In this document: positions 1-44,035 of the stretch, piece after piece | How the letters are laid out: every line of letters starts with the position of its first letter | Position numbering within the stretch: position 1 is the first letter of the stretch | Sequence record: PZ179884.1 | Length of the DNA stretch: 44,035 bases | Direction: 5' to 3' (one strand) | DNA from: a phage | The notes under the pieces: generated by a model | What the model saw: only the letters and a program-made list of their open reading frames with translations | What the model was told of the DNA's origin: nothing | Database searches by the model: none | Translations under genes and position numbers: made by a program

Positions 1-127
1 ATGGGCTTTTTCAAAGTAACTGATGTACCGTCACGTCGCGTAGTCCAGTACGCCCGCGTGTCTGGCTCCGGTGAGAACGTGGTATTTATCGAGGATGAAA
101 GTGTACTCGGCACGCCAGTAGACGATA
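1..127. repeat. Direct repeat identical to 43909-44035 (window wraps a circularly permuted / terminally redundant genome)
   Basis: 127-nt identity between window start and window end by direct reading. Confidence 0.9.
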
Positions 128-459
128 TGCCGTTTGCTGATAAAACCGGTATTGCGCTGCCAGCGGCTGGTATGCTTTATGAAATTCCGTATCTGGCGGA
201 CGCGGGCGACGTGTATTTCTCTGCGCAACCGCAGGATGCTGAACTGGCAGACGGAAGCGCAACTATCACCGTCGAAGTTAAGGCGGGCAAAGCACCATAT
301 ACACTGACATGGTACAAAGACGGTAAGGAAGTGGTAAACGCACCGGAAGAGGCTTTGTCTCTGACGGTTAATGCGGCGGGCGAATACTTCGTTAAAGTCA
401 CCGATGCCGATGGTGTAGAGGCCATCAGTAAAGCGGCGAAGGTCACTAAGCCTGAATGA
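1..459 (+). CDS. Ig-like domain head-associated protein (152 aa); 5' end duplicated at 43909-44035
   Basis: ORF track; I-set-like Ig signature TLTWYKDGKEV...GEYFVKVTDADG; directly downstream of head morphogenesis gene; followed by hairpin terminator. Confidence 0.6.
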   Translation: MGFFKVTDVPSRRVVQYARVSGSGENVVFIEDESVLGTPVDDMPFADKTGIALPAAGMLYEIPYLADAGDVYFSAQPQDAELADGSATITVEVKAGKAPYTLTWYKDGKEVVNAPEEALSLTVNAAGEYFVKVTDADGVEAISKAAKVTKPE

Positions 460-462
460 GAA

Positions 463-493
463 AAGGCCCCATAATGGGGCCTTAGTTTTATTT
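463..493. terminator. Bidirectional rho-independent terminator between convergent genes
   Basis: Stem AAGGCCCC / GGGGCCTT with 5-nt loop, T-run on plus strand and A-run upstream (T-run on minus strand). Confidence 0.7.
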
Positions 494-1009
494 AACTCTC
501 GCCGGCATTAACACCATAAATGCCGTGCTTGAAAATGATATTTTGCATCCTCTGGTTTGGTCCTGGAAATCGAAACGGGCAATTTCATTTTTGTATGCCT
601 TAGAAATCTTGTGCGCGTCTGCCAAATAACGCAGAGTGAACCCTATGCTATCAACTGAACCAGGTGTAATGCGCGCCACGCGTCGCCAGTCAGGAAATCT
701 CCCATCTACAACATCAATCGGAAGTGTGCATATAAGCGCACTACTATCGTCATAGAAAGAAACACTACCGTTGTCGTGGTCTACCTCCGCGTAGTTAAAT
801 TTAGAGGGCTCCCTACCTTTGATGTCTATTAGAACTCCCGTTTCGACGTTTGTTTTCACATTGTCGCAGAACAATCTATGCCCATCCGTAGACACTATCA
901 ATCCTTCAGGGTCTATGTAAAAAGCGTTCAAATAGTAGCGCACATCATTTTTCGCCCTGCAGATTTTCGCCCCTACATACGCAGGGAAAGTAATTACTGT
1001 AGTAACCAT
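488..1009 (-). CDS. Truncated beta sliding clamp (DnaN) homolog: domain II plus a shortened C-terminal segment (173 aa)
   Basis: Motifs DVRYYLN, TDGHRL, VDGRFPDWRRV and C-terminal MPARV match E. coli DnaN DVRYYLNG, ATDGHRLA, VDGRFPDYRRV, MPMRL as recalled from memory; RBS GAGGAG 7 nt upstream of ATG. Confidence 0.6.
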   Translation of the reverse strand: MVTTVITFPAYVGAKICRAKNDVRYYLNAFYIDPEGLIVSTDGHRLFCDNVKTNVETGVLIDIKGREPSKFNYAEVDHDNGSVSFYDDSSALICTLPIDVVDGRFPDWRRVARITPGSVDSIGFTLRYLADAHKISKAYKNEIARFDFQDQTRGCKISFSSTAFMVLMPARVK

Positions 1010-1037
1010 TTTTCATCTCCTCGTTTCGATGTAATGA

Positions 1038-1066
1038 ATAGTACCCTATTATGTTGGTGTCTGCAA
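1038..1066 (-). promoter_or_regulatory. Class B promoter (minus strand: TTGCAG -17- TACTAT) driving the DnaN-like gene
   Basis: -35/-10 hexamers with 17-nt spacer; spacer and flank share ATAATAGGGTACTATTCA with four other loci. Confidence 0.55.
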
Positions 1067-1340
1067 ACTATTTATTTACCTATTCCAGTTATTCCACTCA
1101 ATTGTAAATGTTGGAATAAACTATTCGAATAGTTGACTTTTCACTGAAAATATGCTAAGCTCCACCTGAGCTTGTGAAGTATGAACAAGCGACCGCGGCG
1201 CGGGCAGGTAACGGAGCGGGACGTAAGTCCTGAGTGTAGTTACGCTGACGCGTTCGGAAGGGCCATACTCTATTGCTTGTGTAAAAAGTAACTGGTTTAC
1301 TGAGATTACGCCGTTTCTATGTTTAAATGATAAGGACTAG

Positions 1341-1368
1341 CGCCCCGCTTTAAGGCGGGGCTTTACTT
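1341..1368 (+). terminator. Terminator-like hairpin in the leader upstream of the spanin genes
   Basis: Stem GCCCCGC / GCGGGGC, 6-nt loop, followed by TTTACTT; lies just before the RBS of the 1386 gene, so may act as an attenuator. Confidence 0.4.
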
Positions 1369-1385
1369 ATCGAGAAAGGAGAAAC

Positions 1386-1772
1386 ATGAATCTTAAAGCA
1401 ACTGTCGTAGCAGGAGCATGTTTCATCATCCTGGCCTACGCACACGGCATCTACCAGTATCGCAGCGGATGGAACGAAGGCCGGGCGAATCTCGTTTCGC
1501 AGCAACAGCAGAAAGCACAGGCTGAGTTAGCGAAGAAAACACAACGGCAGCAGCAGGACGAATCAAAGGCCGCAGCCGCTGACAACGAAGGCAAGACGAA
1601 ATCAGAGGTGATTAACCGTGAAGTCGTTAAGTACATTAAAACGCCTGGCCGCAGCGTGTACACTTTTGACCCTGAGCGCGTGCAGCTCAAGTCCCGCGCC
1701 GTCGCAAACGCCAATTCCATCCCCGGATACGACGATGATGCAGCCGCCGTGCAAACTGGCGCTGCCAAGTAG
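1386..1772 (+). CDS. Rz-like i-spanin (128 aa)
   Basis: N-terminal TM helix, then Gln/charge-rich predicted coiled coil; a lipoprotein ORF is embedded in the +1 frame. Confidence 0.55.
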   Translation: MNLKATVVAGACFIILAYAHGIYQYRSGWNEGRANLVSQQQQKAQAELAKKTQRQQQDESKAAAADNEGKTKSEVINREVVKYIKTPGRSVYTFDPERVQLKSRAVANANSIPGYDDDAAAVQTGAAK

Positions 1773-1881
1773 CGACGCGGACGAGGATTTAGCTATCGAC
1801 GTTCAGAACGCAGAATGTGTACGGCAACTGAGGCTGAAAGTGTTCATGTTGCAGGATTACGTGAGGAATATTCTGGAATAG
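1618..1881 (+). CDS. Rz1-like o-spanin lipoprotein (87 aa), overlapping and extending beyond the i-spanin gene
   Basis: Lipobox LTLSAC at the end of a signal peptide; proline-rich mature region; +1 frame relative to 1386-1772. Confidence 0.5.
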   Translation: MKSLSTLKRLAAACTLLTLSACSSSPAPSQTPIPSPDTTMMQPPCKLALPSSDADEDLAIDVQNAECVRQLRLKVFMLQDYVRNILE

Positions 1882-1963
1882 TTGCCTTGCATGTTGGAAT
1901 AATTTATTCTTGACATGTAAATCCGGGTGGCCCGGATTCCAACGTCCAGGGGACATACTGACT

Positions 1964-2665
1964 ATGAATCGTTTTTTACGTTATCCGTTCCAGGAAGAAG
2001 CTGGAGCAGAAGATAAAGCTGGTGGCGGTGACGCTCCTAAAATGTTCACCGCTGAAGAAGTTCAGGCGCTGATTGAGAAAGAAGTTGCCGGGCTTAAGGC
2101 TAATCAGGAAGCATTGTTGGCGGAGAAGAAAGAAGCCGCTCGCAAAGCAAAAGAGGCCGAAGAAGAACGGCAGCGCGCGCACCAGGAGGCGTTAAAAGCC
2201 GCTGGTAAGATGGATGAGTTCGAAAAGACGATTCGTAGCCAGTACGACCCTGTGTTAGCCGAGAAAGACGGTCGCATCTCCAGAATGGCAGAGCGTATCC
2301 TCGGCAGCGAACGTAAAGCGGTGCTAGGCTCTTTCGCGGGTGACTTTATTACCCCAGAAGCAGTGGACATTCTTGCGCCGTTCGTTAAGACTGAGTTCGA
2401 AGGCGATGATGTGGTTACTAAGTTTGTTGGTGCAGACGGTAACGTAATCACGACTGACCCGGAACAGTTCCGCAAATACCTGCGCGAACACAAGGCGTTT
2501 TCGCATTTGATCAAAGCAAATGCAGCTTCCGGCGGCGGGGCTTCCGGTAGCAAAGGCGGCGGGGCCGCACCAGCGTTTAAAGACATGAGTGAAGCAGAGC
2601 GTTTAGCCCTGTATAAATCGAACCCTGCCGAATTTGAACGGCAACTTAAAGCCCTGAGGAAATAA
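1964..2665 (+). CDS. Scaffolding protein
   Basis: ATG at 1964 in frame with track ORF 1910-2665 (TTG start); Ala/Glu/Lys-rich helical protein immediately upstream of major capsid gene. Confidence 0.55.
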   Translation: MNRFLRYPFQEEAGAEDKAGGGDAPKMFTAEEVQALIEKEVAGLKANQEALLAEKKEAARKAKEAEEERQRAHQEALKAAGKMDEFEKTIRSQYDPVLAEKDGRISRMAERILGSERKAVLGSFAGDFITPEAVDILAPFVKTEFEGDDVVTKFVGADGNVITTDPEQFRKYLREHKAFSHLIKANAASGGGASGSKGGGAAPAFKDMSEAERLALYKSNPAEFERQLKALRK

Positions 2666-2667
2666 TA

Positions 2668-3717
2668 ATGGCAATTACCACTATCGGCGATATCGTAACT
2701 GGCAACATCCCGGTCCTGGCGTCTTATATGACCGAGGACCCGGTAGAAAAAACCGCGTTCTTCCAGTCTGGTATTCTGACCCCGACCCCGTACGCTGCCG
2801 AGATTGCCCGCGGCCCGTCCAACGTCGCTAATATTCCTTTCTGGAAAGCGATTGATACCTCTATCGAGCCGAACTACTCGAACGACGTATACCAGGACAT
2901 CGCCACCCCGCGTAACGTGCAGACCGGCGAGATGATGGCGCGCGTTGCGTACCTGAACGAAGGTTTCGGTCAGGCGGATTTGACCGTTGAACTGACCAGC
3001 CAGAACCCGCTGCAATCCGTAGCGTCACGTCTGGATAACTTCTGGCAGCGTCAGGCACAACGCCGTCTGATTGCTACCGCGCTCGGGCTGTACAATGACA
3101 ACGTAGCCGCTACCGACGCATACCACGAGCAGAATGACATGGTAATCGACGTGTCTGCTACTCTGGGCTTCGATGCGGGCGCGTTCATCGACGCTACCCA
3201 GACTATGGGCGATGCTCTGATGGGCAACGGCGGTGAAGTGCTGGGGGCTATCGCGATGCATAGCTTCGTTTATGCGCAGGCACGTAAGCAGCAGCTTATC
3301 GACTTCATCCGTGACGCGGACAACAACACCATGTTCGCCACCTACCAGGGCTACCGCGTGATTGTTGACGACAGCATGACCGTAGTCGGCACTGGCCCGA
3401 CCCGTAAGTTCATCTCCATCATCTTCGGCAACGGCGCTATCGGTTACGGTGAAGGTTCTCCGTCCAACCCGCTGGAATACGAGCGCGAAGCGTCCCGCGG
3501 CAACGGCGGCGGCGTTGAAACCCTGTGGACCCGTAAGACCTGGTTGCTACATCCGTTTGGCTACAGCTTCACCAGCGCGGTAATCACCGGCAACGGCACC
3601 GAGACTGTAGCCCGCTCTGCTTCCTGGCAGGACCTGGCGAATGCCTCCAACTGGAACCGTGTTGTCGACCGTAAGCATGTGCCTATTGCCTTCCTGGTAA
3701 CTGGTGTAGGGTCTTAA
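2668..3717 (+). CDS. Major capsid protein (349 aa)
   Basis: ORF track; position after scaffold; size and composition typical of HK97-fold capsid; strong terminator follows. Confidence 0.7.
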   Translation: MAITTIGDIVTGNIPVLASYMTEDPVEKTAFFQSGILTPTPYAAEIARGPSNVANIPFWKAIDTSIEPNYSNDVYQDIATPRNVQTGEMMARVAYLNEGFGQADLTVELTSQNPLQSVASRLDNFWQRQAQRRLIATALGLYNDNVAATDAYHEQNDMVIDVSATLGFDAGAFIDATQTMGDALMGNGGEVLGAIAMHSFVYAQARKQQLIDFIRDADNNTMFATYQGYRVIVDDSMTVVGTGPTRKFISIIFGNGAIGYGEGSPSNPLEYEREASRGNGGGVETLWTRKTWLLHPFGYSFTSAVITGNGTETVARSASWQDLANASNWNRVVDRKHVPIAFLVTGVGS

Positions 3718-3734
3718 GGTTAAGCTATAATCGA

Positions 3735-3761
3735 GAGGGACTTCGGTCCCTCTTTTCATTT
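3735..3761 (+). terminator. Rho-independent terminator after major capsid gene
   Basis: Stem GAGGGAC / GTCCCTC, loop TTCG, followed by TTTTCATTT. Confidence 0.7.
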
Positions 3762-3778
3762 ACTAAGAGGATTCCTAA

Positions 3779-4120
3779 ATGGCAGACGTATTGAAGCGAC
3801 GCATCACCGGCGTCTCCGCTGACGCCCCGGGCGCTAAGATCGACATGGCGACTATTTCACCTGCGTCTTTCTCTTCCGCGCTGGCGGCTACTACCGCAGT
3901 GACCATAGGTGAAACTATGACGCTGACCGTAACGGTAGCCGGCGGTCTGGAGCCATATTCTTATCAGTGGTACAAGAACAATAACGCTATCGCCGGGGCT
4001 ACCGCGGCTACCTATGCTAAAGCGTCAACCACTACCGCCGATTCTGGTACGTATAAAGTGGTTGTTCACGATGTGTATGGTAATATTATCTCCAGCAGCA
4101 CCGTAGCAACTGTGTCTTAA
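3779..4120 (+). CDS. Ig-like domain protein, likely capsid decoration (113 aa)
   Basis: Ig signature SYQWYKNN...GTYKVVVHD, paralogous to the C-terminus of the 1-459 product. Confidence 0.55.
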   Translation: MADVLKRRITGVSADAPGAKIDMATISPASFSSALAATTAVTIGETMTLTVTVAGGLEPYSYQWYKNNNAIAGATAATYAKASTTTADSGTYKVVVHDVYGNIISSSTVATVS

Positions 4121-4156
4121 TACAACGGCCCTTCGGGGCCGTAATAAGGAAAGGTC

Positions 4157-4336
4157 ATGGCAGATAATTACGTAATCCGCGAAAAGTATACCCACGTTGA
4201 TATCGTTGACGGACAGGTGATGCCTGTTCGCGGTGTGGTAGAAGCGGATGAACTGGTTGCAACCCAACCAGACAATGAAGAAGCGCACAACAACGGCGGT
4301 GGTGCCAAGCGTCGTCGCCGTAAGTCAGAGGAATAA
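4157..4336 (+). CDS. Small basic protein (59 aa), not in ORF track
   Basis: ATG with AAGGAAAGG RBS; C-terminal GGGAKRRRRK; fills gap between flanking genes. Confidence 0.4.
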   Translation: MADNYVIREKYTHVDIVDGQVMPVRGVVEADELVATQPDNEEAHNNGGGAKRRRRKSEE

Positions 4337-4339
4337 TTT

Positions 4340-4852
4340 ATGCCGCTAATCGTGGAAACGGGGGCAATCGTCCCGAATGCTGATTCGTACATCTCACTAG
4401 CGGACGCCCGCGCGTTAGCGGCTAATTATGGCCTTGAACTACCGGCAGACGATACCGCTGCAGAGGTGGCCTTGCGCAACGGTGCTACTTATGTCGGGCT
4501 TGCAGAACCGCAGATGTGCGGTCGTCGTGTATCCGCTGAACAGTCTCTGGCGTATCCTCGCACTGGTGTAACATTGAATGGTTTCCCCGTATCGAACAAC
4601 GTTATCCCGAAACAGGTAATTCTTGCGCAAGTAATCGCTGCGGCTACATACGGTGCTGGTACTGAGGTGAGGGCTAACTCTGACGGTCGTTCCGTGCAGA
4701 CAGAGCGCGTAGAGGGCGCGGTGACAGTGACCTACTTCAACAACGGCAGCAGTGGCGCTACAACCGCGATTACCGCTGCGGACGACGCCTTACGCCCGTT
4801 ACTGTGCGGTGGTCTTAACAATGGCTTCTCGTTTAACGTGTACCGGGGCTGA
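4340..4852 (+). CDS. Head-tail joining region structural protein (170 aa)
   Basis: ORF track; operon position between capsid and tail genes. Confidence 0.45.
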   Translation: MPLIVETGAIVPNADSYISLADARALAANYGLELPADDTAAEVALRNGATYVGLAEPQMCGRRVSAEQSLAYPRTGVTLNGFPVSNNVIPKQVILAQVIAAATYGAGTEVRANSDGRSVQTERVEGAVTVTYFNNGSSGATTAITAADDALRPLLCGGLNNGFSFNVYRG

Positions 4853-4854
4853 AA

Positions 4855-5469
4855 ATGGCGAAGACTAAAACAGAGATGTTTACCCTTATCGGCGCGAACC
4901 TCCCAGATAACACCGCCGGACTTATTACCCCCGCGAAGCTACGCGAGGTAATGACGCAGATGGCCGACTCGCCTATTTACGCCACTCCGGGTGTTAAAGA
5001 GGTTGAAGTTCTCCGCGCTGCGTCTACCGTAATACAAGCGCCAACAGCGACGGACACGGCGTTGCAGTTAACTTTTGGCTCCGCTAAGGGAAGTGCATCT
5101 GACCCGGTAATGATTAATGCCGCCGGGCTGGTTACGTTCAACGCCGCAGGCAACTACGCCGTTCGCATCAAGTTACAAGCTGGCCGCACAGGGGCCAGCG
5201 GTACATCTATCCTGCTATCACGTATTTTAGTAAACGGCGCTCAGTACGGCTCACCCGCCGCCACGAAACTGGTAAGCGCCGACATAACAATCCCGATTGA
5301 ATCCCGCGTCGTTATTAACCCTGCAGCAGGCCAGACGTTTGCCGTTCAGATTATGCGAGATAGCGCAGGGAGCAACTTCGGCGGTGTATATCCGCAAGCG
5401 GCTACAGTAACCTCATGGGGCACAGCGCCGTCAGCGTTATTGGTTATCCCGAGACTGGAGGCCGCGTAA
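4855..5469 (+). CDS. Head-tail joining region structural protein (204 aa)
   Basis: ORF track; tight coupling to flanking genes. Confidence 0.45.
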   Translation: MAKTKTEMFTLIGANLPDNTAGLITPAKLREVMTQMADSPIYATPGVKEVEVLRAASTVIQAPTATDTALQLTFGSAKGSASDPVMINAAGLVTFNAAGNYAVRIKLQAGRTGASGTSILLSRILVNGAQYGSPAATKLVSADITIPIESRVVINPAAGQTFAVQIMRDSAGSNFGGVYPQAATVTSWGTAPSALLVIPRLEAA

Positions 5470-5600
5470 TGCGTAAAATAATTAATATGTGGATTAATTC
5501 TGATTTTTTGTGGAAGTACGAATTTTTGGTATCAGTGTTTGCGCTGGTATCAACAACAGCTCTAATTATATTTTTAGCGGTTTGCGGGGAGTCAACATGA
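5469..5600 (+). CDS. Small hydrophobic peptide (43 aa), AT-rich insert
   Basis: ATG overlaps upstream stop (TAATG); single predicted TM helix; stop overlaps next ATG (ATGA); local AT-richness differs from neighbours. Confidence 0.35.
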   Translation: MRKIINMWINSDFLWKYEFLVSVFALVSTTALIIFLAVCGEST

Positions 5601-5956
5601 GCACCGCCTTCAGTAAACGTATGCAAGGCGTTGGTACGCGCCTGCTAACCAAATTCGGTAGCACGGTATCTCTAGTCCGCGCTGGCTCGAAAGTGTGGGA
5701 CGAAATTCTCGGTGAGTACGTCTGGTCCGCGGATGAAGTGCTGCCGTTGAAGGCCGTTCCGGTTCCGGTAAACGCAGGACTGGTAAACGGTACGACGATT
5801 CAGGCGGGCGACATGATTGTTAAAGCGGATTGCAGTGTCGTTCCGAAGATGGAAGACAAGGTGCAATTCGGCGGCGAGCAATGGTCTGTCGTGGTCATCG
5901 AGAAGAAGATGGTTAACGATGATGTTGTGGCCTACTTTATTCAGGTGAGAAAATGA
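5597..5956 (+). CDS. Head-tail joining / head closure protein (119 aa)
   Basis: ATG at 5597 in frame with track ORF 5510-5956. Confidence 0.45.
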   Translation: MSTAFSKRMQGVGTRLLTKFGSTVSLVRAGSKVWDEILGEYVWSADEVLPLKAVPVPVNAGLVNGTTIQAGDMIVKADCSVVPKMEDKVQFGGEQWSVVVIEKKMVNDDVVAYFIQVRK

Positions 5957-6453
5957 GTTTCGCGCTTGATGTCTCTAAGTTCGTGGAAAAGGCGAAGAAG
6001 AACCCTGAGAAGGTGATGCGTCAGGTGTCTATCAAGCTGTTTTCCGCTATCATAAAGGCGAGTCCGGTAGATACAGGCCGGTTCCGAATGAACTGGATGG
6101 CCTCTGGCAGTACCCCCGCTTCCGGTACAAGCCGCGGTACTGACCCTAGCGGGGCGAACGCAATAAGTGCCATGGTTTCTACCGTGTCTGGTTTACCCGA
6201 CTGGAGCGAGTTCACCCTGACAAATAATCTGCCGTATGCGGAAGTTATAGAGTTCGGGGGTTACGCTACCGGCTTCCATGGCCCTAAGCGTCCTTCTAAC
6301 TTAGGCTCTAAATTTGTTGGCCCATTGAGGCCGAAAGCGCCCAGCAGAACAACCACAGACGGATATTCCCTTCAGGCTCCGCAAGGTGTTGTCCGGGTTA
6401 ACGTTCAGCGATTCAATAAACTGCTCGAAGAAGAAGCGAGGAAGTATAAATAA
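5953..6453 (+). CDS. HK97 gp10-like neck / tail completion protein
   Basis: Motif VDTGRFRMNW resembles the DTGxLR signature of the HK97 gp10 family (recalled). Confidence 0.5.
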   Translation: MSFALDVSKFVEKAKKNPEKVMRQVSIKLFSAIIKASPVDTGRFRMNWMASGSTPASGTSRGTDPSGANAISAMVSTVSGLPDWSEFTLTNNLPYAEVIEFGGYATGFHGPKRPSNLGSKFVGPLRPKAPSRTTTDGYSLQAPQGVVRVNVQRFNKLLEEEARKYK

Positions 6454-6866
6454 TGGGCTACTTTGAGGACTTAACAAAAGCGTTCGATGTTCCGCTGGTA
6501 GCCTTCGGAACCGCCAACGGCATCAAGGTTGCGCTTGAAAACATCGACGCGCCGACGTCAACCGATACGCCGTATCTGGCGAGTTACATGCTACTGGCAG
6601 ATACCGAGCAGGCGGATTTGTTCTTCACTGAGCAACGCTCTGGTATTTATCAGGTAGACATTAACTACGCATCGGTGAAAGGTAGCGCGCCAATCAATAA
6701 AATGGCAGACTTACTTAACACGGCGTTTAAAGCAGGTAAGTCATTTTCGCGTAACGACATCTGCGCCGAGGTTCAATCGGTTAGCCTGGGGCCGCTGATT
6801 GTAGAAAACGGATGGGCCAAACGGCCATTGTCAATTAACTTTATAGCATTCACCAAGAGGCTGTGA
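6453..6866 (+). CDS. Tail component, possibly tail terminator (137 aa)
   Basis: ORF track; position immediately before major tail protein. Confidence 0.4.
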   Translation: MGYFEDLTKAFDVPLVAFGTANGIKVALENIDAPTSTDTPYLASYMLLADTEQADLFFTEQRSGIYQVDINYASVKGSAPINKMADLLNTAFKAGKSFSRNDICAEVQSVSLGPLIVENGWAKRPLSINFIAFTKRL

Positions 6867-6868
6867 AT

Positions 6869-8035
6869 ATGGCTACAACTCCTTTTAAGGGCGCGAATAC
6901 CGCGCAATTCTATGTGGCGGAAGTGACCCCGGGTGTAACACCGACTAACCCGGTCTGGTCACCATTACGTAACACGGGCGGTGTTCCTGCCATTACCCGT
7001 GACACACTGACCTCCAACGAACTCGACGGCAGCCGTGAAACTACATCCATCCGCACCGGTAACAAACAGGTTAGCGGTGAATACGCAATTGAGCTTAGCT
7101 CTAAAAGCCAGGATGACTGGTTGGCAGGTGCTTTAGGCTCTACGTGGCAATCCGGTGTTTCTCTGCCAGGGCTATCGATCACCGTCGCGCCCGCGGGCAA
7201 GACGTTCACACGCGCTACCGGCAGTTTTATCACTGACGGAGTTGGGGTAGGCGACCTGATTGCGTTTACCGACTTAACAGGCGATAACGCAAAACCATTT
7301 ATTGTTACCGCAGTAACGGCTACCGTTGTTACTGGTGCAGGCATCCAACACACCCTGACCACCGAGACAAAAACTAGTAAGGCTAAAACTGGCGACACGC
7401 TGGAAACCGGTAACACATGTAAGACGTTCTCTATTCTCACCTGGTACAAAGGACAGTGCGGCGGGACTGACGCATACACACTAACCAAAGGTGTGGAAGT
7501 TTCCGGTTTCACCGTTGAGCAGGCCGTTAACGCGATGGTTACAGGTAGCTTCCCGTTCATCGGGCGCAGCCAGGAGATTCTTACTACGCCGCCGTCTGGT
7601 TCCAACTTCTCCTCTGTCACGTTTGGTGATGAGCCATTCTCCTCGGTTGACGTTTCTGTGTTTGACGGCTATACGCCGTTGCGTTGCGACAGCCTGACCA
7701 TCACCAACGACAACAGCGCATCCGCGCAGTTCGAACTCGGCAACACTAACGTAGCGTTTGTAGAACGTAGCCGCGCGGCTAACACCTTCTCCATCTCCGG
7801 CAAGCTGTATGACATGGCGATGATTCAGAAGTTTATCAACGAGCAGCAGGTAGAGATTAACTCTATTCTGGCGGGGGTAAACGGGGCTATGTCTTTCAGT
7901 TTGAAACGTGCGGAGCTTACGGCAGTTACCCCAGAGATTGGCGGACCTGAGTCAATCACTCAGTCCATTGAAGGCCAGGCTACTGGCAACCAGTACCAGT
8001 CGTCTATTGTTATTCAGCGTATCACCTACGCATAA
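6869..8035 (+). CDS. Major tail protein
   Basis: ATG at 6869 with AAGAGG RBS (track start 6863 is GTG); Thr/Ser/Gly-rich 389 aa protein ahead of the tail module; strong terminator follows. Confidence 0.55.
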   Translation: MATTPFKGANTAQFYVAEVTPGVTPTNPVWSPLRNTGGVPAITRDTLTSNELDGSRETTSIRTGNKQVSGEYAIELSSKSQDDWLAGALGSTWQSGVSLPGLSITVAPAGKTFTRATGSFITDGVGVGDLIAFTDLTGDNAKPFIVTAVTATVVTGAGIQHTLTTETKTSKAKTGDTLETGNTCKTFSILTWYKGQCGGTDAYTLTKGVEVSGFTVEQAVNAMVTGSFPFIGRSQEILTTPPSGSNFSSVTFGDEPFSSVDVSVFDGYTPLRCDSLTITNDNSASAQFELGNTNVAFVERSRAANTFSISGKLYDMAMIQKFINEQQVEINSILAGVNGAMSFSLKRAELTAVTPEIGGPESITQSIEGQATGNQYQSSIVIQRITYA

Positions 8036-8040
8036 AACTA

Positions 8041-8063
8041 AGGCCCCGAAAGGGGCCTTTTTT
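8041..8063. terminator. Bidirectional rho-independent terminator
   Basis: Stem AGGCCCC / GGGGCCT with GAAA loop and T6 run; A-run on the other side. Confidence 0.75.
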
Positions 8064-8064
8064 A

Positions 8065-8295
8065 TTACTCATCAATGTTACTCCTGTACTCCCGTAACTT
8101 TTCCAGACTTTCAATTGCTTCCGCTAAGTCGGTTCCGGTGTCCTTGTGTCCACGTAAACCCATGCACAATAGCTTCTTCAATGCGTGCTGTAACGCCGGG
8201 TCGCGGATGTCGAAAGCGCGGAGCACATCATAAACGTCTACTGTCATAGTGCTGCCGTGAGTATTTGTCATTGTGCGGTTGTATTTTGAAGTCAT
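8065..8295 (-). CDS. Hypothetical protein (76 aa), last gene of antisense island
   Basis: ORF track; start overlaps stop of upstream gene. Confidence 0.45.
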   Translation of the reverse strand: MTSKYNRTMTNTHGSTMTVDVYDVLRAFDIRDPALQHALKKLLCMGLRGHKDTGTDLAEAIESLEKLREYRSNIDE

Positions 8296-9422
8296 CCCAG
8301 CATCTCCGGTGAAATAGTTAAACGTGCGACCTCACCATATTCGGCGCTATAAGTAATTACGTTTGCACTACGGCCTGACATCCACCCGCCGCGTGAGGCG
8401 TAGGCATCTTTAGCCGCTAAAGTGCGGTGTTGTTCAACAATCATGTTACGGCTTTCTACAATCTTCTGATGGTGCAGGTGGCCTACGTGGGCGTAGCTGT
8501 AAACACTCTCACCGAACGCTTTGCGGAACTTGGCAATCATAACCGGTTCGATAGCATCGAATCGCGCCTTATGCCCGTGGTGAAAGAACAACGTCGTTTT
8601 TCCGTGTTGCACCATCTTGTAAACATCCGGCGACGTATCGACAATCACTCGGCTGTCGTTCGAATATAAAACTGTGAACATTTCAGCCAGCCATACAGAG
8701 CCTACAGGGTCATGGTTCCCCTGTACGATAAGCAAGCGAACATTTTTATGTTTAACCAGTGCCATATCTACAACACGGCGTACCATACGAATCATGTAGC
8801 GGACGAGTTTCTGGTAGCGAGTGTCTGCGTCCAACACGTGACGCGACTCAGGTGTAACGGCATCCAGACTATCGAAGTGCGCGAAATCACCCAGCAGGTT
8901 AATAACTCCTGTTCCTGCATCCGGTGCTTTCTGAAACGCCGCGTCGAACCAACGAGAGAACAGGTCTTCCGCAATCTTTATATCCCAGTCGTCGCCGCTC
9001 TCGTCGGCCCAGGCAAGCATACCGAGATGGAAATCAGATACCGTGTAAAGATTGAGTAGCTTGTCGTCGCGTTTGGCTCGAGTCGCTTTAGCCGGCGCAA
9101 CTGGCGTAATCTCTGACTTCATGCCTTCAATCACGGCTTTCATCAACTCGACCTGACGTTCAGCGTCGGTGTCTGTCTTAACCCATTGCAACTTAGTATT
9201 GCCGAACTCGTCTACCAGAGACGACGTCCCTTTAATCTTGTAGCCGTCTGGGACAAGGTGGCTAACGTCACGCCCGTGGCCTACACCTTTCTTAGCCAGC
9301 TTCGCTTTACGGATACGAATAACTCGGTCTGAGATGCCGTATTTACGGGCGATGTCTACATTCTTCATCCCGGCGTTCAATTCTTCCTGTAACTGTTCGT
9401 CGGTTATTTTCTTCTGAGCCAT
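8292..9422 (-). CDS. N-terminal HTH domain fused to calcineurin-like metallophosphoesterase (376 aa)
   Basis: HTH-like NVDIARKYGISDRVIRIRK; phosphoesterase motifs SDFHLG, GDFAHFD, GNHD, HHGH, GHLHH in canonical order; RBS GAGGAA. Confidence 0.6.
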   Translation of the reverse strand: MAQKKITDEQLQEELNAGMKNVDIARKYGISDRVIRIRKAKLAKKGVGHGRDVSHLVPDGYKIKGTSSLVDEFGNTKLQWVKTDTDAERQVELMKAVIEGMKSEITPVAPAKATRAKRDDKLLNLYTVSDFHLGMLAWADESGDDWDIKIAEDLFSRWFDAAFQKAPDAGTGVINLLGDFAHFDSLDAVTPESRHVLDADTRYQKLVRYMIRMVRRVVDMALVKHKNVRLLIVQGNHDPVGSVWLAEMFTVLYSNDSRVIVDTSPDVYKMVQHGKTTLFFHHGHKARFDAIEPVMIAKFRKAFGESVYSYAHVGHLHHQKIVESRNMIVEQHRTLAAKDAYASRGGWMSGRSANVITYSAEYGEVARLTISPEMLG

Positions 9423-9487
9423 GCTTACTTCCTCGTGTTTAGGATTTGTCCTATTTAACCACAGTGGATTCCTTTAAATAAAGGCAA

Positions 9488-9814
9488 CTATTTACTTTCT
9501 GCGCCTATCGCCCACCCTGTCATTACCATTTGCAGACGGGTGGCTGTCAGTAGGCTATAGAAAGCATCTCCGTTTTTCTCTACCGAACGTATCACTGTGT
9601 AGGTTACGGCCTGCGGGGGTAGGCCCGATTTACCAACCTCCACGGCGGCCTCACACTCGCGAACTGTAGAGTCCTTGAACGCCTTTACAATAGTAGGGTC
9701 GGCTTTCTCGAGCACACCAGAAGTCATAAGAACAGATTCACTAAATACCTGTTCGCACGGGGCTCCAAAAGTAGCAAAAGACATAAACCCCAGAGCTAAT
9801 ACTAATTTACGCAT
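9488..9814 (-). CDS. Secreted / periplasmic protein (108 aa)
   Basis: N-terminal signal peptide MRKLVLALGFMSFATFGA; RBS GAGGG 8 nt upstream. Confidence 0.5.
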   Translation of the reverse strand: MRKLVLALGFMSFATFGAPCEQVFSESVLMTSGVLEKADPTIVKAFKDSTVRECEAAVEVGKSGLPPQAVTYTVIRSVEKNGDAFYSLLTATRLQMVMTGWAIGAESK

Positions 9815-9842
9815 AATTATACCCTCAGTAAGTTACTGGTGA

Positions 9843-9871
9843 ATAGTACCCTATTATATTGGGGCGCGCAA
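9843..9871 (-). promoter_or_regulatory. Class B promoter (minus strand: TTGCGC -17- TACTAT) driving the antisense island
   Basis: Spacer CCCCAATATAATAGGG is near-identical to the class B promoter at 32856-32884. Confidence 0.55.
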
Positions 9872-9978
9872 GTAGTGTGTTAGAATAAGTTTGCGCCTAG
9901 TGTCGCACACGAAAAGCGGGTGGTTCCCGCCGGGCGCATTAACCATAACCAGTAACCTCTTAACCAAAGGACTAAAGA

Positions 9979-10395
9979 ATGAAACTTTCTGATTTCTATT
10001 TTGCCGACCGCCACGCCGCCGGTACTAAAATGCCTATCCTTCTGCCGAGTGGTAAAGACTCCGGTGAATGGTTGCAGGTCATCGGCCCCGATTGTGACGC
10101 TGGTGTTCGTGCAGGCCGCGCCTACACAACGGCAATTCGACGCCTTACGGAAGAACTTGCGCCCTTAGATAAAGAGTGTGAGGCACTGAATAACTGGGCG
10201 CGCTATAACGATGAGAAGGGCTGGCGGGTGATGGACCTGAACAAGCAGCTTGCCGTGGAAATTGTCACCGGTTGGTCATTCGACGAACCATTCAGCAAAG
10301 AGGCGCTGGCTAACCTGTTCGACCAGTACAGTGGACTGGCTGAGGCGGTAGTTAAGCACCACACCGACAGCCGCGAGAAACTATCGGAAAAGTAA
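9979..10395 (+). CDS. Tail assembly chaperone (G-like)
   Basis: Position directly upstream of tape measure gene; ends at a candidate slippery site. Confidence 0.5.
   Translation: MKLSDFYFADRHAAGTKMPILLPSGKDSGEWLQVIGPDCDAGVRAGRAYTTAIRRLTEELAPLDKECEALNNWARYNDEKGWRVMDLNKQLAVEIVTGWSFDEPFSKEALANLFDQYSGLAEAVVKHHTDSREKLSEK
10386..10392 (+). other. Candidate -1 programmed frameshift site G_GAA_AAG
   Basis: Heptamer sits immediately before the stop codon (10393-10395); the -1 frame is open from 10356 to 10757. Confidence 0.4.
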
Positions 10396-10757
10396 AAGCG
10401 CTGTATGAATTTGCGCAATGGTGTTTTGTTGACCGCCACAAACGTAAGCAATTCGACGACATCGCGGCAGGGCACCAGGCGGCTTTGATTGCAATGGGCG
10501 TGATTAAAGAACCGCAGATGAAAGAAACGACGGGGCCTGAATGCCCCGTTTCTCTTATCGACGTGTTCGATAAATACCGTGCCATTAAATTCCTACAGCG
10601 CGAAACAGATGATACTATCGTTATAATCCCGCGCGATGCGCTCAAATGGCAAGATTTGGCTGCGTTTCGCGATGTCGCCGGTTACGGCATAAGTTTGTTC
10701 GAAGCCGAGGTTATCATGGGCTTAGACGGAATATTTGAGGGCAGAGAAGATGGCTGA
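10392..10757 (+). CDS. -1 frame extension of the tail assembly chaperone (GT-like fusion product)
   Basis: Track ORF 10485-10757 (TTG start) lies in the -1 frame, has no convincing own start, and ends overlapping the tape measure start. Confidence 0.4.
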   Translation, partial: VKALYEFAQWCFVDRHKRKQFDDIAAGHQAALIAMGVIKEPQMKETTGPECPVSLIDVFDKYRAIKFLQRETDDTIVIIPRDALKWQDLAAFRDVAGYGISLFEAEVIMGLDGIFEGREDG

Positions 10758-13062
10758 TACGGCTTCCCTAATTGCCAGAGTAAAAACAGAAGGTGCTGAC
10801 GTAGCTGCCAAACAGCTTGACGCTATGGCGGCATCCGCAGCCCGGGCGGACACATCGGTAAATAAACTAGCTCCGGATGTTAATAAAGTAAACTCCGCTA
10901 CGTCTAAAGCTGCCTCTGACGGTTTCGCTAAGTTCCGTAACGCCGCAGGGCAGGTGGGCTTCCAGGTACAGGACATGGTTGTCCAGTTGCAGTCCGGTAC
11001 GTCTGCATTCGTAGCAATCGGGCAACAAGGTTCGCAGCTTGCGGGTGCTTTCGGCCCTGGTGGTGCGGTGCTTGGAGCTGTAATTGCTCTTGCGTCAGCA
11101 ATCGGTGGTGTCCTGTACAAATCGCTAACCGAAGCAGAAGGCAGTTCAAAAGACCTCGAAGCCGCGCAGAAACAGTTAAAAGACACCTTCCAGCAAACGG
11201 CATCCGGTTCTCTTGAACTGACAGATGGCCTTATCCAGCTTACCCAAATCAGCAGAGAAGCAGCGGAGACTCAGCTTGCTCTGGCTAAGGCTAACGCGGA
11301 CCTTATCGCGCAGCAAACCGCTAAAGCTGTTCGTGAAGATGCCGAATCATGGGAAACGTGGAAAGCCTCCACGGCATCGGCGATTAGCCAGTATGATGCA
11401 TTAGTCTCTAAGGGCGCAGATGTAGGCGACACATTAGAAAAACTCGGCGGCACTTACGAGGGCAACATCGTAGGCGTCAACATGCTGGCGCAGAATATCG
11501 CGGAGCTTAGCAGTAAGTTCGGAGTTAACCGTGACCAGGCGCTGGAGATGATAGCGGCGCAGAGTGCGTTTAACAAAGAGCCAACCGCCGAGAATGCCCG
11601 TCGCATCGCCGATGTGTTTACCGACTGGCTCGGTAACACAAAACAGTTGAACCCGGAACTTATCCGCCTGACGGACAACGCCAACAAGAACGCCACGGCA
11701 CTGGAGAACGCGGAGAAGTCAGCAAACGCGGCGGCAGAGGCCCAAAAGAATCTTGGTCGTAACGTCAACTCAACAACGCAGAGATTCCAGGAACAGAACG
11801 AAGCTATCGTCAAAAACCAGCAAATCGCTATCTTAAGTGACCGCGAGCGTATCCGTGCGCAAGCTGAACTGGATAAGCAGGCGTTCGCTAAACGTGAAGC
11901 TGTCACCAAAGAACAGATAGCCGCGTATAATGCGGCCCGCGACGCGGAAGCGCAGCAAGACATCGCCCGCATTGACAAGACCGAGAAAGAGAAGGCCGAC
12001 CGCGAGGCTAAATCGAACGAGGAACGTCTGGCGGCACAAGCCAAACGCGAAGAAACAGCGGCACAACGTCAGAAAAAAGCGGCGGAAGATTTCCTGGCTA
12101 CTGTCGACCGCACAACCGGAGATGAGATTTCGCGCATTACCGCTGCGGAAGAACAGAAACTGGCGAAACTGGAGGAGTTCAACCGCGCCGGAACGATAAG
12201 CCAGCAGCAGTATGAAAACGCCAAAACTCAAATTATGCTCACAGCCGAGCAGGCCAGACAGGAAGAACTGGATAAGAAAAGAAAAGAGCAGCAGGAAAAG
12301 CAGCAGAAAGGCGAGGACTTCATGGCGCAGATTATGGGTCAGAACGCTACTGAGCTTGAGCTTCTCGACATCCAGGAACAGCAGAAACTGGAGGTAGCGG
12401 ATAAGTACCGTGAGCAGGGGCTTATTAGTGAGAAGCAGTACCAGGCGGCGCTTAACGCCATCAATGAGCAGTATGCTACGAAGCGTGCCGACGCAACGGC
12501 AACCGCCTTCGGTAACATGGCTTCAAACATCGGTTCGGCTTTGGGCGAGGCTTCTGGCGCGTATAAGGCATTCGCTATCGTACAGGCCACTATCGCCACG
12601 TACACCGCGGCTATCGAGGCGTACAAGTCCACAGCGGCTATCCCTGTAGTTGGTCCGTTCCTGGCTCCTGTAGCTGCCGCCGCTGCCGTTGGGGCGGGTA
12701 TGGCGCAGATTTCCGCTATCAGGTCCGCACGTGAACAGGGCGGACAGTTATCAGCCGGGCAGGCTTCCACCATCGCTGAACGTGGTAAACCAGAAGTTAT
12801 CATGCCCGCTGGTGCGTCACGTGTACGCACCGCACAGCAGATGAAAGAAATTATGGGGCAAAACGGGTCTTCTTCCGGCCCATCTAATGTTACCATTGTA
12901 AATAATACATCGAGTCAGATTGGCAACGTATCCACCGAGCAGGATGATGAAGGCCGTCTGCGTATCATCATAGAAGAGCAAGTTGCTGCATCTTTGCAGA
13001 ATAGCAACAGTAAGATTAGCAAGGCCCGCAAGGCCACAAGAAACGCGCCGGGGTTTAAATAA
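10750..13062 (+). CDS. Tail tape measure protein
   Basis: ATG at 10750 (track start 10735); long Ala/Gln/Glu-rich helical protein with Gly/Ala-rich hydrophobic stretches. Confidence 0.75.
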   Translation: MADTASLIARVKTEGADVAAKQLDAMAASAARADTSVNKLAPDVNKVNSATSKAASDGFAKFRNAAGQVGFQVQDMVVQLQSGTSAFVAIGQQGSQLAGAFGPGGAVLGAVIALASAIGGVLYKSLTEAEGSSKDLEAAQKQLKDTFQQTASGSLELTDGLIQLTQISREAAETQLALAKANADLIAQQTAKAVREDAESWETWKASTASAISQYDALVSKGADVGDTLEKLGGTYEGNIVGVNMLAQNIAELSSKFGVNRDQALEMIAAQSAFNKEPTAENARRIADVFTDWLGNTKQLNPELIRLTDNANKNATALENAEKSANAAAEAQKNLGRNVNSTTQRFQEQNEAIVKNQQIAILSDRERIRAQAELDKQAFAKREAVTKEQIAAYNAARDAEAQQDIARIDKTEKEKADREAKSNEERLAAQAKREETAAQRQKKAAEDFLATVDRTTGDEISRITAAEEQKLAKLEEFNRAGTISQQQYENAKTQIMLTAEQARQEELDKKRKEQQEKQQKGEDFMAQIMGQNATELELLDIQEQQKLEVADKYREQGLISEKQYQAALNAINEQYATKRADATATAFGNMASNIGSALGEASGAYKAFAIVQATIATYTAAIEAYKSTAAIPVVGPFLAPVAAAAAVGAGMAQISAIRSAREQGGQLSAGQASTIAERGKPEVIMPAGASRVRTAQQMKEIMGQNGSSSGPSNVTIVNNTSSQIGNVSTEQDDEGRLRIIIEEQVAASLQNSNSKISKARKATRNAPGFK

Positions 13063-14462
13063 TGAGCGACTTATATTTCCCACGTAGCCTTAAGCCGGTG
13101 GTATCGAAAGGCTACTCAATGACCAGACGTAACAACGTCTGGAGTGTAGATTTAGCTGGTGGCGGTGTACGTCAGGGGCGCGACACGTATTACGACGTGT
13201 TCCCGATAAGCGTAACTCTGATTACATCGGCACTGGGACGGCAGGCGTTTCTGTCGTTCCTCGAAAAAGTAGACGGCGGTGCGTCAAGTTTCTGGATGGC
13301 GCACGACTTCGGCATGGGTATTGAAGATTATCAGGTAACCATCACGTCCACCATCGCGGAGTCCACCGAAGACGGCATTAACTGGACGATTACTTTCACG
13401 GCAACCGCCGAGAAATCCCCGTTCCAGGACCTCGAGAACCAGTGTCTTGTCAATAATCTGCCGGATTTGTATGGTTGCTATGGTGACGGGCTGGGGTGTT
13501 TCCTGAAAATATACGCGAACTATGAGACAACGTTCCCGCGAATCTGGAGTAATGAAGGCCCTGCCGGATATCCGCCGATTAACCTTCTGGCGTCGACTCT
13601 TGATAGCCGCATTGTGTATGAAGGGCCGCAGGTTTATTACATCAACCGCAACGGCAATCTTGTGCAGTCCGCCACTAATGAATGGCCTCTTACGTTTATC
13701 GATGGAGTTGCTGTTGGGCGTGTACCACCGGAAAAGGCGGCTACCAATGTGGTAGAACATTCTAACAACTTACTATCTACATCATTTTCGCGCACCAGAA
13801 CAACAACTACGGCGAGTTCTTTGGCGTTATTCCAAGAAACTTATGCTGCTAAATTAACCGCAACGTCGGTATCAGGTAACCATTATATAAACAAGGCAGA
13901 GGCCCCAGAACAAGAAACAAGATACTCTATTAGTGCTATTATAAAAGCAGATGAGTACCAGTCGGCAGCGGTAGCCATCGGCAACCGAGCCGCTTTAGAT
14001 AATTTCCAGTATGCCTATGTTGACTTAGCCTCCGGCTATTTGATATCAGGCGACACCTCAAGGTCGTTCGTAAGCAATCTTGGTGGTGGGTGGTATCACG
14101 TTTCAATGTCAGCGGACACTAACGACTCCGGCGGATTGATTTATTCGCAGATAAACATGTTGTCTCCGTCTAACTCCCTCACCTTCACAGGGGATGATGT
14201 CAGTGGGTTCATTATAGCCCTAATCCAGATGGAGCCTTCAGAGTTTGCCTCCTCCCCGATAGTGACCGAGGAGTCACCGGTAACTCGTCCAACGGCATCA
14301 GCAAAAGTGGCAATGAACGGCGCGACAAGCATCGACATTACCTATTCCGACGGCTCTGTGGTAAACGTTCTGGCGGCAGATGATTACGCAACCATCCCGC
14401 AGGCTGATTCCGCGTGGGGTAGCAAGTACATCACTCGTATTGATTTTAATGTGGACGGTTAA
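13062..14462 (+). CDS. Minor tail protein with lambda gpM-like N-terminus and ~340 aa C-terminal extension
   Basis: N-terminal SVTL...FLSFLEKVDGGASSFW resembles lambda M as recalled; 466 aa total. Confidence 0.45.
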   Translation: MSDLYFPRSLKPVVSKGYSMTRRNNVWSVDLAGGGVRQGRDTYYDVFPISVTLITSALGRQAFLSFLEKVDGGASSFWMAHDFGMGIEDYQVTITSTIAESTEDGINWTITFTATAEKSPFQDLENQCLVNNLPDLYGCYGDGLGCFLKIYANYETTFPRIWSNEGPAGYPPINLLASTLDSRIVYEGPQVYYINRNGNLVQSATNEWPLTFIDGVAVGRVPPEKAATNVVEHSNNLLSTSFSRTRTTTTASSLALFQETYAAKLTATSVSGNHYINKAEAPEQETRYSISAIIKADEYQSAAVAIGNRAALDNFQYAYVDLASGYLISGDTSRSFVSNLGGGWYHVSMSADTNDSGGLIYSQINMLSPSNSLTFTGDDVSGFIIALIQMEPSEFASSPIVTEESPVTRPTASAKVAMNGATSIDITYSDGSVVNVLAADDYATIPQADSAWGSKYITRIDFNVDG

Positions 14463-14465
14463 TTT

Positions 14466-14981
14466 ATGAGCCAGGAATCTGTAGAAGCCGCCTATCGCCG
14501 TAAGCTGGCCTCAAATCCCGACGGCGAGATGGACTACATCACGTTGCAAATCAGCCACCCGTTGTTGTCAAAGACGTACTATCTTGTTCGTGGGCTACAG
14601 GAACTCACGGCAACACTGGAGACAGGCGAAATTATCACGTTCGAGCCAACCCCGATGGAGGCGTCGGGGGCGGCTAACAACAGTGATATGGACCAGACGA
14701 CTACGTTTACTTTACCGGATATTCTCAATCAACTTGACGATGAGATGGATAAAATCCCTATGAGTAACACCGAGTTGCCGAAGTTCGTCTTCCGTCGTTA
14801 CGTCAGCACAGACCTGTCTTATCCGGCTGACGGTCCTGTCATGTATGAGTTGCAGGCCATCAACCAGGAGAAGGGCGAGTTCTCCGCGGATGTTGGTACA
14901 CCTATGCTGAACCAGCGAAGCACTGGTATACTGATGACACCTAAAGAGATACCGTTATTACGCGGCCTGTTGACCACATGA
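14466..14981 (+). CDS. Minor tail protein (171 aa)
   Basis: ORF track; tail module position. Confidence 0.4.
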   Translation: MSQESVEAAYRRKLASNPDGEMDYITLQISHPLLSKTYYLVRGLQELTATLETGEIITFEPTPMEASGAANNSDMDQTTTFTLPDILNQLDDEMDKIPMSNTELPKFVFRRYVSTDLSYPADGPVMYELQAINQEKGEFSADVGTPMLNQRSTGILMTPKEIPLLRGLLTT

Positions 14982-15343
14982 ATATTAACGACTACACGGG
15001 CATACCTTACGACTTTCGCAAGCGCAATTGCTGGCATCACGTTCGCATTGTACGGGCCGATGCCGGGTTAGAAACCCCGGCGTTCGACGTTACAAGCCCA
15101 ACGGCGATTAACGAAGCGTTCGACGAAGGCCATCGTGACACGAAGGGGCTTACAAAAATTGATAAGCCTGAAAACTTCTGTGCGGTTCTTATGGGGTATC
15201 GCCGTGGCGGTCGTATCGTGTGGCACGCGGGAGTTTACTTCGACGGGATGGTGAGTCATTGCGAGCTTGCGTCCCGTCAGGTACGGCTTGACAGGCTGGC
15301 GGATCTCAGAGACACGTACACGGAGATTGAATTTTGGCGATAA
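14978..15343 (+). CDS. Minor tail / tail assembly protein (121 aa)
   Basis: ORF track; Cys and His rich (CWHH), possibly a peptidase-like tail assembly protein. Confidence 0.35.
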   Translation: MNINDYTGIPYDFRKRNCWHHVRIVRADAGLETPAFDVTSPTAINEAFDEGHRDTKGLTKIDKPENFCAVLMGYRRGGRIVWHAGVYFDGMVSHCELASRQVRLDRLADLRDTYTEIEFWR

Positions 15344-17901
15344 TCCTGCACTACACGCGAAACGCTGATGGCGCTTTCAACCGTACAAAACACGTCGGGA
15401 TGCCGATGGAGTTTGTCGTTAACCGTATCCCGGACGGCGTTCCGGTACGCGTCTATCTTGGCGAGATTGGTGATGATACTGATGTTACAGACGACTTCGA
15501 CGCGCTCAAAGACGAGGACGCCGTGTACCACATTATTGAGGGCGCTGGCGGCGGCATTGGCGACGCCATCGGGAGTGTATTCAGTTTCATCCTTAAGCCA
15601 ATCGCCAAATTGTTCGGGCTAAACACAGCGGCTAACGCTAATTATTCCGCTACCAACAATCAGGCTACGTCGCCTAACAACAGTCTCACCGACCGCTCAA
15701 ACAAGCCACGACCTTATGAGCGTTCCTATGATATCTGCGGGACAGTGCAGACCATCCCCAATGACCTGATGCAGACATATAAGGTGTTTAATGCCGCGGG
15801 TGCGCTTATTGAATATGCGTACTATGACGCCGGTCGAGGGTATCTGCATATTGAGGAAGACGGTGTAACTGAGGCAGATACCCGAATCAGCGAGATAACT
15901 GGCTCGTCGGTGACGGTGTATTCTCCTTACACTTCGCCGAATAACACCAGCACACCACAATTGCATATCGGCGACCCTATAGACCAGAAATTGTACGTTA
16001 CATTTAAAAACGCCGATGTCGATGGCGCTGTTCTTCCCGCCCCTAATGATATCGCTATAGACGTGCAGGACTACACTGTCCAGCGGCAGGGAACAACCGG
16101 CGTTGTAGTAGGCGATGACGCTGGTTTCGATGAGTTTTTGGCGGTCGGGGACCTGGCATACTTCGATAACGTATATGCAGATACAACCCCAGGGTCTTTG
16201 GGTAATGAGGTTAACCTGGACGGGAGGTACACGGTTCTTTCGGTTAGTGAAACCACCCTTATTGTGGACGTCAGTACAAATCAATCAGTATGGAACCAGC
16301 TAGGGGCGTCTGTGTGGTTTATAGGTGAAGAGGGTAACCATCTTATAGGCCCGGCGGACACTTACGCGGCTTCTCTCTCTGAATGGGCGTACATCACCCG
16401 CGGTACTGTCGACCGTGTTGTAGCCAATGTCGCCGCCAGCAACGGCATGTATAAATACAACGGCGACTATAACCGCGCTTCAGTGACAGTGGAACTGCAA
16501 TACCAGATGGTTGATGAGCTGAAACAGCCTGTAGGCGATATATTTACTGTACAAGGAACCGTAACAGGCCGGAACACGGATTACACAGGTATTACTCTTT
16601 ACGGAAGTTTACCAACTGCTTCCAGATTCCGCGCCCGTATGCGTCGTGTTTCCGACACCGATAAAGATTTTGAAGGTACTGTTAGTGATGAGGTTACTTT
16701 CACTAATCTGTACGGGCAGTCTCTGGACACAACCCCACACTACGGCAACAGAACCACCGTACACTGCGCTCGTAAACAAACGCCACGTGCCGCGGAGGTG
16801 TCAGAACCGGAACTACGCATGATAGCAACCGAGATGTGTTACAAATACTTAGGTAACGGCATATTCGATACTGTAATGACCACAAATACTCAGGCGGTGC
16901 AGTCGCTAATCAGACTGGCCCGTGACCCGGCGGTAGGTAACTTAGAACTGACAACCGCAAACATGGACAAGTTACTCGCTGTGCAGGAAGAAATTGAGTC
17001 CTATTTCGGCAGTGAATTAGCGGGACAATTCTGCTACACGTTCGACGACTACGACACCACGATGCAGGACATCGTTCAGACTATAGCGGAAGCCGTGTTC
17101 TGTACTGCGTACCGTAAAGGTGCGGATATTATGCTGCGATTCGACCGTCCGGTTGCTGGGCCTGAGATGGTGTTCACCCACCGCAGCAAAACTACTGGTA
17201 CAGAGAAATGGACGCGCACGTTCAACGATTCGACAACCTATGATAGCCTGTCGTTCTCATACATCGACCCGGATACTAACGTACAGGAAACGATTTATAT
17301 CCCGGAAGAACTCGGAGCAAACACCGAGGAATATGAATCGAAGGGCGTACGTAACTATCAGCAGGCATATTGGCTGGCGTGGCGTCGCTACCAGCGCAAC
17401 GCGTTAAGTAAAGTTGTCGTAGAGTTCGAAGCTACCGAAGAGGGGGCACTCGCTACACCGGGCGGCGTAATCAGCGTGGTTAAAGGCTCACGCATCGCGC
17501 CGCAGGATGGTTATGTTGTTGCCGTTAACGGGCTTACGCTTACGCTGTCTCAGCCAGTTACGTTTACCCCCGGAGACGACCACTCCATCATCCTCAAGAA
17601 GCGCGATGGCTCTGTGCAGAGTATCTCGGTTATCAAAGGAAGCCACGACCGCGAGGTGATTATGCTCTCCGCGCCGGAAGAAGCAATCTACACGGGGAAT
17701 AGCGCGCTAAAAACTGAGTTTTCATTCGGCAACGAAGCAAGGCATAATGCTCAGAAGATAGTTGTTTCTTCAATCGACCCCGGCGACGACCGCACGGTCA
17801 AGATTACGGGCTACAACTATGATGACGGATTCTATAAATACGACGGCGTCGCGCCATACGGCAGCGGTTTCTCCGACGGATTCAGCAATGGTTTTAATTA
17901 A
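15334..17901 (+). CDS. Tail tip / central fibre protein (855 aa)
   Basis: Large protein after the minor tail genes and before the tailspike. Confidence 0.5.
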   Translation: MAIILHYTRNADGAFNRTKHVGMPMEFVVNRIPDGVPVRVYLGEIGDDTDVTDDFDALKDEDAVYHIIEGAGGGIGDAIGSVFSFILKPIAKLFGLNTAANANYSATNNQATSPNNSLTDRSNKPRPYERSYDICGTVQTIPNDLMQTYKVFNAAGALIEYAYYDAGRGYLHIEEDGVTEADTRISEITGSSVTVYSPYTSPNNTSTPQLHIGDPIDQKLYVTFKNADVDGAVLPAPNDIAIDVQDYTVQRQGTTGVVVGDDAGFDEFLAVGDLAYFDNVYADTTPGSLGNEVNLDGRYTVLSVSETTLIVDVSTNQSVWNQLGASVWFIGEEGNHLIGPADTYAASLSEWAYITRGTVDRVVANVAASNGMYKYNGDYNRASVTVELQYQMVDELKQPVGDIFTVQGTVTGRNTDYTGITLYGSLPTASRFRARMRRVSDTDKDFEGTVSDEVTFTNLYGQSLDTTPHYGNRTTVHCARKQTPRAAEVSEPELRMIATEMCYKYLGNGIFDTVMTTNTQAVQSLIRLARDPAVGNLELTTANMDKLLAVQEEIESYFGSELAGQFCYTFDDYDTTMQDIVQTIAEAVFCTAYRKGADIMLRFDRPVAGPEMVFTHRSKTTGTEKWTRTFNDSTTYDSLSFSYIDPDTNVQETIYIPEELGANTEEYESKGVRNYQQAYWLAWRRYQRNALSKVVVEFEATEEGALATPGGVISVVKGSRIAPQDGYVVAVNGLTLTLSQPVTFTPGDDHSIILKKRDGSVQSISVIKGSHDREVIMLSAPEEAIYTGNSALKTEFSFGNEARHNAQKIVVSSIDPGDDRTVKITGYNYDDGFYKYDGVAPYGSGFSDGFSNGFN

Positions 17902-17913
17902 AGAGGACTCTAT

Positions 17914-19851
17914 ATGTCAAGCGGATGCGGTGACGTTTTAAGCCTGGTGGATTTACAAACCGCCAAGAAACACCAGATTTTCGAGGCCGAGGTTATCACC
18001 GGTAAAGCTGGCGGTGTAGCTACGGGTGCTGATATTGATTACGCAACTAATCAGGTTACGGGACAGACACAGAAGACGTTGCCAGCCGTGTTGCGTGACG
18101 CCGGGTTCAGACCTGCGCCATTCACATTCGAAACAGGTGGGACTTTGGGCGTTAACGACGCTGACCTGGCGGTGTTGTGGCCAGGGCCATCAGGCGACGG
18201 CAACTATTATGCATGGAAAGGTGCCCTGCCAAAAACCATCCCGGCATCTTCAACCCCGGCGTCTACGGGCGGAGTAGGCCAGACCGCATGGGTTGCCGTT
18301 AGTGAAGCTGCATTGCGCCGTGATTTGGCCCTAAGCACTGGCGCAGGGTTAGTTGGTACGTCTTCGGGGCGCACGGTGCAGGGCGAGGTTGATCATTTCA
18401 AAATAGGGTATATGACCCCTGATGATTTCGGCGCGGTAGGTGATGGCACTACTGACGACACTACCGCTATAACTAACGCTATTGTGTACTGTTCCTCCAA
18501 TAACATCCCCCTCAGGGTCCCATCAAAACCATATGTGTATACAGGCGGGACTGTAACTCAAAACATTACAATTATTGGCGATAAAGTACCTTTTTATAAC
18601 GCATCGACAAATACAATGACATCCGGCAGCAGAATTATCGGCGGCATGCGTTTTTCTGGAAATCAAGTTGTAATTGAAAACATGGGGTTTAAGCGGCCTA
18701 CCGGCTCCCCAGGAGACGCCCTGGTGTTGTCAACAAATAACGCGGCAGGTGCTAGCGCTAGGGTTAGAAATGTAGTAGCTGCTGGTCTTGCAGCAACTGA
18801 CGCTTTCCATGCCTGTCTGGTAGAGGGGTACGATGCCGCCCATATTTCTGATGTTACCGGCGCGTATAACCTGTTCGGTGTTGCCATAAAAAGTAGAAAT
18901 GTTGTGGCTAAGGGTCTTATAACTTATAGCTGCGATACCGGGCTGATTATCAAATCTGACGCCGAATTCAGTACAGCCAAAAATGTCGTTGTTACGGGCC
19001 ATGTTAACGTAGGCAACGGCGTTTGCAGCCAGGGCGTGTGGCTGATTGCTACCACAGCACAAATGGAGCGCATTCTTGTATCTAATCTTGAAAGTACAGG
19101 CTCCGCGATAAACTGCCGTATTAACGGGTCGACTGCCGGGGTTGTTAACGATATTGTAGTTAACGGGGTCAGCTATAGTGGGGCTACCTACGCCGATTTT
19201 GTCATCGATGGCGGGGCCTCTGGTAAGCTGTATAATGTGTCTCTTAATGGTGTATCAGCGGTTAGCAGTGTCAAACTAGCTTCAGTTGGGTTCTGCGAGC
19301 AACTCACCGTTGATGGGTTCTATGGTTCAATCACGAATGCCGCCGCCGTTGATACTGCCTTTGAAGTTTCCAGTGGTGTTGGATTGTTCGTCGGGTCTAA
19401 TATTCATTTGGCGGTGAATTACGGGCCCGCATTTGCGGGGCTTACGCTCGGGAACAGCTATGCGAATAACAGGCTATCCGGCGTGCGTGCTAAGGTATTA
19501 GGCGCGGGCAAGCCCAGACCTGGATACACAGAGGTAACGGTTTCTGGAGCAGCGCAGGCCCTTACTGTCGGGGATTCATTATTCAATTCTGGAGCAGTGT
19601 TTATCACCACGGCAGCGGCTTCTAGTTCTTATAGCAGTATTAACGTTAATGACGTAATTGGGCAGCCTGTGTCCCCCGGGTTCAGATTAGCCATTCGTAA
19701 CGGCTCCGCTAATACCGTTGTGTTCAACCACAATCCGGGTACTGGCGGTATTATCAACAATGCTAATATTGCTAAAAATCTTGGCGGAGGGGATATAATT
19801 GAATACACCTTCGACGGGACTAACTGGCGTCAGACTCCATCAATAACATAA
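17914..19851 (+). CDS. Tailspike, likely receptor-binding depolymerase (645 aa)
   Basis: Conserved-looking N-terminal anchor followed by Gly/Asn/Val-rich repetitive region typical of a right-handed beta-helix. Confidence 0.55.
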   Translation: MSSGCGDVLSLVDLQTAKKHQIFEAEVITGKAGGVATGADIDYATNQVTGQTQKTLPAVLRDAGFRPAPFTFETGGTLGVNDADLAVLWPGPSGDGNYYAWKGALPKTIPASSTPASTGGVGQTAWVAVSEAALRRDLALSTGAGLVGTSSGRTVQGEVDHFKIGYMTPDDFGAVGDGTTDDTTAITNAIVYCSSNNIPLRVPSKPYVYTGGTVTQNITIIGDKVPFYNASTNTMTSGSRIIGGMRFSGNQVVIENMGFKRPTGSPGDALVLSTNNAAGASARVRNVVAAGLAATDAFHACLVEGYDAAHISDVTGAYNLFGVAIKSRNVVAKGLITYSCDTGLIIKSDAEFSTAKNVVVTGHVNVGNGVCSQGVWLIATTAQMERILVSNLESTGSAINCRINGSTAGVVNDIVVNGVSYSGATYADFVIDGGASGKLYNVSLNGVSAVSSVKLASVGFCEQLTVDGFYGSITNAAAVDTAFEVSSGVGLFVGSNIHLAVNYGPAFAGLTLGNSYANNRLSGVRAKVLGAGKPRPGYTEVTVSGAAQALTVGDSLFNSGAVFITTAAASSSYSSINVNDVIGQPVSPGFRLAIRNGSANTVVFNHNPGTGGIINNANIAKNLGGGDIIEYTFDGTNWRQTPSIT

Positions 19852-19855
19852 AACT

Positions 19856-19880
19856 AAGGCCCCGTTTGGGGCCTTTTCTC
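19856..19880. terminator. Bidirectional rho-independent terminator
   Basis: Stem AAGGCCCC / GGGGCCTT, loop GTTT, T-run; preceded by ACATAAAACTAAGGCCCCG, nearly identical to the terminator at 8031-8063. Confidence 0.75.
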
Positions 19881-20017
19881 TACTCTTCCGATAACTTCTC
19901 CAGCACAAACGCCAGTTGCGCATTAGCGGCATCTCTCTGTTGCCGTAGGCGTAGAACCTCCTCTTCGAGTTCCTTGATACGTTTTTGCAATGCTGGAATC
20001 GGGGCTATGATGTTCAT
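19880..20017 (-). CDS. Small coiled-coil protein (45 aa), not in ORF track
   Basis: ATG overlaps stop of upstream gene (ATGA); heptad-like QKRIKELEEEVLRLRQQRD. Confidence 0.3.
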   Translation of the reverse strand: MNIIAPIPALQKRIKELEEEVLRLRQQRDAANAQLAFVLEKLSEE

Positions 20018-20199
20018 TTCTTACCTTCGCTTTTCTTGAAGCTGCGCTTTATGTCCGGCAGCGTGTAACATCGTGACTTTTCATATTTACCGTTCGAGCT
20101 TACTAAAACAAAGCTGTTGCCGTCTTTTGATATGTACTCGATGGTGAAAGTATTGAATGAGCGTATGCTGTATATTTCATCACCAACATTAAGTTTCAT
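20014..20199 (-). CDS. Hypothetical protein (61 aa)
   Basis: ORF track; coupled to the helicase gene. Confidence 0.4.
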   Translation of the reverse strand: MKLNVGDEIYSIRSFNTFTIEYISKDGNSFVLVSSNGKYEKSRCYTLPDIKRSFKKSEGKK

Positions 20200-21620
20200 T
20201 TCTTACCTCGTCTCTTCATGTAATTAAGCAACTCTTCCTGGACCGATTTCTTCTCGTCCGTACGCGCCGCAACAACCTCATCCAGCGTGTCTTTAGCAAC
20301 GATGTGATAGAGGAACACCGGGCGCTCGTGGCCCGCCTGTTTCTGACGGACCGGGCCTATACGCTCGACAACCTGCAAATAGTGCTCAAGGTTCCAGCCT
20401 TGTGAGATGAATGCCAGATGATGTCCGCCGTCTTGTAAATTCAAACCATGGCCCGCTGACGCAGGATGTACGCATAAGATTTCTACTTCACCGCGGTTCC
20501 ACGCTTCCATCTGCTTATTACCCCTGGCACCTTTGGCAAAGGCCTGTGCTTGTGGGAATCGCTTAAGGATGCGCTCCAGTTCGTGCTTGAACTGATAGGC
20601 CACCAGTAACGGTGCCCCCTGTAACTCCTCAACAATGGACTCGAGCGCATCAAGTTTCGTGTCGTGCACTTTCTCCCATTCTTTGGTTGATTCGCCATCT
20701 GGCCCCGATACATACACGGCACCGGAGGCAATCTGTAGGCACTTCGACGTCTTCGCCGCAGCGTTAGCCGCTTCAACTTCTCCGCTTTCCAGTTCCGCGA
20801 ATAACTTCTCCTCCATATCGATGTACGCCTGACGTGCTTTCTTCGGCAGGTCGATTTCAACCGGCACAATAATCGGCGCTTCACACCCGAACCACTCGGC
20901 GGCGTCAATCGTGAGACTAATGTCCTTCATCTTCTGGTGAATTTCATTATCCGCACCCGGGCGTGCGTGGTATTCACGGGCCATCGCAGATTTCCCTTTC
21001 TGTACCGAGTTAAACCAGCGGTCGGTGAATGCTGTGTACGATGACCCCAGGCGCTCGCCTGCGTCGATAAACCAGTTCTGCCCCCACAAGTCCTTGAGGC
21101 CGTTTGGTGACGGCGTGCCAGTCAGGTTAATGAAACGCTTAACTTTGCCAAATGCCACTTTACTAAGCGCCTTTGCCCTCTTGCTGCCGCCTGAACGGCT
21201 GCGGAATGACTTCAGTTTCGTGCTTTCATCGGCAACGATAACGGTAAAAGGCCAGTCGTCTTTGCCGTAGTAGTCAATCAACCACTCTATTACCTCATAG
21301 TTCGTGCACACCACGTTAGCGTCCGACTCCAGCGCCGCGATGCGGCGCTTCTCTGAACCGGTCGCGTCTACGACACGCAGACATGGGAAATTCCACTTAG
21401 TTTGTTCCGCCGGCCATGTGCCTGATGCAACGCGCAACGGGGCGAGGATTAACACGCGGTCCTCTTCTGTAAGCTGCCCGTTGCGGAACAGTCGGTTTAA
21501 TGTCCACAGTACGCTGCCAGTCTTCCCGGCGCCCATGCTCGCCCAAATATTACAGCGATGGTGCCGCAACATGAACGAAGTCATTAGCTTCTGGTATTCG
21601 CGCCTTTGAAACTTACTCAT
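20196..21620 (-). CDS. SNF2/DEAD-like superfamily 2 helicase
   Basis: Walker A GAGKTGS, DExx box VIVADEST, C-terminal helicase-like region. Confidence 0.65.
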   Translation of the reverse strand: MSKFQRREYQKLMTSFMLRHHRCNIWASMGAGKTGSVLWTLNRLFRNGQLTEEDRVLILAPLRVASGTWPAEQTKWNFPCLRVVDATGSEKRRIAALESDANVVCTNYEVIEWLIDYYGKDDWPFTVIVADESTKLKSFRSRSGGSKRAKALSKVAFGKVKRFINLTGTPSPNGLKDLWGQNWFIDAGERLGSSYTAFTDRWFNSVQKGKSAMAREYHARPGADNEIHQKMKDISLTIDAAEWFGCEAPIIVPVEIDLPKKARQAYIDMEEKLFAELESGEVEAANAAAKTSKCLQIASGAVYVSGPDGESTKEWEKVHDTKLDALESIVEELQGAPLLVAYQFKHELERILKRFPQAQAFAKGARGNKQMEAWNRGEVEILCVHPASAGHGLNLQDGGHHLAFISQGWNLEHYLQVVERIGPVRQKQAGHERPVFLYHIVAKDTLDEVVAARTDEKKSVQEELLNYMKRRGKK

Positions 21621-22407
21621 TTACGGCCCCCATGAACGCCTTTATAAATTCAGCGGCTACTTGCGGGACGATAGCATTGCCGTAACCGCGCAATCGTCCC
21701 ACTCTGGCGGGTACCCCATTAGCCAGCGGGAATGTGCTGGGTTCAACTGGCCTGAATTTTCCATCCCGGCATCCGAGCCAGTCAGCATCTGACCAGAACC
21801 CGTTAGGCGGATTGGCTGTGTCAGAGATGCCTCTGTTTGCAGATTGTGGCCCCCGTTCCTGCCCTGATGGCCTGCTCCCGCCGAGTTGTTCGCACACGGT
21901 GTTGGCCAGTTGCTGCGCTCCGAAGAACAATCGATTCCTTTTGTGCGGTGCGCCGACGCTACAAGCTGGGAGTACGGCAAACCCGACGGCGTAGTCTTCT
22001 CTTTCCAGGTGAGTTTGTAAATCGCACATCCACGATTTTGCAATTGCTGCCGCAACCTGCTCCCCAAAGATGACTGGAGGGTGGCACTCGCTGATGAGGT
22101 CGAGGAGCACAGGTGCGAGGTGTCTCTGGTCGAACTGTCCGAGTTGCTTTCCTGCCGTGCTAAACGGTTGGCAAGGCGGACTTCCCGTCCATATAGGCGT
22201 ATCTTCAGAAACTCCCGCAAGTCTGAGCGCGAGAGGCCAGCCGCCGATACCCGCGAAAAAATGACACTGGGTGAACCCGTCAAGGTCTTCTGGCTTAACT
22301 TCGGTAATGCTTCTTTCATCTACAACTCCAAAAGGTATGTGACCCTGTTTTATTAATTCACGCAGCCACGCGGCTGCGCCTTTATCCCATTCGTTGTAAT
22401 AGTTCAT
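21613..22407 (-). CDS. Compact DNA cytosine-C5 methyltransferase (264 aa)
   Basis: Motif I FAGIGGW, motif [14 protein letters not shown]-like FGEQV, RxR motif HKRNR, motif X-like GYGNAIV. Confidence 0.65.
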
Positions 22408-22595
22408 TTTGCCACCAGAACTAACTCTTTACGCCCGAACGCCGTAATATTGCCGGTTACATCTTCGATAACCAGTTTACCGTTCGACTCGACGAACACT
22501 GTATCAACGGCAACAGGACGACGGGTCTTAACGTTGAAAATCATGTCACCTGGTACGATGTCACGTGCAGGTTTGCGGTCATATTCGTGTTTCAT
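22404..22595 (-). CDS. Hypothetical protein (63 aa)
   Basis: ORF track; class A promoter directly upstream. Confidence 0.45.
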   Translation of the reverse strand: MKHEYDRKPARDIVPGDMIFNVKTRRPVAVDTVFVESNGKLVIEDVTGNITAFGRKELVLVAK

Positions 22596-22625
22596 TTCTC
22601 AATTCCTTATATTGTTGGTGTAGGA

Positions 22626-22910
22626 CTAACTATAATAGTTCGCTATTAGGTCGTCAACCTGTTTGAACGAACCAACGACAAAAACATTTGCACCACGTTT
22701 ACGCATCCGCTCGTGCTCTCGTATCTGGTGCGGGTCTGGCTTCGTGTTTTCGTCTTTCTTAACCTCGACGAACCAGACGATGCCGCCAGGGAGAATTACC
22801 AGCAGGTCGGGAGCGCCGGAACGCCCCTCGTAGGAAAGTTTACGAACGAGGCCCCCAAGGGCCTCAAATCGCTCTTTTGCGTATTTCTGGATGCGGCCCT
22901 CTTTAGTCAT
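22626..22910 (-). CDS. VRR-NUC domain nuclease (95 aa)
   Basis: PDLLVILPGGIVWFVEVKK motif; start taken at internal ATG 22910, coupled (ATGA) to an upstream micro-ORF; track ORF runs to 23126. Confidence 0.55.
   Translation of the reverse strand: MTKEGRIQKYAKERFEALGGLVRKLSYEGRSGAPDLLVILPGGIVWFVEVKKDENTKPDPHQIREHERMRKRGANVFVVGSFKQVDDLIANYYS
22629..22657 (-). promoter_or_regulatory. Class A promoter (minus strand: TTGACG -17- TATAGT)
   Basis: Near-consensus hexamers; spacer ends ...AATAGCGAACTAT like two other loci. Confidence 0.55.
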
Positions 22911-23059
22911 GACCGCAGCATCCAGGTAAGGAAAGCCCCGCCTAGAAGGGCAACACCGGCAAACTGAAAGAACAGGCCGTAACAGAACATAGCAGCTATT
23001 CCCGCACCGAGTAACAGTGCGAGCATGGTTACTATCGACCCGAATACAAACATTCTCAT
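22907..23059 (-). CDS. Small membrane protein (50 aa, 2 TM), not in ORF track
   Basis: Translated by hand; stop overlaps VRR-NUC ATG; RBS GAGGGG upstream. Confidence 0.3.
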   Translation of the reverse strand: MRMFVFGSIVTMLALLLGAGIAAMFCYGLFFQFAGVALLGGAFLTWMLRS

Positions 23060-23145
23060 AACACGCACCCCTCACGTTTGGTATGCTCAATACCGCAGCG
23101 CGGGCAGATTCGACAGTCTTCTTCATAAAACCAGTAGATTTTCAT
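23056..23145 (-). CDS. Micro-ORF (29 aa), Cys-rich
   Basis: MKIYWFYEEDCRICPRCGIEHTKREGCVL; ATGA overlaps on both sides. Confidence 0.2.
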   Translation of the reverse strand: MKIYWFYEEDCRICPRCGIEHTKREGCVL

Positions 23146-23273
23146 TCCAGCACCCACATATAAATTGCGATGAACATGCCCAATACGGCAACCATCATGC
23201 CGTATTGACCCTCGTGACAGTAGACACCGGCGGCAAATCCCGCCAGTACCGCGATAATCAGTTTACTTAGCAT
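23142..23273 (-). CDS. Micro-ORF (43 aa), hydrophobic
   Basis: Hydrophobic peptide; start overlaps 3' end of polymerase gene by 11 nt. Confidence 0.2.
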   Translation of the reverse strand: MLSKLIIAVLAGFAAGVYCHEGQYGMMVAVLGMFIAIYMWVLE

Positions 23274-25434
23274 AGCGTTTTAACTCCTGACCTTCCGCTA
23301 CGAGAGGGAACCCCTCCGCCCATTCTGGTAATTCGCACATCAATCGCTCAAGCTCTGCAACATTGTATTCTGGCGTATCTGGTGTTTCGCAGATAATTTC
23401 GTCGTGTACGTGAAGCACAATAGGATAGCCGTTTGCTTCAACGTTCAGCAGTGCATTGGCCAGCAAATCACGGCACAGCGCCTGAGTACAGTTTTCCACG
23501 AGTTTACCAGAGTAGGTGTACTGGAAGCCCCACTGCCTGGTTAACTGATTTTCACCCTGATACTTGATGCGCACGTTAGTAGAAACTTTTCCGTCTTCGT
23601 CTGTCTCTTTTGACACGCTCAACCCGACGCCCGGGTATGACATAACGCGACCTGACGGCAACGTCATGCGCAACCACCAACCAGCGACTTTGTTGCCGTT
23701 GTTGTCTGTTTCTACGTTGCGAGAAAACTTAACCCCGCGAGGGCCAGCGGTGAACTCTTTCCCCGGATTACGGATTGCTGCCATAGCTGCGTCTTCAATA
23801 TCGCGCCAGAATTGGACTATTGCAGGATTAGCTTCCCGGTACATGCGCTTTAAAGCGTCACAGGTGCGCCAAACTTTCTTATCAAGGATATATGAGGGTC
23901 GGTCATCTTTTTCACCAGGACGTGGTGGTCGCTTGGCTTCCTGAATACGCGCCCATTCGTATCCGCGTGCGGTAGCGGCCCAAATATGGTCCGGGAATGT
24001 ACCGTCTAAAGTGTTAGTCATGTCATTCAAATCAAGACCTAAGTTTTTAGCAAACGTGACGAAAGCACCGACGCCCCCCGCGTAGCCGAGTCCCAGAACC
24101 ATTGCTTTGGCTATTTGTCTTTGGTCCTTTGTTACGGCTTCATATGCAACATTGAACACCGTTGATGCGAGTTTCTTATACACATCAACCCCGTTTACAA
24201 ATACTTCGATTAAATCGTCTTCACCCGCCAGCCACGCAAGACCGCGGCCTTCGACGTTAGAGTAATCGGCAACGACAAACTTATGCCCTGCTTCCGGTAT
24301 GATGCAGCTACGAACGGTCGATGCCGTTAGCTTGGCCACATCGAAACGGCGATGGGCGCGACCCTTAAGTAACGCCGAAATGCCTTTATCCAGCTCATCA
24401 TCGTGATAGTAACCGCGTGCCAGGTTCTGCGGCTGAAATCCTTTACCGGCAAATCGTAATGTACGCTTGGCTCCGCCGTACTGAATGCAACCACGACGGC
24501 GGTCGTCCGACGAGCGCCCTAACAGCAGCGGGTTATATTTCGTTGACGCTGTGGACGCGGCCCCGAGGCGCATTTCGATAATCGTGCGTGCGTCGTCCGG
24601 TAAATCATCATCCGCCAACAGGTCGTTAAGCGTAGACTTCTGCGCGTTGTGGATGCGGTGCGCTGGTGCAAGTTCACGCAGAATCGGCAGGAAGTCTTTA
24701 CCAGTAAGCGAGCCGCCGTATTTACGTTGAGCTTCTTCCTGTAGCTGGGCCTTGTGTTTTTCCACGGCTTCAATCGCGGCTTCCGCCAGCGTCACATCAA
24801 CCTTAAACCCACGGTCGTTAATCAACTGGTCCATTTCCAGTACACGGTCTTCGAACTCGGAGTTACCCCAACGCGGCAGCTTATGGAAGACTTCACGCAT
24901 CGCAGTGATGTCGCTCACGGCGTACCTGATGAACATCGCCCACTCGTCAGGGTGAGTTTCTGCGGTGTAGCGGCGGATTTTGTAGTTCTTCGGCGTCGGT
25001 TTAGAGAAACGCTTAATCAGAGCCTTGCCGCGTTTATCTTTCGCGTTGTCTGCAGACACGCCCAGCACTTCGCACAGCGCATCGAGTGACCCCGGCAGCG
25101 CGTGACGAAACGCCAAAATCATCGTATCAATGGTGTTGCTTACGGGAATATCAAAGCCCCAGCAGTGTTTCATGATGAGCCTGTCGAACATTGAGCCGTT
25201 GTGCCACACCATCTTAATACGACTGTTCGGCTTAACCAGGCGGCGCAGTGCGCGGTGCAAATCACCCGGCATGTCGTTGCCGTCGGTGCAATCCCATACC
25301 CGCACAGGCTCGTCGTCAAAAGCATATGTGCAGATAAGCACTTCGGTAGTCGGGTGTTCGGCGTAAGCGTAGGAGCCGACTTTCTTTAAATCGGCTTCGG
25401 AGAATGTTTCAAAGTCCAGGTATAAGTAGCTCAT
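23263..25434 (-). CDS. Family A DNA polymerase with 3'-5' exonuclease domain
   Basis: Exo I YLDFETFS; motif A DYSNVEGR; motif B KAMVLGLGYAGG; motif C HVHDEI; ATG at 25434 with RBS (track start 25488 is TTG). Confidence 0.8.
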   Translation of the reverse strand: MSYLYLDFETFSEADLKKVGSYAYAEHPTTEVLICTYAFDDEPVRVWDCTDGNDMPGDLHRALRRLVKPNSRIKMVWHNGSMFDRLIMKHCWGFDIPVSNTIDTMILAFRHALPGSLDALCEVLGVSADNAKDKRGKALIKRFSKPTPKNYKIRRYTAETHPDEWAMFIRYAVSDITAMREVFHKLPRWGNSEFEDRVLEMDQLINDRGFKVDVTLAEAAIEAVEKHKAQLQEEAQRKYGGSLTGKDFLPILRELAPAHRIHNAQKSTLNDLLADDDLPDDARTIIEMRLGAASTASTKYNPLLLGRSSDDRRRGCIQYGGAKRTLRFAGKGFQPQNLARGYYHDDELDKGISALLKGRAHRRFDVAKLTASTVRSCIIPEAGHKFVVADYSNVEGRGLAWLAGEDDLIEVFVNGVDVYKKLASTVFNVAYEAVTKDQRQIAKAMVLGLGYAGGVGAFVTFAKNLGLDLNDMTNTLDGTFPDHIWAATARGYEWARIQEAKRPPRPGEKDDRPSYILDKKVWRTCDALKRMYREANPAIVQFWRDIEDAAMAAIRNPGKEFTAGPRGVKFSRNVETDNNGNKVAGWWLRMTLPSGRVMSYPGVGLSVSKETDEDGKVSTNVRIKYQGENQLTRQWGFQYTYSGKLVENCTQALCRDLLANALLNVEANGYPIVLHVHDEIICETPDTPEYNVAELERLMCELPEWAEGFPLVAEGQELKRYAK

Positions 25435-25586
25435 TTCTTTTTCCTTAAATCCAGTGCCTTCGTTTCGCTGAGTCTTATTTTCATACAATCACGGCAAATC
25501 CACACATGCCTGTACCCGGCGCGGTACTCATCCGCGTACCACGGAAGCGGTTTCATATATCGGTATACGTGCTTACAGAAAAACAT
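25431..25586 (-). CDS. Small Cys/His-rich protein (51 aa), not in ORF track
   Basis: Translated by hand; stop overlaps polymerase ATG (ATGA). Confidence 0.25.
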   Translation of the reverse strand: MFFCKHVYRYMKPLPWYADEYRAGYRHVWICRDCMKIRLSETKALDLRKKK

Positions 25587-25600
25587 GATTTTCGACCCCT

Positions 25601-25627
25601 AGTAAAAAGGCCCAATGAAGGGCCTTA
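25601..25627 (-). terminator. Rho-independent terminator after the ssDNA-binding-like gene
   Basis: Stem AAGGCCC / GGGCCTT, 6-nt loop, T-run on minus strand. Confidence 0.6.
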
Positions 25628-25645
25628 GTTAAATTGATTCAGATA

Positions 25646-26272
25646 TTAGCGGCGGCGACGTTCGCGGCGCGGTGCTTCATCTTCTTCGTCGTCTTCCAGG
25701 TCATTGACGCTCGCAGCGACTTTAGAACCGCCGAACGCTTTGCCTTCGCCAACGTATTTAATCGCCAGCAGGTTAACGCCGAGGACTTTGTATTTCTGGC
25801 TGAACCAGATTTCAACGCTTACGTTAGCTAAGCATCCGCTGTAAACCTGTTCACCTTCAATCTGTTCGCCGTCTACGTTGAAGTCCTGCTCTACCTGAGT
25901 CTCACCTTTTTTAGAGGTTACAATCAGCGGCTGTTTCTGTGCCTTCGCTTTGAAGTAGAAGCCTTCCGGGAAGTCTTCAAACGGATTGTCGCGCTCGGCA
26001 ATGTCTTTAATCGCGCATTTATCCATGTGCTTACCTTCACCGTAGTTGGACTTCATCCATTTCTCGGCAGCGGCTGCGCCTAACGCTTCTTCAACTACAG
26101 CGTAAACGGTGTCGTAGAGTGCATCGATTTGAGCATGGTCAGACGGCAGGATGATAGTCGCGCTGTACTGGCCTTTAGTGATTGAGCCATCATCGTTTTC
26201 ACGGTCTTTTTCACGTTCAAATACGTTAACCCAAGCAGTGTTTACTTTACGCAGATTCAGTTTAATACCCAT
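25646..26272 (-). CDS. Putative ssDNA-binding protein (DUF2815-like)
   Basis: 208 aa; C-terminal tail DLEDDEEDEAPRRERRRR; neighbourhood with DUF2800-like nuclease and polymerase. Confidence 0.45.
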   Translation of the reverse strand: MGIKLNLRKVNTAWVNVFEREKDRENDDGSITKGQYSATIILPSDHAQIDALYDTVYAVVEEALGAAAAEKWMKSNYGEGKHMDKCAIKDIAERDNPFEDFPEGFYFKAKAQKQPLIVTSKKGETQVEQDFNVDGEQIEGEQVYSGCLANVSVEIWFSQKYKVLGVNLLAIKYVGEGKAFGGSKVAASVNDLEDDEEDEAPRRERRRR

Positions 26273-26331
26273 CTTAATTTCTCGCTTTTAAGTTTCGTTT
26301 ACTCCGGGAAGCTGCCCGGTCAGTGATTAGA

Positions 26332-26360
26332 ACTATAATAGCTAACTATTCAGGTGTCAA
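26332..26360 (-). promoter_or_regulatory. Class A promoter (minus strand: TTGACA -17- TATAGT)
   Basis: Consensus -35; spacer CCTGAATAGTTAGCTAT. Confidence 0.6.
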
Positions 26361-26549
26361 ATAAAATTTCGCAATACGGACTATGTTCTCGAAATCATTC
26401 ATATCAACGGGTTCGAATTCATCCTCCACATGGTTGTATCGCACCATCGTGCCGTTCAGGAACGTAAACGATTCCGAATGGATATAACCACCCCAGCGCC
26501 ATATCATCACAAAATCTTTATCTGTGGGCATTTCATTTACTTGAATCAT
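26346..26549 (-). CDS. Hypothetical protein (67 aa)
   Basis: ORF track. Confidence 0.4.
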   Translation of the reverse strand: MIQVNEMPTDKDFVMIWRWGGYIHSESFTFLNGTMVRYNHVEDEFEPVDMNDFENIVRIAKFYLTPE

Positions 26550-27787
26550 TCTAAATCCTCCTCTGTTACCCTATTCCACTCAGGACGTTTGTCGTCTGCC
26601 GTTGCAACACATGGTGCGCCTGGCTTACGGGTAATGAAGTCTTTCAGTTCTTCTTCCGGTATGACTTTAACCGCTTCGGTTGGCGTCATGAGCACTTGCT
26701 TCATTAGCGCTATGCCATACTTGCCAGCCACTTTCTCTGCGTCTTTCCACGCACGATTGCCCGGGCGGCCCTCAACCAGCTTGTACCCCGGCACTTTCTT
26801 ACCGGAATGCAACGCGGTGGCCATCGCTTTCTCAACCTTGTCGATGTGCTGGCGCAACAACGGCAACTTCTCATATTCAGCTACGAGTTGCTCCGGCGTA
26901 AGTTCCAGCGCAAAGTCGTCCTCCAGTTCTTCCGCCAGTACAGAGTTAACGGTTTTTGTACGCGCGGCACACTGTTCAGAGAACCGACACCACTGACAAC
27001 CATCTACAGACGGCTTGAAATCAGATGCTTTCAGGTTCTTCTTACCGCGGAAATACGCATCAAGCGCCAACAGTGCACGTTTCTTGGCAAACTTAGCGAA
27101 CAGTTCCAGACCTTCAACCGAGATGTCCCACTCCGACGCACCGCCAGCGTACGGCTGGAAGATGACCAGGCGCACTACTGTGATGTTATAACGTCTCTTG
27201 AGTCGGCGATAAACACCGAGAGCGTAAAGCATAAGCTGCTTGTTTTCTTTCGCTTCGACGCGATGCCGCCCGGTTTTCAGGTCGCCGATAATGAGCATGT
27301 GCTCGTCGGTGTTTGCCAGTTCCTGTACAGCAACGAGGTCAGCGGTTCCGAACGTCTCAACGCCTTCATACCCCGGATGCAATACCTCAGTAAGATTGAC
27401 ACGCATTTCCAGCTTGGCGTAAGTCGCTACGTCTATAATCGCTTTGCAGTAGTCGGTGTACTTGCGCACCTGCTCAATCATGTCCGCCGTAATCAGTACC
27501 GCGCCTTTCATCGGGCTGATTAGCGCCTTAATCTGGCCCTTACCCTCATCCAGAACATAAGCACCAACTTCACGCTCTAACGGCAACGCAGTGCCGCGTA
27601 TATGAGCGTTGAGATGGACCTCGGCTATGGTGTGACACGCGGTCCCCGTAACAGCAGCTTTACCGGACGTGTTAGGAATATCTTTTTCACAGGCCAGTGA
27701 TGCACTGCACGCCAGCCACTTTTTGGCGCCAGACGGCGACAGTAAGGCGTGCACATCGTTATTGCCACCGCGTTCTTTTAGAATCAT
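26546..27787 (-). CDS. PD-(D/E)XK nuclease, Cas4/RecB-like (DUF2800-like)
   Basis: DxK motif in IIGDLKTG, QhxxY motif QLMLYAL, C-terminal Cys cluster CQWCRFSEQC. Confidence 0.65.
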   Translation of the reverse strand: MILKERGGNNDVHALLSPSGAKKWLACSASLACEKDIPNTSGKAAVTGTACHTIAEVHLNAHIRGTALPLEREVGAYVLDEGKGQIKALISPMKGAVLITADMIEQVRKYTDYCKAIIDVATYAKLEMRVNLTEVLHPGYEGVETFGTADLVAVQELANTDEHMLIIGDLKTGRHRVEAKENKQLMLYALGVYRRLKRRYNITVVRLVIFQPYAGGASEWDISVEGLELFAKFAKKRALLALDAYFRGKKNLKASDFKPSVDGCQWCRFSEQCAARTKTVNSVLAEELEDDFALELTPEQLVAEYEKLPLLRQHIDKVEKAMATALHSGKKVPGYKLVEGRPGNRAWKDAEKVAGKYGIALMKQVLMTPTEAVKVIPEEELKDFITRKPGAPCVATADDKRPEWNRVTEEDLE

Positions 27788-28146
27788 CGTAAACTCTCCA
27801 AATACAAGTTTAATGCCTGTAGCTGTTCTTCTGTGGGAATGAAAGAATCATCGCGACGTAAGTCGCTTAACTGTTGCAGCATTCCTGCGAACTTACGTCT
27901 TGCGTCAACAGCGACAATGTGATGCTTTTCACTTTTATATATTAAGGTTTTCGGGTAATCCTCAATCCTGCCAGACGATTTATTCACGCGGAGTGCGCGA
28001 GCTTCATGCGCAATGTGTATGTACTTTTTGCCGTTTTGTAGCACAGTAGCTACACCGCTGTTCTTTCTGCGGTCGCCGACGGTGTAAACTTTGTCGCCGC
28101 TGCGCAAATTAAGCCACCATTTATCAGTCATACCCTGCTCTCCCAC
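27784..28146 (-). CDS. Hypothetical protein (120 aa)
   Basis: ORF track. Confidence 0.4.
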   Translation of the reverse strand: MGEQGMTDKWWLNLRSGDKVYTVGDRRKNSGVATVLQNGKKYIHIAHEARALRVNKSSGRIEDYPKTLIYKSEKHHIVAVDARRKFAGMLQQLSDLRRDDSFIPTEEQLQALNLYLESLR

Positions 28147-28400
28147 TGGTCAATTAAATGCCGTGTCTTGTGGTCGCAATGTAAGGCCCATCCATACATC
28201 GACTCGAAGACATAAAAGTCGGGCTTGGCGAATGTCGTGCGTTTAATCCGCGACACGTGACGACCTATATCTTTAGGACGCGGTACTTTGCCTAAGTACG
28301 CCATCTCTTCCATCTGGTGTGCACCGGACGGCGCACGCAACAGCCACAACGACTCTGTGTTGTCCCGCCTGTCTACGGCGCGGTAGAGTTGGTAAATCAT
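28128..28400 (-). CDS. Hypothetical protein (90 aa)
   Basis: ORF track. Confidence 0.4.
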   Translation of the reverse strand: MIYQLYRAVDRRDNTESLWLLRAPSGAHQMEEMAYLGKVPRPKDIGRHVSRIKRTTFAKPDFYVFESMYGWALHCDHKTRHLIDQWESRV

Positions 28401-28443
28401 AATTCCGACCCTCAGTTAAAGCGGCCTGAAGGCCGCCAGATAA

Positions 28444-28944
28444 TTATTCTTCTTCGAAATACTTGTTCTTGATCGCCGTCAGGCGTTCCAGGTACTCTGC
28501 CAGGTCTTCATCTTTAATCGCGGCAATCTTCATCTTCTTACCGGTGAACTCTTCCAGCAGTTCGTCAGAATCGTCGCACGCGGCATCGCTTGGGCCTTCG
28601 TTAATTGCATCGTCGATAGCCTGAATCTGGTCGCGCAGAGACTTATAGTCTACTTCTTCTTTCTCTTCTTCCGGCTCTGGCGTCGTTTCCTCTACTTTAG
28701 CTTTACGCGGCTTGCGTTTTGGCTTCTCTTCCTCCGCCGGTTTAGTGTCAACTACGTCTTCACCTTCAACCGGGATTTCTTTTGTTGCTTCTTCAGCGCA
28801 CTCAGCTACCGCTTCTTTGGTGTACGATACCGTCTCTACTTCCAGCGGCGTGGCAACCTGAACAACTTGTTTCGCACTGTTCGCGGCAATCAGTTCGTGC
28901 GCAACTACGAAACGTTCCAGTAATACTAAGAATTTCTCTAACAT
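28444..28944 (-). CDS. Acidic Glu/Asp/Lys-rich protein (166 aa)
   Basis: Low-complexity acidic segments EEEKEEVDY and DDSDELLEE with a basic KPKRKPRKAK patch. Confidence 0.45.
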   Translation of the reverse strand: MLEKFLVLLERFVVAHELIAANSAKQVVQVATPLEVETVSYTKEAVAECAEEATKEIPVEGEDVVDTKPAEEEKPKRKPRKAKVEETTPEPEEEKEEVDYKSLRDQIQAIDDAINEGPSDAACDDSDELLEEFTGKKMKIAAIKDEDLAEYLERLTAIKNKYFEEE

Positions 28945-28968
28945 TATTTATTCTCCTGTTTATTTGGG

Positions 28969-29196
28969 CTACTCGCCGTCGCCTTCTGTAAGGCTATCGT
29001 CTATTAATTCAAATTTACCGTTTGGGTGTTGAATAGCTTCTTGCCCGCAATGGTCGCAGACAACAAGTTTATCGAACCCATCAAACTCATCCCCTACTAC
29101 GCAAGAAAGTACAAATTTATGTTTTGTGCACACTTCTTGCGGAGCGCCGAAAATTGCTCGAAAACCTTTAGCTATGGCCCCAGTGATTGTGTTCAT
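28969..29196 (-). CDS. Small zinc-ribbon-like protein (75 aa)
   Basis: Cys pairs ...CTKHK...CVVGD and CDHC; first gene after a class A promoter. Confidence 0.45.
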   Translation of the reverse strand: MNTITGAIAKGFRAIFGAPQEVCTKHKFVLSCVVGDEFDGFDKLVVCDHCGQEAIQHPNGKFELIDDSLTEGDGE

Positions 29197-29224
29197 ATCT
29201 GCCCCTCTCGTTTGGTATGGGCTA

Positions 29225-29253
29225 ACTATAATAGCGAACTATTCACATGTCAA
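29225..29253 (-). promoter_or_regulatory. Class A promoter (minus strand: TTGACA -17- TATAGT)
   Basis: Consensus -35; spacer TGTGAATAGTTCGCTAT. Confidence 0.6.
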
Positions 29254-29257
29254 TGGG

Positions 29258-29286
29258 CTTTTCTAAAATAATTAATATGGTACTAT
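29258..29286 (+). promoter_or_regulatory. Divergent plus-strand promoter-like element with TACTAT -10 and weak -35
   Basis: Shares TACTATTCAC with class B; -35 region overlaps the minus-strand class A -35. Confidence 0.3.
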
Positions 29287-29317
29287 TCACATATCAACTG
29301 ACTAAGGAGTAATTGAC

Positions 29318-29533
29318 ATGCAACCATCTGAACTAGGCATCCGTGTAGAACAACGCCGCAAAGAACTCGGCATCTCCCAGCGCCGTTTGGCGGCCCTGAC
29401 CGGCGTTTCCCAGGGCGCGATTAACCAACTGGCACTTGGAGTAACTCAGGACGTCCGCCCGGCAACGCTGTTCAAACTGGCGGAAGTTCTGGAAGTAGAC
29501 GCCAAGTGGCTGGCGTTAGGTGAAGGGGCTTAA
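29318..29533 (+). CDS. Cro/C1-type HTH (XRE family) regulator (71 aa)
   Basis: HTH region ELGISQRRLAALTGVSQGAINQL; RBS AAGGAG. Confidence 0.65.
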   Translation: MQPSELGIRVEQRRKELGISQRRLAALTGVSQGAINQLALGVTQDVRPATLFKLAEVLEVDAKWLALGEGA

Positions 29534-29548
29534 AGCCCCTTTCTTTTT
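29524..29548 (+). terminator. Rho-independent terminator overlapping the stop codon of the HTH gene
   Basis: Stem AGGGGCT / AGCCCCT followed by TTTCTTTTT. Confidence 0.65.
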
Positions 29549-29550
29549 AC

Positions 29551-31773
29551 CTATTCCAAATCCTCCGCTGTCACCACCAGCATCTCATTTGGTTCGTATA
29601 GTGTCTTCGGCCTTAATCTATCCCCTATTCTTTCGGGTATACGATATGTTCTCGGTACTACTTCGCCGTTAGCATCGCAACCAAGCATTAGTTCTCCATC
29701 TTTCAACATTTTATCAAGATGGGTGTTAGTCACAGAGAAGTCACCGGAACGAGCCACTATCTGCTGCTGAGTAAAACCGCGACCTGTGTCATCTGACTGT
29801 TGCAGGTCTTCCAGTGCCGAAAGTATTGACTCCTTCCTTACTTCATCCCTGCCGCGTTTAACTTCTTCCTTTACTTTTTGCTTACCTTCTTTCGTCAACC
29901 CTTCTTCCCGCTCTTTCTCCTCGTCAGTTTTGAACGGCTCGAAGCCCCACGGCATCAGCACAAGTGCCTTATGCGGCTCAGGAAGGTCCAGGTTTACGAT
30001 TGTGCCGTATTCTTCTGTGCTACCCAGGAACTCAACAGCACGGTATTCTTTCGGCGGCGGGGCTTCACGGAACTGTACAGACTCAAGCACCATGCCGACG
30101 GTTTTCTGTTGAGGCCCGTGCTTAAATTTCGAGTGGTATACGTTTATCTGGCGGTCGGTAGCGCGTTCGATTGTCAGCTCGACGTCGACACCTGCATACA
30201 GTGCCCCGCTGCCACGGGCTTTCTTTCCACCCTTCGGCGTATGGTGGACAACGCCCACCGCGGCTTTAGTCGCATCACGTACTTCTTTCAGGATGGCGAT
30301 AACTTTACCCATACCGATTGCCGTGGACGAACTGTTCTCGTCGAACTTATCAATCGTCAGGGCTAGCGTCTGGTTAAGGGTATCAAACGCGACCACCCCA
30401 ATTGGCTCATCGCCAGCAGTTTCACGCATTAACTTAATCAGGCTTTTCAGTTTTCCGACTTCGCCCATATCGATAACATGTACATAATCTTTACCTTCCT
30501 CGCCATATTTAGCCGCTAGCGCATCAATACGTGTACGTGTAGCTGCACCGCCTTCGCCATCGATATAGAAATGGTGGCAACGCTGGGTATCCGCCCCCGC
30601 AAACCGGTACCCGGCGGCGCTCAGGTACATCATCCCCAGCGTATAGAATGATTTGTACGTGCCAGATTCCCCGACGATATCCCATATACAATCTGATGGC
30701 ATGTACCCTTCAACGACGAAATCAGTCTTTACCGGCTCCGGTAACTCGTCCCCCTCTGAGTTCTCGTCGTCTTCCAGGTCGTCGAGGCTGCAAGTTACTG
30801 GGTCCTCGTTCTCTGTGCGGTGTAGTTCTTCAATCTCTTCTTCCGGTAAATCAGGCAGAGCCGCACGAATGCTGTTAATGCTGATAGGTTGCTTGTCTAC
30901 GTTAAGCTCGTCTGGCAGGCCGCACATACGCAGGGCCAAATGCTGTCGGCGGTTAAGCTCGGTGCAAGCGCCGTTGTTTGTATGCTGGCAGACAAAGCGC
31001 ACTTCTTTACCGTCGAGCATTATGCTGGTGGAGCCCTTGCCTGTATGCAGATGTTCGTTAGGGCATGGCACTTCGTACCCGCGCCCGGAAGATAAAGCGT
31101 CAAGGCCAAGCTCGGCTTCGCAGAAGTGTGCTATATCCGCGTTAAGCCCATGCTCATCAGCGGCAAGTGTTTTAGCCTCACGCTTACGCAACCCCATCTC
31201 TTCGGCTTTCTTGATGTACCGCTCGGCACGGATAACACGCCCTTCTGTAACCGTTATCTTCGACTCTTTATGCGGCAGGTAGATAAGGCGGTTGCCGTCT
31301 TCTGTGCAGTGGTCGCGCAACGCTTCGTCTATTTCTAACTCTGCACAAATAGCACGTTGCACCATCCACGCGTCGTTAGAGTTAAACGGCGTGCGAGCTG
31401 GAACCAGAACGCGGAAAGCGTAATCTCCATTTTTACATGCGTGCCGATGCGATGCCGTTGTGTGCAGAATATTGAAGAACGGCGCGTTCTTGAATTTGCG
31501 TGTCAGGTCGCGGTACTGAGTACGGTTGAGATGGTCGAAATCGAACTTAACCACACTGTCTTCCAGGATAGCGTTTTTACGGCGACCACCAACAGGCGCA
31601 ATAGCTTTCTGTTTAATCTTGGCAGCGTCGTACTCTTCCTTAGTCCATGACGGGTCCACGGATAAACGCTTCGATGTATCGCAGACATACTCGACAAACT
31701 GCTCCAGCGGCATTTCACGCGCTACAGGGTTTTTATCGAATGTGTTACGCAGCGTTGCAAAAACAATATTCAT
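29551..31773 (-). CDS. Primase-helicase (N-terminal primase-like domain with zinc-binding motif plus RecA-like ATPase)
   Basis: Walker A GESGTYKS; Cys/His cluster CPNEHLHTGKG...CQHTNNGAC; 740 aa. Confidence 0.6.
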   Translation of the reverse strand: MNIVFATLRNTFDKNPVAREMPLEQFVEYVCDTSKRLSVDPSWTKEEYDAAKIKQKAIAPVGGRRKNAILEDSVVKFDFDHLNRTQYRDLTRKFKNAPFFNILHTTASHRHACKNGDYAFRVLVPARTPFNSNDAWMVQRAICAELEIDEALRDHCTEDGNRLIYLPHKESKITVTEGRVIRAERYIKKAEEMGLRKREAKTLAADEHGLNADIAHFCEAELGLDALSSGRGYEVPCPNEHLHTGKGSTSIMLDGKEVRFVCQHTNNGACTELNRRQHLALRMCGLPDELNVDKQPISINSIRAALPDLPEEEIEELHRTENEDPVTCSLDDLEDDENSEGDELPEPVKTDFVVEGYMPSDCIWDIVGESGTYKSFYTLGMMYLSAAGYRFAGADTQRCHHFYIDGEGGAATRTRIDALAAKYGEEGKDYVHVIDMGEVGKLKSLIKLMRETAGDEPIGVVAFDTLNQTLALTIDKFDENSSSTAIGMGKVIAILKEVRDATKAAVGVVHHTPKGGKKARGSGALYAGVDVELTIERATDRQINVYHSKFKHGPQQKTVGMVLESVQFREAPPPKEYRAVEFLGSTEEYGTIVNLDLPEPHKALVLMPWGFEPFKTDEEKEREEGLTKEGKQKVKEEVKRGRDEVRKESILSALEDLQQSDDTGRGFTQQQIVARSGDFSVTNTHLDKMLKDGELMLGCDANGEVVPRTYRIPERIGDRLRPKTLYEPNEMLVVTAEDLE

Positions 31774-31898
31774 TTCTTTTTCTCCGCACGTTCTAAGGCT
31801 TCCTGCATACGGCGCATTGCGCGGTTCATCTTTACCGGCGCGAAGAAATCGGCGCCGTGTTTCTGTCGGCGCAGCTGTGGAACTATTAACTTCGTCAT
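31770..31898 (-). CDS. Small basic protein (42 aa), not in ORF track
   Basis: Translated by hand; stop overlaps primase ATG (ATGA). Confidence 0.25.
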   Translation of the reverse strand: MTKLIVPQLRRQKHGADFFAPVKMNRAMRRMQEALERAEKKK

Positions 31899-31967
31899 TG
31901 TATAATCCTTGTGCTTACTTTGATGATTTGTGCTTTGGCCCCGACGTTCTTGCGTTGGGGTTTCTTT

Positions 31968-32258
31968 TTACCGTTTAGCCAACCCTTCCAGCAAATTTTT
32001 ATACTCTTCAAAATATTCCTCGACCAAATCATCGCCGAAATAGAAGTCGATATACTCGAGATTATCTCTTACGTTAAGCGATGCCGACATGGTGCTTAGT
32101 TGGCGTAAGCTAATTAGCTTCATTTCTGTTTCTACGCAGAAAGGCCGGTAGGTATCAAGATGGCAAGAGATATTGAAGCATAAAGCGAACTCTCCGGCCA
32201 CGGAGTGAACCATATACACTTCGTTTTCTGCTTTATTGTGGAAAATTACGCCTTTCAT
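31968..32258 (-). CDS. Hypothetical protein (96 aa)
   Basis: ORF track. Confidence 0.4.
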   Translation of the reverse strand: MKGVIFHNKAENEVYMVHSVAGEFALCFNISCHLDTYRPFCVETEMKLISLRQLSTMSASLNVRDNLEYIDFYFGDDLVEEYFEEYKNLLEGLAKR

Positions 32259-32437
32259 TTCACGTTCTCCTTAATCCATGCTTCGACTTTATTACGGTCA
32301 AATGTTCCCGGTAAACGGCGGCCCATAACCTTAATACAGCAGTCAGGGAATTTGCCGCTGCGCAACCAGTTATTAATGGTCTGACGTGTCACCCCGATAC
32401 GTTCAGCTACTTCATTCTGCGTCATATAATGCGACAT
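32255..32437 (-). CDS. AlpA/Xis-like HTH regulator (61 aa)
   Basis: Start at ATG 32437 with AGGAGA RBS (track ORF runs to 32551); pattern IGVTRQTINNWLRSGKFP...VEAWI. Confidence 0.55.
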   Translation of the reverse strand: MSHYMTQNEVAERIGVTRQTINNWLRSGKFPDCCIKVMGRRLPGTFDRNKVEAWIKENVK

Positions 32438-32468
32438 TTTTATATCTCCTGTTTGTTTGGTGAAACTG

Positions 32469-32497
32469 AGTATAGGATAGCGGGAATGTAAAAGCAA
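32469..32497 (-). promoter_or_regulatory. Leftward early promoter (minus strand: TTGCTT -17- TATACT)
   Basis: Hexamers with 17-nt spacer upstream of the AlpA-like gene. Confidence 0.45.
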
Positions 32498-32534
32498 CCA
32501 ATCTCTGTAATATTTAATCTTTACAAAAATGTTA

Positions 32535-32564
32535 TTGAAAGTTCTTGACACATGTTTGTATAAT
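32535..32564 (+). promoter_or_regulatory. Rightward promoter TTGAAA -18- TATAAT
   Basis: Consensus -10 preceded by TG; AT-rich upstream region. Confidence 0.5.
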
Positions 32565-32591
32565 GGTTTTGGGACTTGTATATATTACGGA

Positions 32592-32623
32592 GTTGACGAA
32601 CCCTCCCCGAGGGATTCGTCAAC
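32592..32623. promoter_or_regulatory. Long imperfect palindrome GTTGACGAACCCTC-CCC-GAGGG-A-TTCGTCAAC
   Basis: 9-bp outer and 5-bp inner inverted repeats in the divergent early control region. Confidence 0.5.
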
Positions 32624-32763
32624 CCCTCCCAGACAGCTGAGATGCTTGCCTTGGGGTTTAAGGATAAGTGTATCTAAATCTCATTTAAAGAAGTAACCCG
32701 CTGAAATATCTACTGTTTCTTAATGTGCCGTAGATTCGCAACCGTAAAAATGTAACGATTATT

Positions 32764-32790
32764 GGGCAGGCTTAAGCCTGCCCTTTAGTT
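32764..32790 (+). terminator. Rho-independent terminator
   Basis: Stem GGGCAGGC / GCCTGCCC, loop TTAA, followed by TTTAGTT. Confidence 0.6.
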
Positions 32791-32855
32791 ACCAAGTAAT
32801 AAGAATAAAGGCACAACCCTCCCCGAAGAATCACAACGGCAACGTAACTATTCTC

Positions 32856-32884
32856 TTGCACACCCCAATATAATAGGATACTAT
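32856..32884 (+). promoter_or_regulatory. Class B promoter (TTGCAC -17- TACTAT) for the early-right operon
   Basis: Spacer ACCCCAATATAATAGGA; downstream TCACTTATCGAAACGAG leader motif. Confidence 0.6.
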
Positions 32885-32918
32885 TCACTTATCGAAACGA
32901 GACAGAGGAGTGGTGGTT

Positions 32919-33110
32919 ATGTTTAAGAAGGGTCAGTTGATTAAAACGATGTACGGTAGCTTAGGTATTATTGAAAAGAAATCGGCAGTGTACCGAAGTT
33001 CTTATGTCGTTAGCTTACTCAGGGAGCACGGGTTAAGTTCCGCGGCGTATTACCAAGAGTATGAAATGAAACTAATTGGCAACAATTTTAAATTCAAAGG
33101 GGTGAAGTGA
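32919..33110 (+). CDS. Early protein (63 aa)
   Basis: ATG 32919 with GAGGAG RBS (track start 32910 is GTG). Confidence 0.5.
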   Translation: MFKKGQLIKTMYGSLGIIEKKSAVYRSSYVVSLLREHGLSSAAYYQEYEMKLIGNNFKFKGVK

Positions 33111-33325
33111 TGGAAGAATTAATTTGTATTGAATCCCGCCAGGATGTGCAGGATTGGTTTGTGAAAGGTAACAAATATTCGTCAGGAGTATATTACGACG
33201 GCCGTCGATACGTTTTAGATGAAGACGGTGATGAATGGGATTTAGAGGACACTGTGGGCGAGACTTTAACCGTTAGTTTTCTTCAATGTTGTTTCCGCAT
33301 CATTCACAACGGCGCCGAATCATGA
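33110..33325 (+). CDS. Early protein (71 aa), acidic
   Basis: ATG overlaps upstream stop (track start 33107). Confidence 0.45.
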   Translation: MEELICIESRQDVQDWFVKGNKYSSGVYYDGRRYVLDEDGDEWDLEDTVGETLTVSFLQCCFRIIHNGAES

Positions 33326-33582
33326 TGCTCGTGCCGACGACTCTGAGGGAGGTTGCCGTGAATAATATTTTAATTGTGGGGGTTGATATGAGTCCGTATA
33401 ACCAATTCCGCCTTGAGCGTCTACGTCGCGGATTAAGTAACGCTAAATTAGCTCTCGATATATGGGAGAGTACGCCATATTTTTCCTCGAAGGCCTGGTA
33501 TGTAGCTCGCGCTAAAGCGTCCGTACAGTACCGCGAGTATAAGTTAAACAGTTTCCTTAAACACCACGGGGTAGCGTTATGA
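33322..33582 (+). CDS. Early protein (86 aa; alternative GTG start at 33358 has RBS GAGGGAGG)
   Basis: In frame with track ORF 33286-33582; ATGA coupling. Confidence 0.4.
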   Translation: MMLVPTTLREVAVNNILIVGVDMSPYNQFRLERLRRGLSNAKLALDIWESTPYFSSKAWYVARAKASVQYREYKLNSFLKHHGVAL

Positions 33583-33740
33583 GAGAAGCATTCGAACGAT
33601 GGGCCGTCGTAGAGGGTCTGCCGGTTAACAAGGGTTTAAAGAAAGAGTACCTGAACGTTAAGACGCGTCTCGCGTGGCGGGCGTGGAAAGCTGGTGTGCA
33701 GTTCCGTGACGGTGTAACAGGTGGGGTAACAGGTCAATAG
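33579..33740 (+). CDS. Early protein (53 aa), not in ORF track
   Basis: Translated by hand; ATGA overlap with upstream gene; terminator follows. Confidence 0.35.
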   Translation: MREAFERWAVVEGLPVNKGLKKEYLNVKTRLAWRAWKAGVQFRDGVTGGVTGQ

Positions 33741-33763
33741 TTTGGGATTTTACTGAGTGACTT

Positions 33764-33795
33764 ACGCTGCTACACAGCAGCGTATCATTTTTCTC
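33764..33795 (+). terminator. Rho-independent terminator
   Basis: Stem ACGCTGCT / AGCAGCGT followed by a U-rich tract ATCATTTTTCTCATTTTT. Confidence 0.55.
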
Positions 33796-33878
33796 ATTTT
33801 TGTTCTATTTCACCAAACGCAACAATCGAAGCGACTATTGCAGGAGATGCAACAATATAACACACCAATAAAATTTAC

Positions 33879-33907
33879 TTGCACACTGGGATAGAATAGG
33901 CTACTAT
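33879..33907 (+). promoter_or_regulatory. Class B promoter (TTGCAC -17- TACTAT)
   Basis: Spacer ACTGGGATAGAATAGGC; downstream TCATTTACACAAACGAG leader motif. Confidence 0.6.
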
Positions 33908-33938
33908 TCATTTACACAAACGAGAGGAGAGACGGAAG

Positions 33939-34058
33939 ATGTATAAGTATCTGACGGTTGAGAAACTGGAACAGCTTTATGCTGAGTTGCGAGTTTGCAG
34001 TGTATGCAGCGGCGACAACGAGCATGTTTACGGCGAACTGGAGGTAGCTGATGAGTAA
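33939..34058 (+). CDS. Micro-protein (39 aa) with CxxC motif
   Basis: ATG with purine-rich RBS; VCSVCSGDNEH; not in ORF track. Confidence 0.35.
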   Translation: MYKYLTVEKLEQLYAELRVCSVCSGDNEHVYGELEVADE

Positions 34059-34476
34059 CAAAAACGAAGTATTCGAGTACCTGATTGACCAACTACGGCA
34101 GCAGGTGAACAACAGCCCGTACAAGCAACAGTGCGAAGACCTGGCGCACGAGGTGTTGTCACTCAAGAATCAGTTACGTGATGCTTCGGCGCAGATTAAG
34201 GAGTTGCATCTGGCTCTGGCCCAAGCTACGGGTGACGTGGAGGCGTATAAACTTATCCGCAAAGGTGGGTACGTTTCCGCGGGCCAGCGCTACGTGGTTG
34301 GCGAACATGCGCCCGGGCCAACGGTAAATTGTCGGTGCACACAGACGCCTGTACCGCCGGAGCAATCTGGTTGCCGTAAGGAAGATACGCAGGAGTGCCG
34401 CCACGACTTTGAATACATATACCCTGAAAGCGGGGTGCACCGTCATTGTATTAAATGTGGATGGATAACCGAATGA
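34051..34476 (+). CDS. Early protein (141 aa) with C-terminal Cys/His cluster
   Basis: ORF track; C-terminal CRC...C...C...H...CIKCG suggests zinc binding. Confidence 0.45.
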   Translation: MSNKNEVFEYLIDQLRQQVNNSPYKQQCEDLAHEVLSLKNQLRDASAQIKELHLALAQATGDVEAYKLIRKGGYVSAGQRYVVGEHAPGPTVNCRCTQTPVPPEQSGCRKEDTQECRHDFEYIYPESGVHRHCIKCGWITE

Positions 34477-34676
34477 CCAGCATCCTCTTTATCTGGGTAC
34501 TGTCCGCAGGCCAGATGCAACTCGCGGCATCAGAAACGTTTTACTCGATGGAGGCGTGCCAGTCAGCGGCACGCGCCGCAGAGAACGCGCACTTCCTGTT
34601 TCAGGGCGACAAGCCCAACGATTCAGAGGTACGCGCTATCTGCTCACCTAAGAGACTTGGTAAACAGGAGAAGTGA
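34473..34676 (+). CDS. Small secreted or membrane protein (67 aa)
   Basis: Start at ATG 34473 (ATGA coupling; track start 34455); N-terminal hydrophobic MTSILFIWVLSAGQMQLAA. Confidence 0.4.
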   Translation: MTSILFIWVLSAGQMQLAASETFYSMEACQSAARAAENAHFLFQGDKPNDSEVRAICSPKRLGKQEK

Positions 34677-34678
34677 TT

Positions 34679-34948
34679 ATGGTGCAGAGATATGAGGTAA
34701 AAGCGTGGGGCCTGCCAGAGCCTGAGATGGCTGAGTACGCATACGGCGATTATGTAGAGTACGACAGCTATAAGGAACTGGACGACTATTACCAGGAACG
34801 TCTAGCCGACGCCGACAAGGAAATAGAAGGGCTTGTGTCGAGACTGGCAGAAGTAAACGCCGAGCTACAGAAATACAAAGACCAGTACCCTGATTACGTC
34901 GAGTGCGCGAACTGCGGGTCGGTTACACATGTGGAGGGGGTGGAGTGA
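34679..34948 (+). CDS. Early protein (89 aa), acidic with C-terminal CxxC
   Basis: ATG 34679 with AGGAG RBS (track start 34673 is GTG). Confidence 0.45.
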   Translation: MVQRYEVKAWGLPEPEMAEYAYGDYVEYDSYKELDDYYQERLADADKEIEGLVSRLAEVNAELQKYKDQYPDYVECANCGSVTHVEGVE

Positions 34949-34950
34949 AG

Positions 34951-35175
34951 ATGACGAGTAGAGAGCAGTTTTATGAATGGTTTTATGAATATACCGCATG
35001 CGACCCAAATGACATTAGGTATGTGGATATGGTCGAGATGTATTGGATGGCATGGAAGGCATCGCGAGAGGCGATTGAGGTTCAAGCGTGCCCATGCCCA
35101 AACGACCATGGCCCGTATGTTGATGACCATTATCGCGAGCAAATTAATAACGCAGGCCTAAAGTTGAAAAAATGA
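34951..35175 (+). CDS. Early protein (74 aa)
   Basis: ATG 34951 with strong RBS GGAGGGGG (track start 34903). Confidence 0.45.
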   Translation: MTSREQFYEWFYEYTACDPNDIRYVDMVEMYWMAWKASREAIEVQACPCPNDHGPYVDDHYREQINNAGLKLKK

Positions 35176-35261
35176 TTATCCAACTGAACGACAGCATGAA
35201 AGCCGATACCATTCAGCTTGAAGATTACGGCATACAACTCGCGGAGATTCTCGCCCTATGA
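35172..35261 (+). CDS. Micro-ORF (29 aa)
   Basis: ATGA overlaps on both sides. Confidence 0.2.
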   Translation: MIIQLNDSMKADTIQLEDYGIQLAEILAL

Positions 35262-35551
35262 GCCTTGCAACTGACATCATGAAACGCAGCGGCCTTGCGC
35301 CGCTGTCGCCGAGGGCGAACACCCGGATATACAAGCGCCGCCGCAATGCACTGTACCCTGAGATTCAGGCCAGACGCAAAGTTGTCCGCGCCTGTGGATT
35401 CCAGAACGGAAAGGCCGTGAATCTCGGTGAGTTTAAAACAAAGGAACGCGCAGCTATCGCGAACCGGCTATTTAATTACTGGAAATCGCTGGGGTACGAT
35501 GATATTCCGACGAAACCACAGAGACGACAATACATCTGGAGACATAAATGA
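35258..35551 (+). CDS. Early protein (97 aa), basic
   Basis: ORF track. Confidence 0.45.
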   Translation: MSLATDIMKRSGLAPLSPRANTRIYKRRRNALYPEIQARRKVVRACGFQNGKAVNLGEFKTKERAAIANRLFNYWKSLGYDDIPTKPQRRQYIWRHK

Positions 35552-35988
35552 CTACTATCGCGTTTGACGGAAAGACAATGGCCTGTGATACCCGTGTTGT
35601 GTGCGGGAGTAACTGTTACAACACAGACACAAAGATATACGAGAACGAATTTGTTGTTATTGGTGCGGCTGGCGATGCAGGGGTTGGTATCCTTTTAGTG
35701 GAGGACGATAGTATTTTAGTGCCTAAGCACTACGATTTTGATTTCTCTGCCTTGGTGTGGGTTAAAGACATCGAAACGTTGTGTAGGGTGGAGTTCTATA
35801 AATCTTGGGATTGTGCTCTTAGTTTGGTTATTCAGATTGCGGACAGCTTTTCCGCCGTTGGTTCAGGCGCCCCTTATGCCCTAGCGGCTATGGAATGTGG
35901 GTATTCGGCGCAAGGTGGTGTAGCAGTTGCATCGAAGTTCGACCCTGACACCGGCGGCAAGATTATTACCAAACAACTATTAGGATAA
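35548..35988 (+). CDS. HslV / proteasome beta-subunit-like Ntn-hydrolase (146 aa)
   Basis: N-terminal MTTIAF (Thr directly after Met) and GSGAPYALAA match HslV MTTIV and GSGGPYAQAA as recalled. Confidence 0.5.
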   Translation: MTTIAFDGKTMACDTRVVCGSNCYNTDTKIYENEFVVIGAAGDAGVGILLVEDDSILVPKHYDFDFSALVWVKDIETLCRVEFYKSWDCALSLVIQIADSFSAVGSGAPYALAAMECGYSAQGGVAVASKFDPDTGGKIITKQLLG

Positions 35989-36002
35989 TTCCTACCCGTG
36001 CT

Positions 36003-36042
36003 ATCCTCCAGTTACTGCATACTTAATACGCACCTGGAGGAT
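36003..36042 (+). promoter_or_regulatory. Hairpin pairing the holin Shine-Dalgarno (ATCCTCCAG ... CTGGAGGAT)
   Basis: Perfect 9-bp inverted repeat with 22-nt loop; 3' arm contains GGAGG, 8 nt upstream of holin TTG start. Confidence 0.4.
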
Positions 36043-36047
36043 TCATC

Positions 36048-36356
36048 TTGGATAAATTTACTGAAACTGTGACGGGGTGGCTTCTCGCTGCCGCACTAGC
36101 CGGAGGGGTAATCGGACTAAGGCAACATAAGTCCGCTATTTCCGGCCCTATCGACGGCTTATTCTTTATTGTAACCGGCTTCGCTTGCGCCGTATTTGGC
36201 GCGCCTCTTGCCGCTCAATGGTTTGGCATTACCGGGGAACGCGAGATAGCGGGCCTCGGATTCATCATTGCCATTCTCTGGATGCCTATCTATTCCCGCC
36301 TTTCTGGCATCGTATCTGGCGGCGATATTGCCCGCCCAGGAGGACCACATGACTGA
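36048..36356 (+). CDS. Holin (102 aa, about three TM segments)
   Basis: TTG start with GGAGG RBS; three hydrophobic segments; directly upstream of endolysin. Confidence 0.55.
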   Translation: MDKFTETVTGWLLAAALAGGVIGLRQHKSAISGPIDGLFFIVTGFACAVFGAPLAAQWFGITGEREIAGLGFIIAILWMPIYSRLSGIVSGGDIARPGGPHD

Positions 36357-36621
36357 GCTATTCTGGTTTGCCGTAATGCTGGCAATCGGTGGCGCATCGC
36401 TGTTTAATGTATACCACCCCAGTGTTGACGACGGGTTATTTGGTCGGGTGCTCTACATCCTGACTGCTATCGTTTGCGCTGCCGGATGTATTCACCTGTT
36501 ACAGGGCAGCATGTCTCCGACGCTGCCTGAGACATTAATCACATTAGTTGCGCTGCGCCAGATTCGTCAGGCATGGCTGTCATACGGAGGACATAAGCGT
36601 GTCTCGAAACATTTCAGATAA
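36349..36621 (+). CDS. Second holin / antiholin-like membrane protein (90 aa, 2 TM)
   Basis: ATG 36349 with AGGAGG RBS; two hydrophobic helices; in-frame portion of track ORF 36268-36621. Confidence 0.5.
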   Translation: MTELFWFAVMLAIGGASLFNVYHPSVDDGLFGRVLYILTAIVCAAGCIHLLQGSMSPTLPETLITLVALRQIRQAWLSYGGHKRVSKHFR

Positions 36622-37084
36622 TGGGTTGCATTTCACCGCTGCGTTCGAGGGATTCCGAGGTACTGCGTATCGTGCTACGCCGAACGAGAAGTACCTTACT
36701 ATTGGCTACGGAAGCTATGGCCCTCATGTGTATGAAGGGCAGAAGATTACGAAGGGGCAGGGCCTCCTGTTACTGAATCGTGATATGGCTAAGGCCGTAG
36801 CTGCGGTTGACGCAGCAGCACACCATTCATTGACACAGGCACAGTTCGATGCAGTGTGCGACCTGGTATACAACGCAGGTGCTGGTGTGATTGCTGCTAC
36901 TACCGGCACGGGTAAGGCACTGCGTTCTGGTGATATTGCAACGCTGCGGGCTAAGCTGGCGCTGTTCATCAACCAGAACGGCAAACCGTTACTTGGCCTG
37001 CGTCGCCGTACTGCCGGTCGTCTGGCGCTGTTCGACGGTAAGCCGTGGCAAGAGGCGGAGGCTATCGGGAGGGCTGTTAAATGA
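36599..37084 (+). CDS. Endolysin, GH24 lysozyme-like
   Basis: Motif FEGFRGTAYRA...TIGYG; GTG 36599 with GGAGG RBS (track start 36548 is TTG). Confidence 0.65.
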   Translation: MSRNISDNGLHFTAAFEGFRGTAYRATPNEKYLTIGYGSYGPHVYEGQKITKGQGLLLLNRDMAKAVAAVDAAAHHSLTQAQFDAVCDLVYNAGAGVIAATTGTGKALRSGDIATLRAKLALFINQNGKPLLGLRRRTAGRLALFDGKPWQEAEAIGRAVK

Positions 37085-37210
37085 TGGACGAATACGAAGG
37101 CGTTTAGTAAACTTATCCCTACGCTGTTTGTGCTTGCATACTAAGCCCCGGTAAACCCGAAGCAGCAGCCCAAGCGGTGGAGACTGCGTAGGGTTCAAGG
37201 GCTTATGGCC

Positions 37211-37242
37211 AAAACCCGGACCGCAAATCCGGGTTTTATTTT
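37211..37242 (+). terminator. Rho-independent terminator after the lysis cassette
   Basis: Stem CCCGGA / TCCGGG with loop CCGCAAA, followed by TTTTATTTT. Confidence 0.7.
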
Positions 37243-37247
37243 ACCAA

Positions 37248-37276
37248 TTGACACCTAAGACTAATCCGACGATACT
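37248..37276 (+). promoter_or_regulatory. Promoter TTGACA -17- GATACT
   Basis: Consensus -35; 17-nt spacer; -10 matches TATAAT at 4 of 6 positions. Confidence 0.45.
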
Positions 37277-37282
37277 TAAATC

Positions 37283-37347
37283 ACCTCCTGCTCCATCTCT
37301 CTTCTCTCCAGTTTTATCCCGGCCCTGACCCAGCCGGGATTTTTTTT
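37283..37347 (+). ncRNA. Candidate ~65-nt small RNA with CU-rich body and intrinsic terminator
   Basis: No ORF; body ACCTCCTGCTCCATCTCTCTTCTCTCC; contains CACCTCCT identical to the 16S rRNA 3' end motif. Confidence 0.35.
37317..37347 (+). terminator. Strong rho-independent terminator
   Basis: Stem TCCCGGC / GCCGGGA with 9-nt loop, followed by T8. Confidence 0.75.
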
Positions 37348-37369
37348 ATCTATTTTCTGCAATGACTAG

Positions 37370-37398
37370 TTGACTATTACCATCGACCCTATTATATT
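37370..37398 (+). promoter_or_regulatory. Promoter TTGACT -17- TATATT for the operon starting at 37433
   Basis: Hexamers with 17-nt spacer; downstream leader CATCGACAACGAG resembles class B leaders. Confidence 0.5.
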
Positions 37399-37432
37399 TA
37401 CTCCATCGACAACGAGAACGGGGTAGAGAGAA

Positions 37433-37621
37433 ATGATGGCTAAGATTAAGCATACCGATAACTGGGGTGATTTCATGGAGATAGAGAAATGCCGTGACGG
37501 GACATTACTTATAACTTGTACAGACGGAGATACCGACGAATCAGTTAGTGTTAACGTGAGTATGGATGATTTTATGATTATTGTTGAGCAAGCGGCGGCT
37601 TTTTACGGAGATGATAAATGA
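37433..37621 (+). CDS. Hypothetical protein (62 aa), acidic
   Basis: ORF track. Confidence 0.45.
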   Translation: MMAKIKHTDNWGDFMEIEKCRDGTLLITCTDGDTDESVSVNVSMDDFMIIVEQAAAFYGDDK

Positions 37622-37767
37622 AAATCACAGATATCGAAGCATTCAAAGACGCACAACTGATGGCGCGCATCGCCGTTAGTAACCTGAGCAACAGCATTCC
37701 AGCGGACGCGTTCTGGTTCGCTGCGATGCAGACACTTAAAGCAGCTTATGCAGGAGATAAGAAATGA
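37618..37767 (+). CDS. Hypothetical protein (49 aa), not in ORF track
   Basis: ATGA coupling at both ends. Confidence 0.35.
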   Translation: MKITDIEAFKDAQLMARIAVSNLSNSIPADAFWFAAMQTLKAAYAGDKK

Positions 37768-37961
37768 AAGTTAAAGCCGCTAAAATTCTCTGGTTAGCCG
37801 CCCTTGACTATGTCACAGAGGGTAAAGTGTATGATGTATACAACCCGACAGCTACTGGTTTCGGTTATATAGACTCCGACGACGACTGCCATATTTTCAT
37901 AGACTTTGGTAACGATGACGGTGATGGTTTCCACGGCGTTAAATGGGAGGTTGTAGAATGA
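37764..37961 (+). CDS. Hypothetical protein (65 aa)
   Basis: ORF track. Confidence 0.45.
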   Translation: MKVKAAKILWLAALDYVTEGKVYDVYNPTATGFGYIDSDDDCHIFIDFGNDDGDGFHGVKWEVVE

Positions 37962-38119
37962 GCGAACAAGGTCAAGTAAGCCAACCATTACGAGTAGGCC
38001 GTAAGGTGAGTCACACCCCGTTCCCGACACGCGAGGAACTGATGAAACGTAACAGTTTCCCTGGGCCGGACAAGAACAAGTATCTCAACCGCATGTGGGG
38101 AGAGCGTAAAAATGACTGA
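37958..38119 (+). CDS. Hypothetical protein (53 aa), not in ORF track
   Basis: ATGA coupling; translated by hand. Confidence 0.3.
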   Translation: MSEQGQVSQPLRVGRKVSHTPFPTREELMKRNSFPGPDKNKYLNRMWGERKND

Positions 38120-38297
38120 CCGTGAATATGAAAAGATGATGGTAGAGGCCGTTAACGGCGGCGTAGACATTAGCCACGTGATGTGCGTCCTGAATAATAA
38201 AATCGCGGTAGCCGAGCAAATGGTGGAGTCGCTTTATGAGACGCGCCGCGAACTGATTAACTGCTTCAACCTGAACAAAGGTGACACCAATGCCTAA
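38112..38297 (+). CDS. Hypothetical protein (61 aa)
   Basis: ORF track. Confidence 0.45.
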   Translation: MTDREYEKMMVEAVNGGVDISHVMCVLNNKIAVAEQMVESLYETRRELINCFNLNKGDTNA

Positions 38298-38589
38298 AAT
38301 CACAATTGCATCGCTCGAGCGCCGTATTATGGTGCTTGAGTCGGAGAAACAGACGTTAGGCGGGCAACTGTCAATTAACGGTGAGTTTCAACTGGAGGCG
38401 TATAAAGAACTTCTAGAGGCGTTTAAAGAGCTACAAGCCATCGCGTCTGACATAGAAAATATGATTGGATTGTTGCAATCCGGGGAGTGGGCCGAACACT
38501 GCACTAAATCGGCGTTAGGAAAACGGCTTGAGACGGAGATTACTGACATGCTGAGTTGTCTTGTTGAGGCGCCAGATGAGCACGCCTGA
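38290..38589 (+). CDS. Hypothetical coiled-coil protein (99 aa)
   Basis: ATG 38290 in frame with track ORF 38281-38589. Confidence 0.45.
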   Translation: MPKITIASLERRIMVLESEKQTLGGQLSINGEFQLEAYKELLEAFKELQAIASDIENMIGLLQSGEWAEHCTKSALGKRLETEITDMLSCLVEAPDEHA

Positions 38590-38758
38590 GCCGGTAGTTA
38601 TCGATGGCGTCCTGTGGAAACCTTACTCGGTTAACCACATCGACGCCGATGGGAAGAAGTTCAGTTTCTACATTTTTGCGATTAGCCGCGAGCACGCTGC
38701 GTGTGTAGTAGACGATATACGAGAAACGGCGTGGCTTGGCGATGAGATAGTGGGGTGA
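38576..38758 (+). CDS. Hypothetical protein (60 aa)
   Basis: ATG 38576 in frame with track ORF 38561-38758 (TTG start). Confidence 0.4.
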   Translation: MSTPEPVVIDGVLWKPYSVNHIDADGKKFSFYIFAISREHAACVVDDIRETAWLGDEIVG

Positions 38759-38762
38759 GAGC

Positions 38763-38846
38763 ATGAGTCTTGAGGTTGTTATAAGTCTGGTTGGTCTTAG
38801 TTACTTCATTGGGCTATTGGTCGGTTTTCTGTGGGGTAGATACTAA
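38763..38846 (+). CDS. Micro membrane peptide (27 aa)
   Basis: MSLEVVISLVGLSYFIGLLVGFLWGRY; TAATG coupling to next ORF. Confidence 0.25.
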   Translation: MSLEVVISLVGLSYFIGLLVGFLWGRY

Positions 38847-39016
38847 TGTTCAGCGACATCAACGCAGCAATCGAAGAAGCAATCTGGCGCCGTTACAACG
38901 GCGAGCAACAGCGTCACTTCTGCCTGGTGCAACGTGGTAACATGGTCGCCGTGGTGCAGGACCGCGATAACAAATATCCGAATGCGATGTGGACAACGAG
39001 GAATTTCTTAGGATGA
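38846..39016 (+). CDS. Hypothetical protein (56 aa), not in ORF track
   Basis: Translated by hand; ATGA coupling. Confidence 0.3.
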   Translation: MFSDINAAIEEAIWRRYNGEQQRHFCLVQRGNMVAVVQDRDNKYPNAMWTTRNFLG

Positions 39017-39249
39017 TTACCAGCATTCCTAACCTGATTAAAGAATTTGGTACGATGGCGGAGACATGCCGACAAACCGGTATCAACGAAATGACGATTG
39101 CTAAGTACAGTAAAGACGTTGATTGTGAGCGCCACGTAATTTATAACAATCGTCTGATGACGCACGTTAAGACTAGCCCGGTGTTATTCACGCGCCGTGG
39201 TATCACTAAAACTGAGCAACGTATTGCTAAAGAGGAGAGTGGAGAATGA
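39013..39249 (+). CDS. Small HTH-like protein (78 aa)
   Basis: ATG 39013 in frame with track ORF 38989-39249; HTH-like ETCRQTGINEMTIAKYSKD. Confidence 0.4.
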   Translation: MITSIPNLIKEFGTMAETCRQTGINEMTIAKYSKDVDCERHVIYNNRLMTHVKTSPVLFTRRGITKTEQRIAKEESGE

Positions 39250-39401
39250 AAAAGTTAACTATCTACTGGAAAACAGGGGCTACGTCAGAACTCGATGTTT
39301 TCAGCGTAACGCAGTGTGAAAAGTTCTGGTATGCCGAAACATTCAACGGTGAAGTGAGAATACCAATCGCACTGGTAGACGGCGGCGATATAACAGAATA
39401 A
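39246..39401 (+). CDS. Hypothetical protein (51 aa), not in ORF track
   Basis: ATGA coupling; terminator follows. Confidence 0.3.
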   Translation: MKKLTIYWKTGATSELDVFSVTQCEKFWYAETFNGEVRIPIALVDGGDITE

Positions 39402-39411
39402 CCAACCCACA

Positions 39412-39434
39412 AGCCCTCTACGGAGGGCTTTTCT
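39412..39434 (+). terminator. Rho-independent terminator upstream of terminase genes
   Basis: Stem AGCCCTC / GAGGGCT, loop TACG, followed by TTTTCT. Confidence 0.6.
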
Positions 39435-39528
39435 GTACATCCCGCCCAATCCCCTTATATAATCCATTTAGACGCGTAGGGCGCGTCTGGTGCGCTCTGA
39501 TGGTCAGACGCATATGCAAGGGGATTCT

Positions 39529-40038
39529 ATGAAGCTGAAACTTAAGCAGCCATCACCAGAGGTGGTGCAAGCTGCACATGAAGAAGCTGTTAGCGCAAAC
39601 CGTCGCCGTAAACGACCGCGCGGTAAACAGAGCCTTTATCAATCATCCCGTAATTCTGCGGCATTGTGGGACCCGGACTACTGTGACGCGTTAATCGAGT
39701 TCTTCGACCGCACGTCGTGGGAGCTTGTGCCAACGTCTAAGGGTGACGAACGCCCGCTGATTCAGGATAAACCACCGTCACTGGCCCGCTTCGCCTTACA
39801 CATCGGAGTCACTATCCCGATTATTAAGCTTTGGCTGCGTGAGATTCCCGCATTTGCAGAAGCCTGGGAGACAGCACAGGCGCTGGAAGAGGCATACTTC
39901 ACTGAAACGGGGGCCGCGGGCATCTCTGCTACGTTTGCTGCCGCGAAACTGGGCCTGAATAAAACAGTTGTCGCCGAAGAAGTACGCGACGAGCCAATCA
40001 GCGAAGTAACAATTAAGGTGGTGTCCGGTGAACGTTAA
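39529..40038 (+). CDS. Terminase small subunit (candidate)
   Basis: ATG 39529 (track start 39490 is GTG); basic N-terminus; directly upstream of and overlapping the large terminase gene. Confidence 0.5.
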   Translation: MKLKLKQPSPEVVQAAHEEAVSANRRRKRPRGKQSLYQSSRNSAALWDPDYCDALIEFFDRTSWELVPTSKGDERPLIQDKPPSLARFALHIGVTIPIIKLWLREIPAFAEAWETAQALEEAYFTETGAAGISATFAAAKLGLNKTVVAEEVRDEPISEVTIKVVSGER

Positions 40039-41299
40039 TATCACGGCAACGGAGCCGCAAGGCGCGTTTCTCGGTATGCATTGCAAGTTTCCGGCATTCG
40101 TAGCTGGCTTCGGTACGGGTAAATCCGAAGTTATGTGCAACTCTGCACTACTCGACAGCATGGAAGGTGGTAGCGATTCTATCATCGCCATGTATGAGCC
40201 GACTTATGACCTGGTGCGCCTCATCCTTGCACCGCGTATGGAAGAAAAGCTCACCGACTGGGGTATCCGGTACAAATACAACAAGTCTGACAACATAATC
40301 TATACGTCTTCCGGACAATTTGGGGATTTTGTTCTGCGTACACTTGATAATCCAGCACGAATCGTTGGCTACGAATCGTTTCGTGCGAAAATCGACGAGT
40401 TGGACACCCTTAACATGGAGCACGCCGAGCACGCGTGGAACAAAGTCATCGCCCGTAACCGCCAGTTGCCGCGGACATATAAACCTATTACACCGAAACC
40501 TGCTAATACCGTTTCCGTGTTCACTACCCCGGAAGGATTCCGTTTCGTACATGACCGCTGGGTAGTCAAAAAGAATCCAGGCTACGAGATGATTCAGGCG
40601 TCCACCCTGTCTAACCCGTTCCTGCCAGAAGATTATGTGCAGTCGTTACGCGACACATACCCGGGTCAGTTGATTGACGCCTACATCAACGGCGAGTTCG
40701 TCAACCTGACGGCGGGGACTGTCTATTACGCCTATGACCGCAGGAAAAACAGCAGCCGCGAAACAATAAAACCAGGCGAGACTCTGTATATCGGGCAGGA
40801 CTTTAACGTAGGCCACATGGCTAGTACAGTTTACGTGCAACGTGGCAAAGTCTGGCATGCAGTCGCCGAGTTGGTGGATATGTTCGATACGCCCGATGTG
40901 GTGAGAGCCGTAACAGAGCGCTGGAAAAGTAAGGGCCACTATATCGTTATGTACCCCGACGCAAGCGGTAAAAACCGTAAAAGTAACAACGCCAGCACAT
41001 CTGATATTGCCCAGTTACAGCAGGCCGGCTTCGAAGTGCGCGCTAAATCGACAAACCCACCGGTTAAAGACCGCGTAGCGGCGATGAATAAGGCGCTTGA
41101 ATCTGGTATGGTCATGATTAATGAGCAGGCTTGCCCGGTTACCGCACGATGCCTGGAGCAACAGGCTTACGACAAGAACGGCGAACCGGATAAATCAGGC
41201 GGTGTGGACCACCAGAATGATGGAACCACATACCCTATCGCGTATGAAATGCCGATTCGCAAACCAGTTATTAACGTCCCGGTGACTTTCGCACTTTAA
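40028..41299 (+). CDS. Terminase large subunit
   Basis: Walker A-like FVAGFGTGKSE near N-terminus; 423 aa; followed by portal gene. Confidence 0.7.
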   Translation: MNVNITATEPQGAFLGMHCKFPAFVAGFGTGKSEVMCNSALLDSMEGGSDSIIAMYEPTYDLVRLILAPRMEEKLTDWGIRYKYNKSDNIIYTSSGQFGDFVLRTLDNPARIVGYESFRAKIDELDTLNMEHAEHAWNKVIARNRQLPRTYKPITPKPANTVSVFTTPEGFRFVHDRWVVKKNPGYEMIQASTLSNPFLPEDYVQSLRDTYPGQLIDAYINGEFVNLTAGTVYYAYDRRKNSSRETIKPGETLYIGQDFNVGHMASTVYVQRGKVWHAVAELVDMFDTPDVVRAVTERWKSKGHYIVMYPDASGKNRKSNNASTSDIAQLQQAGFEVRAKSTNPPVKDRVAAMNKALESGMVMINEQACPVTARCLEQQAYDKNGEPDKSGGVDHQNDGTTYPIAYEMPIRKPVINVPVTFAL

Positions 41300-41311
41300 G
41301 AGGATTATTCA

Positions 41312-42793
41312 ATGTTAACTATGAACGGTCAGAATCAGGGTGTTAAGACAAAACACCGGGAATGGCTGCATCACTTCGATAAATGGCAGAAGGTACGCCA
41401 CGCTCTTGAAGGCGACCTTATCCGCTATCTGCGCAACGTCGGGAAGAACGAGCCTGACCAGACCTACGCAGCACAGCGACAGGAAGAATACGAGAACGGC
41501 GCTATCTGCTACAATTTCACCAAACGCACGCTGGCGGGGATGACTGGGTCAGTGATGCGCAAAGACCCTGAGCAGATTATCCCGCCTGAACTTGAGTACC
41601 TGTTGCACAACGCTGACGGTTCAGGTGTCGGGCTGTGGCAGCACGCGCAGGATACGCTGATGGAGATTAACTCGATAGGCCGTGGCGGGTTGCTGGTGGA
41701 CGCCCCGGAAACAGCCGCAGCAACGGCGGCAGAGCAGAACGCGGGATTATTAAACCCGGTAATCGCATTCTATACCGCGGAGAACATTATCAACTGGAGA
41801 CTCACCCGCATCGGTTCAGTGAACCGCGTGACGATGGTTGTATTGCGTGAGGCATGGGAATACTCGGAACCAGGCGCTGAGTTTGAAACAAAATTCGGCG
41901 AGCAATACCGCGTCCTTGACCTGATTGACGGTCGCTACCGCCAGCGCATCTACCGCTTCGATGCCGAAGGTGGCGCACAGGATGAAGTAATCGAAATCTT
42001 CCCGGAACTCGGCGAACAGTTGCGCGGTAAAATCCCGTTCACGTTCATTGGCGCAAGCAACAACGACGCCACTATAGACGATGCGCCTTTACTGCCGTTA
42101 GCTGAGCTAAATATAGGACACTTCAGAAATTCGGCCGATGTGGAAGAGGCCAGCTTTATAGTAGGTCAGCCGACACTGTTCATTGCCCCCGGCGAGAACA
42201 TGAGCATGGAGCAGTGGAAAGAAGCCAACCCACACGGCATACGCATGGGGTCGCGTTCAGGCCACAACATCGGCTCCGGCGGAAATGCGTTTCTGGTTCA
42301 GGCGGCGGAAACTAACCTCGCCAAACAGAATATGCTGGATAAAGAGAATCAGGCCATCCAGATTGGCGCGCAGCTTATCACCCCGACGCAGCAAATCACC
42401 GCGGAATCGGCCCGCCTGCAACGCGGCGCCGACACGTCAGTCATGGCAACAATAGCACGTAATGTAAGCATGGCGTATACCGATGCGTTGCGCTGGGTTG
42501 CGGGTATGCTTGGGCTTAGTGAAGATACTGAGATTGAGTTCAAGCTGAATATGGAATTCTTCCTGCAACCTATGACAGCTCAGGACCGCGCTCAGTGGAT
42601 GGCGGATATTAACGCTGGCCTGCTACCCGCCACCGCTTACTATGCTGCGTTGCGCAAGGCAGGTGTGACTGACTGGACAGATGAGGACATTCAGAATGCT
42701 ATCGAGGATGCACCTCTGCCGTTGGGTTCGGTTACTCCGGTAGCAGGAGAAATTCCGCAGTCAGCGCGGCAACAAGACACCGCTCAGCAGTAA
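41312..42793 (+). CDS. Portal protein
   Basis: 493 aa; position between large terminase and head morphogenesis gene. Confidence 0.65.
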   Translation: MLTMNGQNQGVKTKHREWLHHFDKWQKVRHALEGDLIRYLRNVGKNEPDQTYAAQRQEEYENGAICYNFTKRTLAGMTGSVMRKDPEQIIPPELEYLLHNADGSGVGLWQHAQDTLMEINSIGRGGLLVDAPETAAATAAEQNAGLLNPVIAFYTAENIINWRLTRIGSVNRVTMVVLREAWEYSEPGAEFETKFGEQYRVLDLIDGRYRQRIYRFDAEGGAQDEVIEIFPELGEQLRGKIPFTFIGASNNDATIDDAPLLPLAELNIGHFRNSADVEEASFIVGQPTLFIAPGENMSMEQWKEANPHGIRMGSRSGHNIGSGGNAFLVQAAETNLAKQNMLDKENQAIQIGAQLITPTQQITAESARLQRGADTSVMATIARNVSMAYTDALRWVAGMLGLSEDTEIEFKLNMEFFLQPMTAQDRAQWMADINAGLLPATAYYAALRKAGVTDWTDEDIQNAIEDAPLPLGSVTPVAGEIPQSARQQDTAQQ

Positions 42794-42803
42794 GTTCGCA
42801 TAT

Positions 42804-42824
42804 AGCCCCGAAAGGGGCTTTCTT
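42804..42824 (+). terminator. Hairpin, weak terminator after the portal gene
   Basis: Stem AGCCCC / GGGGCT with GAAA loop and short T-tract. Confidence 0.4.
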
Positions 42825-42829
42825 ATAGT

Positions 42830-43906
42830 ATGCTATTAACTTTAGCACCACAGGGTTTATCTATGAGCTTACTTACATCTCTAATCAGCCACCAGATATG
42901 GCTGCAACGCACCGCATCAGGTGAGGTGAAAGACCTCACGCCGTTTATTCAGGAGATGCGGGACGAAATCAAACGGCAGGTGCTGCTATTCGGCGACGAT
43001 GGCCGTAGCACCGCACGACTGAATAAACTGTTACGCGACTTGGAAGAAGCACTGACCGGACTTACGGGTGACTGGCAAACAAAGCTGACAGAAGACCTTA
43101 ATGAGCTGGCGGCGTATGAAGCAGAGTGGAACGTAAAAACGCTGACCGCCAACGTTAACGCGGAATTTGTCACCCCTACCGCGGAACAGGTGTGGGCCGC
43201 GGCCGAGTTTCAGCCTCTGTCATTAAGTGACAAGCCTATTGACTTCACTAAGCTGATGTCTGGCTGGGGCGAAGCGGAGGTCGCGCGCCTGGTAACGGGC
43301 GTTAAGATGGGCTTTGTACAAGGCCAAACCACACGACAGATTGTTAAGAATGTTGTTGGCGCGGGCGGCCTGGCTGACATCTCTGAGCGTAACGCGACTA
43401 CGGTAATCCGCACCGCGCTGTCCCACGTATCCAACGAGGCCCGTAACGAGACGTACCGCCAGAACGACGACATCATCGAGAAGTACGAGTGGGTGTCAAC
43501 GCTTGACAGCCGCACCAGTACGATTTGCAGGGTCAGAGACGGGATGACGTGGGAAATTGGTAAGGGGCCGATGCCCCCAGCCCATCCGAACTGCCGGTCG
43601 TGCACGGCTCCGGTAATCAGTTCCGAGTTCGACTTCCTCGATAAAGGCGCAAAACGCGCGGCTAAAGGCGCGGAAGGTGGCACTCAGGTAAGCGCAGACA
43701 CCACTTACTACGAGTTCCTTAAACAACAACCGGCGTGGTTTCAGGACCAGGCGCTCGGCCCGGTGCGAGGTAAGATTTTCCGTAACAGCGGTATATCGCC
43801 GGAAGAGTTTCGCGTAATATCTGTAGATGGTTTCGGGAATCCGCTCACGCTTAAGCAGATGGCGGAACTCGATAAACGTGTTGCTGATTATCTGAAAGGG
43901 GACTAA
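42830..43906 (+). CDS. Head morphogenesis protein (Mu gpF / SPP1 gp7-like)
   Basis: 358 aa; conserved position after portal. Confidence 0.55.
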   Translation: MLLTLAPQGLSMSLLTSLISHQIWLQRTASGEVKDLTPFIQEMRDEIKRQVLLFGDDGRSTARLNKLLRDLEEALTGLTGDWQTKLTEDLNELAAYEAEWNVKTLTANVNAEFVTPTAEQVWAAAEFQPLSLSDKPIDFTKLMSGWGEAEVARLVTGVKMGFVQGQTTRQIVKNVVGAGGLADISERNATTVIRTALSHVSNEARNETYRQNDDIIEKYEWVSTLDSRTSTICRVRDGMTWEIGKGPMPPAHPNCRSCTAPVISSEFDFLDKGAKRAAKGAEGGTQVSADTTYYEFLKQQPAWFQDQALGPVRGKIFRNSGISPEEFRVISVDGFGNPLTLKQMAELDKRVADYLKGD

Positions 43907-43908
43907 TG

Positions 43909-44035
43909 ATGGGCTTTTTCAAAGTAACTGATGTACCGTCACGTCGCGTAGTCCAGTACGCCCGCGTGTCTGGCTCCGGTGAGAACGTGGTATTTATCGA
44001 GGATGAAAGTGTACTCGGCACGCCAGTAGACGATA
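43909..44035 (+). CDS. 5' part of the Ig-like head protein gene (same gene as 1-459; duplicate copy)
   Basis: Identical to 1-127; ATG follows the stop of the head morphogenesis gene. Confidence 0.6.
   Translation, partial: MGFFKVTDVPSRRVVQYARVSGSGENVVFIEDESVLGTPVDD

Follow-up and report, generated by a model that had tools for sequence, protein, structure and literature searches.

A truncated relative of the DnaN sliding clamp, carried as an antisense cassette in the head module of a Kagunavirus

Short clamp homologues in phages and the gene described here

What is already known of the small clamp relatives that phages carry? In 2011 Kazlauskas and Venclovas reported five short phage homologues of polIII-β, which they described as the 'second and third domains', and they linked a raised pI to clamp homologues that lack loaders (PMC3201878). 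The GenBank record of the Burkholderia myovirus Bcep781 enters its gp15 as a 'DNA Pol III b subunit fragment'. Gp04c of phage fBC-Eco01, a relative of the protein described here, has been presented uncritically as a processivity clamp (PMC9825357), and the gene is annotated in 20 or more Kagunavirus records under the labels 'DNA polymerase III sliding clamp', 'DNA polymerase III beta subunit' and 'beta clamp domain-containing protein', the annotated relatives being up to 96% identical in protein. Our literature search brought up such genome notes, the 2011 survey and the Bcep781 record, but no functional study of the family. The BASEL paper does not mention the gene, and the text on the temporal transcriptome of the related phage vB_Eco_K1B4 (PMC12645636) gives no per-gene values for it. 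The entity and its DnaN ancestry are already known, and our protein is one more member of the family; the suggestion in the original prediction that the gene was new to descriptions of this phage group does not hold. What we add is the precise make-up of the protein (domain II and one half of domain III), which refines the wording of 2011; the loss of all ring-forming elements together with the selective conservation of the peptide-binding pocket; a swappable cassette with a shared promoter motif; and the recurrence of an antisense position in the head modules of several lineages.

The window, by which we mean the whole stretch of 44,035 bp analysed (PZ179884.1), is a complete, circularly permuted genome of Kagunavirus (Guernseyvirinae). 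Publications on members of this genus describe them as lytic. Its first 3 kb are 95% identical to Escherichia phage vB_EcoS_XY2 and 91–93% identical to many other coliphages. The replication genes all lie on the minus strand, and the polymerase among them is of family A, as had been predicted. The gene of interest, which we call the mini-clamp gene, runs antisense between the Ig-like head decoration gene (1–459, plus strand) and the spanin, scaffold and major capsid genes.

488–1009, minus strand: coding sequence of the truncated β-clamp homologue (mini-clamp), 173 residues, comprising domain II of DnaN and the C-terminal half of its domain III
1017–1020, minus strand: ribosome-binding site GGAG, 7 nt 5' of the ATG, by direct reading; also a cassette boundary common to relatives with other cargo
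23263–25488, minus strand: family A DNA polymerase (PolA)
Further replication genes, minus strand: Enc34-type SSB, DUF2800 PD-(D/E)XK nuclease, AAA_25 primase-helicase, SNF2 helicase and C5 methylase

How widespread is the family? The protein matches phrog_3007 over its full length (residues 13–172, E 1.1e-36), falls within 170–260 residues and has no fused domain, as do the members of the PHROG 3007 group. A database clustered at 90% holds 121 homologues, mostly of 170–225 residues. At E ≤ 1e-30 there are 353 clusters at 50% identity, nearly all of them stand-alone proteins of 170–260 residues matched from end to end, and BFVD contains many phage structures of the same shape (TM 0.8–0.87). 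Members from Bcep781, Dhillonvirus and Jerseyvirus are 29–44% identical to ours. The longer members (210–225 residues; for example P0060, P0065, P0085, P0097 and P0119) carry after the MPxR motif, and so beyond the strand that forms the pocket, a conserved C-terminal tail, VAHPGLPAWA, that the protein of the window lacks; it is conceivable that this tail folds back onto the pocket or acts as a peptide for binding partners.

Parts of the clamp kept and lost

Is the mini-clamp a true relative of DnaN? The original prediction said so from short motifs, every one of which is present in the 173-residue minus-strand frame, and asked for profile and structure comparisons, both of which now give significant similarity. 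Searched against PDB sequences with phmmer, the protein matches E. coli β (E 1.8e-6), and a profile of 45 family members aligns with E. coli DnaN at an hhalign probability of 99.6% (E 1e-24). The AlphaFold2 model made on that alignment has a pLDDT of 95.6 and a pTM of 0.90, and its best 50 Foldseek matches in the PDB are all β clamps. The motifs NDVRYYLN, TDGHR, VDGRFPDWRRV, YLxDA and MPxR are invariant or at least 90% conserved in the 45-member alignment. The only Pfam match is to PF02767, below threshold at 16.6 bits against 27, and TIGR00663 scores 17.4 bits, far below its cutoff of 137.65. We conclude that the mini-clamp is DnaN-like beyond reasonable doubt. Comparison of the gene with two relatives gives a dN/dS of 0.08–0.15, which indicates purifying selection.

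PHROG 3007 itself bears the label 'RusA-like Holliday junction resolvase' (as at 4965–5501 of locus L005 and 2992–3501 of locus L009), an annotation error that automated pipelines have propagated into many genomes, including many annotated with Pharokka. This label is the one point in favour of a resolvase. The mini-clamp has no RusA match in Pfam or NCBIfam, its sequence and predicted fold are those of a β clamp, and the predicted fold refutes the resolvase identity, to which we give practically no credence. In hundreds of genomes the gene now passes for a working sliding clamp or for a RusA resolvase, and either name is misleading.

How much of a clamp is left? By hhalign, residues 13–118 correspond to DnaN 141–254 (domain II) and residues 119–172 to DnaN 314–366, the second β-α-β3 unit of domain III, while domain I and DnaN 255–313 have no counterpart. 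The model consists of three β-α-β3 units, with long helices at 8–17 and 126–138 only; the middle unit (59–100) is without an inner helix, a loss seen in this subfamily, so that not every unit supplies a helix to line a DNA channel. Since only domain II and half of domain III align, and three units are modelled, the protein amounts to one and a half domains and not the two-domain fragment first proposed. It falls well short of a three-domain clamp of about 366 residues that passes the TIGR00663 and Pfam thresholds.

In β, domain I meets the part of domain III around I272/L273 to make the head-to-tail interface, and the mutation I272A/L273A renders β monomeric (PMC11139829). The mini-clamp has neither domain I nor the strand with I272/L273. 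With domain I, half of domain III and the interface gone, it is no standard DNA-encircling clamp, and it cannot form the β2 ring. The original prediction had also suggested that it poisons host clamp dimers. As a β fragment it might do so, since fragments can in principle compete for interfaces, but a poison subunit that heterodimerizes with host β and breaks the ring needs the very two regions that are missing, and this reading is left unsupported; we regard it as most improbable.

Could the protein instead build a genuine sliding clamp of unusual composition? Four copies of three β-α-β3 units would supply the 12 units of a β2 ring, with half-domains pairing across subunits. This arithmetic fits, relatives annotate the gene as a sliding clamp, and E. 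coli β*, the C-terminal two-thirds of β, reportedly acts as one. On the other hand, the protein has none of the native interface elements, its middle unit is without a helix on the inside, and the model of the monomer is already compact and confident. A Pfam scan of nine replication-region and island proteins of the window found no clamp loader, nor does the annotation of the relative XY2 list one, and close relatives do without the gene. An oligomeric ring is therefore, in our estimate, very unlikely.

If the ring is lost, what has been kept? To compare the pockets we took the pocket residues listed in a review (PMC11139829). By computational mapping, 15 of 17 are identical to those of E. coli β, or 15 of 18 with V344, which was mapped by hand: R152, L155, T172, G174, H175, R176, L177, P242, R246, V247, Y323, V360, M362, P363 and R365. 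The only differences are at N320 (T), V344 (T) and M364 (A). The mini-clamp thus combines the clamp fold with a conserved pocket for clamp-binding motifs, subsites I and II included. Across the family, whose members are only 25–30% identical overall, the mean frequency of the commonest residue is 0.84 in the pocket and 0.40 elsewhere (Mann–Whitney p 9e-9), and pocket residues make up 13 of the 25 most conserved columns (hypergeometric p 7e-10). From this pattern we infer that the family has been selected for peptide binding and not for ring formation, and this is our main argument.

Because the pocket is its most conserved part, capture or titration of clamp-binding peptides is the mechanism best supported for the protein. 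The suggestion in the original prediction that it titrates clamp-binding host proteins fits this strong conservation, although the binding as such is predicted from sequence. One caution applies: part of the conservation could reflect structural inheritance from DnaN.

Whose peptides might be bound? A search of the window proteome turned up no canonical clamp-binding motif in the polymerase, the SSB, the nuclease, the primase-helicase, the SNF2 helicase or the methylase of the phage, nor was there one in homologous PolA, SSB, nuclease and primase-helicase proteins. Since no such motif turned up in the phage replication proteins and the gene is dispensable in the genus, host ligands and an accessory role in host manipulation or counter-defence are favoured over a place in the core replisome. 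Several other candidates were rejected. Matches in tail proteins and in a 90-residue arginine-rich antisense frame (34174–34446) look like chance hits or a spurious frame. QVLLF in the MuF-like head protein is conserved in Guernseyvirinae alone; the MuF proteins of other phages with a mini-clamp lack it. Neighbours of the gene in other phages, the ParB-HTH protein of swi2 and ZCKp20p and the Nmad5 of 'rolling', have no clamp-binding motif at their termini.

An antisense cassette with exchangeable cargo

How is the gene delimited from the head operon around it? The original prediction of a self-contained cassette of promoter, gene and terminator, lying antisense in the head module, holds. Its elements and their relatives elsewhere in the genome are as follows.

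463–483, both strands: bidirectional intrinsic-terminator hairpin AAGGCCCC-ATA-GGGGCCTT, with T-rich tails to about 453 and about 493
1036–1066, minus strand: 'class B' promoter-like motif, TTGCAG (1066–1061)-N17-TACTAT (1043–1038), with a conserved 22-nt core at 1036–1057
9841–9862, minus strand: sister copy of the class B core, an exact 22-nt match, heading a second antisense island in the tail module
32865–32886, plus strand: sister copy of the class B core with 1 mismatch, heading a rightward operon of small genes (from 32910, plus strand) and adjoining a divergent control region
1119–1134, no strand: perfect 16-bp palindrome AACTATTCGAATAGTT in the shared control region, located by a repeat finder
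8292–9422, minus strand: Mre11/SbcD-like nuclease (metallophosphatase), phrog_704 'DNA repair exonuclease', E 1e-162

The hairpin has a 9-bp stem and scores as an intrinsic terminator on both strands, in agreement with the bidirectional terminator (463–493) first proposed; the record of phage Schulenburg annotates it as two terminators. It serves both the decoration gene on the plus strand and the mini-clamp gene on the minus strand, and it forms the other boundary of the cassette.

The promoter (1038–1066) fares less simply. The 22-nt core, CCAAYATAATAGGRTACTATTC, occurs three times in the genome with at most 1 mismatch, where none is expected, and a looser fourth copy lies at 33.9 kb. The leader between core and ribosome-binding site is also similar among the copies, and each of the 4–5 copies that can be aligned stands 5' of a ribosome-binding site and a start codon. 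In relatives the core is kept whatever cargo follows it. The class B element is thus a real repeated motif, and this part of the original prediction stands. But 'class B' is no standard term, and the match to the sigma-70 consensus is weak (only 7 of 12 positions, and a promoter scan did not report the motif); its promoter activity and timing are putative.

Two classes of promoter-like sequence can be told apart: TTGACA-N17-TATAGT with GAATAGT in the spacer, found 5' of the replication genes, and the class B motif. GAATAGT, the half-site of the palindrome at 1119–1134, occurs 11 times against 4.6 expected, mostly in promoter-like regions, and it overlaps the -10-like hexamer of the mini-clamp promoter motif (1036–1042); the related AAACTATT overlaps its -35-like end (1065–1072). 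Sites of GAATAGT or promoter motifs lie at 1036–1134, 1876, 9841, 26345, 29238–29288, 32847–32886 and 33903. This distribution suggests that GAATAGT is a shared half-site to which a regulator binds, and the palindrome is a candidate operator with a putative regulatory role. The Mre11/SbcD-like nuclease lies in the second antisense island (about 8050–9870, minus strand), inside the tail module, and this island is probably co-regulated with the mini-clamp gene, as its copy of the core suggests.

The intergenic block from the mini-clamp gene to the i-spanin gene (1025–1380) is 95–99% identical in about 173 of 181 records of phages whose hosts are E. coli, Salmonella and Raoultella; for the genes on either side the identity is only 80–93%. 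It contains divergent promoter motifs, the palindrome at 1119–1134 abutting TTGACT(1133)-N17-TAAGCT; a GC-rich stretch of about 200 nt with a 36-residue frame; and a hairpin terminator at 1342–1361. Its RNA fold has a z-score of -1.9. Rfam gives no match for the window, nor for this block even at E ≤ 1. Possible roles of the block are those of a leader for the late operon, an element for antitermination or a small RNA.

Is the gene a fixed part of the genus? This version of it is found in 23 Kagunavirus records at a nucleotide identity of at least 80%. In 20 relatives (Bas70–72, Bas74, 590B and others) the flanks are about 96% identical and an unrelated 67-residue frame sits between exactly the same hairpin and ribosome-binding site. 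Golestan has frames of 114 (phrog_13472) and 33 residues in the slot, and RP180 has yet another frame.

L003, 989–1192, minus strand: alternative cargo
L019, 1044–1486, minus strand: alternative cargo
L020, 1242–1577, minus strand: alternative cargo

This slot, which runs from the decoration-gene terminator to the class B motif, is thus a hot spot for cargo, and the alternative cargo has no assigned function. Neither the mini-clamp nor the alternative cargo has a match in PADLOC. Judged by this variation, the mini-clamp is an accessory gene, dispensable within the genus. Terminator, repeated promoter motif and variable presence together make a moron-like cassette, although the sigma-70 match of its putative promoter is weak.

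The antisense position recurs in other lineages. In the Burkholderia myovirus Bcep781 gp15 lies antisense in the head module. A Jerseyvirus homologue does so too, with a better promoter (TTGACT-17-TATGCT) and a bidirectional hairpin. Swiduovirus and Webervirus likewise have it antisense among the head genes, where it shares a small operon with the gene of a ParB-HTH protein. One of the carriers of such an operon, Klebsiella phage vB_Kpn_ZCKp20p, has a gene for a TnpB-family RNA-guided endonuclease among its minor capsid genes (275–1405 of locus L004), a few kb from the mini-clamp operon.

In the Dhillonvirus 'rolling' the homologue is again antisense in the head module, directly 3' of Nmad5 (PF18757), which is reported to trigger the defence system Tmn (PMC11846954); that paper makes no mention of an adjacent clamp gene. 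Here (3147–4511 of locus L006) the homologue is bracketed by identical hairpins, GGGGCCATCACGGCCCC, at 3919–3935 and 4495–4511, as if a cassette had been inserted along with a duplicated terminator. This neighbourhood bears on the possibility that the mini-clamp is an anti-defence or anti-toxin decoy, mimicking the host clamp to absorb a host immune effector or toxin that works through a clamp-binding motif, or to hide a trigger linked to replication. The copy directly after Nmad5, between identical hairpins, and the variable slot of promoter and terminator with alternative small cargo, a typical counter-defence pattern, speak for such a decoy. PADLOC models do not match it, however, and among the defence effectors known from E. 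coli we identified none that carries a clamp-binding motif. Moreover, of the BASEL Kagunaviruses without the gene (Bas70–72, Bas74 and Bas76) some plate on K-12 and others require the prophage-cured host; since they fall in both plating groups, no phenotype correlates with the gene. We consider such an anti-defence decoy rather improbable.

Other homologues lie in same-strand settings. In podovirus-like metagenomic phages the homologue is near the start of an operon running from a divergent intergenic region, among small unannotated genes, and in a Serratia prophage it heads an operon of DUF2800 nuclease, SSB, PolA and methylase. Many carriers encode PolA. The T1-like carrier swi2 encodes no DNA polymerase, and the occurrence of the family therefore does not depend on a polymerase of the phage.

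Might the mini-clamp then be a replication accessory after all? As a non-ring adaptor in the manner of UL42 it would bind DNA or the phage replisome, and its pocket would recruit a clamp-binding enzyme to clamp-free phage DNA: host Pol I, ligase or Pol III core, or else a protein of the phage whose motif is non-canonical. The Serratia operon, the PolA/DUF5906/DUF2800 modules of many carrier genomes and the class B motif shared with the DNA-repair nuclease island are consistent with this role, and so would be the T1-like phages, which rely on Pol III of the host. The pI points the same way: it is 7.65 in the mini-clamp and ranges over 5.3–9.0 in the family (median 7.7), raised above the 5.25 of E. 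coli β, a property associated with clamp homologues that lack loaders (PMC3201878). Yet a pI of 7.65 is neutral and not basic, and one DNA-facing inner helix is lost; no phage replication protein has a canonical clamp-binding motif; and relatives about 96% identical in the flanks, the part compared, do without the gene. An adaptor seems to us unlikely, though less so than the other alternatives.

A possible clamp mimic and its comparison with known systems

What, then, does the protein do? Probably it is a soluble mimic of the clamp and not a clamp, as its lost and conserved parts suggest. Our preferred reading, held tentatively and with somewhat less than even confidence, is that it is an accessory host-manipulation protein that would capture host clamp-binding motifs as a stand-alone pocket. 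It would be a clamp derivative, predicted to be monomeric, that has been pared to the smallest contiguous block still able to form the peptide-binding pocket. Its own promoter, with a motif common to the small-gene operon and the nuclease island, and the bidirectional terminator would give it a transcription unit of its own that runs antisense to the head operon around it. The soluble mimic would capture QL[SD]LF-type motifs of host proteins and so divert or sequester them from the host clamp. Candidate targets are Pol III α, ε and δ, Hda, Pol II, IV and V, MutS and MutL, or a clamp-targeting toxin or defence factor. The gene would serve host manipulation and not core replication.

A more specific form of this capture reading is possible, though we lean against it: that the monomeric mimic is deployed early and sequesters the motifs of host replication, repair or regulatory proteins (the δ wrench, Hda or Pol III α, for example) or of a clamp-targeting toxin or defence effector.

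Some observations run against capture. T1-like carriers such as swi2 depend on host Pol III, and a general sponge for Pol III or the clamp loader would harm them. Such carriers fit poorly with a mimic that soaks up Pol III in general, and therefore the ligands may differ by lineage or may be non-essential partners of the clamp. The Serratia PolA operon and the many carriers with PolA fit a replication accessory as well, and the pI of the family is shifted towards that of non-ring, DNA-binding clamp homologues (PMC3201878).

If capture is correct, clamp mimicry would be a class of host takeover or counter-defence not yet demonstrated, and the family is widespread, with hundreds of sequence clusters in siphoviruses, podoviruses and myoviruses. 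The mini-clamp would also offer a natural small, monomeric and soluble β-clamp pocket for screens of clamp-targeting antibiotics, and a genetic tool for titrating clamp-binding proteins in vivo.

How does the mini-clamp compare with the systems already described? From DnaN (E. coli β; PF00712/PF02767/PF02768, TIGR00663) it differs in its length of 173 residues against 366, in lacking domain I, the N-terminal half of domain III, the dimer interface and one inner helix, and in its higher pI. E. coli β* is closer, a natural N-terminal truncation that is likewise without domain I and keeps the pocket; this UV-inducible internal-start product (domains II–III), which Skaliter, Paz-Elizur and Livneh are said to have described in 1996, reportedly acts as a clamp. 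However, β* keeps the whole of domain III, whereas the mini-clamp has lost half of it and belongs to a separate gene family.

Among viral processivity factors, UL42 of HSV, UL44 of HCMV and BMRF1 of EBV consist of two complete domains, bind DNA through a strongly basic face and work with a polymerase that is known. The mini-clamp shares the clamp fold, but it has one and a half domains and a neutral pI, only mildly raised over that of β, and no polymerase motif was identified for it, the PolA of the window included.

As for the cassette, it resembles phage morons in its own promoter-like element and terminator, its antisense position between late genes and the alternative cargo of relatives. 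By the classical definition, on the other hand, morons are prophage-expressed genes of temperate phages, and the mini-clamp belongs to a genus for which publications report lytic members.

From the short phage polIII-β homologues there is no essential difference. Bcep781 gp15, the five short forms of 2011, PHROG 3007 and the 'beta clamp domain-containing protein' of phage Ivi are the same family, with the same stand-alone architecture of 170–230 residues and, in several lineages, the same antisense place in the head module.

MuC of phage Mu, which carries clamp-binding motifs (PMC12867686), and Gp168 of phage Twort, seen bound to β (PDB 7evp), belong to the same network of clamp pocket and clamp-binding motif. 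Those proteins are ligands or plugs of the host clamp, whereas the mini-clamp is the inverse, a copy of the receptor pocket. If our reading holds, phages would copy the receptor side of the clamp hub as well, where the ligand-side strategy of MuC and the plug-type strategy of Gp168 alone have been shown so far.

Follow-up and report, generated by a model that had tools for sequence, protein, structure and literature searches.

A 14-bp palindrome overlapping the early promoters of a Kagunavirus is probably an operator for a 434 Cro-like protein

A 14-bp palindrome, AATAG-N4-CTATT, lies across the core of at least eight predicted early promoters of host type in the 44,035 nucleotides of phage sequence analyzed here (record PZ179884.1; the window), and the near-identical spacers noticed earlier in one family of these promoters, class B, are half of this palindrome. 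It is probably an operator at these sigma-70-type promoters, bound by a 71-aa HTH_3 protein of the 434 Cro kind that would shut off early transcription. The source phage is a Kagunavirus (Guernseyvirinae), a lytic siphophage of E. coli, and is reported to be strictly lytic (PMC9787291).

A search of the window with TTGCRS-N17-TACTAT returned exactly the four strong class B sites listed in the sequence-only reading, at 1038-1066 (minus), 9843-9871 (minus), 32856-32884 (plus) and 33879-33907 (plus). With up to one mismatch the pattern averages 0.68 matches in shuffled sequences, and none of 100 shuffles reached four. The weaker copy described at 29258-29286 (plus), in front of the HTH_3 gene, is also present, with the -10 TACTAT, a poor -35 (CTTTTC) and, at 29274-29287, a palindrome with one mismatch, AATATGGTACTATT. 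The spacer ends read as had been described, ATAATAGGG, ATAATAGGG and ATAATAGGA at three strong sites and AGAATAGGC at 33879-33907, and so do the leader motifs, with CGAAACGAG at 1018-1026 (minus) and 32893-32901 (plus) and ACAAACGAG at 33916-33924 (plus); downstream of the 9843 site the leader motif is absent. AAACGAG is not enriched over the window (6 found against 6.8 expected), and four of its six copies fall in leaders of promoters of the class B and palindrome family.

The promoter at 1038-1066 (-35 TTGCAG, 17-bp spacer, -10 TACTAT; palindrome AATAGGGTACTATT at 1037-1050) drives gene 488-1009 (minus), whose PHROGs match carries the annotation RusA-like resolvase; the promoter cassette is kept in 26 loci with diverging flanks. 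The promoter at 9843-9871 (-35 TTGCGC, -10 TACTAT; palindrome at 9842-9855) drives 9488-9814 (minus), encoding a small protein of unknown function, and then 8292-9422 (minus), which matches a PHROGs family annotated as DNA repair exonuclease. Orthologues of this site were found in LM02P1 (L091 position 13907) and SE2 (L002 position 33752). On the plus strand, 32856-32884 (-35 TTGCAC, -10 TACTAT; palindrome at 32872-32885) stands first among the promoters of the rightward small early-gene operon and is kept in 39 loci. The promoter at 33879-33907 has the same hexamers and its palindrome at 33895-33908, and an alignment of 30 loci shows its promoter-plus-leader cassette conserved with many different genes downstream. 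The proposed tie between the two antisense units and the early-right operon stands. The name "morons" given to these units is loose, since the resolvase and exonuclease family matches make them early DNA-metabolism genes sited in the late region.

A total of seven perfect copies of AATAG-N4-CTATT are present in the window against 0.03 expected, more over-represented than any other palindrome, and one further copy has a single mismatch. With up to two mismatches on both strands, AATAGNNNNCTATTCA has 22 matches against 2.4 expected. The extended form of the operator is (T/G)AATAG-N4-CTATT(C/A). All strong sites are found shortly before a start codon and overlap -35 and -10 hexamers with 17-bp spacing. 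The class B family had been located correctly but drawn too narrowly, because three promoters of a second type (class A, TTGACR-17-TATAGT, minus strand) carry the same palindrome, at 22634, 26337 and 29230. The first of these, 22629-22657 (TTGACG-17-TATAGT; palindrome at 22634-22647), drives 22404-22595 (minus) followed by methylase and SNF2-type helicase genes. The second, 26332-26360 (TTGACA-17-TATAGT; palindrome at 26337-26350), drives the ssDNA-binding protein gene 25646-26272 (minus) and the genes downstream. The third, 29225-29253 (TTGACA-17-TATAGT), contains in its spacer the perfect copy at 29230-29243 and drives a leftward operon whose first gene is 28969-29196 (75 aa), divergent from the HTH_3 gene. 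In class B the palindrome covers about -20 to -6, with the TACTAT of the -10 formed by its right arm, and in class A it occupies the spacer between about -25 and -12. Its start is set off from the -35 by 10 nt in class B, by 4 nt in class A and by 7 nt at the site in SE2 that is orthologous to 9842. These three different registers indicate that palindrome and hexamers are independent of each other.

Across about 40 Kagunavirus genomes the arms of the palindrome are invariant and the central four nucleotides vary. At the 29230 site, among 45 unique sequences, the arms never vary and the center reads CGAA, TGAA, CTAA, CTAG, CAAA or CGAG; the central dip in conservation is seen again at 22634 and 26337. 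Invariant arms around a variable center are the pattern of a protein-binding site. A motif search in related phages, proposed earlier as a check, found the palindrome across Kagunavirus loci and in Jerseyvirus, with a variant changed on both arms in Cornellvirus. AATAG-N4-CTATT is the top AT-rich palindrome in 37 of 37 Kagunavirus loci and ranks first or second in Jerseyvirus loci, where it is retained at orthologous promoters. In Cornellviruses the half-site is altered on both arms to TATTAG-N4-CTAATA. With up to one mismatch, TAATAG-N4-CTATTA occurs seven times in the window, six times in SE2 and not at all in Cornellviruses, and TATTAG-N4-CTAATA occurs three and two times in two complete Cornellvirus genomes and not at all in Kagunavirus or Jerseyvirus. 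The Cornellvirus palindromes are few, with two to three strong sites per genome; three sites of this type in VSiA precede genes, and the one at 37322 supplies the -10 TAATAT with its right arm. The earlier suggestion of a shared regulator site is thus supported by the 5-N4-5 symmetry, the three registers, the invariant arms with variable center and the change on both arms in Cornellviruses.

The likeness of the sites could also have arisen without a regulator, by common descent and recombinational spread of a promoter cassette, the sites being paralogs of one good sigma-70 promoter whose AT-rich -10 is symmetric by chance. Class B conservation does exceed the palindrome, extending from -45 to +30 as portable cassettes at mosaic junctions, sites 9843 and 32856 have CCCCAATATAATAGG.TACTATTCAC in common, and -10 elements are near-symmetric by nature. 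However, the palindrome is common to two promoter types with unrelated flanks and different registers, its left arm is invariant, while the center varies, although sigma-70 requires no particular bases in the spacer where this arm lies, and both arms changed together in Cornellviruses. Seven copies against 0.03 expected also mean that -10 symmetry alone is insufficient as a cause, and we regard descent without a regulator as quite unlikely. Recognition by a host DNA-binding protein, used by the phage to time early transcription, is very unlikely. Nothing specific favors it, and the half-site differs between Jerseyvirus and Cornellvirus, though both infect Salmonella, and is identical in Kagunavirus and Jerseyvirus despite their different hosts. 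The motif is not known to fit the consensus of any E. coli regulator; those of FNR, CRP and the ArgR box have another sequence or another spacing.

The 71-aa HTH_3 protein (XRE/Cro-type; 29318-29533, plus) is the best candidate binder of the palindrome, with AATAGGATACTATT as a candidate operator sequence. Its gene forms a single-gene unit with a terminator-like site at 29522-29542. The protein matches Pfam HTH_3 (E=3.9e-13), and phmmer matched it to 434 Cro and the 434 repressor, 434 Cro being the best (E=8.5e-6). Five helices are predicted in an AlphaFold2 model, which among PDB folds comes closest to 2cro (40% identity, TM 0.70-0.75). By sequence and fold together the closest proteins are 434 Cro, the 434 repressor and P22 C2, which are dimers binding 14-18-bp palindromes. 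Two operators 44 bp apart adjoin the HTH_3 gene. An alternative promoter for this gene is TTCACA-16-TAAAAT at 29242-29269, and the Jerseyvirus orthologue of the 29258 promoter has a proper -35 (TTGCAC/TTGCGT) on an extra 10 bp. The two sites next to the Jerseyvirus HTH_3 gene are among the weakest in that genus, with one and two mismatches. The recognition helix GVSQGAINQL is found in 37 of 38 Kagunavirus loci, with a single G-to-S change in the remaining one (L029). HTH_3 proteins of Kagunavirus and Jerseyvirus are 48-49% identical, and the AATAG core is nonetheless common to both. Their helices differ (SQGAINQ and SQSLITH), and the Jerseyvirus helix resembles more that of Cornellvirus (TQSAISH), though the Cornellvirus operator is different. 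Covariation of protein and operator is therefore not clean.

The palindrome may also be a real operator with a different binder, the HTH_17 (excisionase/MerR-like) protein of 32255-32437 (minus; about 60 aa, with an ORF extending to 32551), the HTH_3 protein having its target elsewhere. This protein matches Pfam HTH_17 and the PHROGs annotation 'excisionase and transcriptional regulator'. It is confined to Kaguna- and Jersey-type phages (443 records), the genera with AATAG-N4-CTATT, and Cornellviruses lack both it and this operator; it is also about 82% identical between Kagunavirus and Jerseyvirus, whereas HTH_3 is far more diverged (48%). However, its putative recognition helix has three alleles in Kagunavirus (TRQTINN, TRRTLNN and S(P/T)MTLNR) with the operators unchanged, and LM02P1, L009 and L027 have the helix GVS(P/T)MTLNRW, yet five to nine perfect operator sites. 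No good operator was found at the presumed promoter region of the HTH_17 gene itself, and it further counts against this protein that Xis/AlpA-type HTH_17 proteins usually bind direct repeats, not short palindromes. Moreover, related palindromes of the form WTAG-N4-CTAW adjoin HTH_3 homologues in phages without HTH_17. ATTAG-N4-CTAAT lies 55-92 bp upstream of distant HTH_3 homologues in loci L057, L071 and L072, and TAAAG-N4-CTTTA is found with such homologues in L058 and L060; no HTH_17 homologue was found in these five loci. The L057 homologue forms the N-terminal domain of a larger protein (230 aa) whose length and layout are those of a cI-type repressor, and between its gene and a divergent small HTH gene lie three operators. 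We consider HTH_17 binding fairly unlikely.

For the HTH_3 protein we infer binding, the identity of the binder and the sign of regulation. A dimer would sit on the palindrome with one monomer per arm and occupy the core promoter, excluding host RNA polymerase. As the protein accumulates it would turn down the whole early regulon in a Cro-like shut-off, which would include replication and recombination genes, small early genes, the two antisense DNA-metabolism cassettes in the late region, as well as the gene for the regulator. Because the operator at the HTH_3 gene's own promoter has one mismatch, we propose that this promoter would be the last to be repressed.

Such a circuit would be of an ordinary kind, and its motif was already noticed earlier but misread. 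In the Kagunavirus fBC-Eco01, PHIRE returned seven 'phage promoters' with the consensus tgAATAGTa-ccTATTat-T, assigned in that paper to a phage-encoded RNA polymerase (PMC9825357), and seven PHIRE sites were also given in a second Kagunavirus paper (PMC7203180). The consensus is the same motif, being the reverse complement of atAATAGG-TACTATTca, and the fBC-Eco01 paper mentions neither its palindromic operator character nor a link to the HTH_3 gene (PMC9825357). Besides this published claim, the conserved length of about 20 bp recalls T7-type promoters. However, the ten largest proteins contain no RNA polymerase domain, the sole family-A polymerase being a DNA polymerase, and the annotations of Bas76, SE2 and VSiA list neither an RNA polymerase nor a sigma factor. 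The motif is also palindromic, lies on both strands and is always accompanied by hexamers of sigma-70 type at 17-bp spacing. It is thus extremely improbable that the motif serves a phage-encoded RNA polymerase or sigma-like factor as promoter, and with no such polymerase encoded we take the published assignment to be wrong; the same evidence goes against the phage-specific recognition element offered in the sequence-only reading, if this means a phage polymerase or sigma factor. A small, unrecognized sigma-modifying protein may be considered instead. The transcriptome of the subfamily is described by one RNA-seq study, which is coarse.

The proposed HTH_3 operator resembles those of 434 Cro, the 434 repressor and P22 C2-Cro, which are similar to the small HTH_3 protein, in that a 14-bp site has conserved arms. 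Its variable center is presumably uncontacted, and the 5-N4-5 geometry is like that of P22, whose operator consensus is TTAAG-N4-CTTAA. As in 434 and P22, operators overlap core promoters and two adjoin the regulator gene between divergent promoters. Unlike those phages, the present one lacks a partner cI (with oligomerisation or S24 domain), an integrase and a tripartite OR/OL. Its operators stand singly at eight or more promoters across the genome, the late region included, and do not form a cluster in one immunity region. The role proposed here is that of lambda Cro in the lytic cycle, as a small early protein that on accumulating lowers early promoters and its own, but lambda Cro has a winged beta-rich fold and two operator clusters only, whereas the proposed regulon here is dispersed. 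Dispersed operators are known for P1 C1, the phiC31 c repressor (conserved inverted repeats, CIRs) and mycobacteriophage L5 gp71 ('stoperators'), where likewise one repressor has many short sites genome-wide at or inside early promoters. Those phages are temperate and their repressors, which are unrelated to the HTH_3 protein or much larger, maintain lysogeny; the sites of P1 and L5 are asymmetric. The virulent phage phi29 is similar in that a small DNA-binding protein, its early-to-late switch protein p4, uses inverted repeats in promoter regions and represses early promoters. However, p4 has an unrelated fold and upstream sites, acts with p6 and activates the late promoter, and activation is not evident in the phage studied here.

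Two partial palindromes mark further candidate members of the regulon. One, AATAGTTGACTTTT at 1128-1141 (plus), overlaps the -35 (TTGACT) of a plus-strand promoter-like site. The other, ACTAGTTGACTATT at 37365-37378 (plus), overlaps the -35 of TTGACT-17-TATATT (37370-37398) and comes right after a GC-rich hairpin and T-run, and a similar element is found in all three genera.

The class B promoters of this phage, of the form TTGC(A/G)(C/G)-17-TACTAT, were recovered with exactly the sequences described from the DNA alone, both at the four strong sites (1038-1066 and 9843-9871 on the minus strand, 32856-32884 and 33879-33907 on the plus strand) and at the weaker copy (29258-29286, plus), and the spacer ends and leader motifs CGAAACGAG and ACAAACGAG agreed as well. 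The pattern TTGCRS-N17-TACTAT has four matches in the window, all at these coordinates; with one mismatch allowed, the mean count in shuffled sequences is 0.68, and in 100 shuffles a count of four was never reached. The conserved "spacer" and the -10 element together form a palindrome, AATAG-N4-CTATT, which is the most over-represented palindrome of the window. Seven perfect cores, starting at 1037, 9842, 22634, 26337, 29230, 32872 and 33895, were found against 0.03 expected, and one further core with a single mismatch starts at 29274. The extended pattern AATAGNNNNCTATTCA has 22 matches on both strands with up to two mismatches, against 2.4 expected. The class B sites are therefore real, but the family is wider than the sequence-only reading had it, since the palindrome is also carried by the promoters of the type TTGACR-17-TATAGT, found three times in the window, on the minus strand (sites 22634, 26337 and 29230).

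Promoters of both types possess TTGnnn and TAnnnT hexamers at 17-bp spacing, within the 16-18 bp of the sigma-70 type, and position 2 of the -10 element is always A and position 6 always T. Downstream of each site, in the same orientation, come a purine-rich RBS and then a start codon, about 27-75 nt past the palindrome. The palindrome begins 10 nt past the -35 element in class B, where its right arm is the -10 element TACTAT, and 4 nt past the -35 in the TTGACR type, where it occupies the spacer and its last T opens the -10. At the orthologue of the 9842 site in the Jerseyvirus SE2 it begins 7 nt past a TTGCAT -35. All eight palindromes overlap the stretch from -35 to -10 of their promoters. 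Because three registers occur and the core promoter is covered in every one, the palindrome is a module in its own right and does not simply result from the sigma-70 hexamers. The earlier suggestion of a shared regulator site is supported and made sharper. We also considered whether the symmetry could come from -10 elements that overlap and face both ways, and rejected this, as the half-site centres lie 9 bp apart rather than at a 1-bp offset; a plausible reverse promoter (TCGATA-17-TATATT) was found only at the 32872 site.

The genes behind the eight promoters look like an early DNA-metabolism regulon. On the minus strand, the 1037 site drives 488-1009, whose family is annotated as RusA-like resolvase, and the 9842 site drives a small gene of unknown function (9488-9814) followed by 8292-9422, whose family is annotated as DNA repair exonuclease. 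The minus-strand site 22634 drives 22404-22595 and then a C5-methylase and an SNF2-type helicase, site 26337 (minus) drives the ssDNA-binding protein at 25646-26272 with the DNA polymerase downstream, and site 29230 (minus) drives a leftward operon including a DUF2800/PD-(D/E)XK nuclease. On the plus strand, site 29274 drives the gene of a small helix-turn-helix protein, referred to here as HTH_3 (29318-29533), and sites 32872 and 33895 drive rightward small early genes. The two antisense units, once described as morons, do group with the early DNA-metabolism genes, and are better called early genes placed in the structural module.

An 8-kb query from the window matched genomes of Kagunavirus (Guernseyvirinae, E. 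coli siphophages), the genus of this phage; the closest are Bas76 and 590B, which share about 96% identity with the query across about 80% of its length. The comparison set consisted of 80 IMG/VR loci around HTH_3 homologues, to which the complete genomes of SE2, VSiA (Cornellvirus), LM02P1 (Kagunavirus) and SE1 were added, the last being a member of Guernseyvirinae with no assigned genus and an HTH_3 protein of Cornell type. One contig with a Jerseyvirus-type HTH_3 locus (L085, NZ_JACVEL010000022.1) belongs to the Bacteroidota assembly of Taishania pollutisoli; its HTH_3 protein is identical to that of SE2 and its upstream region is of Jerseyvirus type, so it is probably Salmonella phage contamination of that assembly.

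The motif is present in the related phages. AATAG-N4-CTATT ranks as the top AT-rich palindrome in 37 of 37 Kagunavirus loci and as first or second in Jerseyvirus loci, and SE2 has it at the corresponding promoters; it is absent from the Cornell-type loci. Across about 40 genomes the arms stay constant and the centre varies. Both arms are unchanged in all 45 unique sequences of the 29230 region, while the centre reads CGAA, TGAA, CTAA, CTAG, CAAA or CGAG and the bases directly outside the right arm vary too; a central dip in conservation is also seen at 22634 and 26337. The half-site is (T/G)AATAG in 75 unique Kagunavirus sites and strictly TAATAG in 18 Jerseyvirus sites. The Cornellvirus version, TATTAG-N4-CTAATA, differs by a single base, changed in both arms. 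With at most one mismatch, a targeted palindrome count, on which the Cornellvirus numbers rest as a generic repeat search was uninformative there, gave three and two copies of this version in two complete Cornell-type genomes and none in Kagunavirus or Jerseyvirus genomes, whereas TAATAG-N4-CTATTA occurs seven times in the window and six times in SE2 and is absent from the Cornell-type genomes. Three Cornell-version sites of VSiA lie upstream of genes, and the right arm of the one at 37322 is the -10 element TAATAT. The left arm is not among the sequences that sigma-70 recognises, so the change in both arms suggests a dimeric binder encoded by the phage, and the palindrome is very probably the operator of such a protein.

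The HTH_3 protein is a reasonably likely candidate for this binder. It has 71 aa and matches Pfam HTH_3 with E=3.9e-13 (score 49.7 bits, cut-off 23); the solved structures that it matches best are those of 434 Cro, also of 71 aa, 434 repressor and P22 C2. Its AlphaFold2 model displays five helices (pLDDT 77), and the top Foldseek match of the model is 434 Cro (2cro) with 40% identity and a TM-score of 0.70-0.75. The gene makes up a unit by itself, ending in a terminator-like site of its own, and its promoter region is flanked by the perfect site 29230 and the one-mismatch site 29274. The start-to-start distance of the corresponding sites is 44-45 bp in 38 Kagunavirus loci and 43 bp in one more, against 55 bp for the operators flanking the HTH_3 gene in 11 Jerseyvirus loci (8814-8882 in SE2); the difference of about one helical turn hints at a constraint of helical phasing. 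The extra 10 bp of the Jerseyviruses carry a proper -35 element, TTGCAC or TTGCGT, which supports the reading of 29258-29286, described earlier as a weaker copy, as a decayed class B site. The window also contains an alternative promoter for the HTH_3 gene, TTCACA-16-TAAAAT at 29242-29269.

Related palindromes accompany more distant HTH_3 homologues. ATTAG-N4-CTAAT is located 55-92 bp upstream of three of them (loci L057, L071 and L072), and a TAAAG-N4-CTTTA palindrome lies near two others (L058 and L060). In L057, the homologue forms the N-terminal part of a larger protein of 230 aa, which resembles a cI-type repressor in length and layout; its gene is divergent from that of a small HTH protein, and three operators lie between the two. 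The Cornellvirus HTH_3 proteins are 41-43% identical, and it is in the Cornellviruses that the half-site is changed in both arms. The distant homologues have other palindromes of the 5-N4-5 form, yet Kagunaviruses and Jerseyviruses share one core despite different recognition helices. When a large protein database was searched for prophage repressors sharing the recognition helix, it gave close Kagunavirus relatives only, and a recognition-helix scan of representative bacterial genomes gave six loci, one being a Jerseyvirus-like contig in a bacterial assembly and the rest too distant to inform.

That unchanged core, read by SQGAINQ in the Kagunaviruses and SQSLITH in the Jerseyviruses if HTH_3 is the binder, speaks for a second protein of about 60 aa (32255-32437, minus; Pfam HTH_17), a serious rival that might bind the palindrome instead. 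HTH_17 is confined to Kagunaviruses and Jerseyviruses, about 82% identical between them, and is absent from Cornellviruses, which is the distribution of the AATAG operator itself. However, HTH_17 of the Kagunaviruses comes in three alleles that differ in the putative recognition helix while the operators are unchanged, the HTH_3 helix is nearly invariant there with one substitution in 38 loci, and related palindromes adjoin HTH_3 homologues in phages without HTH_17. We consider binding by HTH_17 improbable and retain HTH_3 as the candidate. The HTH_17 alleles read GVTRQTINNW, GVTRRTLNNW and GVS(P/T)MTLNRW (compare L009, L027 and LM02P1), and their variety suggests that HTH_17 may have a diversifying DNA target of its own.

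The motif has already been published as PHIRE output. Seven "phage promoters" with the consensus tgAATAGTa-ccTATTat-T were reported in fBC-Eco01 and credited to a phage-encoded RNA polymerase (PMC9825357), and seven PHIRE sites were reported for Golestan as well (PMC7203180). An RNA polymerase domain was found neither in the ten largest proteins of the window nor among the annotations of SE2, VSiA and Bas76, and we conclude on this basis that the assignment in fBC-Eco01 is wrong. A promoter for a phage RNA polymerase or sigma factor, as one sense of the phage-specific recognition element proposed in the sequence-only reading, is likewise rejected, as these proteins and annotations revealed no gene for either and the motif is a palindrome. 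Sites of T7/SP6 type, which are asymmetric blocks of about 20 bp lacking host -35/-10 hexamers, also differ in layout from the block described here, which is a palindrome within sigma-70-like hexamers and is used on both strands. Literature searches on Guernseyvirinae promoters and repressors returned genome announcements only, and we found no paper noting the palindrome, its link to the HTH_3 gene or mapped start sites. RNA-seq of Kagunaviruses is limited to one coarse study, the K1B4 transcriptome, which lacks 5'-end mapping and gave no usable gene-level or start-site information (PMC12645636).

Taken together, the data are best read as a probable repressor of Cro/cI type whose palindromic operators lie over sigma-70 promoters, here dispersed across the genome of a lytic phage. 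The five-helix HTH_3 fold, the palindrome with half-sites about one helical turn apart, fixed arms and a variable centre, and the overlap of operators with core promoters, including the promoter region of the regulator itself, are all shared with Cro/cI-type systems. Unlike in a lambdoid immunity switch, HTH_3 here is a DNA-binding domain alone, with no C-terminal oligomerisation or S24 domain, the operators occur singly at dispersed sites, the annotations of relatives include no integrase, and Kagunavirus relatives are reported to be strictly lytic (PMC9787291; also the BASEL expansion preprint). A dimer covering -25 to -12 or -20 to -6 would exclude RNA polymerase, and build-up of the protein would turn down all early promoters. 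The promoter of the regulator, with the weakest operator, would be repressed last, giving a Cro-like shut-off. The underlying biology is conventional, with a Cro-like protein and palindromic operators over sigma-70 promoters, and it would explain why DNA-metabolism genes in antisense orientation within the late region share their regulation with the replication module. The published RNA-polymerase label on the motif is also corrected, and for safety calls it follows that a "repressor" annotation in these genomes need not mean lysogeny. Kagunaviruses and Jerseyviruses are often isolated as candidates for therapy or biocontrol, and their use as small chassis in phage engineering has been proposed. 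Should essentially all early promoters be governed by a single small repressor through a 14-bp operator, a simple handle would be available in the form of matched repressible promoters tuned by a single protein.

Alignments of loci L005-L051 reveal that promoter-plus-leader cassettes of about 75 bp (33860-33935, 1010-1070) are conserved across phages and located at mosaic junctions. The gene directly downstream of the 33895 cassette varies, with more than a dozen start sequences, and the upstream flank is of several types. The cassettes may serve as linkers in the recombination of accessory early genes. Any gene recombining in behind a cassette would then join the early regulon automatically, the antisense cassettes inside the late structural module included, and the operator-promoter cassette would drive gene turnover in the accessory slots. 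Tentatively, we propose that in strictly lytic Guernseyvirinae a "headless" cI/Cro-type DNA-binding domain might serve as genome-wide governor of early genes, its operator residing in a portable cassette that is both regulatory unit and recombination linker, although we regard this combined picture as doubtful.

The leaders of four of the eight promoters carry AAACGAG (1020-1026 and 29207-29213, minus; 32895-32901 and 33918-33924, plus), often as ATCGAAACGAGA, about 10-16 nt past the -10 and directly before the RBS; it is also present in the Jerseyvirus orthologue (SE2, near 12990). These are four of the six copies in the window. As 6.8 copies are expected, AAACGAG is not a genome-wide enriched element and is concentrated only by position in leaders; it may belong to the initial transcribed region, act as an element of the leader or serve as a signal for translation.

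Two uncertain members of the regulon, AATAGTTGACTTTT (1128-1141, plus) and ACTAGTTGACTATT (37365-37378, plus), overlap the -35 of promoter-like sites. Together with elements at 15716 in SE2 and 40827 in VSiA they are of the AATAGTTGAC type, in which half of a palindrome is joined to a -35 reading TTGACT or TTGCAT. The element at 37365 comes directly after a GC-rich hairpin with a T-run, and the small genes preceding the terminase lie downstream of it. This type of element is found in Kagunavirus, Jerseyvirus and Cornellvirus genomes despite the different Cornellvirus half-site, and may be a late-promoter signature.

A near-consensus promoter, TTGAAA-18-TATAAT with 11 of 12 matches, is located at 32535-32564 (plus), and a strong terminator-like hairpin follows about 200 nt later (32764-32783), with no convincing ORF between them. 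A 222-nt stretch within 32535-32792 folds at -72.4 kcal/mol (z = -4.5 against shuffles); it has no Rfam match, and Rfam and tRNA scans of the whole window gave none either. The region 32535-32792 (plus) is a candidate for a phage non-coding RNA or a structured regulatory or origin region. In VSiA, G-rich GGGGAG/CCCCTC repeats and hairpins fill long non-coding regions beside the helicase-primase gene (37006-37295), and weaker ones are present in the window at about 32590-32640; such repeats might mark a replication origin.

Follow-up and report, generated by a model that had tools for sequence, protein, structure and literature searches.

Overlapping genes at positions 1386–1881

The DNA analysed here, referred to as the window, is the whole of sequence record PZ179884.1 (44,035 nt). 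The end of the window repeats its first 127 bases, and therefore the assembly is circular. It comprises 43,908 bp, the complete, circularly assembled genome of a Kagunavirus (Guernseyvirinae), followed by an assembly overlap of 127 bp. Two genes of the plus strand occupy positions 1386–1881, and together these very probably specify a two-component spanin, with one gene for each subunit: the i-spanin (1386–1772) and the o-spanin (1618–1881). This identification is based on the ORFs and their signals, on their conservation and the selection acting on each frame, as well as on family membership and gene order.

The i-spanin gene is preceded by the SD sequence AAGGAG (1375–1380) and encodes a protein of 128 residues that matches phrog_2536, 'Rz-like spanin', over its full length (E 1e-53). 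In Pfam there was no significant match to the Rz families, the sole match being a sub-threshold one to DUF2514. The Kyte-Doolittle profile reaches its 19-residue maximum (1.72) at residues 5–23 and includes no second hydrophobic segment, which is consistent with one N-terminal TMD (residues ~5–23) followed by a predicted periplasmic domain; the positive-inside rule is ambiguous for this protein, with K4 on the N-terminal side of the TMD and R26 and R33 on its C-terminal side. The profile and the PHROG match agree with the membrane protein that the earlier note had placed at 1386–1772. An AlphaFold (AF2) model obtained from the single sequence consists of one helix from residue 3 to 84, with pLDDT values of 76–89 over residues 1–60; the mean pLDDT is 63 and the C-terminal third is unreliable. 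For the Jersey-type i-spanin subfamily, the published prediction is helix, two strands, helix (PMC6139136). Periplasmic Cys residues are absent from the i-spanin.

The o-spanin gene lies in the +1 frame and starts with a GTG codon, 9 nt downstream of the sequence GAGG (1605–1608). Its first 155 nt (1618–1772) are shared with the i-spanin gene, and the remaining 109 nt lie beyond the stop codon of the latter. The product, of 87 residues, begins with the sequence MKSLSTLKR-LAAACTLLT-LSAC, in which the lipobox LSAC (codons 1672–1683) follows a signal peptide; the Cys is followed by SS, with a Ser thus at position +2, and the protein also shows a Pro-rich linker as well as Cys45 and Cys67. It matches phrog_1267 (E 8e-20, residues 9–86) and phrog_5672 (E 2e-30, residues 41–87). 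When all the ORFs of at least 40 aa of the window were inspected, on both strands and with any start codon, using our own rule for lipoprotein signals, 1618–1881 was the only one with a lipoprotein signal. The earlier note had described a +1-frame lipoprotein ORF with the lipobox LTLSAC that extends beyond the i-spanin stop codon, and had asked for a check of this signal; the ORF, its lipobox and the overlapped Rz/Rz1-like architecture were all borne out, both products matching spanin families of PHROGs and the pair being recovered, with signs of selection, from 48 related loci.

In these 48 IMG/VR loci, Jerseyvirus-type contigs included, the identity of the i-spanin ranges from 62 to 98% (97% for the homologue on a related contig of 41,632 bp). 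The +1 ORF of the o-spanin, a GGAGG sequence upstream of it and the lipobox Cys are kept in all 48. The start codon is either GTG or ATG and, save for one locus with a replaced N-terminus, occupies the same offset; the lipobox appears as LSAC, LASC, LTSC, LSGC, LNGC or ITGC. The sequence of the signal peptide diverges although the start, the SD and the lipobox are kept, and Cys45 and Cys67 are invariant among the loci listed. For the segment that belongs only to the o-spanin, dN/dS does not exceed ~0.1 in the o frame, as compared with 0.65–3.6 in the two control frames, and thus purifying selection on this tail is strong, in the +1 frame only. Within the overlap the o frame shows a dN/dS of ~1, which suggests that the N-terminal 50 residues of the o-spanin are constrained only as signal peptide and linker. 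The dN/dS of the i-spanin frame is 0.1–0.5, with 0.1–0.3 given for the i-spanin gene, and taken together these values point to protein-level selection in both reading frames.

Several GenBank and RefSeq records, including those of Golestan, ZCEC5 and Bas76, annotate at this place a CDS of 47 aa, and phrog_5672, which is 47 positions long, was built on this form. It could then be argued that the o-spanin is just the 47-aa product initiated at the ATG at 1738, the +1 frame upstream of it being untranslated; however, we find this hardly credible. Such a product, with neither signal peptide nor lipobox, could not reach the outer membrane, and the start at 1618, with its SD and lipobox Cys, is conserved over the 48 loci, where GTG and ATG alternate precisely at this codon. 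Besides, the alignment with phrog_1267 takes in residues 9–86 of the 87-aa form, and only this form fits the numbering of Cys45 and Cys67 used by Kongari et al. (PMC6139136). The ORF described in the earlier note, of 87 aa, is a better o-spanin than the 47-aa CDS of many GenBank records. Wrong starts for 64 o-spanins, and 196 o-spanins without annotation, have been reported in public records (Kongari et al., PMC6139136). The present case extends to many Kagunavirus and Jerseyvirus records, several of them of candidates for therapy, in which the o-spanin appears as a 47-aa fragment that lacks the signal peptide, whereas the gene should be annotated as the 87-aa ORF, beginning with GTG or ATG 120 nt upstream of the annotated start.

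Family, gene context and proposed mode of action

On sequence grounds, the pair belongs to an already known group, the Jersey overlapped family, whose members include Jersey, SETP3, SE2, K1G, K1H and K1ind1-3 (Kongari et al. 2018, BMC Bioinformatics 19:326; PMC6139136). This family was listed with an overlap of 155 bp and with conserved Cys45 and Cys67 (PMC6139136), and the genes of the window agree with it in the +1 frame, the 155-nt overlap, the length of the o-spanin, both Cys residues, the genomic position and an i-spanin predicted to consist of a TMD and a long helix. Nothing of substance differs; the lipobox is LSAC here, versus LASC, LSGC or LNGC in close relatives. The spanins are 90–98% identical to those of Kagunavirus members, the o-spanin being 90.8% identical to that of K1G over all 87 aa, and homologues of the o-spanin occur in 665 phage records, in several of which the genes are annotated as o-spanin and i-spanin. 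Given that a curated spanin catalogue, as well as hundreds of records, already contain the pair, its architecture and its position, the spanins themselves are of little import. In the literature, we found no experimental test of any spanin of the Jersey family; a study of Jerseyvirus lysis tested only the holin and the endolysins (PMC9677904).

The arrangement resembles that of Rz/Rz1 from phage lambda in that a type-II inner-membrane protein and an outer-membrane lipoprotein of the +1 frame are encoded by one stretch of DNA, and in the Pro-rich linker of the o-spanin; the function presumably shared by both systems is the disruption of the outer membrane through membrane fusion once the peptidoglycan has been broken down. 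In contrast with lambda, where Rz1 is wholly embedded in Rz, both subunits contain Cys and the spanins form part of the S-R-Rz cassette, the o-spanin gene of the window passes the i-spanin stop codon, Cys is present in the o-spanin alone and the pair lies 8–9 kb from the holin and endolysin genes. In these last features it is closer to PseT.3/PseT.2 from T4, which likewise have no periplasmic Cys in the i-spanin and two in the o-spanin, and whose genes do not adjoin those of the holin (t) or the endolysin (e), so that unlinked spanin genes were known already; nevertheless, the pair pseT.3/pseT.2 is classed as 'separated' and belongs to an unrelated sequence family, whereas the genes of the window overlap (PMC6139136). 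More distant homologues are present in Dhillonvirus (SSL-2009a, HK578 group), with an identity of 44–50% over the C-terminal half of the o-spanin. There the genes also overlap and occupy the same slot, between the head-morphogenesis and scaffold genes; however, no leader is present there, the head-morphogenesis gene running into the start of the i-spanin gene. Judging from the gene order in hundreds of Guernseyvirinae records and in Dhillonvirus, the head-module slot is common to all of them, and hence the position of the spanins is also something already known.

The remaining lysis genes were identified with PHROGs on the plus strand: a holin at 36048–36356 (phrog_2359, E 3e-31), a second holin at 36349–36621 (phrog_2508, E 5e-33) and an endolysin at ~36599–37084 (phrog_33703 and phrog_7, E 2e-48 and 5e-38), in an order identical to that of Bas76. 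A complete lysis set is therefore present in the genome. On the circle, the start of the i-spanin gene is 8.2 kb from the end of the endolysin gene and 9.2 kb from the start of the holin gene, in good agreement with the distance of about 9 kb given in the earlier note. Terminator-like hairpins at 463–483 and after the endolysin gene set the spanins apart from the holin/endolysin transcription unit, and the spanin genes are the first ones of a run that continues with the scaffold, major capsid and tail genes.

From established spanin biology, a mode of action may be outlined for topology, lipidation, complex formation, membrane fusion and co-transcription. The i-spanin would be a type-II protein of the inner membrane whose periplasmic domain is long and helical. 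The o-spanin would be translated in the +1 frame from its own GTG and SD, exported by means of its signal peptide and lipidated at Cys22, within its lipobox LSAC; since residue +2 is Ser and not Asp, it should be sorted to the outer membrane. By analogy with Rz/Rz1 from lambda and PseT.3/PseT.2 from T4, the C-termini of both proteins would bind across the periplasm. As the i-spanin lacks periplasmic Cys residues, the complexes are probably made covalent, following the T4-type pattern, by intermolecular disulfides of the o-spanin, for which Cys45 and Cys67 are available. These complexes would be caught in the peptidoglycan mesh until it is destroyed by the holin and the endolysin, and once freed would fuse the inner and outer membranes to complete lysis. 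Because the spanin genes come first in the spanin-scaffold-capsid-tail run, their products are most likely made together with the virion proteins and not with the holin and endolysin. The timing of lysis is set by the holin, and for this reason such expression would carry no mechanistic cost.

The leader upstream of the spanin genes

The spanin genes are preceded by a non-coding stretch of 376 nt (1010–1385). The long structured leader reported by the earlier note is real, and it contains a structure supported by covariation. At its 5' side, an array of TATTCC / GGAATAA half-sites (TATTCCAGTTATTCCA ... TGGAATAAACTATTCGAATAG, 1080–1131) lies directly 5' of a promoter-like -35 element. The sequence TGGAATAA occurs four times in the window versus 1.16 expected, three of the four copies being located between 1089 and 1902. 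The array is conserved in Jerseyvirus and in phiEap-2, and may be an operator for some phage regulator; HTH proteins of the phage, for example the products of 32255–32551 (minus strand) and 38989–39249, are candidates to bind there. The promoter-like site that follows on the plus strand (1133–1161) is formed by TTGACT (1133–1138), a spacer of 17 nt, TG (1153–1154) and TAAGCT (1156–1161); it was absent from the consensus scan because only three of the six positions of its -10 hexamer match. It would be of the extended -10 form, with a start predicted at ~1167–1169. This site is conserved across Kagunavirus and Jerseyvirus, and relatives have re-used it with a second copy of the RNA.

The predicted transcript begins with a structured RNA (1170–1267, plus strand) composed of a 5'-terminal hairpin (1170–1190) and an irregular hairpin of ~75 nt (1192–1264), which consists of three stacked helices, P1–P3. 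P1 has a conserved tandem G.U, and the internal loop GGAG / GAGUGUAG as well as the tail CGGAAGGGCC are likewise conserved. The covariance model (CM) R1 scores 105.8 bits at this place and detects a single copy in the window. Over a set of 26 different sequences, pairing holds in 94.5% of the cells, and both partners vary in 10 of the 22 pairs; covariation scores 0.36 here versus 0.12 in shuffles (none of 500 reached 0.36), and at most 0.07 when the partners were slid. Rfam 15 gave no match at gathering thresholds in the whole window, and an E-value search over 1000–2000 gave, at best, unrelated families with E values of 1.3–9.9. The ~75-nt hairpin is thus a real, covariation-supported RNA without an Rfam family. 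The conserved G.U pairs fit only an RNA of the plus strand, and for this reason a structure of the minus strand or a DNA cruciform is disfavoured. An ORF of 36 aa (1181–1291) that overlaps this RNA is frameshifted or startless in six Kagunavirus variants and absent from Jerseyvirus, so that the short 'hypothetical protein' called inside the leader by some records is probably not a gene.

In the searches made, this RNA was confined to Guernseyvirinae, including the divergent phiEap-2. IMG/VR was first searched with a leader-core pattern of 17 bases, but most of what it picked up was chance similarity in unrelated contigs, the CM accepting just 13 of 80, and a pattern of 24 bases took its place. 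In ~9 related genomes, about a fifth, a second copy of the promoter and the leader RNA precedes the early-right operon, in which the holin and endolysin genes are located. The GTDB genomes gave one match, on a 738-bp scaffold of a Taishania assembly; this scaffold contains the end of a Hoc-like gene, the leader and the start of the i-spanin gene and, being Jerseyvirus-type sequence, is probably a contaminant and not a bacterial homologue.

The leader ends with an extended hairpin (1329–1371, plus strand; -22.3 kcal/mol, z -4.1) whose base is 15 nt 5' of the i-spanin start codon. Its upper stem (1342–1361) forms a G+C-rich, terminator-like hairpin of 8 bp, seven of them G-C, followed by TTTACTTATC. 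In the lower stem GAUAAG pairs with CUUAUC, which places the supposed U tract within a helix, and in this way the bases of the putative terminator tail CUUUACUUAUC are taken up by an extended hairpin of 17–18 bp. The lower stem covaries (GAUAAG/CUUAUC in Kagunavirus versus UAUACG/CGUAUA in Jerseyvirus) and in locus L030 the hairpin is a perfect stem of 18 bp. On the 3' side, the tail is UUUACUUAU in Kagunavirus, where the U tract is weak, and UUAGCGUAU in Jerseyvirus, where it is poor; phiEap-2 has none. Hence, of the terminator-like hairpin proposed by the earlier note, the G+C-rich stem stands, but its identity as a terminator is doubtful.

The only separator of the spanins from the scaffold gene is the intergenic region 1873–1963 (plus strand), which comprises GGAATAG, the palindrome GAATAATTTATTC, TTGACA and a hairpin (AATCCGGG-TGG-CCCGGATT, 1920–1938) without a U tract; the SD and the ATG of the scaffold gene (1964) come next. 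The region is conserved between genera, and the stem of its hairpin covaries (AAUCCGGG versus ACACCGGG), but TTGACA is not conserved in Jerseyvirus.

Possible functions of the leader

In the light of the above, the leader RNA is the sole fresh lead of this analysis, i.e., a structured RNA that opens the late gene run in many coliphages and Salmonella phages. It could be a cis-acting element of the late operon, a reading that has in our opinion an even chance of being correct. In one version of it, the nascent RNA, or a phage factor acting on the GGAATA sites or on the RNA, would bring about read-through of the pre-RBS hairpin and of the terminators at 3733 and 8040, as in lambda pR'-6S-tR'/Q or HK022 put; in the other, the two long irregular hairpins would be RNase III-type signals for processing or stability, like the R sites of T7. 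It has also been suggested, in the earlier note, that the leader and its terminator-like hairpin regulate the last step of lysis separately; they would then form a dedicated attenuator of the spanins, which we regard as improbable. Another reading, somewhat unlikely though less so than the attenuator, is that the leader constitutes an independent small RNA gene that acts in trans, the spanins being expressed by leak-through or from elsewhere. The order of the elements, i.e., a promoter, a leader of ~200 nt, a hairpin, the lysis gene(s) and the head and tail genes, agrees with a cis-acting element, and the promoter-like site, the structured leader and a stable G+C hairpin directly 5' of the i-spanin RBS would also suit an attenuator, as would the location of the spanins and the holin/endolysin in different transcription units with terminator-like hairpins between them. 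However, since no terminator separates the spanins from the scaffold and capsid genes, any effect of the leader applies to the whole spanin-head-tail run that it heads, and the claim of a separate regulation is not supported. The deficiencies of the U tract, paired as it is in the extended stem, count against an attenuator too, and its 3' tail, which is neither a good U tract nor Hfq-like, against a small RNA gene. For the latter, other promoter-RNA-terminator-like modules of the window (32535–32783 and 37248–37350) provide a parallel; nevertheless, no target is known, and the 15 nt from the hairpin base to the i-spanin start codon are too short for another promoter, so that the spanins would need read-through from the leader promoter.

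The duplication of the promoter and the RNA ahead of the early-right operon bears on each of these readings. It implies that they are not specific to the spanins, as an attenuator would require; at the same time, a self-contained module that has been copied as a whole to another intergenic slot is in line with a small RNA gene, and second copies with the same orientation ahead of an operon recall putL/putR of HK022 (PMC9378689) and speak for a cis-acting element. On the other hand, in the loci with a second copy an early promoter follows the module, and read-through would therefore not be needed there. The cis-acting element is further favoured by an RNA structure kept by covariation, the overlapping ORF not being kept, by G.U pairs that fit only RNA of the plus strand, and by strong terminators inside the late run, after which no consensus promoters were listed. 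Against it, a scan of ten small proteins with PHROGs for a Q-like antiterminator recognised none, returning only families of 'unknown function' and one Xis/HTH-like protein, and no conserved alternative pairing of the core with the hairpin was found: neither an antiterminator pairing between them nor a GCGGCG/CGCCGU pairing showed compensating changes by eye. As regards the attenuator, Dhillonvirus SSL-2009a has homologous spanins in the same slot, directly after the head-morphogenesis gene, and the CM found no copy of the leader core there and nothing above 10 bits; besides, unlinked spanin genes have the precedent of T4 mentioned above.

A narrower proposal within the cis-acting reading is that the RNA at 1192–1264 is a new antitermination element, put-like or Q-loading, which we consider distinctly unlikely, albeit a little less so than the attenuator. 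The likeness to lambda pR'-6S RNA-tR' and to HK022 put resides in a promoter-proximal RNA of 70–200 nt, a hairpin and a long late operon that starts with lysis gene(s) and, in the case of put, in the presence of two copies in some genomes, each ahead of an operon (PMC9378689). However, put is made of two stem-loops of ~70 nt, whereas the leader folds into one 5' hairpin and one long hairpin of three helices; CM R1 reached at most 3.7 bits over 27.6–30.1 kb of HK022, which includes the PL/PR region, with no sequence or structure similarity to putL/putR; and, unlike in those leaders, no antiterminator protein is recognised here and the quality of the terminator is doubtful. No account of the control of late transcription in Guernseyvirinae was found in the literature, and a time-course transcriptome of a Kagunavirus (PMC12645636), in which the spanin and holin genes are unnamed, yielded no data on transcript boundaries. 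If the proposal were true, an antitermination RNA would license the host RNA polymerase to proceed past the pre-RBS hairpin and the internal terminators, and would thus time the expression of the spanin and virion genes and, in the genomes with two copies, of all the lysis genes.

The overlapped spanin pair and its family

The ORF at 1386-1772 (+) encodes an i-spanin of 128 residues with a single hydrophobic segment at residues 5-23 (Kyte-Doolittle 19-residue maximum 1.72), and an AlphaFold model obtained from the single sequence has a long helix from residue 3 to 84. The o-spanin ORF (1618-1881, +) lies in the +1 frame, starts with a GTG preceded 9 nt upstream by GAGG, and encodes 87 residues; its first 155 nt lie within the first gene and its last 109 nt beyond the stop codon of that gene. 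This protein has at its N-terminus an outer-membrane lipoprotein signal, made up of three basic residues, a hydrophobic core of 10 residues and the lipobox L-S-A-C with Ser-Ser after it; no other was detected in the genome when all ORFs of at least 40 residues were scanned on both strands with any start codon. A Pro-rich stretch follows the lipobox, and then Cys45 and Cys67. Both proteins match families of Rz-like spanins, the first phrog_2536 (E 1e-53) and the second phrog_1267 (residues 9-86, E 8e-20). The earlier note, which described an overlapped Rz/Rz1-type pair far from the holin and endolysin genes, was thus right on identity and architecture, and ORF and lipobox scans agree with its description; measured around the 43,908-bp circle, 8.2 kb separate the start of the i-spanin gene from the end of the endolysin gene and 9.2 kb separate it from the start of the first holin gene. 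Homology and the defining sequence features allow a spanin function to be assigned with high confidence.

The reality of the +1 ORF is supported by its conservation in 48 related IMG/VR loci, whose i-spanins are 62-98% identical. The frame is open in all 48, with a GTG or ATG start codon, depending on the locus, at a constant offset except in one locus with a replaced N-terminus, and with GGAGG upstream. Every related locus has a lipobox of varying sequence (LSAC, LASC, LTSC, LSGC or LNGC, and ITGC in one locus with nearly separated genes and a replaced N-terminus), while the two downstream cysteines are invariant. Pairwise Nei-Gojobori counts between the window and seven relatives gave, for the segment past the i-spanin stop read in the o frame, a saturated pS of about 0.78 and a pN of about 0.09 in the Jerseyvirus-type comparisons, i.e., a dN/dS of at most 0.1, against 0.65-3.6 in the two other frames. 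Within the overlap, dN/dS was 0.2-0.5 in the i frame and about 1 in the o frame, which fits an overlapped o-spanin part that consists of no more than the signal peptide and a flexible linker. In Golestan (GenBank and RefSeq), ZCEC5, Bas76 and others, the o-spanin is annotated as a CDS of 144 nt (47 residues) from an internal ATG equivalent to 1738, and PHROG 5672 is built on this form; this 1738-1881 version lacks the signal peptide and the lipobox, so that the longer coordinates previously proposed are the right ones.

The pair is nevertheless already known. The "Jersey" family of overlapped spanins was defined by Kongari et al. 2018 (PMC6139136), and its members include Jersey, SETP3 and SE2 as well as K1G, K1H and K1ind1-3, the founding Kagunavirus phages. 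In this family the genes overlap by 155 bp and Cys45 and Cys67 of the o-spanin are constant (PMC6139136), values exactly equal to those of the window. The commonest cysteine pattern in the same study is none in the i-spanin and two in the o-spanin; T4 is noted to have its spanin genes away from t and e, and the FSL_SP-031 variant to have an exchanged signal sequence and an overlap of 8 bp (PMC6139136). One of the fetched loci (IMGVR_UViG_3300045988_013393, 3001-3600) is such a "separated" FSL_SP-031-type variant, with an i-spanin of 118 residues, an unrelated o-spanin signal sequence (MTMNKLFLSAVIIGITGC), and an o-spanin start merely 8-14 nt upstream of the i-spanin stop. Likewise, the genome papers of Golestan, fBC-Eco01 and SeF1 place the spanins among the head genes with the holins and endolysin far off, and 665 phage records contain a homologue of the o-spanin. 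No experimental test of Jersey-family spanins was found in the literature.

Gene order around the pair

Since bases 43909-44035 repeat bases 1-127 exactly (127 bases), the window is a circular assembly with a true genome length of 43,908 bp. On the plus strand, the early small genes come first, from about 32,900, followed by two holins and the endolysin (36,048-37,084), and downstream of these by small genes, terminase, portal, head-morphogenesis and Hoc-like genes up to 459. The Hoc-like gene, with its apparent start at base 1, is the next after the head-morphogenesis gene, with 2 nt between stop codon and ATG; a terminator (463-483) follows its end. After the spanin ORFs come the scaffold (1964-2665, +) and major capsid (2668-3717, +) genes, and then the tail genes. 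Bases 1000-4000 matched 485 phage records, headed by Escherichia phages of the genus Kagunavirus (Guernseyvirinae), with DUEC01 (97.5%) and Golestan (96.4%) at the top; the annotated relative Bas76 has an identical gene order.

Between the Hoc-like gene and the leader, a minus-strand gene (488-1009) matches phrog_3007 ("RusA-like Holliday junction resolvase", E 1e-36), while its sliding-clamp-like matches are weak. The position is variable and moron-like, with an early-type promoter of its own: relatives hold other small genes there, or none. In Dhillonvirus phages, as seen in SSL-2009a (NC_012223.2, 4625-5066), a homologous overlapped pair occupies the same head-module slot, directly downstream of the head-morphogenesis gene and fused to its end. 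A covariance model of the leader core found no copy in SSL-2009a; hence either the position of the spanins predates the leader or the leader has been lost.

A structured leader RNA

The least-explored part of the locus is the leader, a non-coding stretch of 376 nt between the 488-1009 gene and the spanin ORFs, and the residual interest of the locus lies in this uncharacterised RNA. A promoter-like site at 1133-1161 (+; TTGACT, 17 nt, TG-n-TAAGCT) is common to Kagunavirus and Jerseyvirus; it was unlisted by a consensus scan because its -10 hexamer matches the consensus at three of six positions. Just upstream of it is an array of TATTCC/GGAATAA half-sites (1080-1131); half-sites and palindromes (GAATAAACTATTC, GAATAATTTATTC) are present both here and at 1873-1909, between the o-spanin and scaffold genes. 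These sites are kept in Jerseyvirus and in the divergent Guernseyvirinae phage phiEap-2, and are candidate operators for a late-gene regulator.

The predicted transcript starts with a small hairpin (1170-1190, +), followed by an irregular hairpin of about 75 nt (1192-1264, +) with three stacked helices, P1-P3. A covariance model of this core, built from ten Kagunavirus variants with a structure derived by hand, detected one copy in the window (105.8 bits) and also recovered the Jerseyvirus (31-35 bits) and phiEap-2 (24.7 bits) versions. Among 26 distinct sequences, in an alignment that was fitted to the model and therefore favours the structure, 94.5% of the cells are paired, both sides change in 10 of the 22 pairs, and the covariation score of 0.36 compares with 0.12 in shuffles, none of 500 of which reached it, and with at most 0.07 for slid partners; compensatory changes are visible too in plain MAFFT alignments. 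One P1 pair is C-G, U-A or A-U, and P2 and P3 are wholly different between genera. The structure belongs to the plus-strand RNA, as indicated by conserved G.U pairs. The long structured leader noted previously is therefore real. An ORF of 36 residues within it (1181-1291, +), a "hypothetical protein" in several relatives (e.g., Bas76_0007), is probably not a gene: six Kagunavirus variants have it frameshifted or without its start codon, Jerseyvirus lacks it, and it overlaps the covarying helices.

No Rfam match was obtained for the leader RNA, and in IMG/VR a 24-base core pattern was found in Guernseyvirinae contigs only. Its sole match in 185,579 bacterial and archaeal genomes was a 738-bp scaffold (NZ_JACVEL010000048.1) of the Taishania pollutisoli assembly, which is Jerseyvirus-type, with a Hoc-like gene end, the leader and an i-spanin start, and probably represents phage DNA contaminating the genome assembly of a member of the Bacteroidota. 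About nine related genomes (fetched loci L130, at 4673-4754 (-), L127, L060, L151, L183, L186, L196, L200 and L176) carry a second core copy, which scores about 73 bits and again follows the TTGACT-17-TGnTAAGCT promoter. This copy precedes the late one by 11.6 kb, points the same way, and occupies the interval that separates an Xis/HTH-like gene from the early promoter, ahead of the early-right operon; it differs in P3 (GUGCC/GGCAC) and by an A-U pair in P1.

The earlier note also proposed a terminator-like hairpin before the spanin genes and, from it, a separate regulation of the last lysis step. The hairpin (1342-1361) is indeed stable and covaries; its reading as a terminator is doubtful. 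The putative U tract CUUUACUUAUC pairs with GAUAAG...UAG in a longer stem of 17-18 bp (1329-1371; -22.3 kcal/mol, z -4.1), whose lower part covaries (GAUAAG/CUUAUC in Kagunavirus versus UAUACG/CGUAUA in Jerseyvirus) and which in one variant is a perfect 18-bp stem. In Jerseyvirus the hairpin is followed by the tail UUAGCGUAU, and in phiEap-2 it lacks a U tract. With the U tract paired and poorly kept, what is conserved is a long hairpin that stops 15 nt short of the i-spanin start codon, and not necessarily an efficient intrinsic terminator.

The gap between this hairpin and the ribosome-binding site is too short for another promoter, and no terminator was found between the spanin and scaffold genes, the strong ones of the run being at 3733 and 8040; the leader would thus act on the whole spanin-head-tail run, which leaves separate regulation of the spanins unsupported and a spanin-specific attenuator as the least likely reading, an improbable one. 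A cis role for the late operon is favoured, with about an even chance of being correct. It could consist of read-through control, by analogy with lambda pR'-6S-tR' and Q or with HK022 put, or alternatively of RNase III-type processing or stabilisation. The likeness to put is one of layout only, since the covariance model finds nothing in the HK022 PL/PR region (27.6-30.1 kb), and no Q-like protein was recognised in a PHROG scan of ten small proteins. That the leader is instead a stand-alone small RNA is less likely than the cis role, and somewhat doubtful.

Other promoter and RNA modules

A repeat of about 30 bp, TTGCA(G/C)ACACCAA(C/T)ATAATAGGGTACTATTCA, i.e., TTGCAG-17-TACTAT, occurs at 1035-1066 (-), 9840-9871 (-), 32856-32887 (+), 33895-33912 and 29228-29289, and precedes the minus-strand insert gene, the minus-strand block 8292-9814 and the early-right genes. 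In the fBC-Eco01 paper this motif appears among the predictions as "phage RNA polymerase promoters" (PMC9825357). The annotation of the related genome Bas76 includes no phage RNA polymerase, and the repeat is probably the early sigma-70 promoter family of the phage.

The slot of the relatives' second leader copy is occupied in the window by a different promoter-RNA-terminator module (32535-32783, +). Its strong promoter-like site, TTGAAA-18-TATAAT, has 11 of 12 matches, and the module also includes the long hairpin GUUGACGAACCCUC...GAGGGAUUCGUCAAC and, at 32764-32783, a terminator-like one; it has no Rfam match and may be another small RNA. Downstream of the endolysin gene, 37213-37350 (+) has a terminator-like hairpin followed by TTGACA-17-GATACT (37248-37276). 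About 65 nt of CU-rich sequence come next, beginning with CACCUCCU, which is complementary to the Shine-Dalgarno sequence, and the stretch ends in a hairpin CCCGGC...GCCGGG and eight T; it looks like a short sRNA gene of the anti-Shine-Dalgarno type.

Follow-up and report, generated by a model that had tools for sequence, protein, structure and literature searches.

The reading that we favour, with somewhat better than even confidence, is that the antisense operon in the tail module of the analysed phage provides a DNA-targeted, Mn-dependent nuclease, which is transcribed from an operator-controlled promoter independent of the tail genes and carries exchangeable cargo on either side. The anatomy of this operon, its conservation, the fold and the intact catalytic residues of its central enzyme and the swapping of the genes in the flanking slots were established in the present study.

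The window, i.e. the whole analysed stretch of 44,035 nucleotides of phage DNA (PZ179884.1), is, judged by its sequence, a Kagunavirus phage of E. coli. A 4.2-kb stretch around the island was compared and shows 98.5% identity to Escherichia phage GertrudWoker_Bas73; the same stretch matched 285 phage records, nearly all of them from Kagunavirus or Jerseyvirus (subfamily Guernseyvirinae). Members of these two genera are small siphoviruses of 41-44 kb which depend on O-antigen or capsule (PMC11990801). The three-gene antisense layout described in the earlier note was found as claimed, with minus-strand ORFs for 108, 376 and 76 amino acids between the gene of the major tail (tube) protein (6863..8035, plus strand) and the tail assembly chaperone gene (9979..10395, plus strand), for which relatives annotate a frameshift-extended product to about position 10757. 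Gene 1 (9488..9814) encodes a predicted secreted protein and occupies a variable slot, gene 2 (8292..9422) encodes an HTH-fused metallophosphoesterase (HTH-MPE), a predicted Mn-dependent DNA phosphodiesterase that forms the constant core, and gene 3 (8065..8295) encodes a conserved domain protein, again in a variable slot. Each of the three ORFs is preceded by a Shine-Dalgarno sequence, and the stop codon of the MPE gene overlaps the start codon of the 76-aa gene in an ATGA, which suggests translational coupling.

The operon is preceded by a sigma-70-type promoter (9843..9871, minus strand) with the -35 hexamer TTGCGC at 9871-9866, a 17-nt spacer and the -10 hexamer TACTAT at 9848-9843, a site that is conserved in relatives. 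The -10 hexamer lies partly within a dyad that resembles an operator, AATAG-N4-CTATT (9842-9855). The bare hexamer pattern TTGCGC-17-TACTAT is no commoner than expected by chance, and the island promoter is embedded in a motif of about 33 nt that is common to the sites at 1066 (minus strand), 32856 and 33879 (both plus strand). The core of this motif, AATAGGNTACTATTCA, occurs seven times (0.01 expected), and its invariant part, the dyad, is present in seven exact copies (0.04 expected). Other copies of the dyad lie ahead of the gene for a RusA-like resolvase, which is antisense to its neighbours, and of small genes of the divergent control region, and a 71-aa Cro/CI-like ORF (29318-29533) is preceded by two tandem dyads, one of which deviates at a single position. 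The promoter class proposed in the earlier note is therefore real, since the extended motif and the dyad are enriched far above chance and recur at non-structural genes, and the dyad-bearing promoters look like an operator-controlled regulon of such genes. As the dyad recurs at the RusA-like, control-region and Cro-like genes, the operon is probably expressed together with non-structural genes and apart from the flanking tail genes; early expression of the island is plausible. In an RNA-seq study of the Kagunavirus K1B4, which followed a coarse time course, the first gene of the island reaches its maximum together with the genes for the polymerase and the methylase, whereas the tail genes next to it belong to another class; the text covers the slot-1 gene, without a report on the MPE gene (PMC12645636).

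At the other end, the island shares with the major tail gene an intrinsic terminator (8040..8059, both strands), an 8-bp GC-rich hairpin with U/T tracts on both strands. Its predicted folding energies on the two strands (-17.8 and -17.7 kcal/mol, with z-scores of -3.5 and -4.3) support the claim made previously, so that the hairpin is a credible bidirectional terminator. An alternative promoter TTCACC-16-TATAAT (9843-9816) was rejected, since its transcription start would fall inside gene 1 and since it is not conserved in the other copies of the motif. A search for plus-strand promoters of the chaperone genes (9815-9978) gave only a weak best candidate (8/12).

The genes of the island are already known in the sense that dozens of relatives with homology-based annotations of them are in the databases. 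We examined eight loci from Kagunavirus and Jerseyvirus, and in all of them an island with the same dyad is found at the same tail junction and only the 376-aa gene is constant. The earlier note had regarded the island as an insertion, but its presence at the same junction in each of these loci indicates instead that it is ancestral to Kagunavirus and Jerseyvirus. Of the two features that had been set against the proposed nature of the island, universal conservation and a virion or assembly role, the conservation was observed, whereas a role in the virion or in its assembly is not known. The dyad occurs once in each of the eight loci, just upstream of the island and whatever gene comes next, and exact matches to the longer promoter pattern are limited to the five loci from Kagunavirus. 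The loci fetched from T1, Vibrio, Dhillonvirus and Cornellvirus phages did not show the dyad, though these phages retain the MPE protein. The content of the island varies further by an inserted HNH endonuclease gene in NTEC3, an extra 66-aa ORF in fFiEco02 and an added antirepressor-like gene in the Jerseyvirus islands. In the Cornellvirus VSiP, two different antisense genes separate the major tail gene from the chaperone genes, and the MPE unit is located in the head module, again in antisense orientation. A distant Vibrio relative has the two tail genes immediately next to each other. The junction is thus a cargo slot of the Guernseyvirinae, and the MPE unit has taken up different sites in different lineages. 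Among Salmonella phages, 359 records of the tail protein stand beside 373 of the MPE and 371 of the 76-aa gene, so that both of these genes are near-universal there.

The 376-aa protein matches the profile phrog_704 ("DNA repair exonuclease") over its full length (E 1.5e-162, with residues 3-375 aligned to positions 1-389 of a profile of 390). The Pfam families of MPEs stay below their gathering thresholds (PF00149 with 22.1 bits vs 27, PF12850 with 17.0 vs 21.5) and are matched by only 17 and 12 of 63 homologues, respectively; on sequence grounds the family is a divergent branch of the MPEs. It comprises 2,043 phage records and 4,567 representative clusters (at 50% identity), nearly all of 370-420 amino acids, and identity to the 376-aa protein ranges from 100% in Bas75 over 73% in Dhillonvirus and 44% in T1 ST16 (over 376 amino acids) to 31% in Vibrio phages. 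We tested for the motif set DxH, GD, GNH[D/E], H and GHxH, which provides the binuclear metal ligands, and all five motifs are present (D130/H132, G178-D179, N236-H237-D238, H282 and G314-H315-x-H317). Within the 63 homologues, which share 32-50% identity, no variation occurs at D130, H132, G178, D179, N236, H237, H282, G314 or H317, and H315 is conserved in at least 90%. The calcineurin-like MPE core with its five motifs, as described from the sequence before, is thereby borne out, and since the full set of ligands has been kept, the protein is almost certainly catalytically active. The fusion to an N-terminal HTH likewise holds and is family-wide, as the homologues match many HTH families (Sigma70_r4_2 with 1.5e-9, GerE with 2.4e-8, HTH_1 and others). 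Sequence searches of the PDB, with the single MPE sequence as well as with a profile of 63 sequences, gave marginal matches only, and those among them that are of the MPE type are exclusively nucleases. We found no functional study of the phrog_704/T1 ST16 family in the literature, its name resting on homology, and the literature on Kagunavirus, Guernseyvirinae and Drexlerviridae contains nothing on the 376-aa enzyme beyond genome annotation.

The AlphaFold model of the protein (pLDDT 90.6) has the MPE fold and consists of a three-helix HTH (residues 8-44), a low-confidence linker, a beta-hairpin with a helix (61-102) and the MPE core, which extends from residue 119 to the C-terminus at 376. 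The closest folds are PolD-DP1, Mre11 and SbcD, and Rv0805 is among the top five Foldseek matches. The structure and HMM searches that had been suggested thus lead to nucleases as the closest folds and to an end-to-end match with phrog_704, and the model favours the nuclease branch, although not decisively. Among the three roles proposed in the earlier note, DNA-end processing fits best with these folds, the nuclease matches in the PDB and the family-wide HTH, with the activity itself being predicted.

There are clear differences between the 376-aa protein and the known systems which it resembles. Mre11 and SbcD possess a C-terminal capping domain, whereas the model of the 376-aa protein has none and carries an N-terminal HTH instead, and the sequence similarity to both is not significant. 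No Rad50/SbcC partner emerged from the PHROG scan of the large non-structural ORFs of the window, which revealed a Pol A, helicases including a helicase-primase, an SSB of the gp2.5 type, an exonuclease of 413 amino acids, a methylase and resolvases; the protein is not an Mre11/SbcD orthologue. DP1, the small subunit of archaeal PolD and a 3'-5' proofreading exonuclease, pairs with DP2, which is not found here, and the polymerase of the window belongs to family A (phrog_17) and has an exonuclease region of its own. The T1-type relatives are not known to possess a polymerase gene. The T1 ST16/PHROG 704 family, which also occurs in Drexlerviridae, Dhillonvirus and Guernseyvirinae, has the same architecture of HTH, hairpin and MPE and the same length as the 376-aa protein. 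However, the genomic context differs, as the T1 ST16 gene lies in the early/DNA-metabolism region and the Dhillonvirus homologue follows the lysis genes, whereas the gene described here is antisense in the tail module. A functional precedent is Gp48 of the mycobacteriophage A10ZJ24, an early-expressed MPE in which the five motifs are present; it acts as a phosphodiesterase and as a DNase and breaks down the DNA of the host (PMC12287305). Any relation to the 376-aa protein is at the superfamily level only, and the positions of its mutated residues (D10, D41 and H175) show that the motifs begin at the very N-terminus, so that Gp48 lacks the N-terminal HTH extension. No close structural or sequence similarity was found to the nuclease MPE of Pseudomonas putida.

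The 108-aa protein of slot 1 starts with MRK followed by LVLALGFMSFATFG, which provides a hydrophobic core of 14 residues with candidate cleavage sites after A14 or G17, and it contains neither a TM-grade stretch of 19 residues nor a lipobox. Under the rule applied (positive n-region, hydrophobic core of 10-15 residues, small residues at -3/-1, no lipobox), this agrees with the Sec-type signal peptide that had been assigned to the protein. The pattern is kept in the orthologues, in which C20 and C54 are invariant, and in the AF2 model (pLDDT 75.5) residues 1-15 are disordered and the mature part is a helical bundle. The gene is confined to the Guernseyvirinae (99 phage records; 22 clusters among 5.8 billion proteins). 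A structure search with the model gave no meaningful relative, and the only PHROG match is phrog_14165, to which no function is assigned. The protein itself does not match phrog_1039, so that an Imm-like nature is not supported, and the structure search lends no support to a Spackle-like one. In Shelanagig, F12013 and K1B4, slot 1 holds a membrane protein of about 60 amino acids resembling Imm of T4 (phrog_1039, 2.3e-23), and the 108-aa protein is likewise small and predicted to be directed to the envelope. Superinfection exclusion, which had been considered for the island as a whole, is therefore plausible for the first gene only, by analogy with the Imm-like genes that share its slot in relatives. 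This positional swap is the sole evidence for an exclusion role of the 108-aa protein.

The product of gene 3 had simply been labelled a small protein. The ORF itself was confirmed, but its product is a conserved domain (KY.R..DVYDVL.AF..PA.QHALKKLLC.G.RGHKD..DL.EAI.S) present in 774 phage records, where it stands alone or forms the C-terminus of proteins of 180-250 amino acids. Neither the 76-aa protein nor any of 25 relatives matched Pfam or NCBIfam, and no resemblance to DUF3310 was detected. The possibility that the ORF is a remnant of the ATP-binding gene of K1H was dismissed, since the two do not align in BLASTP, the N-terminus of the 76-aa protein is conserved in its own right (K4, Y5) and the domain stands alone in many phages. 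In K1H, MirsaeidiM_Esher4 and K1B4, slot 3 holds two other genes instead, one for a HAD phosphatase of the PNKP type (Pfam 6.7e-20) and one for a P-loop kinase (phrog_139).

This last arrangement, in which the MPE gene is directly followed by the phosphatase and kinase genes in the same operon, is an argument for a role in end healing. The phosphoesterase module of bacterial Pnkp is an MPE, and the 376-aa protein might act in a similar manner as a 2',3'-cyclic phosphodiesterase/3'-phosphatase, repairing RNA or DNA ends cut by host toxins or anticodon nucleases, with the kinase/phosphatase as a partner when present. However, the pair is absent from the window and from most relatives and does not lie within 5 kb of the MPE gene in T1, a HAD phosphatase would render a phosphatase activity of the MPE redundant, and there is no ligase among the window ORFs scanned. 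Since the HTH also points to duplex DNA and the best fold matches are DNA nucleases, we consider end healing unlikely. Somewhat less probable again is that the HTH-MPE is a regulator that binds the dyad or another phage site and controls the initiation of transcription or replication, with the esterase as a sensor or a site-specific nickase. The HTH indeed resembles regulators of the LuxR/sigma-r4 type, the homologue in Shelanagig is annotated as "HTH-type regulator/nuclease SbcD", and the dyad at the island promoter is common to a regulon. But the 71-aa Cro/CI-like protein, with two dyads before its own gene, is the more natural regulator, the enzyme persists in the T1, Vibrio, Dhillonvirus and Cornellvirus loci where the dyad was not found, and catalytic residues without any variation speak for a functional enzyme.

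Even lower is the probability that we assign to the nucleotide-signal degradation proposed in the earlier note, in which the MPE would hydrolyse the cyclic nucleotide or oligonucleotide messengers of CBASS, Pycsar, Thoeris or type III CRISPR systems. Cyclic-nucleotide phosphodiesterases do exist in the MPE superfamily, Rv0805 is among the top Foldseek matches, and from the type of its promoter the island would be expressed apart from the late genes. Nevertheless, specific support is missing, since none of the three proteins has a match in PADLOC or a link of this kind in Pfam, NCBIfam or PHROG, and a DNA-binding domain in a near-universal core gene of more than 2,000 phages speaks against it. 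The least probable of these explanations is an obligate three-gene system, composed for example of a toxic nuclease, the 76-aa protein as modulator or immunity partner and a secreted sensor. The overlap of the MPE and 76-aa genes and their co-occurrence in about 400 Guernseyvirinae genomes would fit such a system, but each flanking gene has been swapped independently in close relatives while the MPE gene stays. Moreover, none of the T1 genes within 5 kb of the MPE gene is named as a homologue of the small genes (compared by annotation), the 76-aa homologue of the Drexlerviridae phage phiKP26 belongs to a group of small genes at the beginning of the genome, where the 4.5 kb fetched contain no MPE gene, and other phages have the 76-aa domain joined to N-terminal regions that are unrelated.

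We therefore return to the DNA-targeted nuclease with exchangeable cargo. The island would be a self-contained cargo operon that occupies, in antisense orientation, one fixed place among the tail genes of Kagunavirus and Jerseyvirus. A host-type, sigma-70-like promoter would drive it, the 14-bp dyad over the -10 hexamer would act as operator, and the operon would probably be switched on together with early or DNA-metabolism genes, apart from the flanking tail genes. Its central product, composed of an HTH, a flexible linker and a binuclear MPE, would most likely be a Mn2+-dependent DNA phosphodiesterase of the structural branch of Mre11, SbcD and PolD-DP1, which would work without a Rad50-type ATPase and be brought to the DNA by its own HTH. 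Its likely task is the processing or degradation of DNA, be it the host chromosome, DNA ends or intermediates of recombination or replication. The upstream cargo would be a small envelope-directed protein, Sec-secreted here and Imm-like elsewhere, probably for superinfection exclusion, and the downstream cargo the 76-aa domain protein or, elsewhere, a split polynucleotide 3'-phosphatase and kinase. The nuclease activity, its substrate, the timing of expression and the exclusion activity are predictions of this model.

One may go further and assume that the HTH-MPE carries out an early, Rad50-independent attack on host DNA, as a core gene of small T1-, Dhillonvirus- and Jersey-like siphoviruses that was moved into the operator-controlled antisense cargo slot in the Guernseyvirinae and there joined by exchangeable exclusion and end-healing genes. 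We regard this extension, for which an unrelated mycobacteriophage MPE provides the example, as possible rather than likely. T1 breaks down the DNA of its host according to old genetic observations, and if the assumption is correct, the HTH-MPE would explain this breakdown, and degradation of the chromosome would silence host defences and feed phage replication.

The HTH-MPE family includes many candidates for phage therapy against E. coli, Salmonella and Klebsiella, and what is known of the biology of small siphoviruses would become more complete if one learned whether the enzyme degrades host DNA, processes phage DNA or counters defence. The site where the major tail gene meets the chaperone genes emerges as a tolerated and separately regulated place for cargo, which makes it useful for the engineering of Kagunavirus chassis phages and a place to seek new superinfection-exclusion genes.

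The motif that overlaps the -10 element of the island promoter, the operator-like dyad AATAG-N4-CTATT, is not confined to the three-gene antisense island in the tail module. On the minus strand at 488-1066 there is a gene for a RusA-like Holliday junction resolvase (173 aa, phrog_3007), whose promoter/dyad motif at 1035-1066 is the one that also drives the island. It is antisense to the genes around it, which are on the plus strand. Since it shares the motif of the island, it makes a second antisense unit, with one gene only, in what looks like a common regulon.

A candidate for the autoregulated repressor of this whole promoter class is a 71-aa Cro/CI-like HTH protein, encoded on the plus strand at 29318-29533 and preceded by a tandem pair of dyads at 29230 (exact) and 29274 (one mismatch). 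Its ORF sits between minus-strand replication genes, to which it is antisense. Further exact copies of the dyad are found at 22634-22647, within or at the end of the ORF for a 166-aa endonuclease (22626-23126, minus strand), and at 26337-26350, immediately in front of a group of small ORFs on the plus strand near 26354-26487.

Beyond the promoter end of the island, the tail assembly chaperone ORFs at 9979-10395 and 10485-10757 (both plus strand) match a programmed-frameshift pair, the joined product of which is annotated in K1H, fFiEco02 and Shelanagig. Among the plus-strand promoter candidates in 9872-9978, ahead of the chaperone and tape-measure genes, none is convincing, the best being TTGGGG-16-TAGAAT with a score of 8/12. 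A hairpin is located at 9915-9931, upstream of the chaperone gene. The tail genes downstream of this region may rely on transcripts that read through the terminator and on over the island, in which case convergent transcription would arise.

The 76-aa domain encoded by the third island gene forms the C-terminus of a 251-aa protein in the Nonagvirus SE1 of Salmonella (locus L010, 2419-3174). The corresponding gene lies within a 7-deazaguanine DNA-modification cluster (QueE, QueD, FolE, amidotransferase), which hints at a DNA- or nucleotide-related role of the domain.

A distant homologue (26% identity) of the island's metallophosphoesterase from the N4-like Roseovarius Plymouth podovirus 1 (L018, 2950-4110) is annotated as 'structural protein', and in this lineage it may be packaged into virions. 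Its neighbours are nucleotide-metabolism genes, despite this annotation.

In three unrelated lineages, T1 (L005, 6207-6689), a Vibrio phage (L006, 6241-6750) and NTEC3 (L003, 3009-3479), an HNH homing endonuclease gene immediately follows the metallophosphoesterase gene, which suggests that homing has repeatedly been directed at this gene or at its 3' flank. Moreover, Jerseyviruses carry two alleles, with about 85% versus about 54% identity to the window protein (e.g. SHWT1 versus ZCSE9), and the protein of the Dhillonvirus JLBYU60 (L014) is 73% identical. These sequence comparisons point to allelic replacement and to exchange of the gene among phage groups.

What the first reader, a model, noticed from the sequence alone, without database searches (positions are those of the whole stretch)
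10356..10757. Candidate -1 programmed frameshift joining two tail assembly chaperone frames
The chaperone ORF ends ...S E K stop, with the heptamer G_GAA_AAG (10386-10392) immediately before the stop. The -1 frame is open from 10356 to 10757 and ends overlapping the tape measure start. That downstream ORF has only a TTG start and no convincing RBS. This mirrors the lambda G/GT arrangement.
Basis: partly seen in the sequence, partly recalled or inferred. Interest (0 to 1): 0.45.

Follow-up and report, generated by a model that had tools for sequence, protein, structure and literature searches.

The report
Phage tail-chaperone −1 frameshift site
This is the ordinary ribosomal frameshift site through which a tailed phage makes a small amount of a longer tail-assembly chaperone; near-identical phages already carry the annotation, and its only twist is a minimal "A_AAG plus stop codon" slip signal instead of the textbook seven-base one.

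Summary
The window is a Kagunavirus (Guernseyvirinae) E. coli siphophage. All the stated coordinates are correct. The 138-aa chaperone ORF (9979-10395) ends GAA AAG TAA, and the -1 frame is open from 10356 to 10757. That frame ends 8 nt into the tape-measure gene (ATG 10750).

The two frames match Pfam Phage_TAC_4 and Phage_TAC_18. One PHROG family of 259 positions covers both, so that family is the fusion protein.

GenBank K1H (2010) and phage fFiEco02 already annotate the joined CDS, so the feature is already known.

Comparison adds three points:
- The conserved signal is not the heptamer. It is the tetramer A_AAG followed directly by TAA or TAG; the three bases before it vary.
- The strongest synonymous-site conservation in the whole fusion alignment sits on this junction, including an unexplained GCG YTG block 5 nt after the slip site.
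- The 34 codons between the stop and the first recurrent Met evolve as protein in the -1 frame (pN/pS 0.33) and have no conserved start codon.

Distant homologues shift at the same protein position using canonical T_TTT_TTC or A_AAT_TTT. No downstream RNA structure is conserved.

The most likely mechanism is slippage of tRNA-Lys on A_AAG, helped by the adjacent stop codon. No experiment has shown this.

The parts
9967..9971 (+). Shine-Dalgarno-like AAGGA, 7 nt upstream of the chaperone ATG
   Evidence: Sequence; anti-SD duplex -5.3 kcal/mol.
9979..10395 (+). G-like tail assembly chaperone ORF, 138 aa, the product of standard decoding
   Evidence: Pfam Phage_TAC_4, E 1e-8, 35.9 bits against a cut-off of 21.1. 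Matches phrog_15027 positions 1-138. Identical to K1H ADA82315.1.
10386..10392 (+). Only its last four bases, A_AAG (10389-10392), are conserved, and they are the proposed slip site for tRNA-Lys(UUU).
   Evidence: The 7-mers seen are GGAAAAG 53, CGCAAAG 9, AGCAAAG 5, GGTAAAG 3, GGCAAAG 3 and GGGAAAG 1, out of 74 distinct junctions.
10393..10395 (+). 0-frame stop codon TAA directly 3' of the slip site; proposed 'shifty stop' stimulator. Its T and A also form the -1-frame Val codon GTA.
   Evidence: The stop is adjacent to A_AAG in all relatives of at least 44% identity, always as TAA or TAG. The base after the stop is A in 57, C in 15 and T in 2 junctions, never G.
10398..10404 (+). GCGCTGT block (-1-frame codons Ala-Leu plus T), conserved at synonymous sites; function unexplained
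   Evidence: GCGCTG in 64 junctions and GCGTTG in 10. Some annotators start a CDS at this CTG or TTG.
10392..10757 (+). -1-frame segment translated after the shift: 121 codons plus TGA. The fusion product is 9979-10392 joined to 10392-10757, 259 aa, with junction ...LSEK|VKALYEF...
   Evidence: Matches phrog_15027 positions 136-259. Same length and junction as the K1H and fFiEco02 joined CDSs.
10392..10493 (+). Linker of 34 -1-frame codons with no conserved start codon, evolving as protein
   Evidence: across 13 lineages. The -1 frame has no stops, against 1-4 in the 0 frame and 0-4 in the +1 frame. For codons 6-35 (10407-10496), pN/pS is 0.33 in the -1 frame against 1.48 and 1.40 in the other frames. 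Differences at codon positions 1/2/3 are 0.30/0.28/0.62. Start-codon survey.
10485..10739 (+). T-domain core (Pfam Phage_TAC_18)
   Evidence: E 1.6e-17, 63.9 bits against a cut-off of 27, residues 44-128 of the 10356-based translation.
10750..13062 (+). Tape measure protein gene. Its ATG overlaps the T stop (ATGGCTGA), and GAGG lies 9 nt upstream.
   Evidence: phrog_1538 E 4.7e-198; start as annotated in K1H, Bas72 and XY2; SD duplex -6.1 kcal/mol.
6863..8035 (+). Tail tube protein gene, the inferred binding partner of the T domain
   Evidence: Pfam Phage_tube_2, E 7.5e-36. The partnership is inferred from lambda biology and was not tested.

Best explanation
Most ribosomes translating the chaperone gene stop at TAA 10393 and release the 138-aa G-like chaperone. 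A minority slip back one base when tRNA-Lys(UUU) re-pairs from AAG (10390-10392) to AAA (10389-10391). They then read GTA (10392-10394) and continue for 121 codons. The result is a 259-aa G-T fusion that ends inside the start of the tape-measure gene.

The slip signal is minimal: the tetramer A_AAG with the stop codon immediately 3' of it. The likely route is one-tRNA slippage of peptidyl-tRNA-Lys in the P site while the slowly decoded stop codon occupies the A site. In this phage, and in most relatives, the preceding GAA codon allows partial re-pairing to GGA, so some two-tRNA slippage may add to this. No downstream RNA structure is involved.

By analogy with lambda, G and the G part of the fusion coat the tape measure protein, and the T part recruits the tail tube protein. 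Frameshift efficiency would set the G:GT ratio.

Shown here: the sequence anatomy, family membership, conservation of signal and frame, and protein-type evolution of the linker. Inferred: the shift itself, its efficiency, the P-site route and the assembly role.
For: 1. Both frames belong to chaperone families, and phrog_15027 (259 positions) spans G at positions 1-138 and the -1 frame at 136-259.
2. Joined CDSs of 259 aa are already deposited for K1H and fFiEco02 at the identical sequence TCGGAAAAGTAAAAGCGCTGT.
3. A tblastn search with the fusion finds the two-piece, two-frame layout in 489 of 513 phage records.
4. Every protein-anchored relative from 44 to 100% identity ends in A_AAG_TAR, while the three bases before it vary.
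5. In six of the relatives (and one more) the -1 window open before the stop shrinks to 19 nt, so the shift must fall in the last five codons.
6. The top synonymous-conservation window of the 266-column fusion alignment is K138 to +4, with naive z 26. The best window clear of the junction scores z 9.
7. The linker is under purifying selection only in the -1 frame. Start codons there are not conserved: L029 has none in 70 codons, L030 has its first at codon 58 and L017 at codon 48.
8. Homologues of 30-35% identity carry T_TTT_TTC or A_AAT_TTT at the aligned protein position. Two of them have no start codon in the next 45 -1-frame codons.
9. The phage encodes no tRNA, so it relies on the host's single tRNA-Lys.
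10. A_AAG is the most shift-prone tetramer in E. coli (PMC4066793; PMC5009743).
11. One-tRNA P-site slippage with an unoccupied A site needs no downstream structure (PMC6771820). The 'shifty stop' concept appears in PMC5009743.
Against: - No protein or reporter data exist for any member of this phage group. One genome announcement for a Guernseyvirinae-like phage states that there is 'no canonical slippery sequence' (PMC6776780).
- In E. coli reporters, tetramers without a stimulator are barely above background, 0.147% against 0.112%. No conserved hairpin, pseudoknot or upstream SD was found here, so the level of shifting rests on the untested stop-codon effect.
- The Leu codon five nucleotides after the stop is always CTG or TTG, both near-cognate or cognate start codons. 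Several GenBank records start a separate CDS there.
- In this phage, TTG 10485 and ATG 10494 have SD-like sequences as good as those of real genes. A separate short T product therefore cannot be excluded.
Confidence: 0.82

Rival explanations
1. The T segment is made as a separate protein of about 118 aa. Ribosomes would initiate, or reinitiate after terminating at TAA, at the CTG at 10401 (TTG in SETP13-type phages), five nucleotides after the stop. No frameshift would be needed.
For: - The codon is CTG in 64 and TTG in 10 of 74 junctions, never another Leu codon.
- Bas72, SETP13 and Schulenburg annotate a CDS starting exactly there; Schulenburg also marks an RBS 12 nt upstream of that start.
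- phrog_4557 (118 positions) is that ORF.
Against: - CTG is a very poor bacterial initiator (general knowledge). No lineage has ATG or GTG at this position.
- The SD-like match is weak, -3.5 kcal/mol, and lies about 12 nt away. It is absent where the 7-mer is CGCAAAG or AGCAAAG.
- This model leaves three things unexplained: the invariant A_AAG (two synonymous or non-coding choices), the adjacency of the stop, and the conserved GCG codon before the YTG.
- Distant homologues encode the homologous helix upstream of the G stop, where only a heptamer shift can reach it.
- In lambda the working species is the GT fusion (PMC5009743).
Confidence: 0.07
2. The T domain is expressed independently from the internal starts TTG 10485 or ATG 10494, giving a 90-aa or 87-aa protein as annotated in XY2, Tsm2 and many metagenome gene calls.
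For: - SD-like duplexes of -6.2 and -5.8 kcal/mol precede these starts.
- The ATG recurs in most lineages.
- The 87-aa ORF product is on record on hundreds of contigs.
- The Pfam Phage_TAC_18 model begins there.
Against: - The 34 codons upstream are under purifying selection in the -1 frame with no stops, so translation enters from further upstream.
- The Met is Ile in L017, L018, L029 and L030. L029 has no start codon at all in 70 codons (alignment).
- The gene calls are automatic. At most this would be an additional minor product.
Confidence: 0.05
3. There is a frameshift, but it works: classical simultaneous two-tRNA slippage on the heptamer G_GAA_AAG during translocation. tRNA-Glu would move GAA to GGA and tRNA-Lys AAG to AAA, with the stop codon playing no part.
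For: - GGAAAAG is the commonest 7-mer, 53 of 74 junctions.
- GGA offers G:C, G:U and A:U pairing to the tRNA-Glu anticodon (direct reading).
- One relative has the canonical lambda heptamer G_GGA_AAG (L043), which is highly shift-prone in E. coli.
Against: - Twenty junctions (CGCAAAG, AGCAAAG, GGTAAAG, GGCAAAG) offer no usable re-pairing for the first tRNA, yet they keep A_AAG and the stop.
- Translocation-linked slippage normally depends on a downstream structure, and none is conserved.
- The invariant adjacency of the stop is unexplained by this model. Homologues with true heptamers place the stop 18-54 nt away.
Confidence: 0.2
4. It is not a recoding site at all. It would be a frameshift mutation or assembly error in a single chaperone gene, or slippage of RNA polymerase on the A run.
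For: Only that a single-base frame change separates the two ORFs.
Against: - The same two-frame layout occurs in 489 phage records and about 75 metagenomic contigs from independent samples.
- The G stop codon is conserved.
- The A run is only four bases, well below what transcriptional slippage needs (general knowledge).
Confidence: 0.01

Closest known systems
Phage lambda G/GT tail assembly chaperones (Levin, Hendrix and Casjens 1993; Xu, Hendrix and Duda 2004, 2013, 2014; summarised in PMC5009743)
   Same: Two overlapping ORFs lie immediately upstream of the tape-measure gene. [quoted passage not shown] The A-site codon is AAG, read by tRNA-Lys. No downstream structure is required. The expected role is to set a G:GT ratio (about 30:1 in lambda).
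   Different: Lambda uses the canonical heptamer G_GGA_AAG. Here only A_AAG is conserved, and the stop codon directly abuts it. No sequence similarity to lambda G or T was tested or seen; the Pfam families here are Phage_TAC_4 and Phage_TAC_18. The tube gene is not adjacent: three minus-strand genes intervene.
Escherichia phage K1H ORF19A/19B (GU196278 and NC_027994) and fFiEco02 gp26/gp27
   Same: Same genus. The G protein is identical to that of K1H, and the junction sequence TCGGAAAAGTAAAAGCGCTGT is identical. Both records annotate a joined two-piece CDS of 259 aa.
   Different: Nothing of substance; a few substitutions in the T part. Those annotations are predictions too. Most sister records (XY2, Bas72, SETP13, Schulenburg, Tsm2) instead call a separate downstream ORF, with three different starts.
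Single-tRNA-Lys -1 shift sites: IS3 (A_AAG), IS1222 (G_CGA_AAG) and Bacillus subtilis cdd (A_CGA_AAG)
   Same: The shift rests on A_AAG alone, with a non-slippery preceding codon (PMC5009743; PMC4066793).
   Different: IS3 depends on a downstream pseudoknot, which raises A_AAG to 5.6%. From my own recollection, not checked here, cdd depends on an upstream SD-like stimulator. Neither kind of element is conserved here; the only adjacent conserved elements are the stop codon and GCG YTG.
Burkholderia phage KL1 gp18/gp19 (PMC3483164)
   Same: A 142-aa chaperone and a 264-aa predicted fusion. The slip motif lies immediately upstream of the stop codon. The structural genes are related to those of K1H.
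   Different: KL1 has a canonical heptamer, GGGAAAC, followed by TGA. It also has an extra tail gene between the chaperones and the tape measure.

Membership tests
Tailed-phage G/GT-type tail assembly chaperone pair expressed by -1 programmed frameshift (Xu et al. 2004) | Pair of ORFs immediately upstream of the tape-measure gene and downstream of the major tail/tube gene | tested here: met
   T ends 8 nt inside the tape-measure gene. The tube gene (Phage_tube_2) is upstream, but three minus-strand genes at 8065-9814 separate it from the pair.
Tailed-phage G/GT-type tail assembly chaperone pair expressed by -1 programmed frameshift (Xu et al. 2004) | The second ORF is in the -1 frame relative to the first, overlaps its 3' end and lacks its own conserved start | tested here: met
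   The -1 frame is open from 10356, a 40-nt overlap. Start codons are not conserved across lineages. The linker is protein-coding in the -1 frame.
Tailed-phage G/GT-type tail assembly chaperone pair expressed by -1 programmed frameshift (Xu et al. 2004) | Canonical slippery heptamer X_XXY_YYZ in the overlap | tested here: not met
   G_GAA_AAG is not X_XXY_YYZ, and the overlap contains no other such motif. Only the tetramer A_AAG is present and conserved. One relative (L043) has G_GGA_AAG, and distant homologues have T_TTT_TTC or A_AAT_TTT.
Tailed-phage G/GT-type tail assembly chaperone pair expressed by -1 programmed frameshift (Xu et al. 2004) | Sequence membership of both parts in tail-assembly-chaperone families | tested here: met
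   Phage_TAC_4 scores 35.9 bits (cut-off 21.1) and Phage_TAC_18 scores 63.9 bits (cut-off 27). phrog_15027, 'tail assembly chaperone', covers both parts. No solved structure is detectable by sequence.
Tailed-phage G/GT-type tail assembly chaperone pair expressed by -1 programmed frameshift (Xu et al. 2004) | A fusion protein is actually produced at a low, fixed ratio and is required for tail assembly | not testable with these tools
   No proteomic or reporter data were found for Guernseyvirinae.
A_AAG single-tRNA -1 shift sites of E. coli-type translation systems | Z_ZZN tetramer A_AAG in the 0 frame, in a host with a single tRNA-Lys(UUU) | tested here: met
   A at 10389 followed by AAG at 10390-10392, in frame. 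The window has no phage tRNA. Hosts of all close relatives are Enterobacterales. That E. coli has a single tRNA-Lys is taken from PMC5009743.
A_AAG single-tRNA -1 shift sites of E. coli-type translation systems | An accompanying stimulator: a downstream structure, an upstream SD or a slow A-site codon | tested here: inconclusive
   There is no conserved structure: RNAalifold gives -0.1 kcal/mol, and the fold of the window region has z +1.39. No upstream SD-like element was seen in the upstream sequences, though no dedicated search was made. The adjacent stop codon is invariant and is a plausible stimulator, but its effect was not measured.

The most novel reading that the evidence does not exclude
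The invariant string around the shift site, G-N-A_AAG_UAR-(A/C)-N-GCG-YUG, would be a compact and wholly unstructured -1 frameshift cassette. In it, the weak-context stop codon and the GCG YUG block 5 nt downstream act as sequence-specific stimulators, for example by slowing release-factor action or by contacting the ribosome's mRNA entry channel. That would substitute for the hairpin, pseudoknot or SD that A_AAG needs elsewhere. Alternatively, the YUG would serve as a back-up reinitiation codon, so that T is made by two routes.
Probability: 0.2. Interest if true: 0.5.

Novelty: already known. Interest (0 to 1): 0.2.

Why it matters
The practical value is for annotation. GenBank records of this large phage group (over 480 genomes, many of them therapy candidates) treat the same locus in four inconsistent ways, and one paper states that there is no slippery sequence. 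The comparative evidence here argues for a single joined 259-aa CDS with the shift at A_AAG.

For recoding specialists it offers a natural, deeply conserved example of a tetramer-plus-stop -1 site with no RNA structure. It also has an unexplained block of synonymous conservation just downstream, which would be cheap to test in a reporter. It does not change the understanding of tail assembly.

Tried and rejected
- **Downstream stimulatory structure.** RNAalifold on 15 lineages from the site to +118 gave only 3 invariant pairs and -0.1 kcal/mol. The window's own 115 nt fold less well than shuffles, z +1.39. Rejected.
- **Pairing of GCGCUGU with rRNA.** E. coli 16S and 23S rRNA contain no 6- or 7-mer Watson-Crick complement. 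The only match is a G:U-containing 7-mer at 16S position 1239. Rejected.
- **Pairing of GCGCUGU with an upstream AGC(C)GC-like segment.** This was assessed by eye on the sequences. Pairing is possible in some lineages and absent in others (L014, L016). It would also be impossible while a ribosome covers the site. Rejected.
- **GNAAAGTARNNGCGCTGT as a general element.** In IMG/VR, 70 of 119 hits lie in homologous chaperone junctions, and the other 49 look like chance matches inside unrelated ORFs. It is not a wider motif.
- **Solved structures by sequence.** Nothing was found.
- **Exact look-up of this window's fusion protein.** It is not in the collection; only the separate 138-aa and 87-aa ORF products are.
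- **Literature.** I found no experimental demonstration for Kagunavirus, Jerseyvirus or Guernseyvirinae. Xu et al. 2004 and Anany et al. 2015 are not held.
- **Hairpin at 10529-10550 as a frameshift stimulator.** It lies about 137 nt downstream of the site, too far to act. Rejected; see the items noticed in passing.

Full report
**What the window is.** The region 9700-11000 matches 114 phage records at 80-99% identity. Almost all are Escherichia phages of the genus Kagunavirus (Guernseyvirinae), and the best matches are XY2 and Bas72 at 96%. The window contains no tRNA gene.

**Checking the observation.** From the sequence, the ORF 9979-10395 ends TCG GAA AAG TAA, that is S E K stop. GGAAAAG occupies 10386-10392. 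A TAA at 10353-10355 closes the -1 frame, which is then open from 10356 to TGA at 10755-10757. The tape-measure ATG used in related records corresponds to window 10750, so the two genes overlap in ATGGCTGA. All the stated coordinates are therefore right.

Two statements need correcting.
- G_GAA_AAG is not an X_XXY_YYZ heptamer. Only A_AAG is a slip motif.
- The -1 frame has ATG 10494, GTG 10500 and ATG 10518 as well as TTG 10485. The sequences before TTG 10485 and ATG 10494 pair with the anti-SD as well as those of the chaperone and tape-measure genes do: -6.2 and -5.8 against -5.3 and -6.1 kcal/mol.

**What the two frames encode.** The 0-frame product matches Pfam Phage_TAC_4 (35.9 bits, cut-off 21.1). 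The -1 frame matches Phage_TAC_18 (63.9 bits, cut-off 27). In PHROGs a single family of 259 positions, phrog_15027 'tail assembly chaperone', matches the first product over positions 1-138 and the -1 translation over positions 136-259. The family is therefore built on fusion proteins. The upstream gene 6863-8035 is a tail tube protein, and the downstream gene is the tape measure.

**It is already annotated.** The 2010 GenBank record of phage K1H (GU196278) and its RefSeq copy carry a two-piece joined CDS, ORF19B, of 779 nt alongside ORF19A. Phage fFiEco02 labels the same thing 'frameshift product'. The window's G protein is identical to that of K1H, and the junction DNA is identical.

Other records disagree with these and with each other.
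- Bas72, SETP13 and Schulenburg start a separate CDS at the CTG or TTG five nucleotides after the stop.
- XY2 and Tsm2 start at the ATG that corresponds to 10494.
- The announcement of the related phage Shashou says there is 'no canonical slippery sequence' (PMC6776780).

**Comparative evidence for a frameshift.**
- A tblastn search with the 259-aa fusion finds 513 phage records. In 489 of them the match covers at least 80% of the query; every such record listed matches in two or more pieces, that is, across frames.
- Two protein-anchored scans of IMG/VR gave about 75 loci at 30-100% identity.
- In every locus of at least 44% identity the G ORF ends N_NNA_AAG_TAR, and the -1 frame then runs 119-122 codons. 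The +1 frame closes within 4-81 codons, within 20 in all but two lineages.
- The three bases before A_AAG vary: GGA, GGT, AGC, CGC, GGC and GGG. The conserved unit is therefore the tetramer plus the stop.
- In six of the relatives (and one more) the open -1 window before the stop is only 19 nt, which confines the shift to the last five codons.
- In a codon alignment of the fusion from 13 lineages (44-90% amino-acid identity), the five-codon window with the greatest excess of identical synonymous codons is K138 to +4, with naive z 26. The best window clear of the junction reaches z 9.
- The 34 codons between the shift and the first recurrent Met contain no stop in any lineage, against 1-4 in the 0 frame and 0-4 in the +1 frame. 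Over codons 6-35 they vary mostly at third positions (0.30/0.28/0.62) and give pN/pS 0.33 in the -1 frame, against 1.48 and 1.40 in the other frames.
- Start codons in this stretch are not conserved. L029 has none in 70 codons.
- Four homologues of 30-35% identity also have a -1 arrangement, with the canonical heptamers T_TTT_TTC or A_AAT_TTT. When their predicted fusions are aligned with this one, the shift points fall at the same place, just before the conserved helix (ours: KALYEFAQW). Two of them have no start codon in the next 45 codons.

**Mechanism.** A_AAG is the most shift-prone tetramer in E. coli, because the single tRNA-Lys(UUU) pairs weakly with AAG. On its own, however, it is hardly above background, and it reaches 5.6% only with a pseudoknot (PMC4066793; PMC5009743).

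No downstream structure is conserved here, and the upstream sequences show no SD-like element, though no dedicated search for one was made. What is invariant is the stop codon directly after AAG. It is followed by A or C in 72 of 74 junctions and never by G.

One-tRNA P-site slippage while the A site awaits a slow ligand needs no structure (PMC6771820). Stop codons acting in this way are the classical 'shifty stops' (Weiss et al. 1987, cited in PMC5009743).

I therefore favour slippage of peptidyl-tRNA-Lys from AAG to AAA while TAA is in the A site, followed by decoding of GTA. In the 53 junctions with GGAAAAG, including this one, tRNA-Glu could partly re-pair on GGA, so tandem slippage may contribute. 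Efficiency cannot be estimated from sequence. The assembly role (G coats the tape measure, T recruits the tube protein, and the ratio is set by the shift) is carried over from lambda and was not tested.

**Rivals.**
- *Initiation or reinitiation at the CTG/TTG five nucleotides after the stop.* This is the only serious alternative that would also translate the conserved linker. It would explain why that Leu codon is always YTG. It does not explain A_AAG, the stop adjacency, the conserved GCG before it, or the heptamer-bearing homologues. CTG is also a poor initiator with a weak, distant SD.
- *Independent initiation at TTG 10485 or ATG 10494.* This may give a minor extra product in this phage, but it cannot account for the selected linker.
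- *A mutation, an assembly error or transcriptional slippage.* The breadth of conservation and the four-base A run exclude these.

**Unexplained.** The two codons GCG YTG, 5 nt downstream of AAG, are fixed at synonymous sites in all 74 junctions. They do not belong to a conserved hairpin and are not complementary to rRNA. The motif does not occur outside this family more often than chance would give. The first base of the codon before AAG is always G, whatever the amino acid.

**Verdict.** This is a real, conserved -1 frameshift site of the G/GT kind, already annotated in near-identical phages. It is ordinary in function and slightly unusual in its minimal signal, and it has never been tested experimentally.

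Noticed in passing
window 10529-10550 (+ strand), inside the T (-1 frame) ORF; same place in L016, L023, L026, L031, L032, L046, L048: A terminator-like GC-rich hairpin (GACGGGGC/GCCCCGTT) is followed by a T-rich run, about 137 nt after the shift site. Relatives have hairpins there with different stems; L032, for example, has GGGGTGGGC/GCCCGCCCC followed by TTTTTA. Five of 15 lineages lack it. Double-sided changes occur in 16 cells against 8.5 +/- 2.5 in shuffles (1 of 500 shuffles reached the observed value). The hairpin overlaps a conserved G-P-E-C-P peptide, so it may partly be a by-product of the protein sequence. It might instead be an attenuator in a stretch that few ribosomes translate, lowering tape-measure transcripts relative to chaperone transcripts.
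   Followed up: partly
window 8065-9814 (- strand), between the tube gene (6863-8035) and the chaperone gene (9979): Three leftward genes interrupt the rightward tail module. One is a 376-aa protein that relatives annotate as a DNA repair exonuclease or phosphatase. A promoter-like site (TTCACC, 16 nt, TATAAT) lies on the minus strand at 9843-9816, just upstream of them. A minus-strand terminator-like hairpin lies at 9931-9915.
   Followed up: no
GenBank records of relatives (L001-L003, L174-L177): The same locus is annotated in four ways: a joined frameshift CDS (K1H, fFiEco02); a separate CDS from the CTG or TTG 5 nt after the stop (Bas72, SETP13, Schulenburg); a separate CDS from the internal ATG (XY2, Tsm2); or 'hypothetical protein'. 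Two family models were built on the truncated ORFs: Pfam Phage_TAC_18 begins at the internal start, and phrog_4557 begins at the CTG.
   Followed up: yes
window 10735-10752: The mechanical ORF list starts the tape-measure ORF at TTG 10735. Relatives and the GAGG at 10737-10740 point to ATG 10750, which overlaps the T stop codon in ATGGCTGA. That arrangement suggests translational coupling to the few ribosomes that have shifted, in addition to independent initiation.
   Followed up: partly
protein collection, cluster 1: A single 90%-identity cluster of 320 members contains the 138-aa G proteins, the 87-aa downstream ORF products and a 119-aa form. G and T share no sequence, so this is odd. It suggests that a fusion-length member bridges them.
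   Followed up: no
L050, L052, L053, L054 (IMG/VR contigs; G 30-35% identical): Distant homologues of the chaperone use T_TTT_TTC or A_AAT_TTT, placed 18-54 nt before the stop. The enterobacterial-phage lineages use A_AAG abutting the stop. This fits slip motifs being matched to the host's tRNA set, but the hosts of these contigs were not determined.
   Followed up: partly

Follow-up and report, generated by a model that had tools for sequence, protein, structure and literature searches.

Predicted leftward promoters of a Kagunavirus-like phage share a palindrome that is a candidate operator for a small 434-Cro-like protein

Results

Promoters in the leftward gene array

The window analysed here, the whole stretch of 44,035 nucleotides in sequence record PZ179884.1, is the circularly permuted genome of a Kagunavirus-like lytic E. 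coli siphophage. Three predicted promoters, termed class A, lie in its leftward replication and recombination gene array, each with a correctly oriented start codon 34-65 nt downstream:

22404..22595, minus strand: 63-aa gene downstream of P1 (PHROG 4879, unknown function)
22629..22657, minus strand: class A promoter P1, TTGACG-N17-TATAGT, with palindrome AATAGCGAACTATT at 22634-22647
25646..26272, minus strand: ssDNA-binding-like gene (Enc34/gp2.5-like) downstream of P2 (Pfam PF10991, E 4.2e-16)
26332..26360, minus strand: class A promoter P2, TTGACA-N17-TATAGT, with palindrome AATAGTTAGCTATT at 26337-26350
28969..29196, minus strand: 75-aa Cys-rich gene downstream of P3 (C23, C32, C47-x2-C50)
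29225..29253, minus strand: class A promoter P3, TTGACA-N17-TATAGT, with palindrome O1, AATAGTTCGCTATT, at 29230-29243

The first-pass annotation had read TTGAC(A/G)-N17-TATAGT at three minus-strand sites, and all read exactly so: TTGACG-ACCTAATAGCGAACTAT-TATAGT in P1 (22657..22629), TTGACA-CCTGAATAGTTAGCTAT-TATAGT in P2 (26360..26332) and TTGACA-TGTGAATAGTTCGCTAT-TATAGT in P3 (29253..29225). The spacers are all 17 nt long and all fit (T/G)AATAG(C/T)(G/T)nnCTAT, as had been claimed. The 29-nt pattern TTGACRN4AATAGN4CTATTATAGT gave three exact matches and one with three mismatches, and none in 100 shuffles. P1-P3 score 10-11 of 12 with a consensus scanner; the window has three matches of at least 11/12, where 200 first-order Markov simulations average 0.375, and those of at least 10/12 (10 against 5.8 simulated) show, taken alone, no clear enrichment. 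P1 is kept in 31 distinct orthologous sequences, and the 93-nt P2 region has matches in 431 phage records. Before P2, several unrelated contexts end shortly ahead of the -35; both P2 and P3 have mosaic breakpoints at their edges. The spacer of P3 measures 17 or 18 nt in its orthologues, the added base being on the -35 side, so that the distance from palindrome to -10 is constant. Jerseyvirus and the more distantly related vB_SenS_SE1 both retain the -35 and -10 at P2 and P3. Taken together, the sequences support the prediction that P1-P3 are real sigma-70-type promoters, presumably served by the host enzyme, since no RNA polymerase gene or domain was found in the phage genome.

The three downstream genes had been listed correctly but in reversed order, P1 preceding the 63-aa gene, P2 the ssDNA-binding-like gene and P3 the 75-aa gene. 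The product of the last is possibly a Zn-ribbon; no family match confirming this was found. Division of the region into sub-operons, as proposed earlier, is an overstatement: no convincing terminator was seen upstream of P1 or P2, P1 falls within the final codons of the upstream nuclease ORF (22626..23126) and leaves 34 nt to the start of the 63-aa gene, and the left half-site of the P2 palindrome contains the stop codon TAG of the upstream ORF 26346..26549. P1 and P2 are predicted internal booster promoters within one co-directional gene array, and among the three only P3 comes after a break, the oppositely oriented XRE gene. Nor is the label "early" borne out, as the only Kagunavirus RNA-seq study puts replication genes in the middle and late classes and is too coarse for such a call. 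At the far end of the leftward array, a terminator-like hairpin with a T-rich tail is found (19856..19875, minus strand); such hairpins are numerous in the window.

A palindrome in three registers

At about -25 to -12, the class A spacer forms an inverted repeat of 14 bp without mismatch, AATAG-N4-CTATT. The conserved spacer had been taken to hint at a regulator site, and this putative site now sharpens into a perfect palindrome with near-invariant half-sites and a variable centre. The palindrome recurs non-randomly in the window, with seven perfect copies and 13 copies at no more than one mismatch (1.13 expected, and a maximum of four in any shuffle). Each of the seven perfect copies has a promoter-like setting, with a start codon 28-65 nt downstream. 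It is not the hallmark of class A that it had seemed to be, being present in other registers in at least six other promoter-like sites, presumable class B promoters included. It covers the -10 of four TTGC(A/G)(C/G)-N17-TACTAT promoters and, in imperfect form, the -35 of two TTGACT promoters:

1038..1066, minus strand: class B promoter TTGCAG-N17-TACTAT, palindrome 1037-1050 over the -10; upstream of the RusA-like gene 488..1009, which it putatively drives
9843..9871, minus strand: class B promoter TTGCGC-N17-TACTAT, palindrome 9842-9855 over the -10; putatively drives 9488..9814 and the exonuclease gene 8292..9422
32856..32884, plus strand: class B promoter TTGCAC-N17-TACTAT, palindrome 32872-32885 over the -10; first among the promoters of the rightward cluster of small genes
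33879..33907, plus strand: class B promoter TTGCAC-N17-TACTAT, palindrome 33895-33908 over the -10; followed by a 39-aa ORF that begins at 33939
1133..1161, plus strand: promoter-like TTGACT-N17-TAAGCT, imperfect palindrome 1128-1141 over the -35; given as host promoter HP1 in phage fBC-Eco01
37370..37398, plus strand: promoter-like TTGACT-N17-TATATT, imperfect palindrome 37365-37378 over the -35, CTATTATATT at the -10; given as host promoter HP6 in fBC-Eco01

The dyad takes three different registers with respect to the -35 and -10, and both orientations with respect to transcription. The strand opposite the promoter at 32856..32884 reads TCGATA-N17-TATATT, and a 16-bp palindrome, AACTATTCGAATAGTT (1119-1134), adjoins the site at 1133..1161.

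Conservation was measured in 104 distinct orthologous class A sequences, picked by BLAST and not by motif. The half-sites match the -35 and -10 in invariance, with 5 of 1040 cells deviating, and the central N4 drifts (49/416), as does the linker beside the -35 (50/416). In the 37 distinct orthologous sequences of P3 the half-sites do not vary at all. The invariant left half-site falls at -25 to -21 in class A and at about -19 to -15 in class B, positions at which RNA polymerase is not known to require particular bases. In vB_SenS_SE1, which also infects Salmonella, the palindrome is lost although the -35 and -10 are retained.

Candidate binding proteins

Two small helix-turn-helix genes were considered as sources of a binder:

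29242..29269, plus strand: candidate XRE promoter TTCACA-N16-TAAAAT (10/12), divergent from P3 and overlapping it
29274..29287: O2, an imperfect palindrome copy shortly before the XRE gene; its minus strand reads AATAGTACCATATT
29318..29533, plus strand: XRE/HTH_3 gene, 71 aa, 434-Cro-like (Pfam HTH_3, E 3.9e-13)
29522..29542, plus strand: hairpin with T-run, predicted to terminate XRE transcription; it lacks a U-tail when read from the minus strand
32255..32437, minus strand: HTH_17 gene (excisionase/MerR-like), 60 aa, first gene after PL; rival candidate binder
32469..32497, minus strand: candidate leftward promoter PL, TTGCTT-N17-TATACT, which would serve the HTH_17 and primase-helicase genes

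The XRE gene lies antisense within the leftward array and diverges from P3; between the two lie O1 and O2, their centres 44 bp apart. O2 is nearly invariant in 37 distinct sequences. A class-B-like -10, TACTAT, inside O2 might be an alternative promoter element for XRE. The closest solved relatives of XRE are 434 Cro, also of 71 aa (E 8.5e-6), 434 repressor (1.1e-5) and P22 C2 (4.8e-3), and its homologues in related phages are annotated as Cro or repressor. 434 Cro, 434 repressor and P22 C2 bind palindromes of 14-18 bp with conserved outer and variable central bases. Positions 1, 2, 5 and 9 of the XRE recognition helix, by our own assignment, are the same in Kagunavirus and Jerseyvirus, both of which have the palindrome, and different in SE1, which does not. 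In Jerseyvirus, both palindrome copies beside the XRE gene are degenerate. The HTH_17 protein matches Pfam HTH_17 (E 6.7e-8, in a longer 98-aa reading of the ORF) and, in its 60-aa form, PHROG 66. PL lacks the palindrome; a similar TTGATT-N17-TATACT is present in Jerseyvirus Ent2.

Discussion

The palindrome, shared by most of the remaining predicted promoters, is most likely, judging from sequence comparison, a candidate operator of the small 434-Cro-like repressor of the phage. We consider it probable, though by a margin well short of certainty, that P1-P3 are host sigma-70 promoters, each carrying an operator at which a phage dimeric HTH protein, most likely XRE, would repress. Host sigma-70 RNA polymerase would initiate at P1-P3 inside the leftward array; P3 would restart leftward transcription beyond the oppositely oriented XRE gene and drive the 75-aa gene and those downstream, P2 would boost the ssDNA-binding and DNA polymerase genes, and P1 the methylase and helicase genes. 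A dimer of the helix-turn-helix protein on the 14-bp operator would block RNA polymerase, and the presumed binder is the 71-aa XRE protein, whose gene diverges from P3 across an intergenic region with two putative operator copies. The putative operator also covers the -10/+1 region in four class B promoters and, in imperfect form, the -35 in two others and the region where the gene of the regulator itself starts. A single protein could therefore, as it accumulates, turn down most phage promoters, in the manner of Cro during the lytic growth of lambdoid phages.

The same promoters might instead carry a palindrome read by the HTH_17 protein, acting as repressor or modulator, which we hold to be a minority possibility. 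The phyletic evidence does not single out XRE, because its identity between Kagunavirus and Jerseyvirus is only 48%, the palindrome being nonetheless the same, against 82% for HTH_17, and both HTH_17 and the palindrome are absent from the 16-kb SE1 locus. HTH_17 is moreover restricted to Kagunavirus and Jerseyvirus (443 records), and its gene comes first after the operator-less candidate promoter PL. However, in LM02P1 its putative recognition helix has changed from VTRQTINNW to VSPMTLNRW (68% identity overall), while XRE keeps 96% identity there and the palindromes show no change; no operator copies flank the HTH_17 gene; and small Xis/BldC-type HTH_17 proteins usually bind head-to-tail direct repeats rather than 14-bp dyads. 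XRE is preferred as the likelier putative binder. It is unlikely that no regulator is involved and that a promoter cassette, copied around the genome, is held constant by preferences intrinsic to RNA polymerase (extended -10, spacer shape). The right half-site abuts or overlaps the -10, so part of its conservation could indeed come from RNA polymerase, and the close likeness among sites, which extends beyond the palindrome to the TG before AATAG and to similar 5' UTRs, could partly reflect the spread of one cassette, such modules being spread by phage mosaicism. These preferences would hardly explain why both half-sites are fixed while linker and N4 drift, why the left one is conserved where RNA polymerase does not read, why the dyad takes three registers and both orientations, or why SE1 has kept its -35 and -10 and lost the dyad.

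Binding by a host protein, either nucleoid-associated or a specific E. coli/Salmonella regulator, appears very unlikely. It would account for the same motif in coliphages and Salmonella phages despite their diverged XRE proteins, but SE1, a Salmonella-infecting phage, is without the motif, two phage HTH proteins are at hand, one beside two operator copies, and we know of no E. coli regulator with an AATAG-N4-CTATT consensus. Least probable of all, and hardly credible, is that the motif is a promoter of a phage-specific RNA polymerase, or else a site where an antiterminator of the Q/AlpA type or an activator of the MerR type is loaded. The many terminator-like hairpins and the class A site between -35 and -10, as in the AlpA binding element and the lambda QBE, would suit an antiterminator. 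Nevertheless, AlpA has eight helices, DNA contacts up to position 142 and an N-terminal ring entering the RNA exit channel, and binds as one molecule per asymmetric 6-bp site, whereas the proteins here have 60-71 aa and the site is a dyad in three registers. MerR-type promoters have spacers of 19-20 nt, against the optimal 17-18 nt found here. A phage polymerase is what the PHIRE program proposed in Kagunavirus fBC-Eco01 (2023), where the motif tgAATAGTa-ccTATTat-T is listed under "phage RNAP promoters" (PMC9825357); this is largely refuted by gene content, as the genome encodes no such enzyme.

The XRE protein and its putative operators resemble the lambdoid Cro systems (434, P22, and lambda with its OR/OL operators) in the small single-domain XRE fold, detectable from sequence and, as in 434 Cro, of 71 aa; in dyads spanning some 14 bp, conserved in their outer bases and variable at the centre, placed over core sigma-70 promoters; and in a regulator gene divergent from the regulated promoter with two unequal operator copies between. 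They differ in the half-site sequence and in the absence of a CI partner, an integrase and a lysis-lysogeny switch, these phages being described as strictly lytic. Lambdoid operators form two tripartite arrays, whereas here single sites are scattered over at least nine promoter regions, with binding and repression putative. One short sequence repeated at many transcription units, so that a single protein controls all, is also known from the phage P1 C1 operators and the stoperators of mycobacteriophage L5 gp71. Those sites are asymmetric and come from temperate phages that maintain lysogeny, and L5 stoperators act on elongation within transcription units; here, dyads are set on core promoter sequences in a lytic phage.

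Parts of this arrangement have been listed before as software predictions without interpretation. In fBC-Eco01 the same motif appears as PP4, equal to P1, and PP5, equal to O2, and P2 and P3 are not among its host promoters (PMC9825357); the record of Jerseyvirus PVP-SE2 (MF431252.1) annotates as promoters, by phiSITE prediction, the orthologous counterparts of P1-P3 and of the divergent promoter of XRE. In the portions consulted, that paper and record make no note of the dyad symmetry or of a link to XRE. P1-P3 with their shared palindrome would represent ordinary biology, in part already annotated in relatives.

The class A promoters

Three class A promoters, TTGAC(A/G)-N17-TATAGT, are located on the minus strand, and direct reading of the three sites returned exactly the coordinates, 17-nt spacers and spacer pattern of the first-pass annotation. 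The genes that it assigned to them are the right ones, although in reversed order.

Class A promoters and the genes that follow them
P1, 22657..22629, minus strand: TTGACG-ACCTAATAGCGAACTAT-TATAGT; followed by a 63-aa gene, 22404..22595
P2, 26360..26332, minus strand: TTGACA-CCTGAATAGTTAGCTAT-TATAGT; followed by an Enc34/gp2.5-like ssDNA-binding gene, 25646..26272 (PF10991, E 4.2e-16)
P3, 29253..29225, minus strand: TTGACA-TGTGAATAGTTCGCTAT-TATAGT; followed by the gene of a 75-aa protein, a possible Zn-ribbon (C23, C32, C47-x2-C50)

Sigma-70 promoters were judged by hexamers near TTGACA/TATAAT (A at 2, T at 6), by spacer, by a co-oriented gene and by conservation, and P1-P3 agree with them in hexamers, in spacer and in placement and conservation. 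With TTGACA or TTGACG as -35 and TATAGT as -10 they match the consensus at 10-11 of 12 positions; the spacer, 17 bp in the window and 17 or 18 bp in relatives, lies within 17 +/- 1 bp; and co-oriented start codons follow 34-65 nt downstream. The window has three matches of at least 11/12, where 200 Markov simulations average 0.375, while those at the 10/12 level (10 against 5.8) are not clearly enriched. The composite 29-nt pattern has three exact matches and one with three mismatches, and none in 100 shuffles.

Across phages, 431 records, mostly of Kagunavirus and Jerseyvirus, match the 93-nt P2 region. The 36 distinct orthologous P2 sequences have several unrelated upstream contexts, with homology restarting just upstream of the -35, and the hexamers of P2 and P3 persist in Jerseyvirus Ent2 and also in vB_SenS_SE1 (SE1), which is more distant. 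The GenBank record of Jerseyvirus PVP-SE2 carries phiSITE-predicted promoters at the orthologs of P1, P2 and P3, plus one divergent from P3. Promoter function of P1-P3 is thus, on comparative grounds, very likely.

The polymerase that would use them can be deduced from gene content. The 12-kb region around P1-P3 is 92-96% identical to E. coli Kagunavirus (Guernseyvirinae) siphophages such as BASEL Bas70 to Bas76, 28950-29560 matches Bas73 at 100% identity, and whole-window BLAST against Bas73 (43.9 kb) shows the window to be a circularly permuted, mosaic relative. No RNA polymerase gene is annotated in the close relatives and no RNA polymerase domain was found in the 10 large window ORFs tested, the six longest included, so that transcription must depend on the host enzyme; promoters for a T7- or N4-type phage polymerase, which require such a gene, were rejected. 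In the record of the related Jerseyvirus vB_SenS-Ent2 (815-6972) the orthologs of the DNA helicase and DNA polymerase genes are annotated with inteins, of which one includes a LAGLIDADG homing endonuclease; the helicase and polymerase genes of the window have no inteins.

The proposal that the promoters partition the replication module into sub-operons does not hold for P1 and P2, which are internal promoters and not operon boundaries: P1 is inside the nuclease ORF 22626..23126, at its final codons, P2 takes in the stop codon of ORF 26346..26549, and no convincing terminator was found upstream of either. P3, unlike them, comes after the oppositely oriented gene of a 71-aa 434-Cro-like protein (XRE), whose hairpin at 29522-29542 is a terminator on the plus strand only. 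The XRE gene (29318-29551) is antisense inside the leftward replication gene array and, the U-tail being on the plus strand only, leftward read-through from the primase-helicase gene would be antisense to XRE mRNA and collide with its transcription.

P3 also coincides with a mosaic junction. The 75-aa gene and its 5' UTR (28952-29224) share about 88% DNA identity with T7-like Kayfunavirus podophages, e.g. vB_EcoP-PM137 and LM33P1, and this homology stops at 29224, the base adjoining the P3 -10. The gene has apparently been exchanged between phages of unrelated families, the promoter forming the junction; a mosaic junction at a promoter is a typical trait of functional phage modules.

In the 5' UTR of the ssDNA-binding gene (26290-26325, minus strand) a hairpin, CCGGG-N6-CCCGG, has its stem kept in Kagunavirus, Jerseyvirus and SE1 despite differing surroundings. 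Its folding energy is unremarkable (z = -0.65), and a role in stability or autoregulation is possible.

A dyad shared by promoters of different classes

The class A spacer holds a perfect 14-bp inverted repeat, AATAG-N4-CTATT, whose central N4 differs at each site (CGAA, TTAG, TTCG). The window contains seven perfect copies and 13 with at most one mismatch, against 1.13 expected and a maximum of four in any shuffle. The suggestion that the conserved spacer marks a regulator site gains support from the dyad and its comparative footprint, but the spacer is not a hallmark of class A, since the dyad occurs genome-wide and also in the TTGC(A/G)(C/G)-N17-TACTAT type, presumably class B of the earlier annotation.

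Further dyad-bearing sites
1038-1066, minus strand: class B promoter, perfect dyad, -10 inside the dyad
9843-9871, minus strand: class B promoter, perfect dyad, -10 inside the dyad
32856-32884, plus strand: class B promoter, perfect dyad, -10 inside the dyad
33879-33907, plus strand: class B promoter, perfect dyad, -10 inside the dyad
1133-1161, plus strand: TTGACT-N17-TAAGCT, one-mismatch dyad over the -35
37370-37398, plus strand: TTGACT-N17-TATATT, one-mismatch dyad over the -35
29274-29287: O2, one-mismatch dyad, 44 bp from the P3 dyad and directly upstream of the XRE gene, 29318..29533 (plus strand)

Each of the four class B sites lies 28-35 nt upstream of a start codon. The dyad spans about -25 to -12 in class A and about -19 to -6 in class B, and covers the -35 at the two further promoter-like sites; it therefore has three registers with respect to the elements that RNA polymerase contacts, and is found in either orientation relative to transcription. 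The candidate leftward promoter of the HTH_17 and primase-helicase genes (PL, 32497..32469, TTGCTT-N17-TATACT) is devoid of it.

Several of these places have features of their own. The class B site at the head of the rightward genes reads TCGATA-N17-TATATT (9/12) on its opposite strand (32867-32895); -10-like hexamers flank the dyad on both strands, and the site may therefore be a back-to-back pair of overlapping promoters. A one-mismatch dyad at 42824-42837 (plus strand), TATAGTATGCTATT, directly follows a terminator-like hairpin, is conserved in the Kagunavirus LM02P1 and takes in the ATG at which the head morphogenesis gene 42830..43906 is annotated to start. In 1119-1385 (plus strand) a 16-bp perfect palindrome, AACTATTCGAATAGTT, with the operator half-sites in outward order, abuts TTGACT-N17-TAAGCT, and the leader that follows, of about 220 nt, has a GC-rich hairpin (1340-1361) at its end, shortly ahead of the gene at 1386, ortholog of the Rz-like spanin gene of Bas73, with structural genes further downstream. 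This layout of promoter, leader and hairpin resembles lambda PR'-tR', which suggests that the late genes might need antitermination. The best plus-strand consensus promoter of the window, TTGAAA-N18-TATAAT (11/12), lies in 32535-32790 and is followed by about 200 nt with no ORF and by a strong terminator hairpin (32764-32783). It corresponds to host promoter HP3 of the Kagunavirus fBC-Eco01 (PMC9825357). The region has no Rfam match, nor has the window as a whole, and it is a candidate for a small non-coding transcript of the early divergent region.

Other origins of the repeat were considered. An antisense plus-strand promoter, with the dyad as by-product of a TATAAT, was rejected, there being no -35 at the right distance. 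The TGTGA-N6 in P3 and O2 is like a CRP half-site; by eye, the second half does not fit. Most hits of an IMG/VR scan for GAATAGN4CTATTATA were isolated ones in unrelated contigs; chance alone would give this with 14 bases specified, and the scan is uninformative on distribution.

Comparative footprint of the dyad

Class A orthologs were gathered by BLAST, not selected by motif, from 39 IMG/VR and two GenBank loci, and provided 31 (P1), 36 (P2) and 37 (P3) distinct sequences.

Non-consensus cells in the class A orthologs
Half-sites: 5 of 1040
Central N4: 49 of 416
4-nt linker adjoining the -35: 50 of 416

In this set TTGAC and the -10 are fixed to a degree similar to that of the half-sites. The left half-site falls at about -25 to -21 in class A and -19 to -15 in class B, positions at which the sigma-70 holoenzyme is not known to have a base preference. 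The additional base of the 18-nt P3 spacers is found toward the -35, which leaves the register of dyad and -10 unchanged. In SE1, where the P2 and P3 hexamers are kept, the dyad is absent. Fixation of the half-sites together with drift of N4 and linker, the constant register and the loss in SE1 argue for a dimeric sequence-specific protein rather than for RNA polymerase or simple shared ancestry, and it is to such a binder that the footprint points.

SE1, itself of a Guernseyvirinae lineage, has at 9453-9584 and 11883-12243, instead of the AATAG dyad, a repeated GCAACACG, one copy of which is part of an inverted repeat, CAACACG-N10-CGTGTTG, around a -10-like box; the repeat may be SE1's own operator. 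In that phage the XRE gene heads a rightward operon containing the primase-helicase gene.

Candidate binders

XRE (71 aa, 29318..29533, plus strand; HTH_3, E 3.9e-13) has as best solved relatives 434 Cro (also 71 aa; E 8.5e-6 over residues 6-68), the DNA-binding domain of 434 repressor and P22 C2, and is annotated as Cro or repressor in related phages. The perfect dyad within P3 (O1) and the imperfect O2 both lie in the 121-bp interval between the first gene of P3 and the divergent XRE gene, a classic autoregulatory layout. 434 Cro, 434 repressor and P22 C2 bind dyads of 14-18 bp whose outer bases are conserved and whose centre is uncontacted and variable. The geometry of AATAG-N4-CTATT matches operators of this type and makes XRE a plausible candidate.

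The other protein that could read the dyad is HTH_17, a 60-aa excisionase/MerR-like product of 32255..32437 (minus strand). It is confined to Kagunavirus and Jerseyvirus and was not found in the SE1 locus, itself devoid of the dyad; between the two genera that have the dyad in common HTH_17 is 82% identical and XRE only 48%. That divergence spares recognition-helix positions 1, 2, 5 and 9 of XRE (our helix assignment), which both genera have as SQ..I...A and which differ in SE1. In LM02P1, where HTH_17 is 68% identical with an altered putative recognition helix, the same eight perfect dyads are nevertheless present and XRE is 96% identical. Small Xis/BldC-like HTH_17 proteins, besides, generally bind direct repeats, whereas the site here is a dyad. 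Covariation of regulator and operator in the four lineages (Kagunavirus, LM02P1, Jerseyvirus Ent2 and SE1) fits either protein. On balance we favour XRE as the predicted binder, with HTH_17 less probable but a real rival.

Relation to published annotation and temporal data

The fBC-Eco01 study reported seven PHIRE hits with the consensus tgAATAGTa-ccTATTat-T, called promoters of a phage-encoded RNA polymerase; according to its supplement they are the class B sites, one P1-type site and O2, and its six "host promoters", all on the forward strand, omit P2 and P3 (PMC9825357). There being no polymerase behind the motif, that label is corrected here. The Golestan paper gives seven PHIRE promoters with no detail. 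In the K1B4 temporal RNA-seq one of the four early genes is named "Helix-turn-helix domain", and the middle or late classes hold most of the replication genes; sampling at 5-120 min with three gene-level classes is too coarse to time P1-P3 (PMC12645636). From gene order and Pfam names, K1B4 genes 004, 005 and 008 would be XRE, primase-helicase and HTH_17. The system as read here, in which a Cro-like repressor would act through dyad operators at sigma-70 promoters, is partly anticipated by software annotation in relatives; in the limited literature searched, no paper was found noting the dyad symmetry, the three registers or the link with XRE.

Discussion

We infer the following sequence in all its steps. 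The host RNA polymerase would fire P1-P3, which are near-consensus and would need no activator, and the class B promoters. As the HTH protein accumulated, its dimers would occupy the dyads overlapping core promoters and transcription would be turned down; higher concentrations would be needed for a response of the imperfect dyads, those at the two TTGACT -35s and the one beside the regulator gene. The part proposed is that of lambdoid Cro in lytic growth, and the likeness to the Cro of 434, P22 and lambda extends to a small single-domain XRE HTH protein (71 aa here), a dyad within the 14-18 bp range with fixed half-sites and variable centre, operators over the promoter core (class A, class B and the two -35 sites) and a regulator gene adjoining its operators and a divergent promoter (XRE, O1, O2 and P3). 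A lambdoid immunity region differs in having a CI-type repressor and a lysogeny module; this phage group is reported lytic, and the annotation of the Bas73 genome, and of the part of Bas70 examined, includes neither a CI-like two-domain repressor nor an integrase. XRE would thus work in a Cro-like manner rather than as a lambdoid immunity switch, and such turn-down of sigma-70 promoters is conventional biology.

An activating role for the dyad binder is unlikely, because class A is near-consensus, the site overlaps the polymerase footprint and the register varies. Activation of the MerR type requires over-long spacers of 19-20 bp, to be re-aligned by the activator, and those found are of 17-18 bp. 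Antiterminator loading of the Q/AlpA type was likewise rejected. Such a protein combines an N-terminal ring, which in the eight-helix AlpA occupies the RNA exit channel, with a C-terminal HTH whose contacts reach residue 142 in AlpA, and a single AlpA molecule recognises one asymmetric 6-bp site between the -35 and -10 (PMC9371919); the candidates here have 60 and 71 aa with an HTH only, and their site is a dyad in three registers. By eye, P1-P3 share no -10-like pause element downstream.

That the strictly lytic Kagunavirus and Jerseyvirus run most of their transcription through one dyad, placed in three registers on some ten host-type promoters and read by a stand-alone 434-Cro-like protein, is a broader proposal which we consider rather doubtful. 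If it were true, register and operator perfection would set which promoters shut off first. The perfect O1 might then also activate XRE's own divergent promoter, being centred near -40 of a candidate TTCACA-N16-TAAAAT. Kagunaviruses and Jerseyviruses have been suggested as a compact chassis for synthetic biology (BASEL paper), and these host-type promoters could, if binding is confirmed, be compact, strong parts repressible by one small protein. These phages are widely isolated for phage therapy and biocontrol while their transcription programme is essentially unstudied; a set of host-type promoters, one shared operator and two candidate regulators provide for it a testable wiring diagram.
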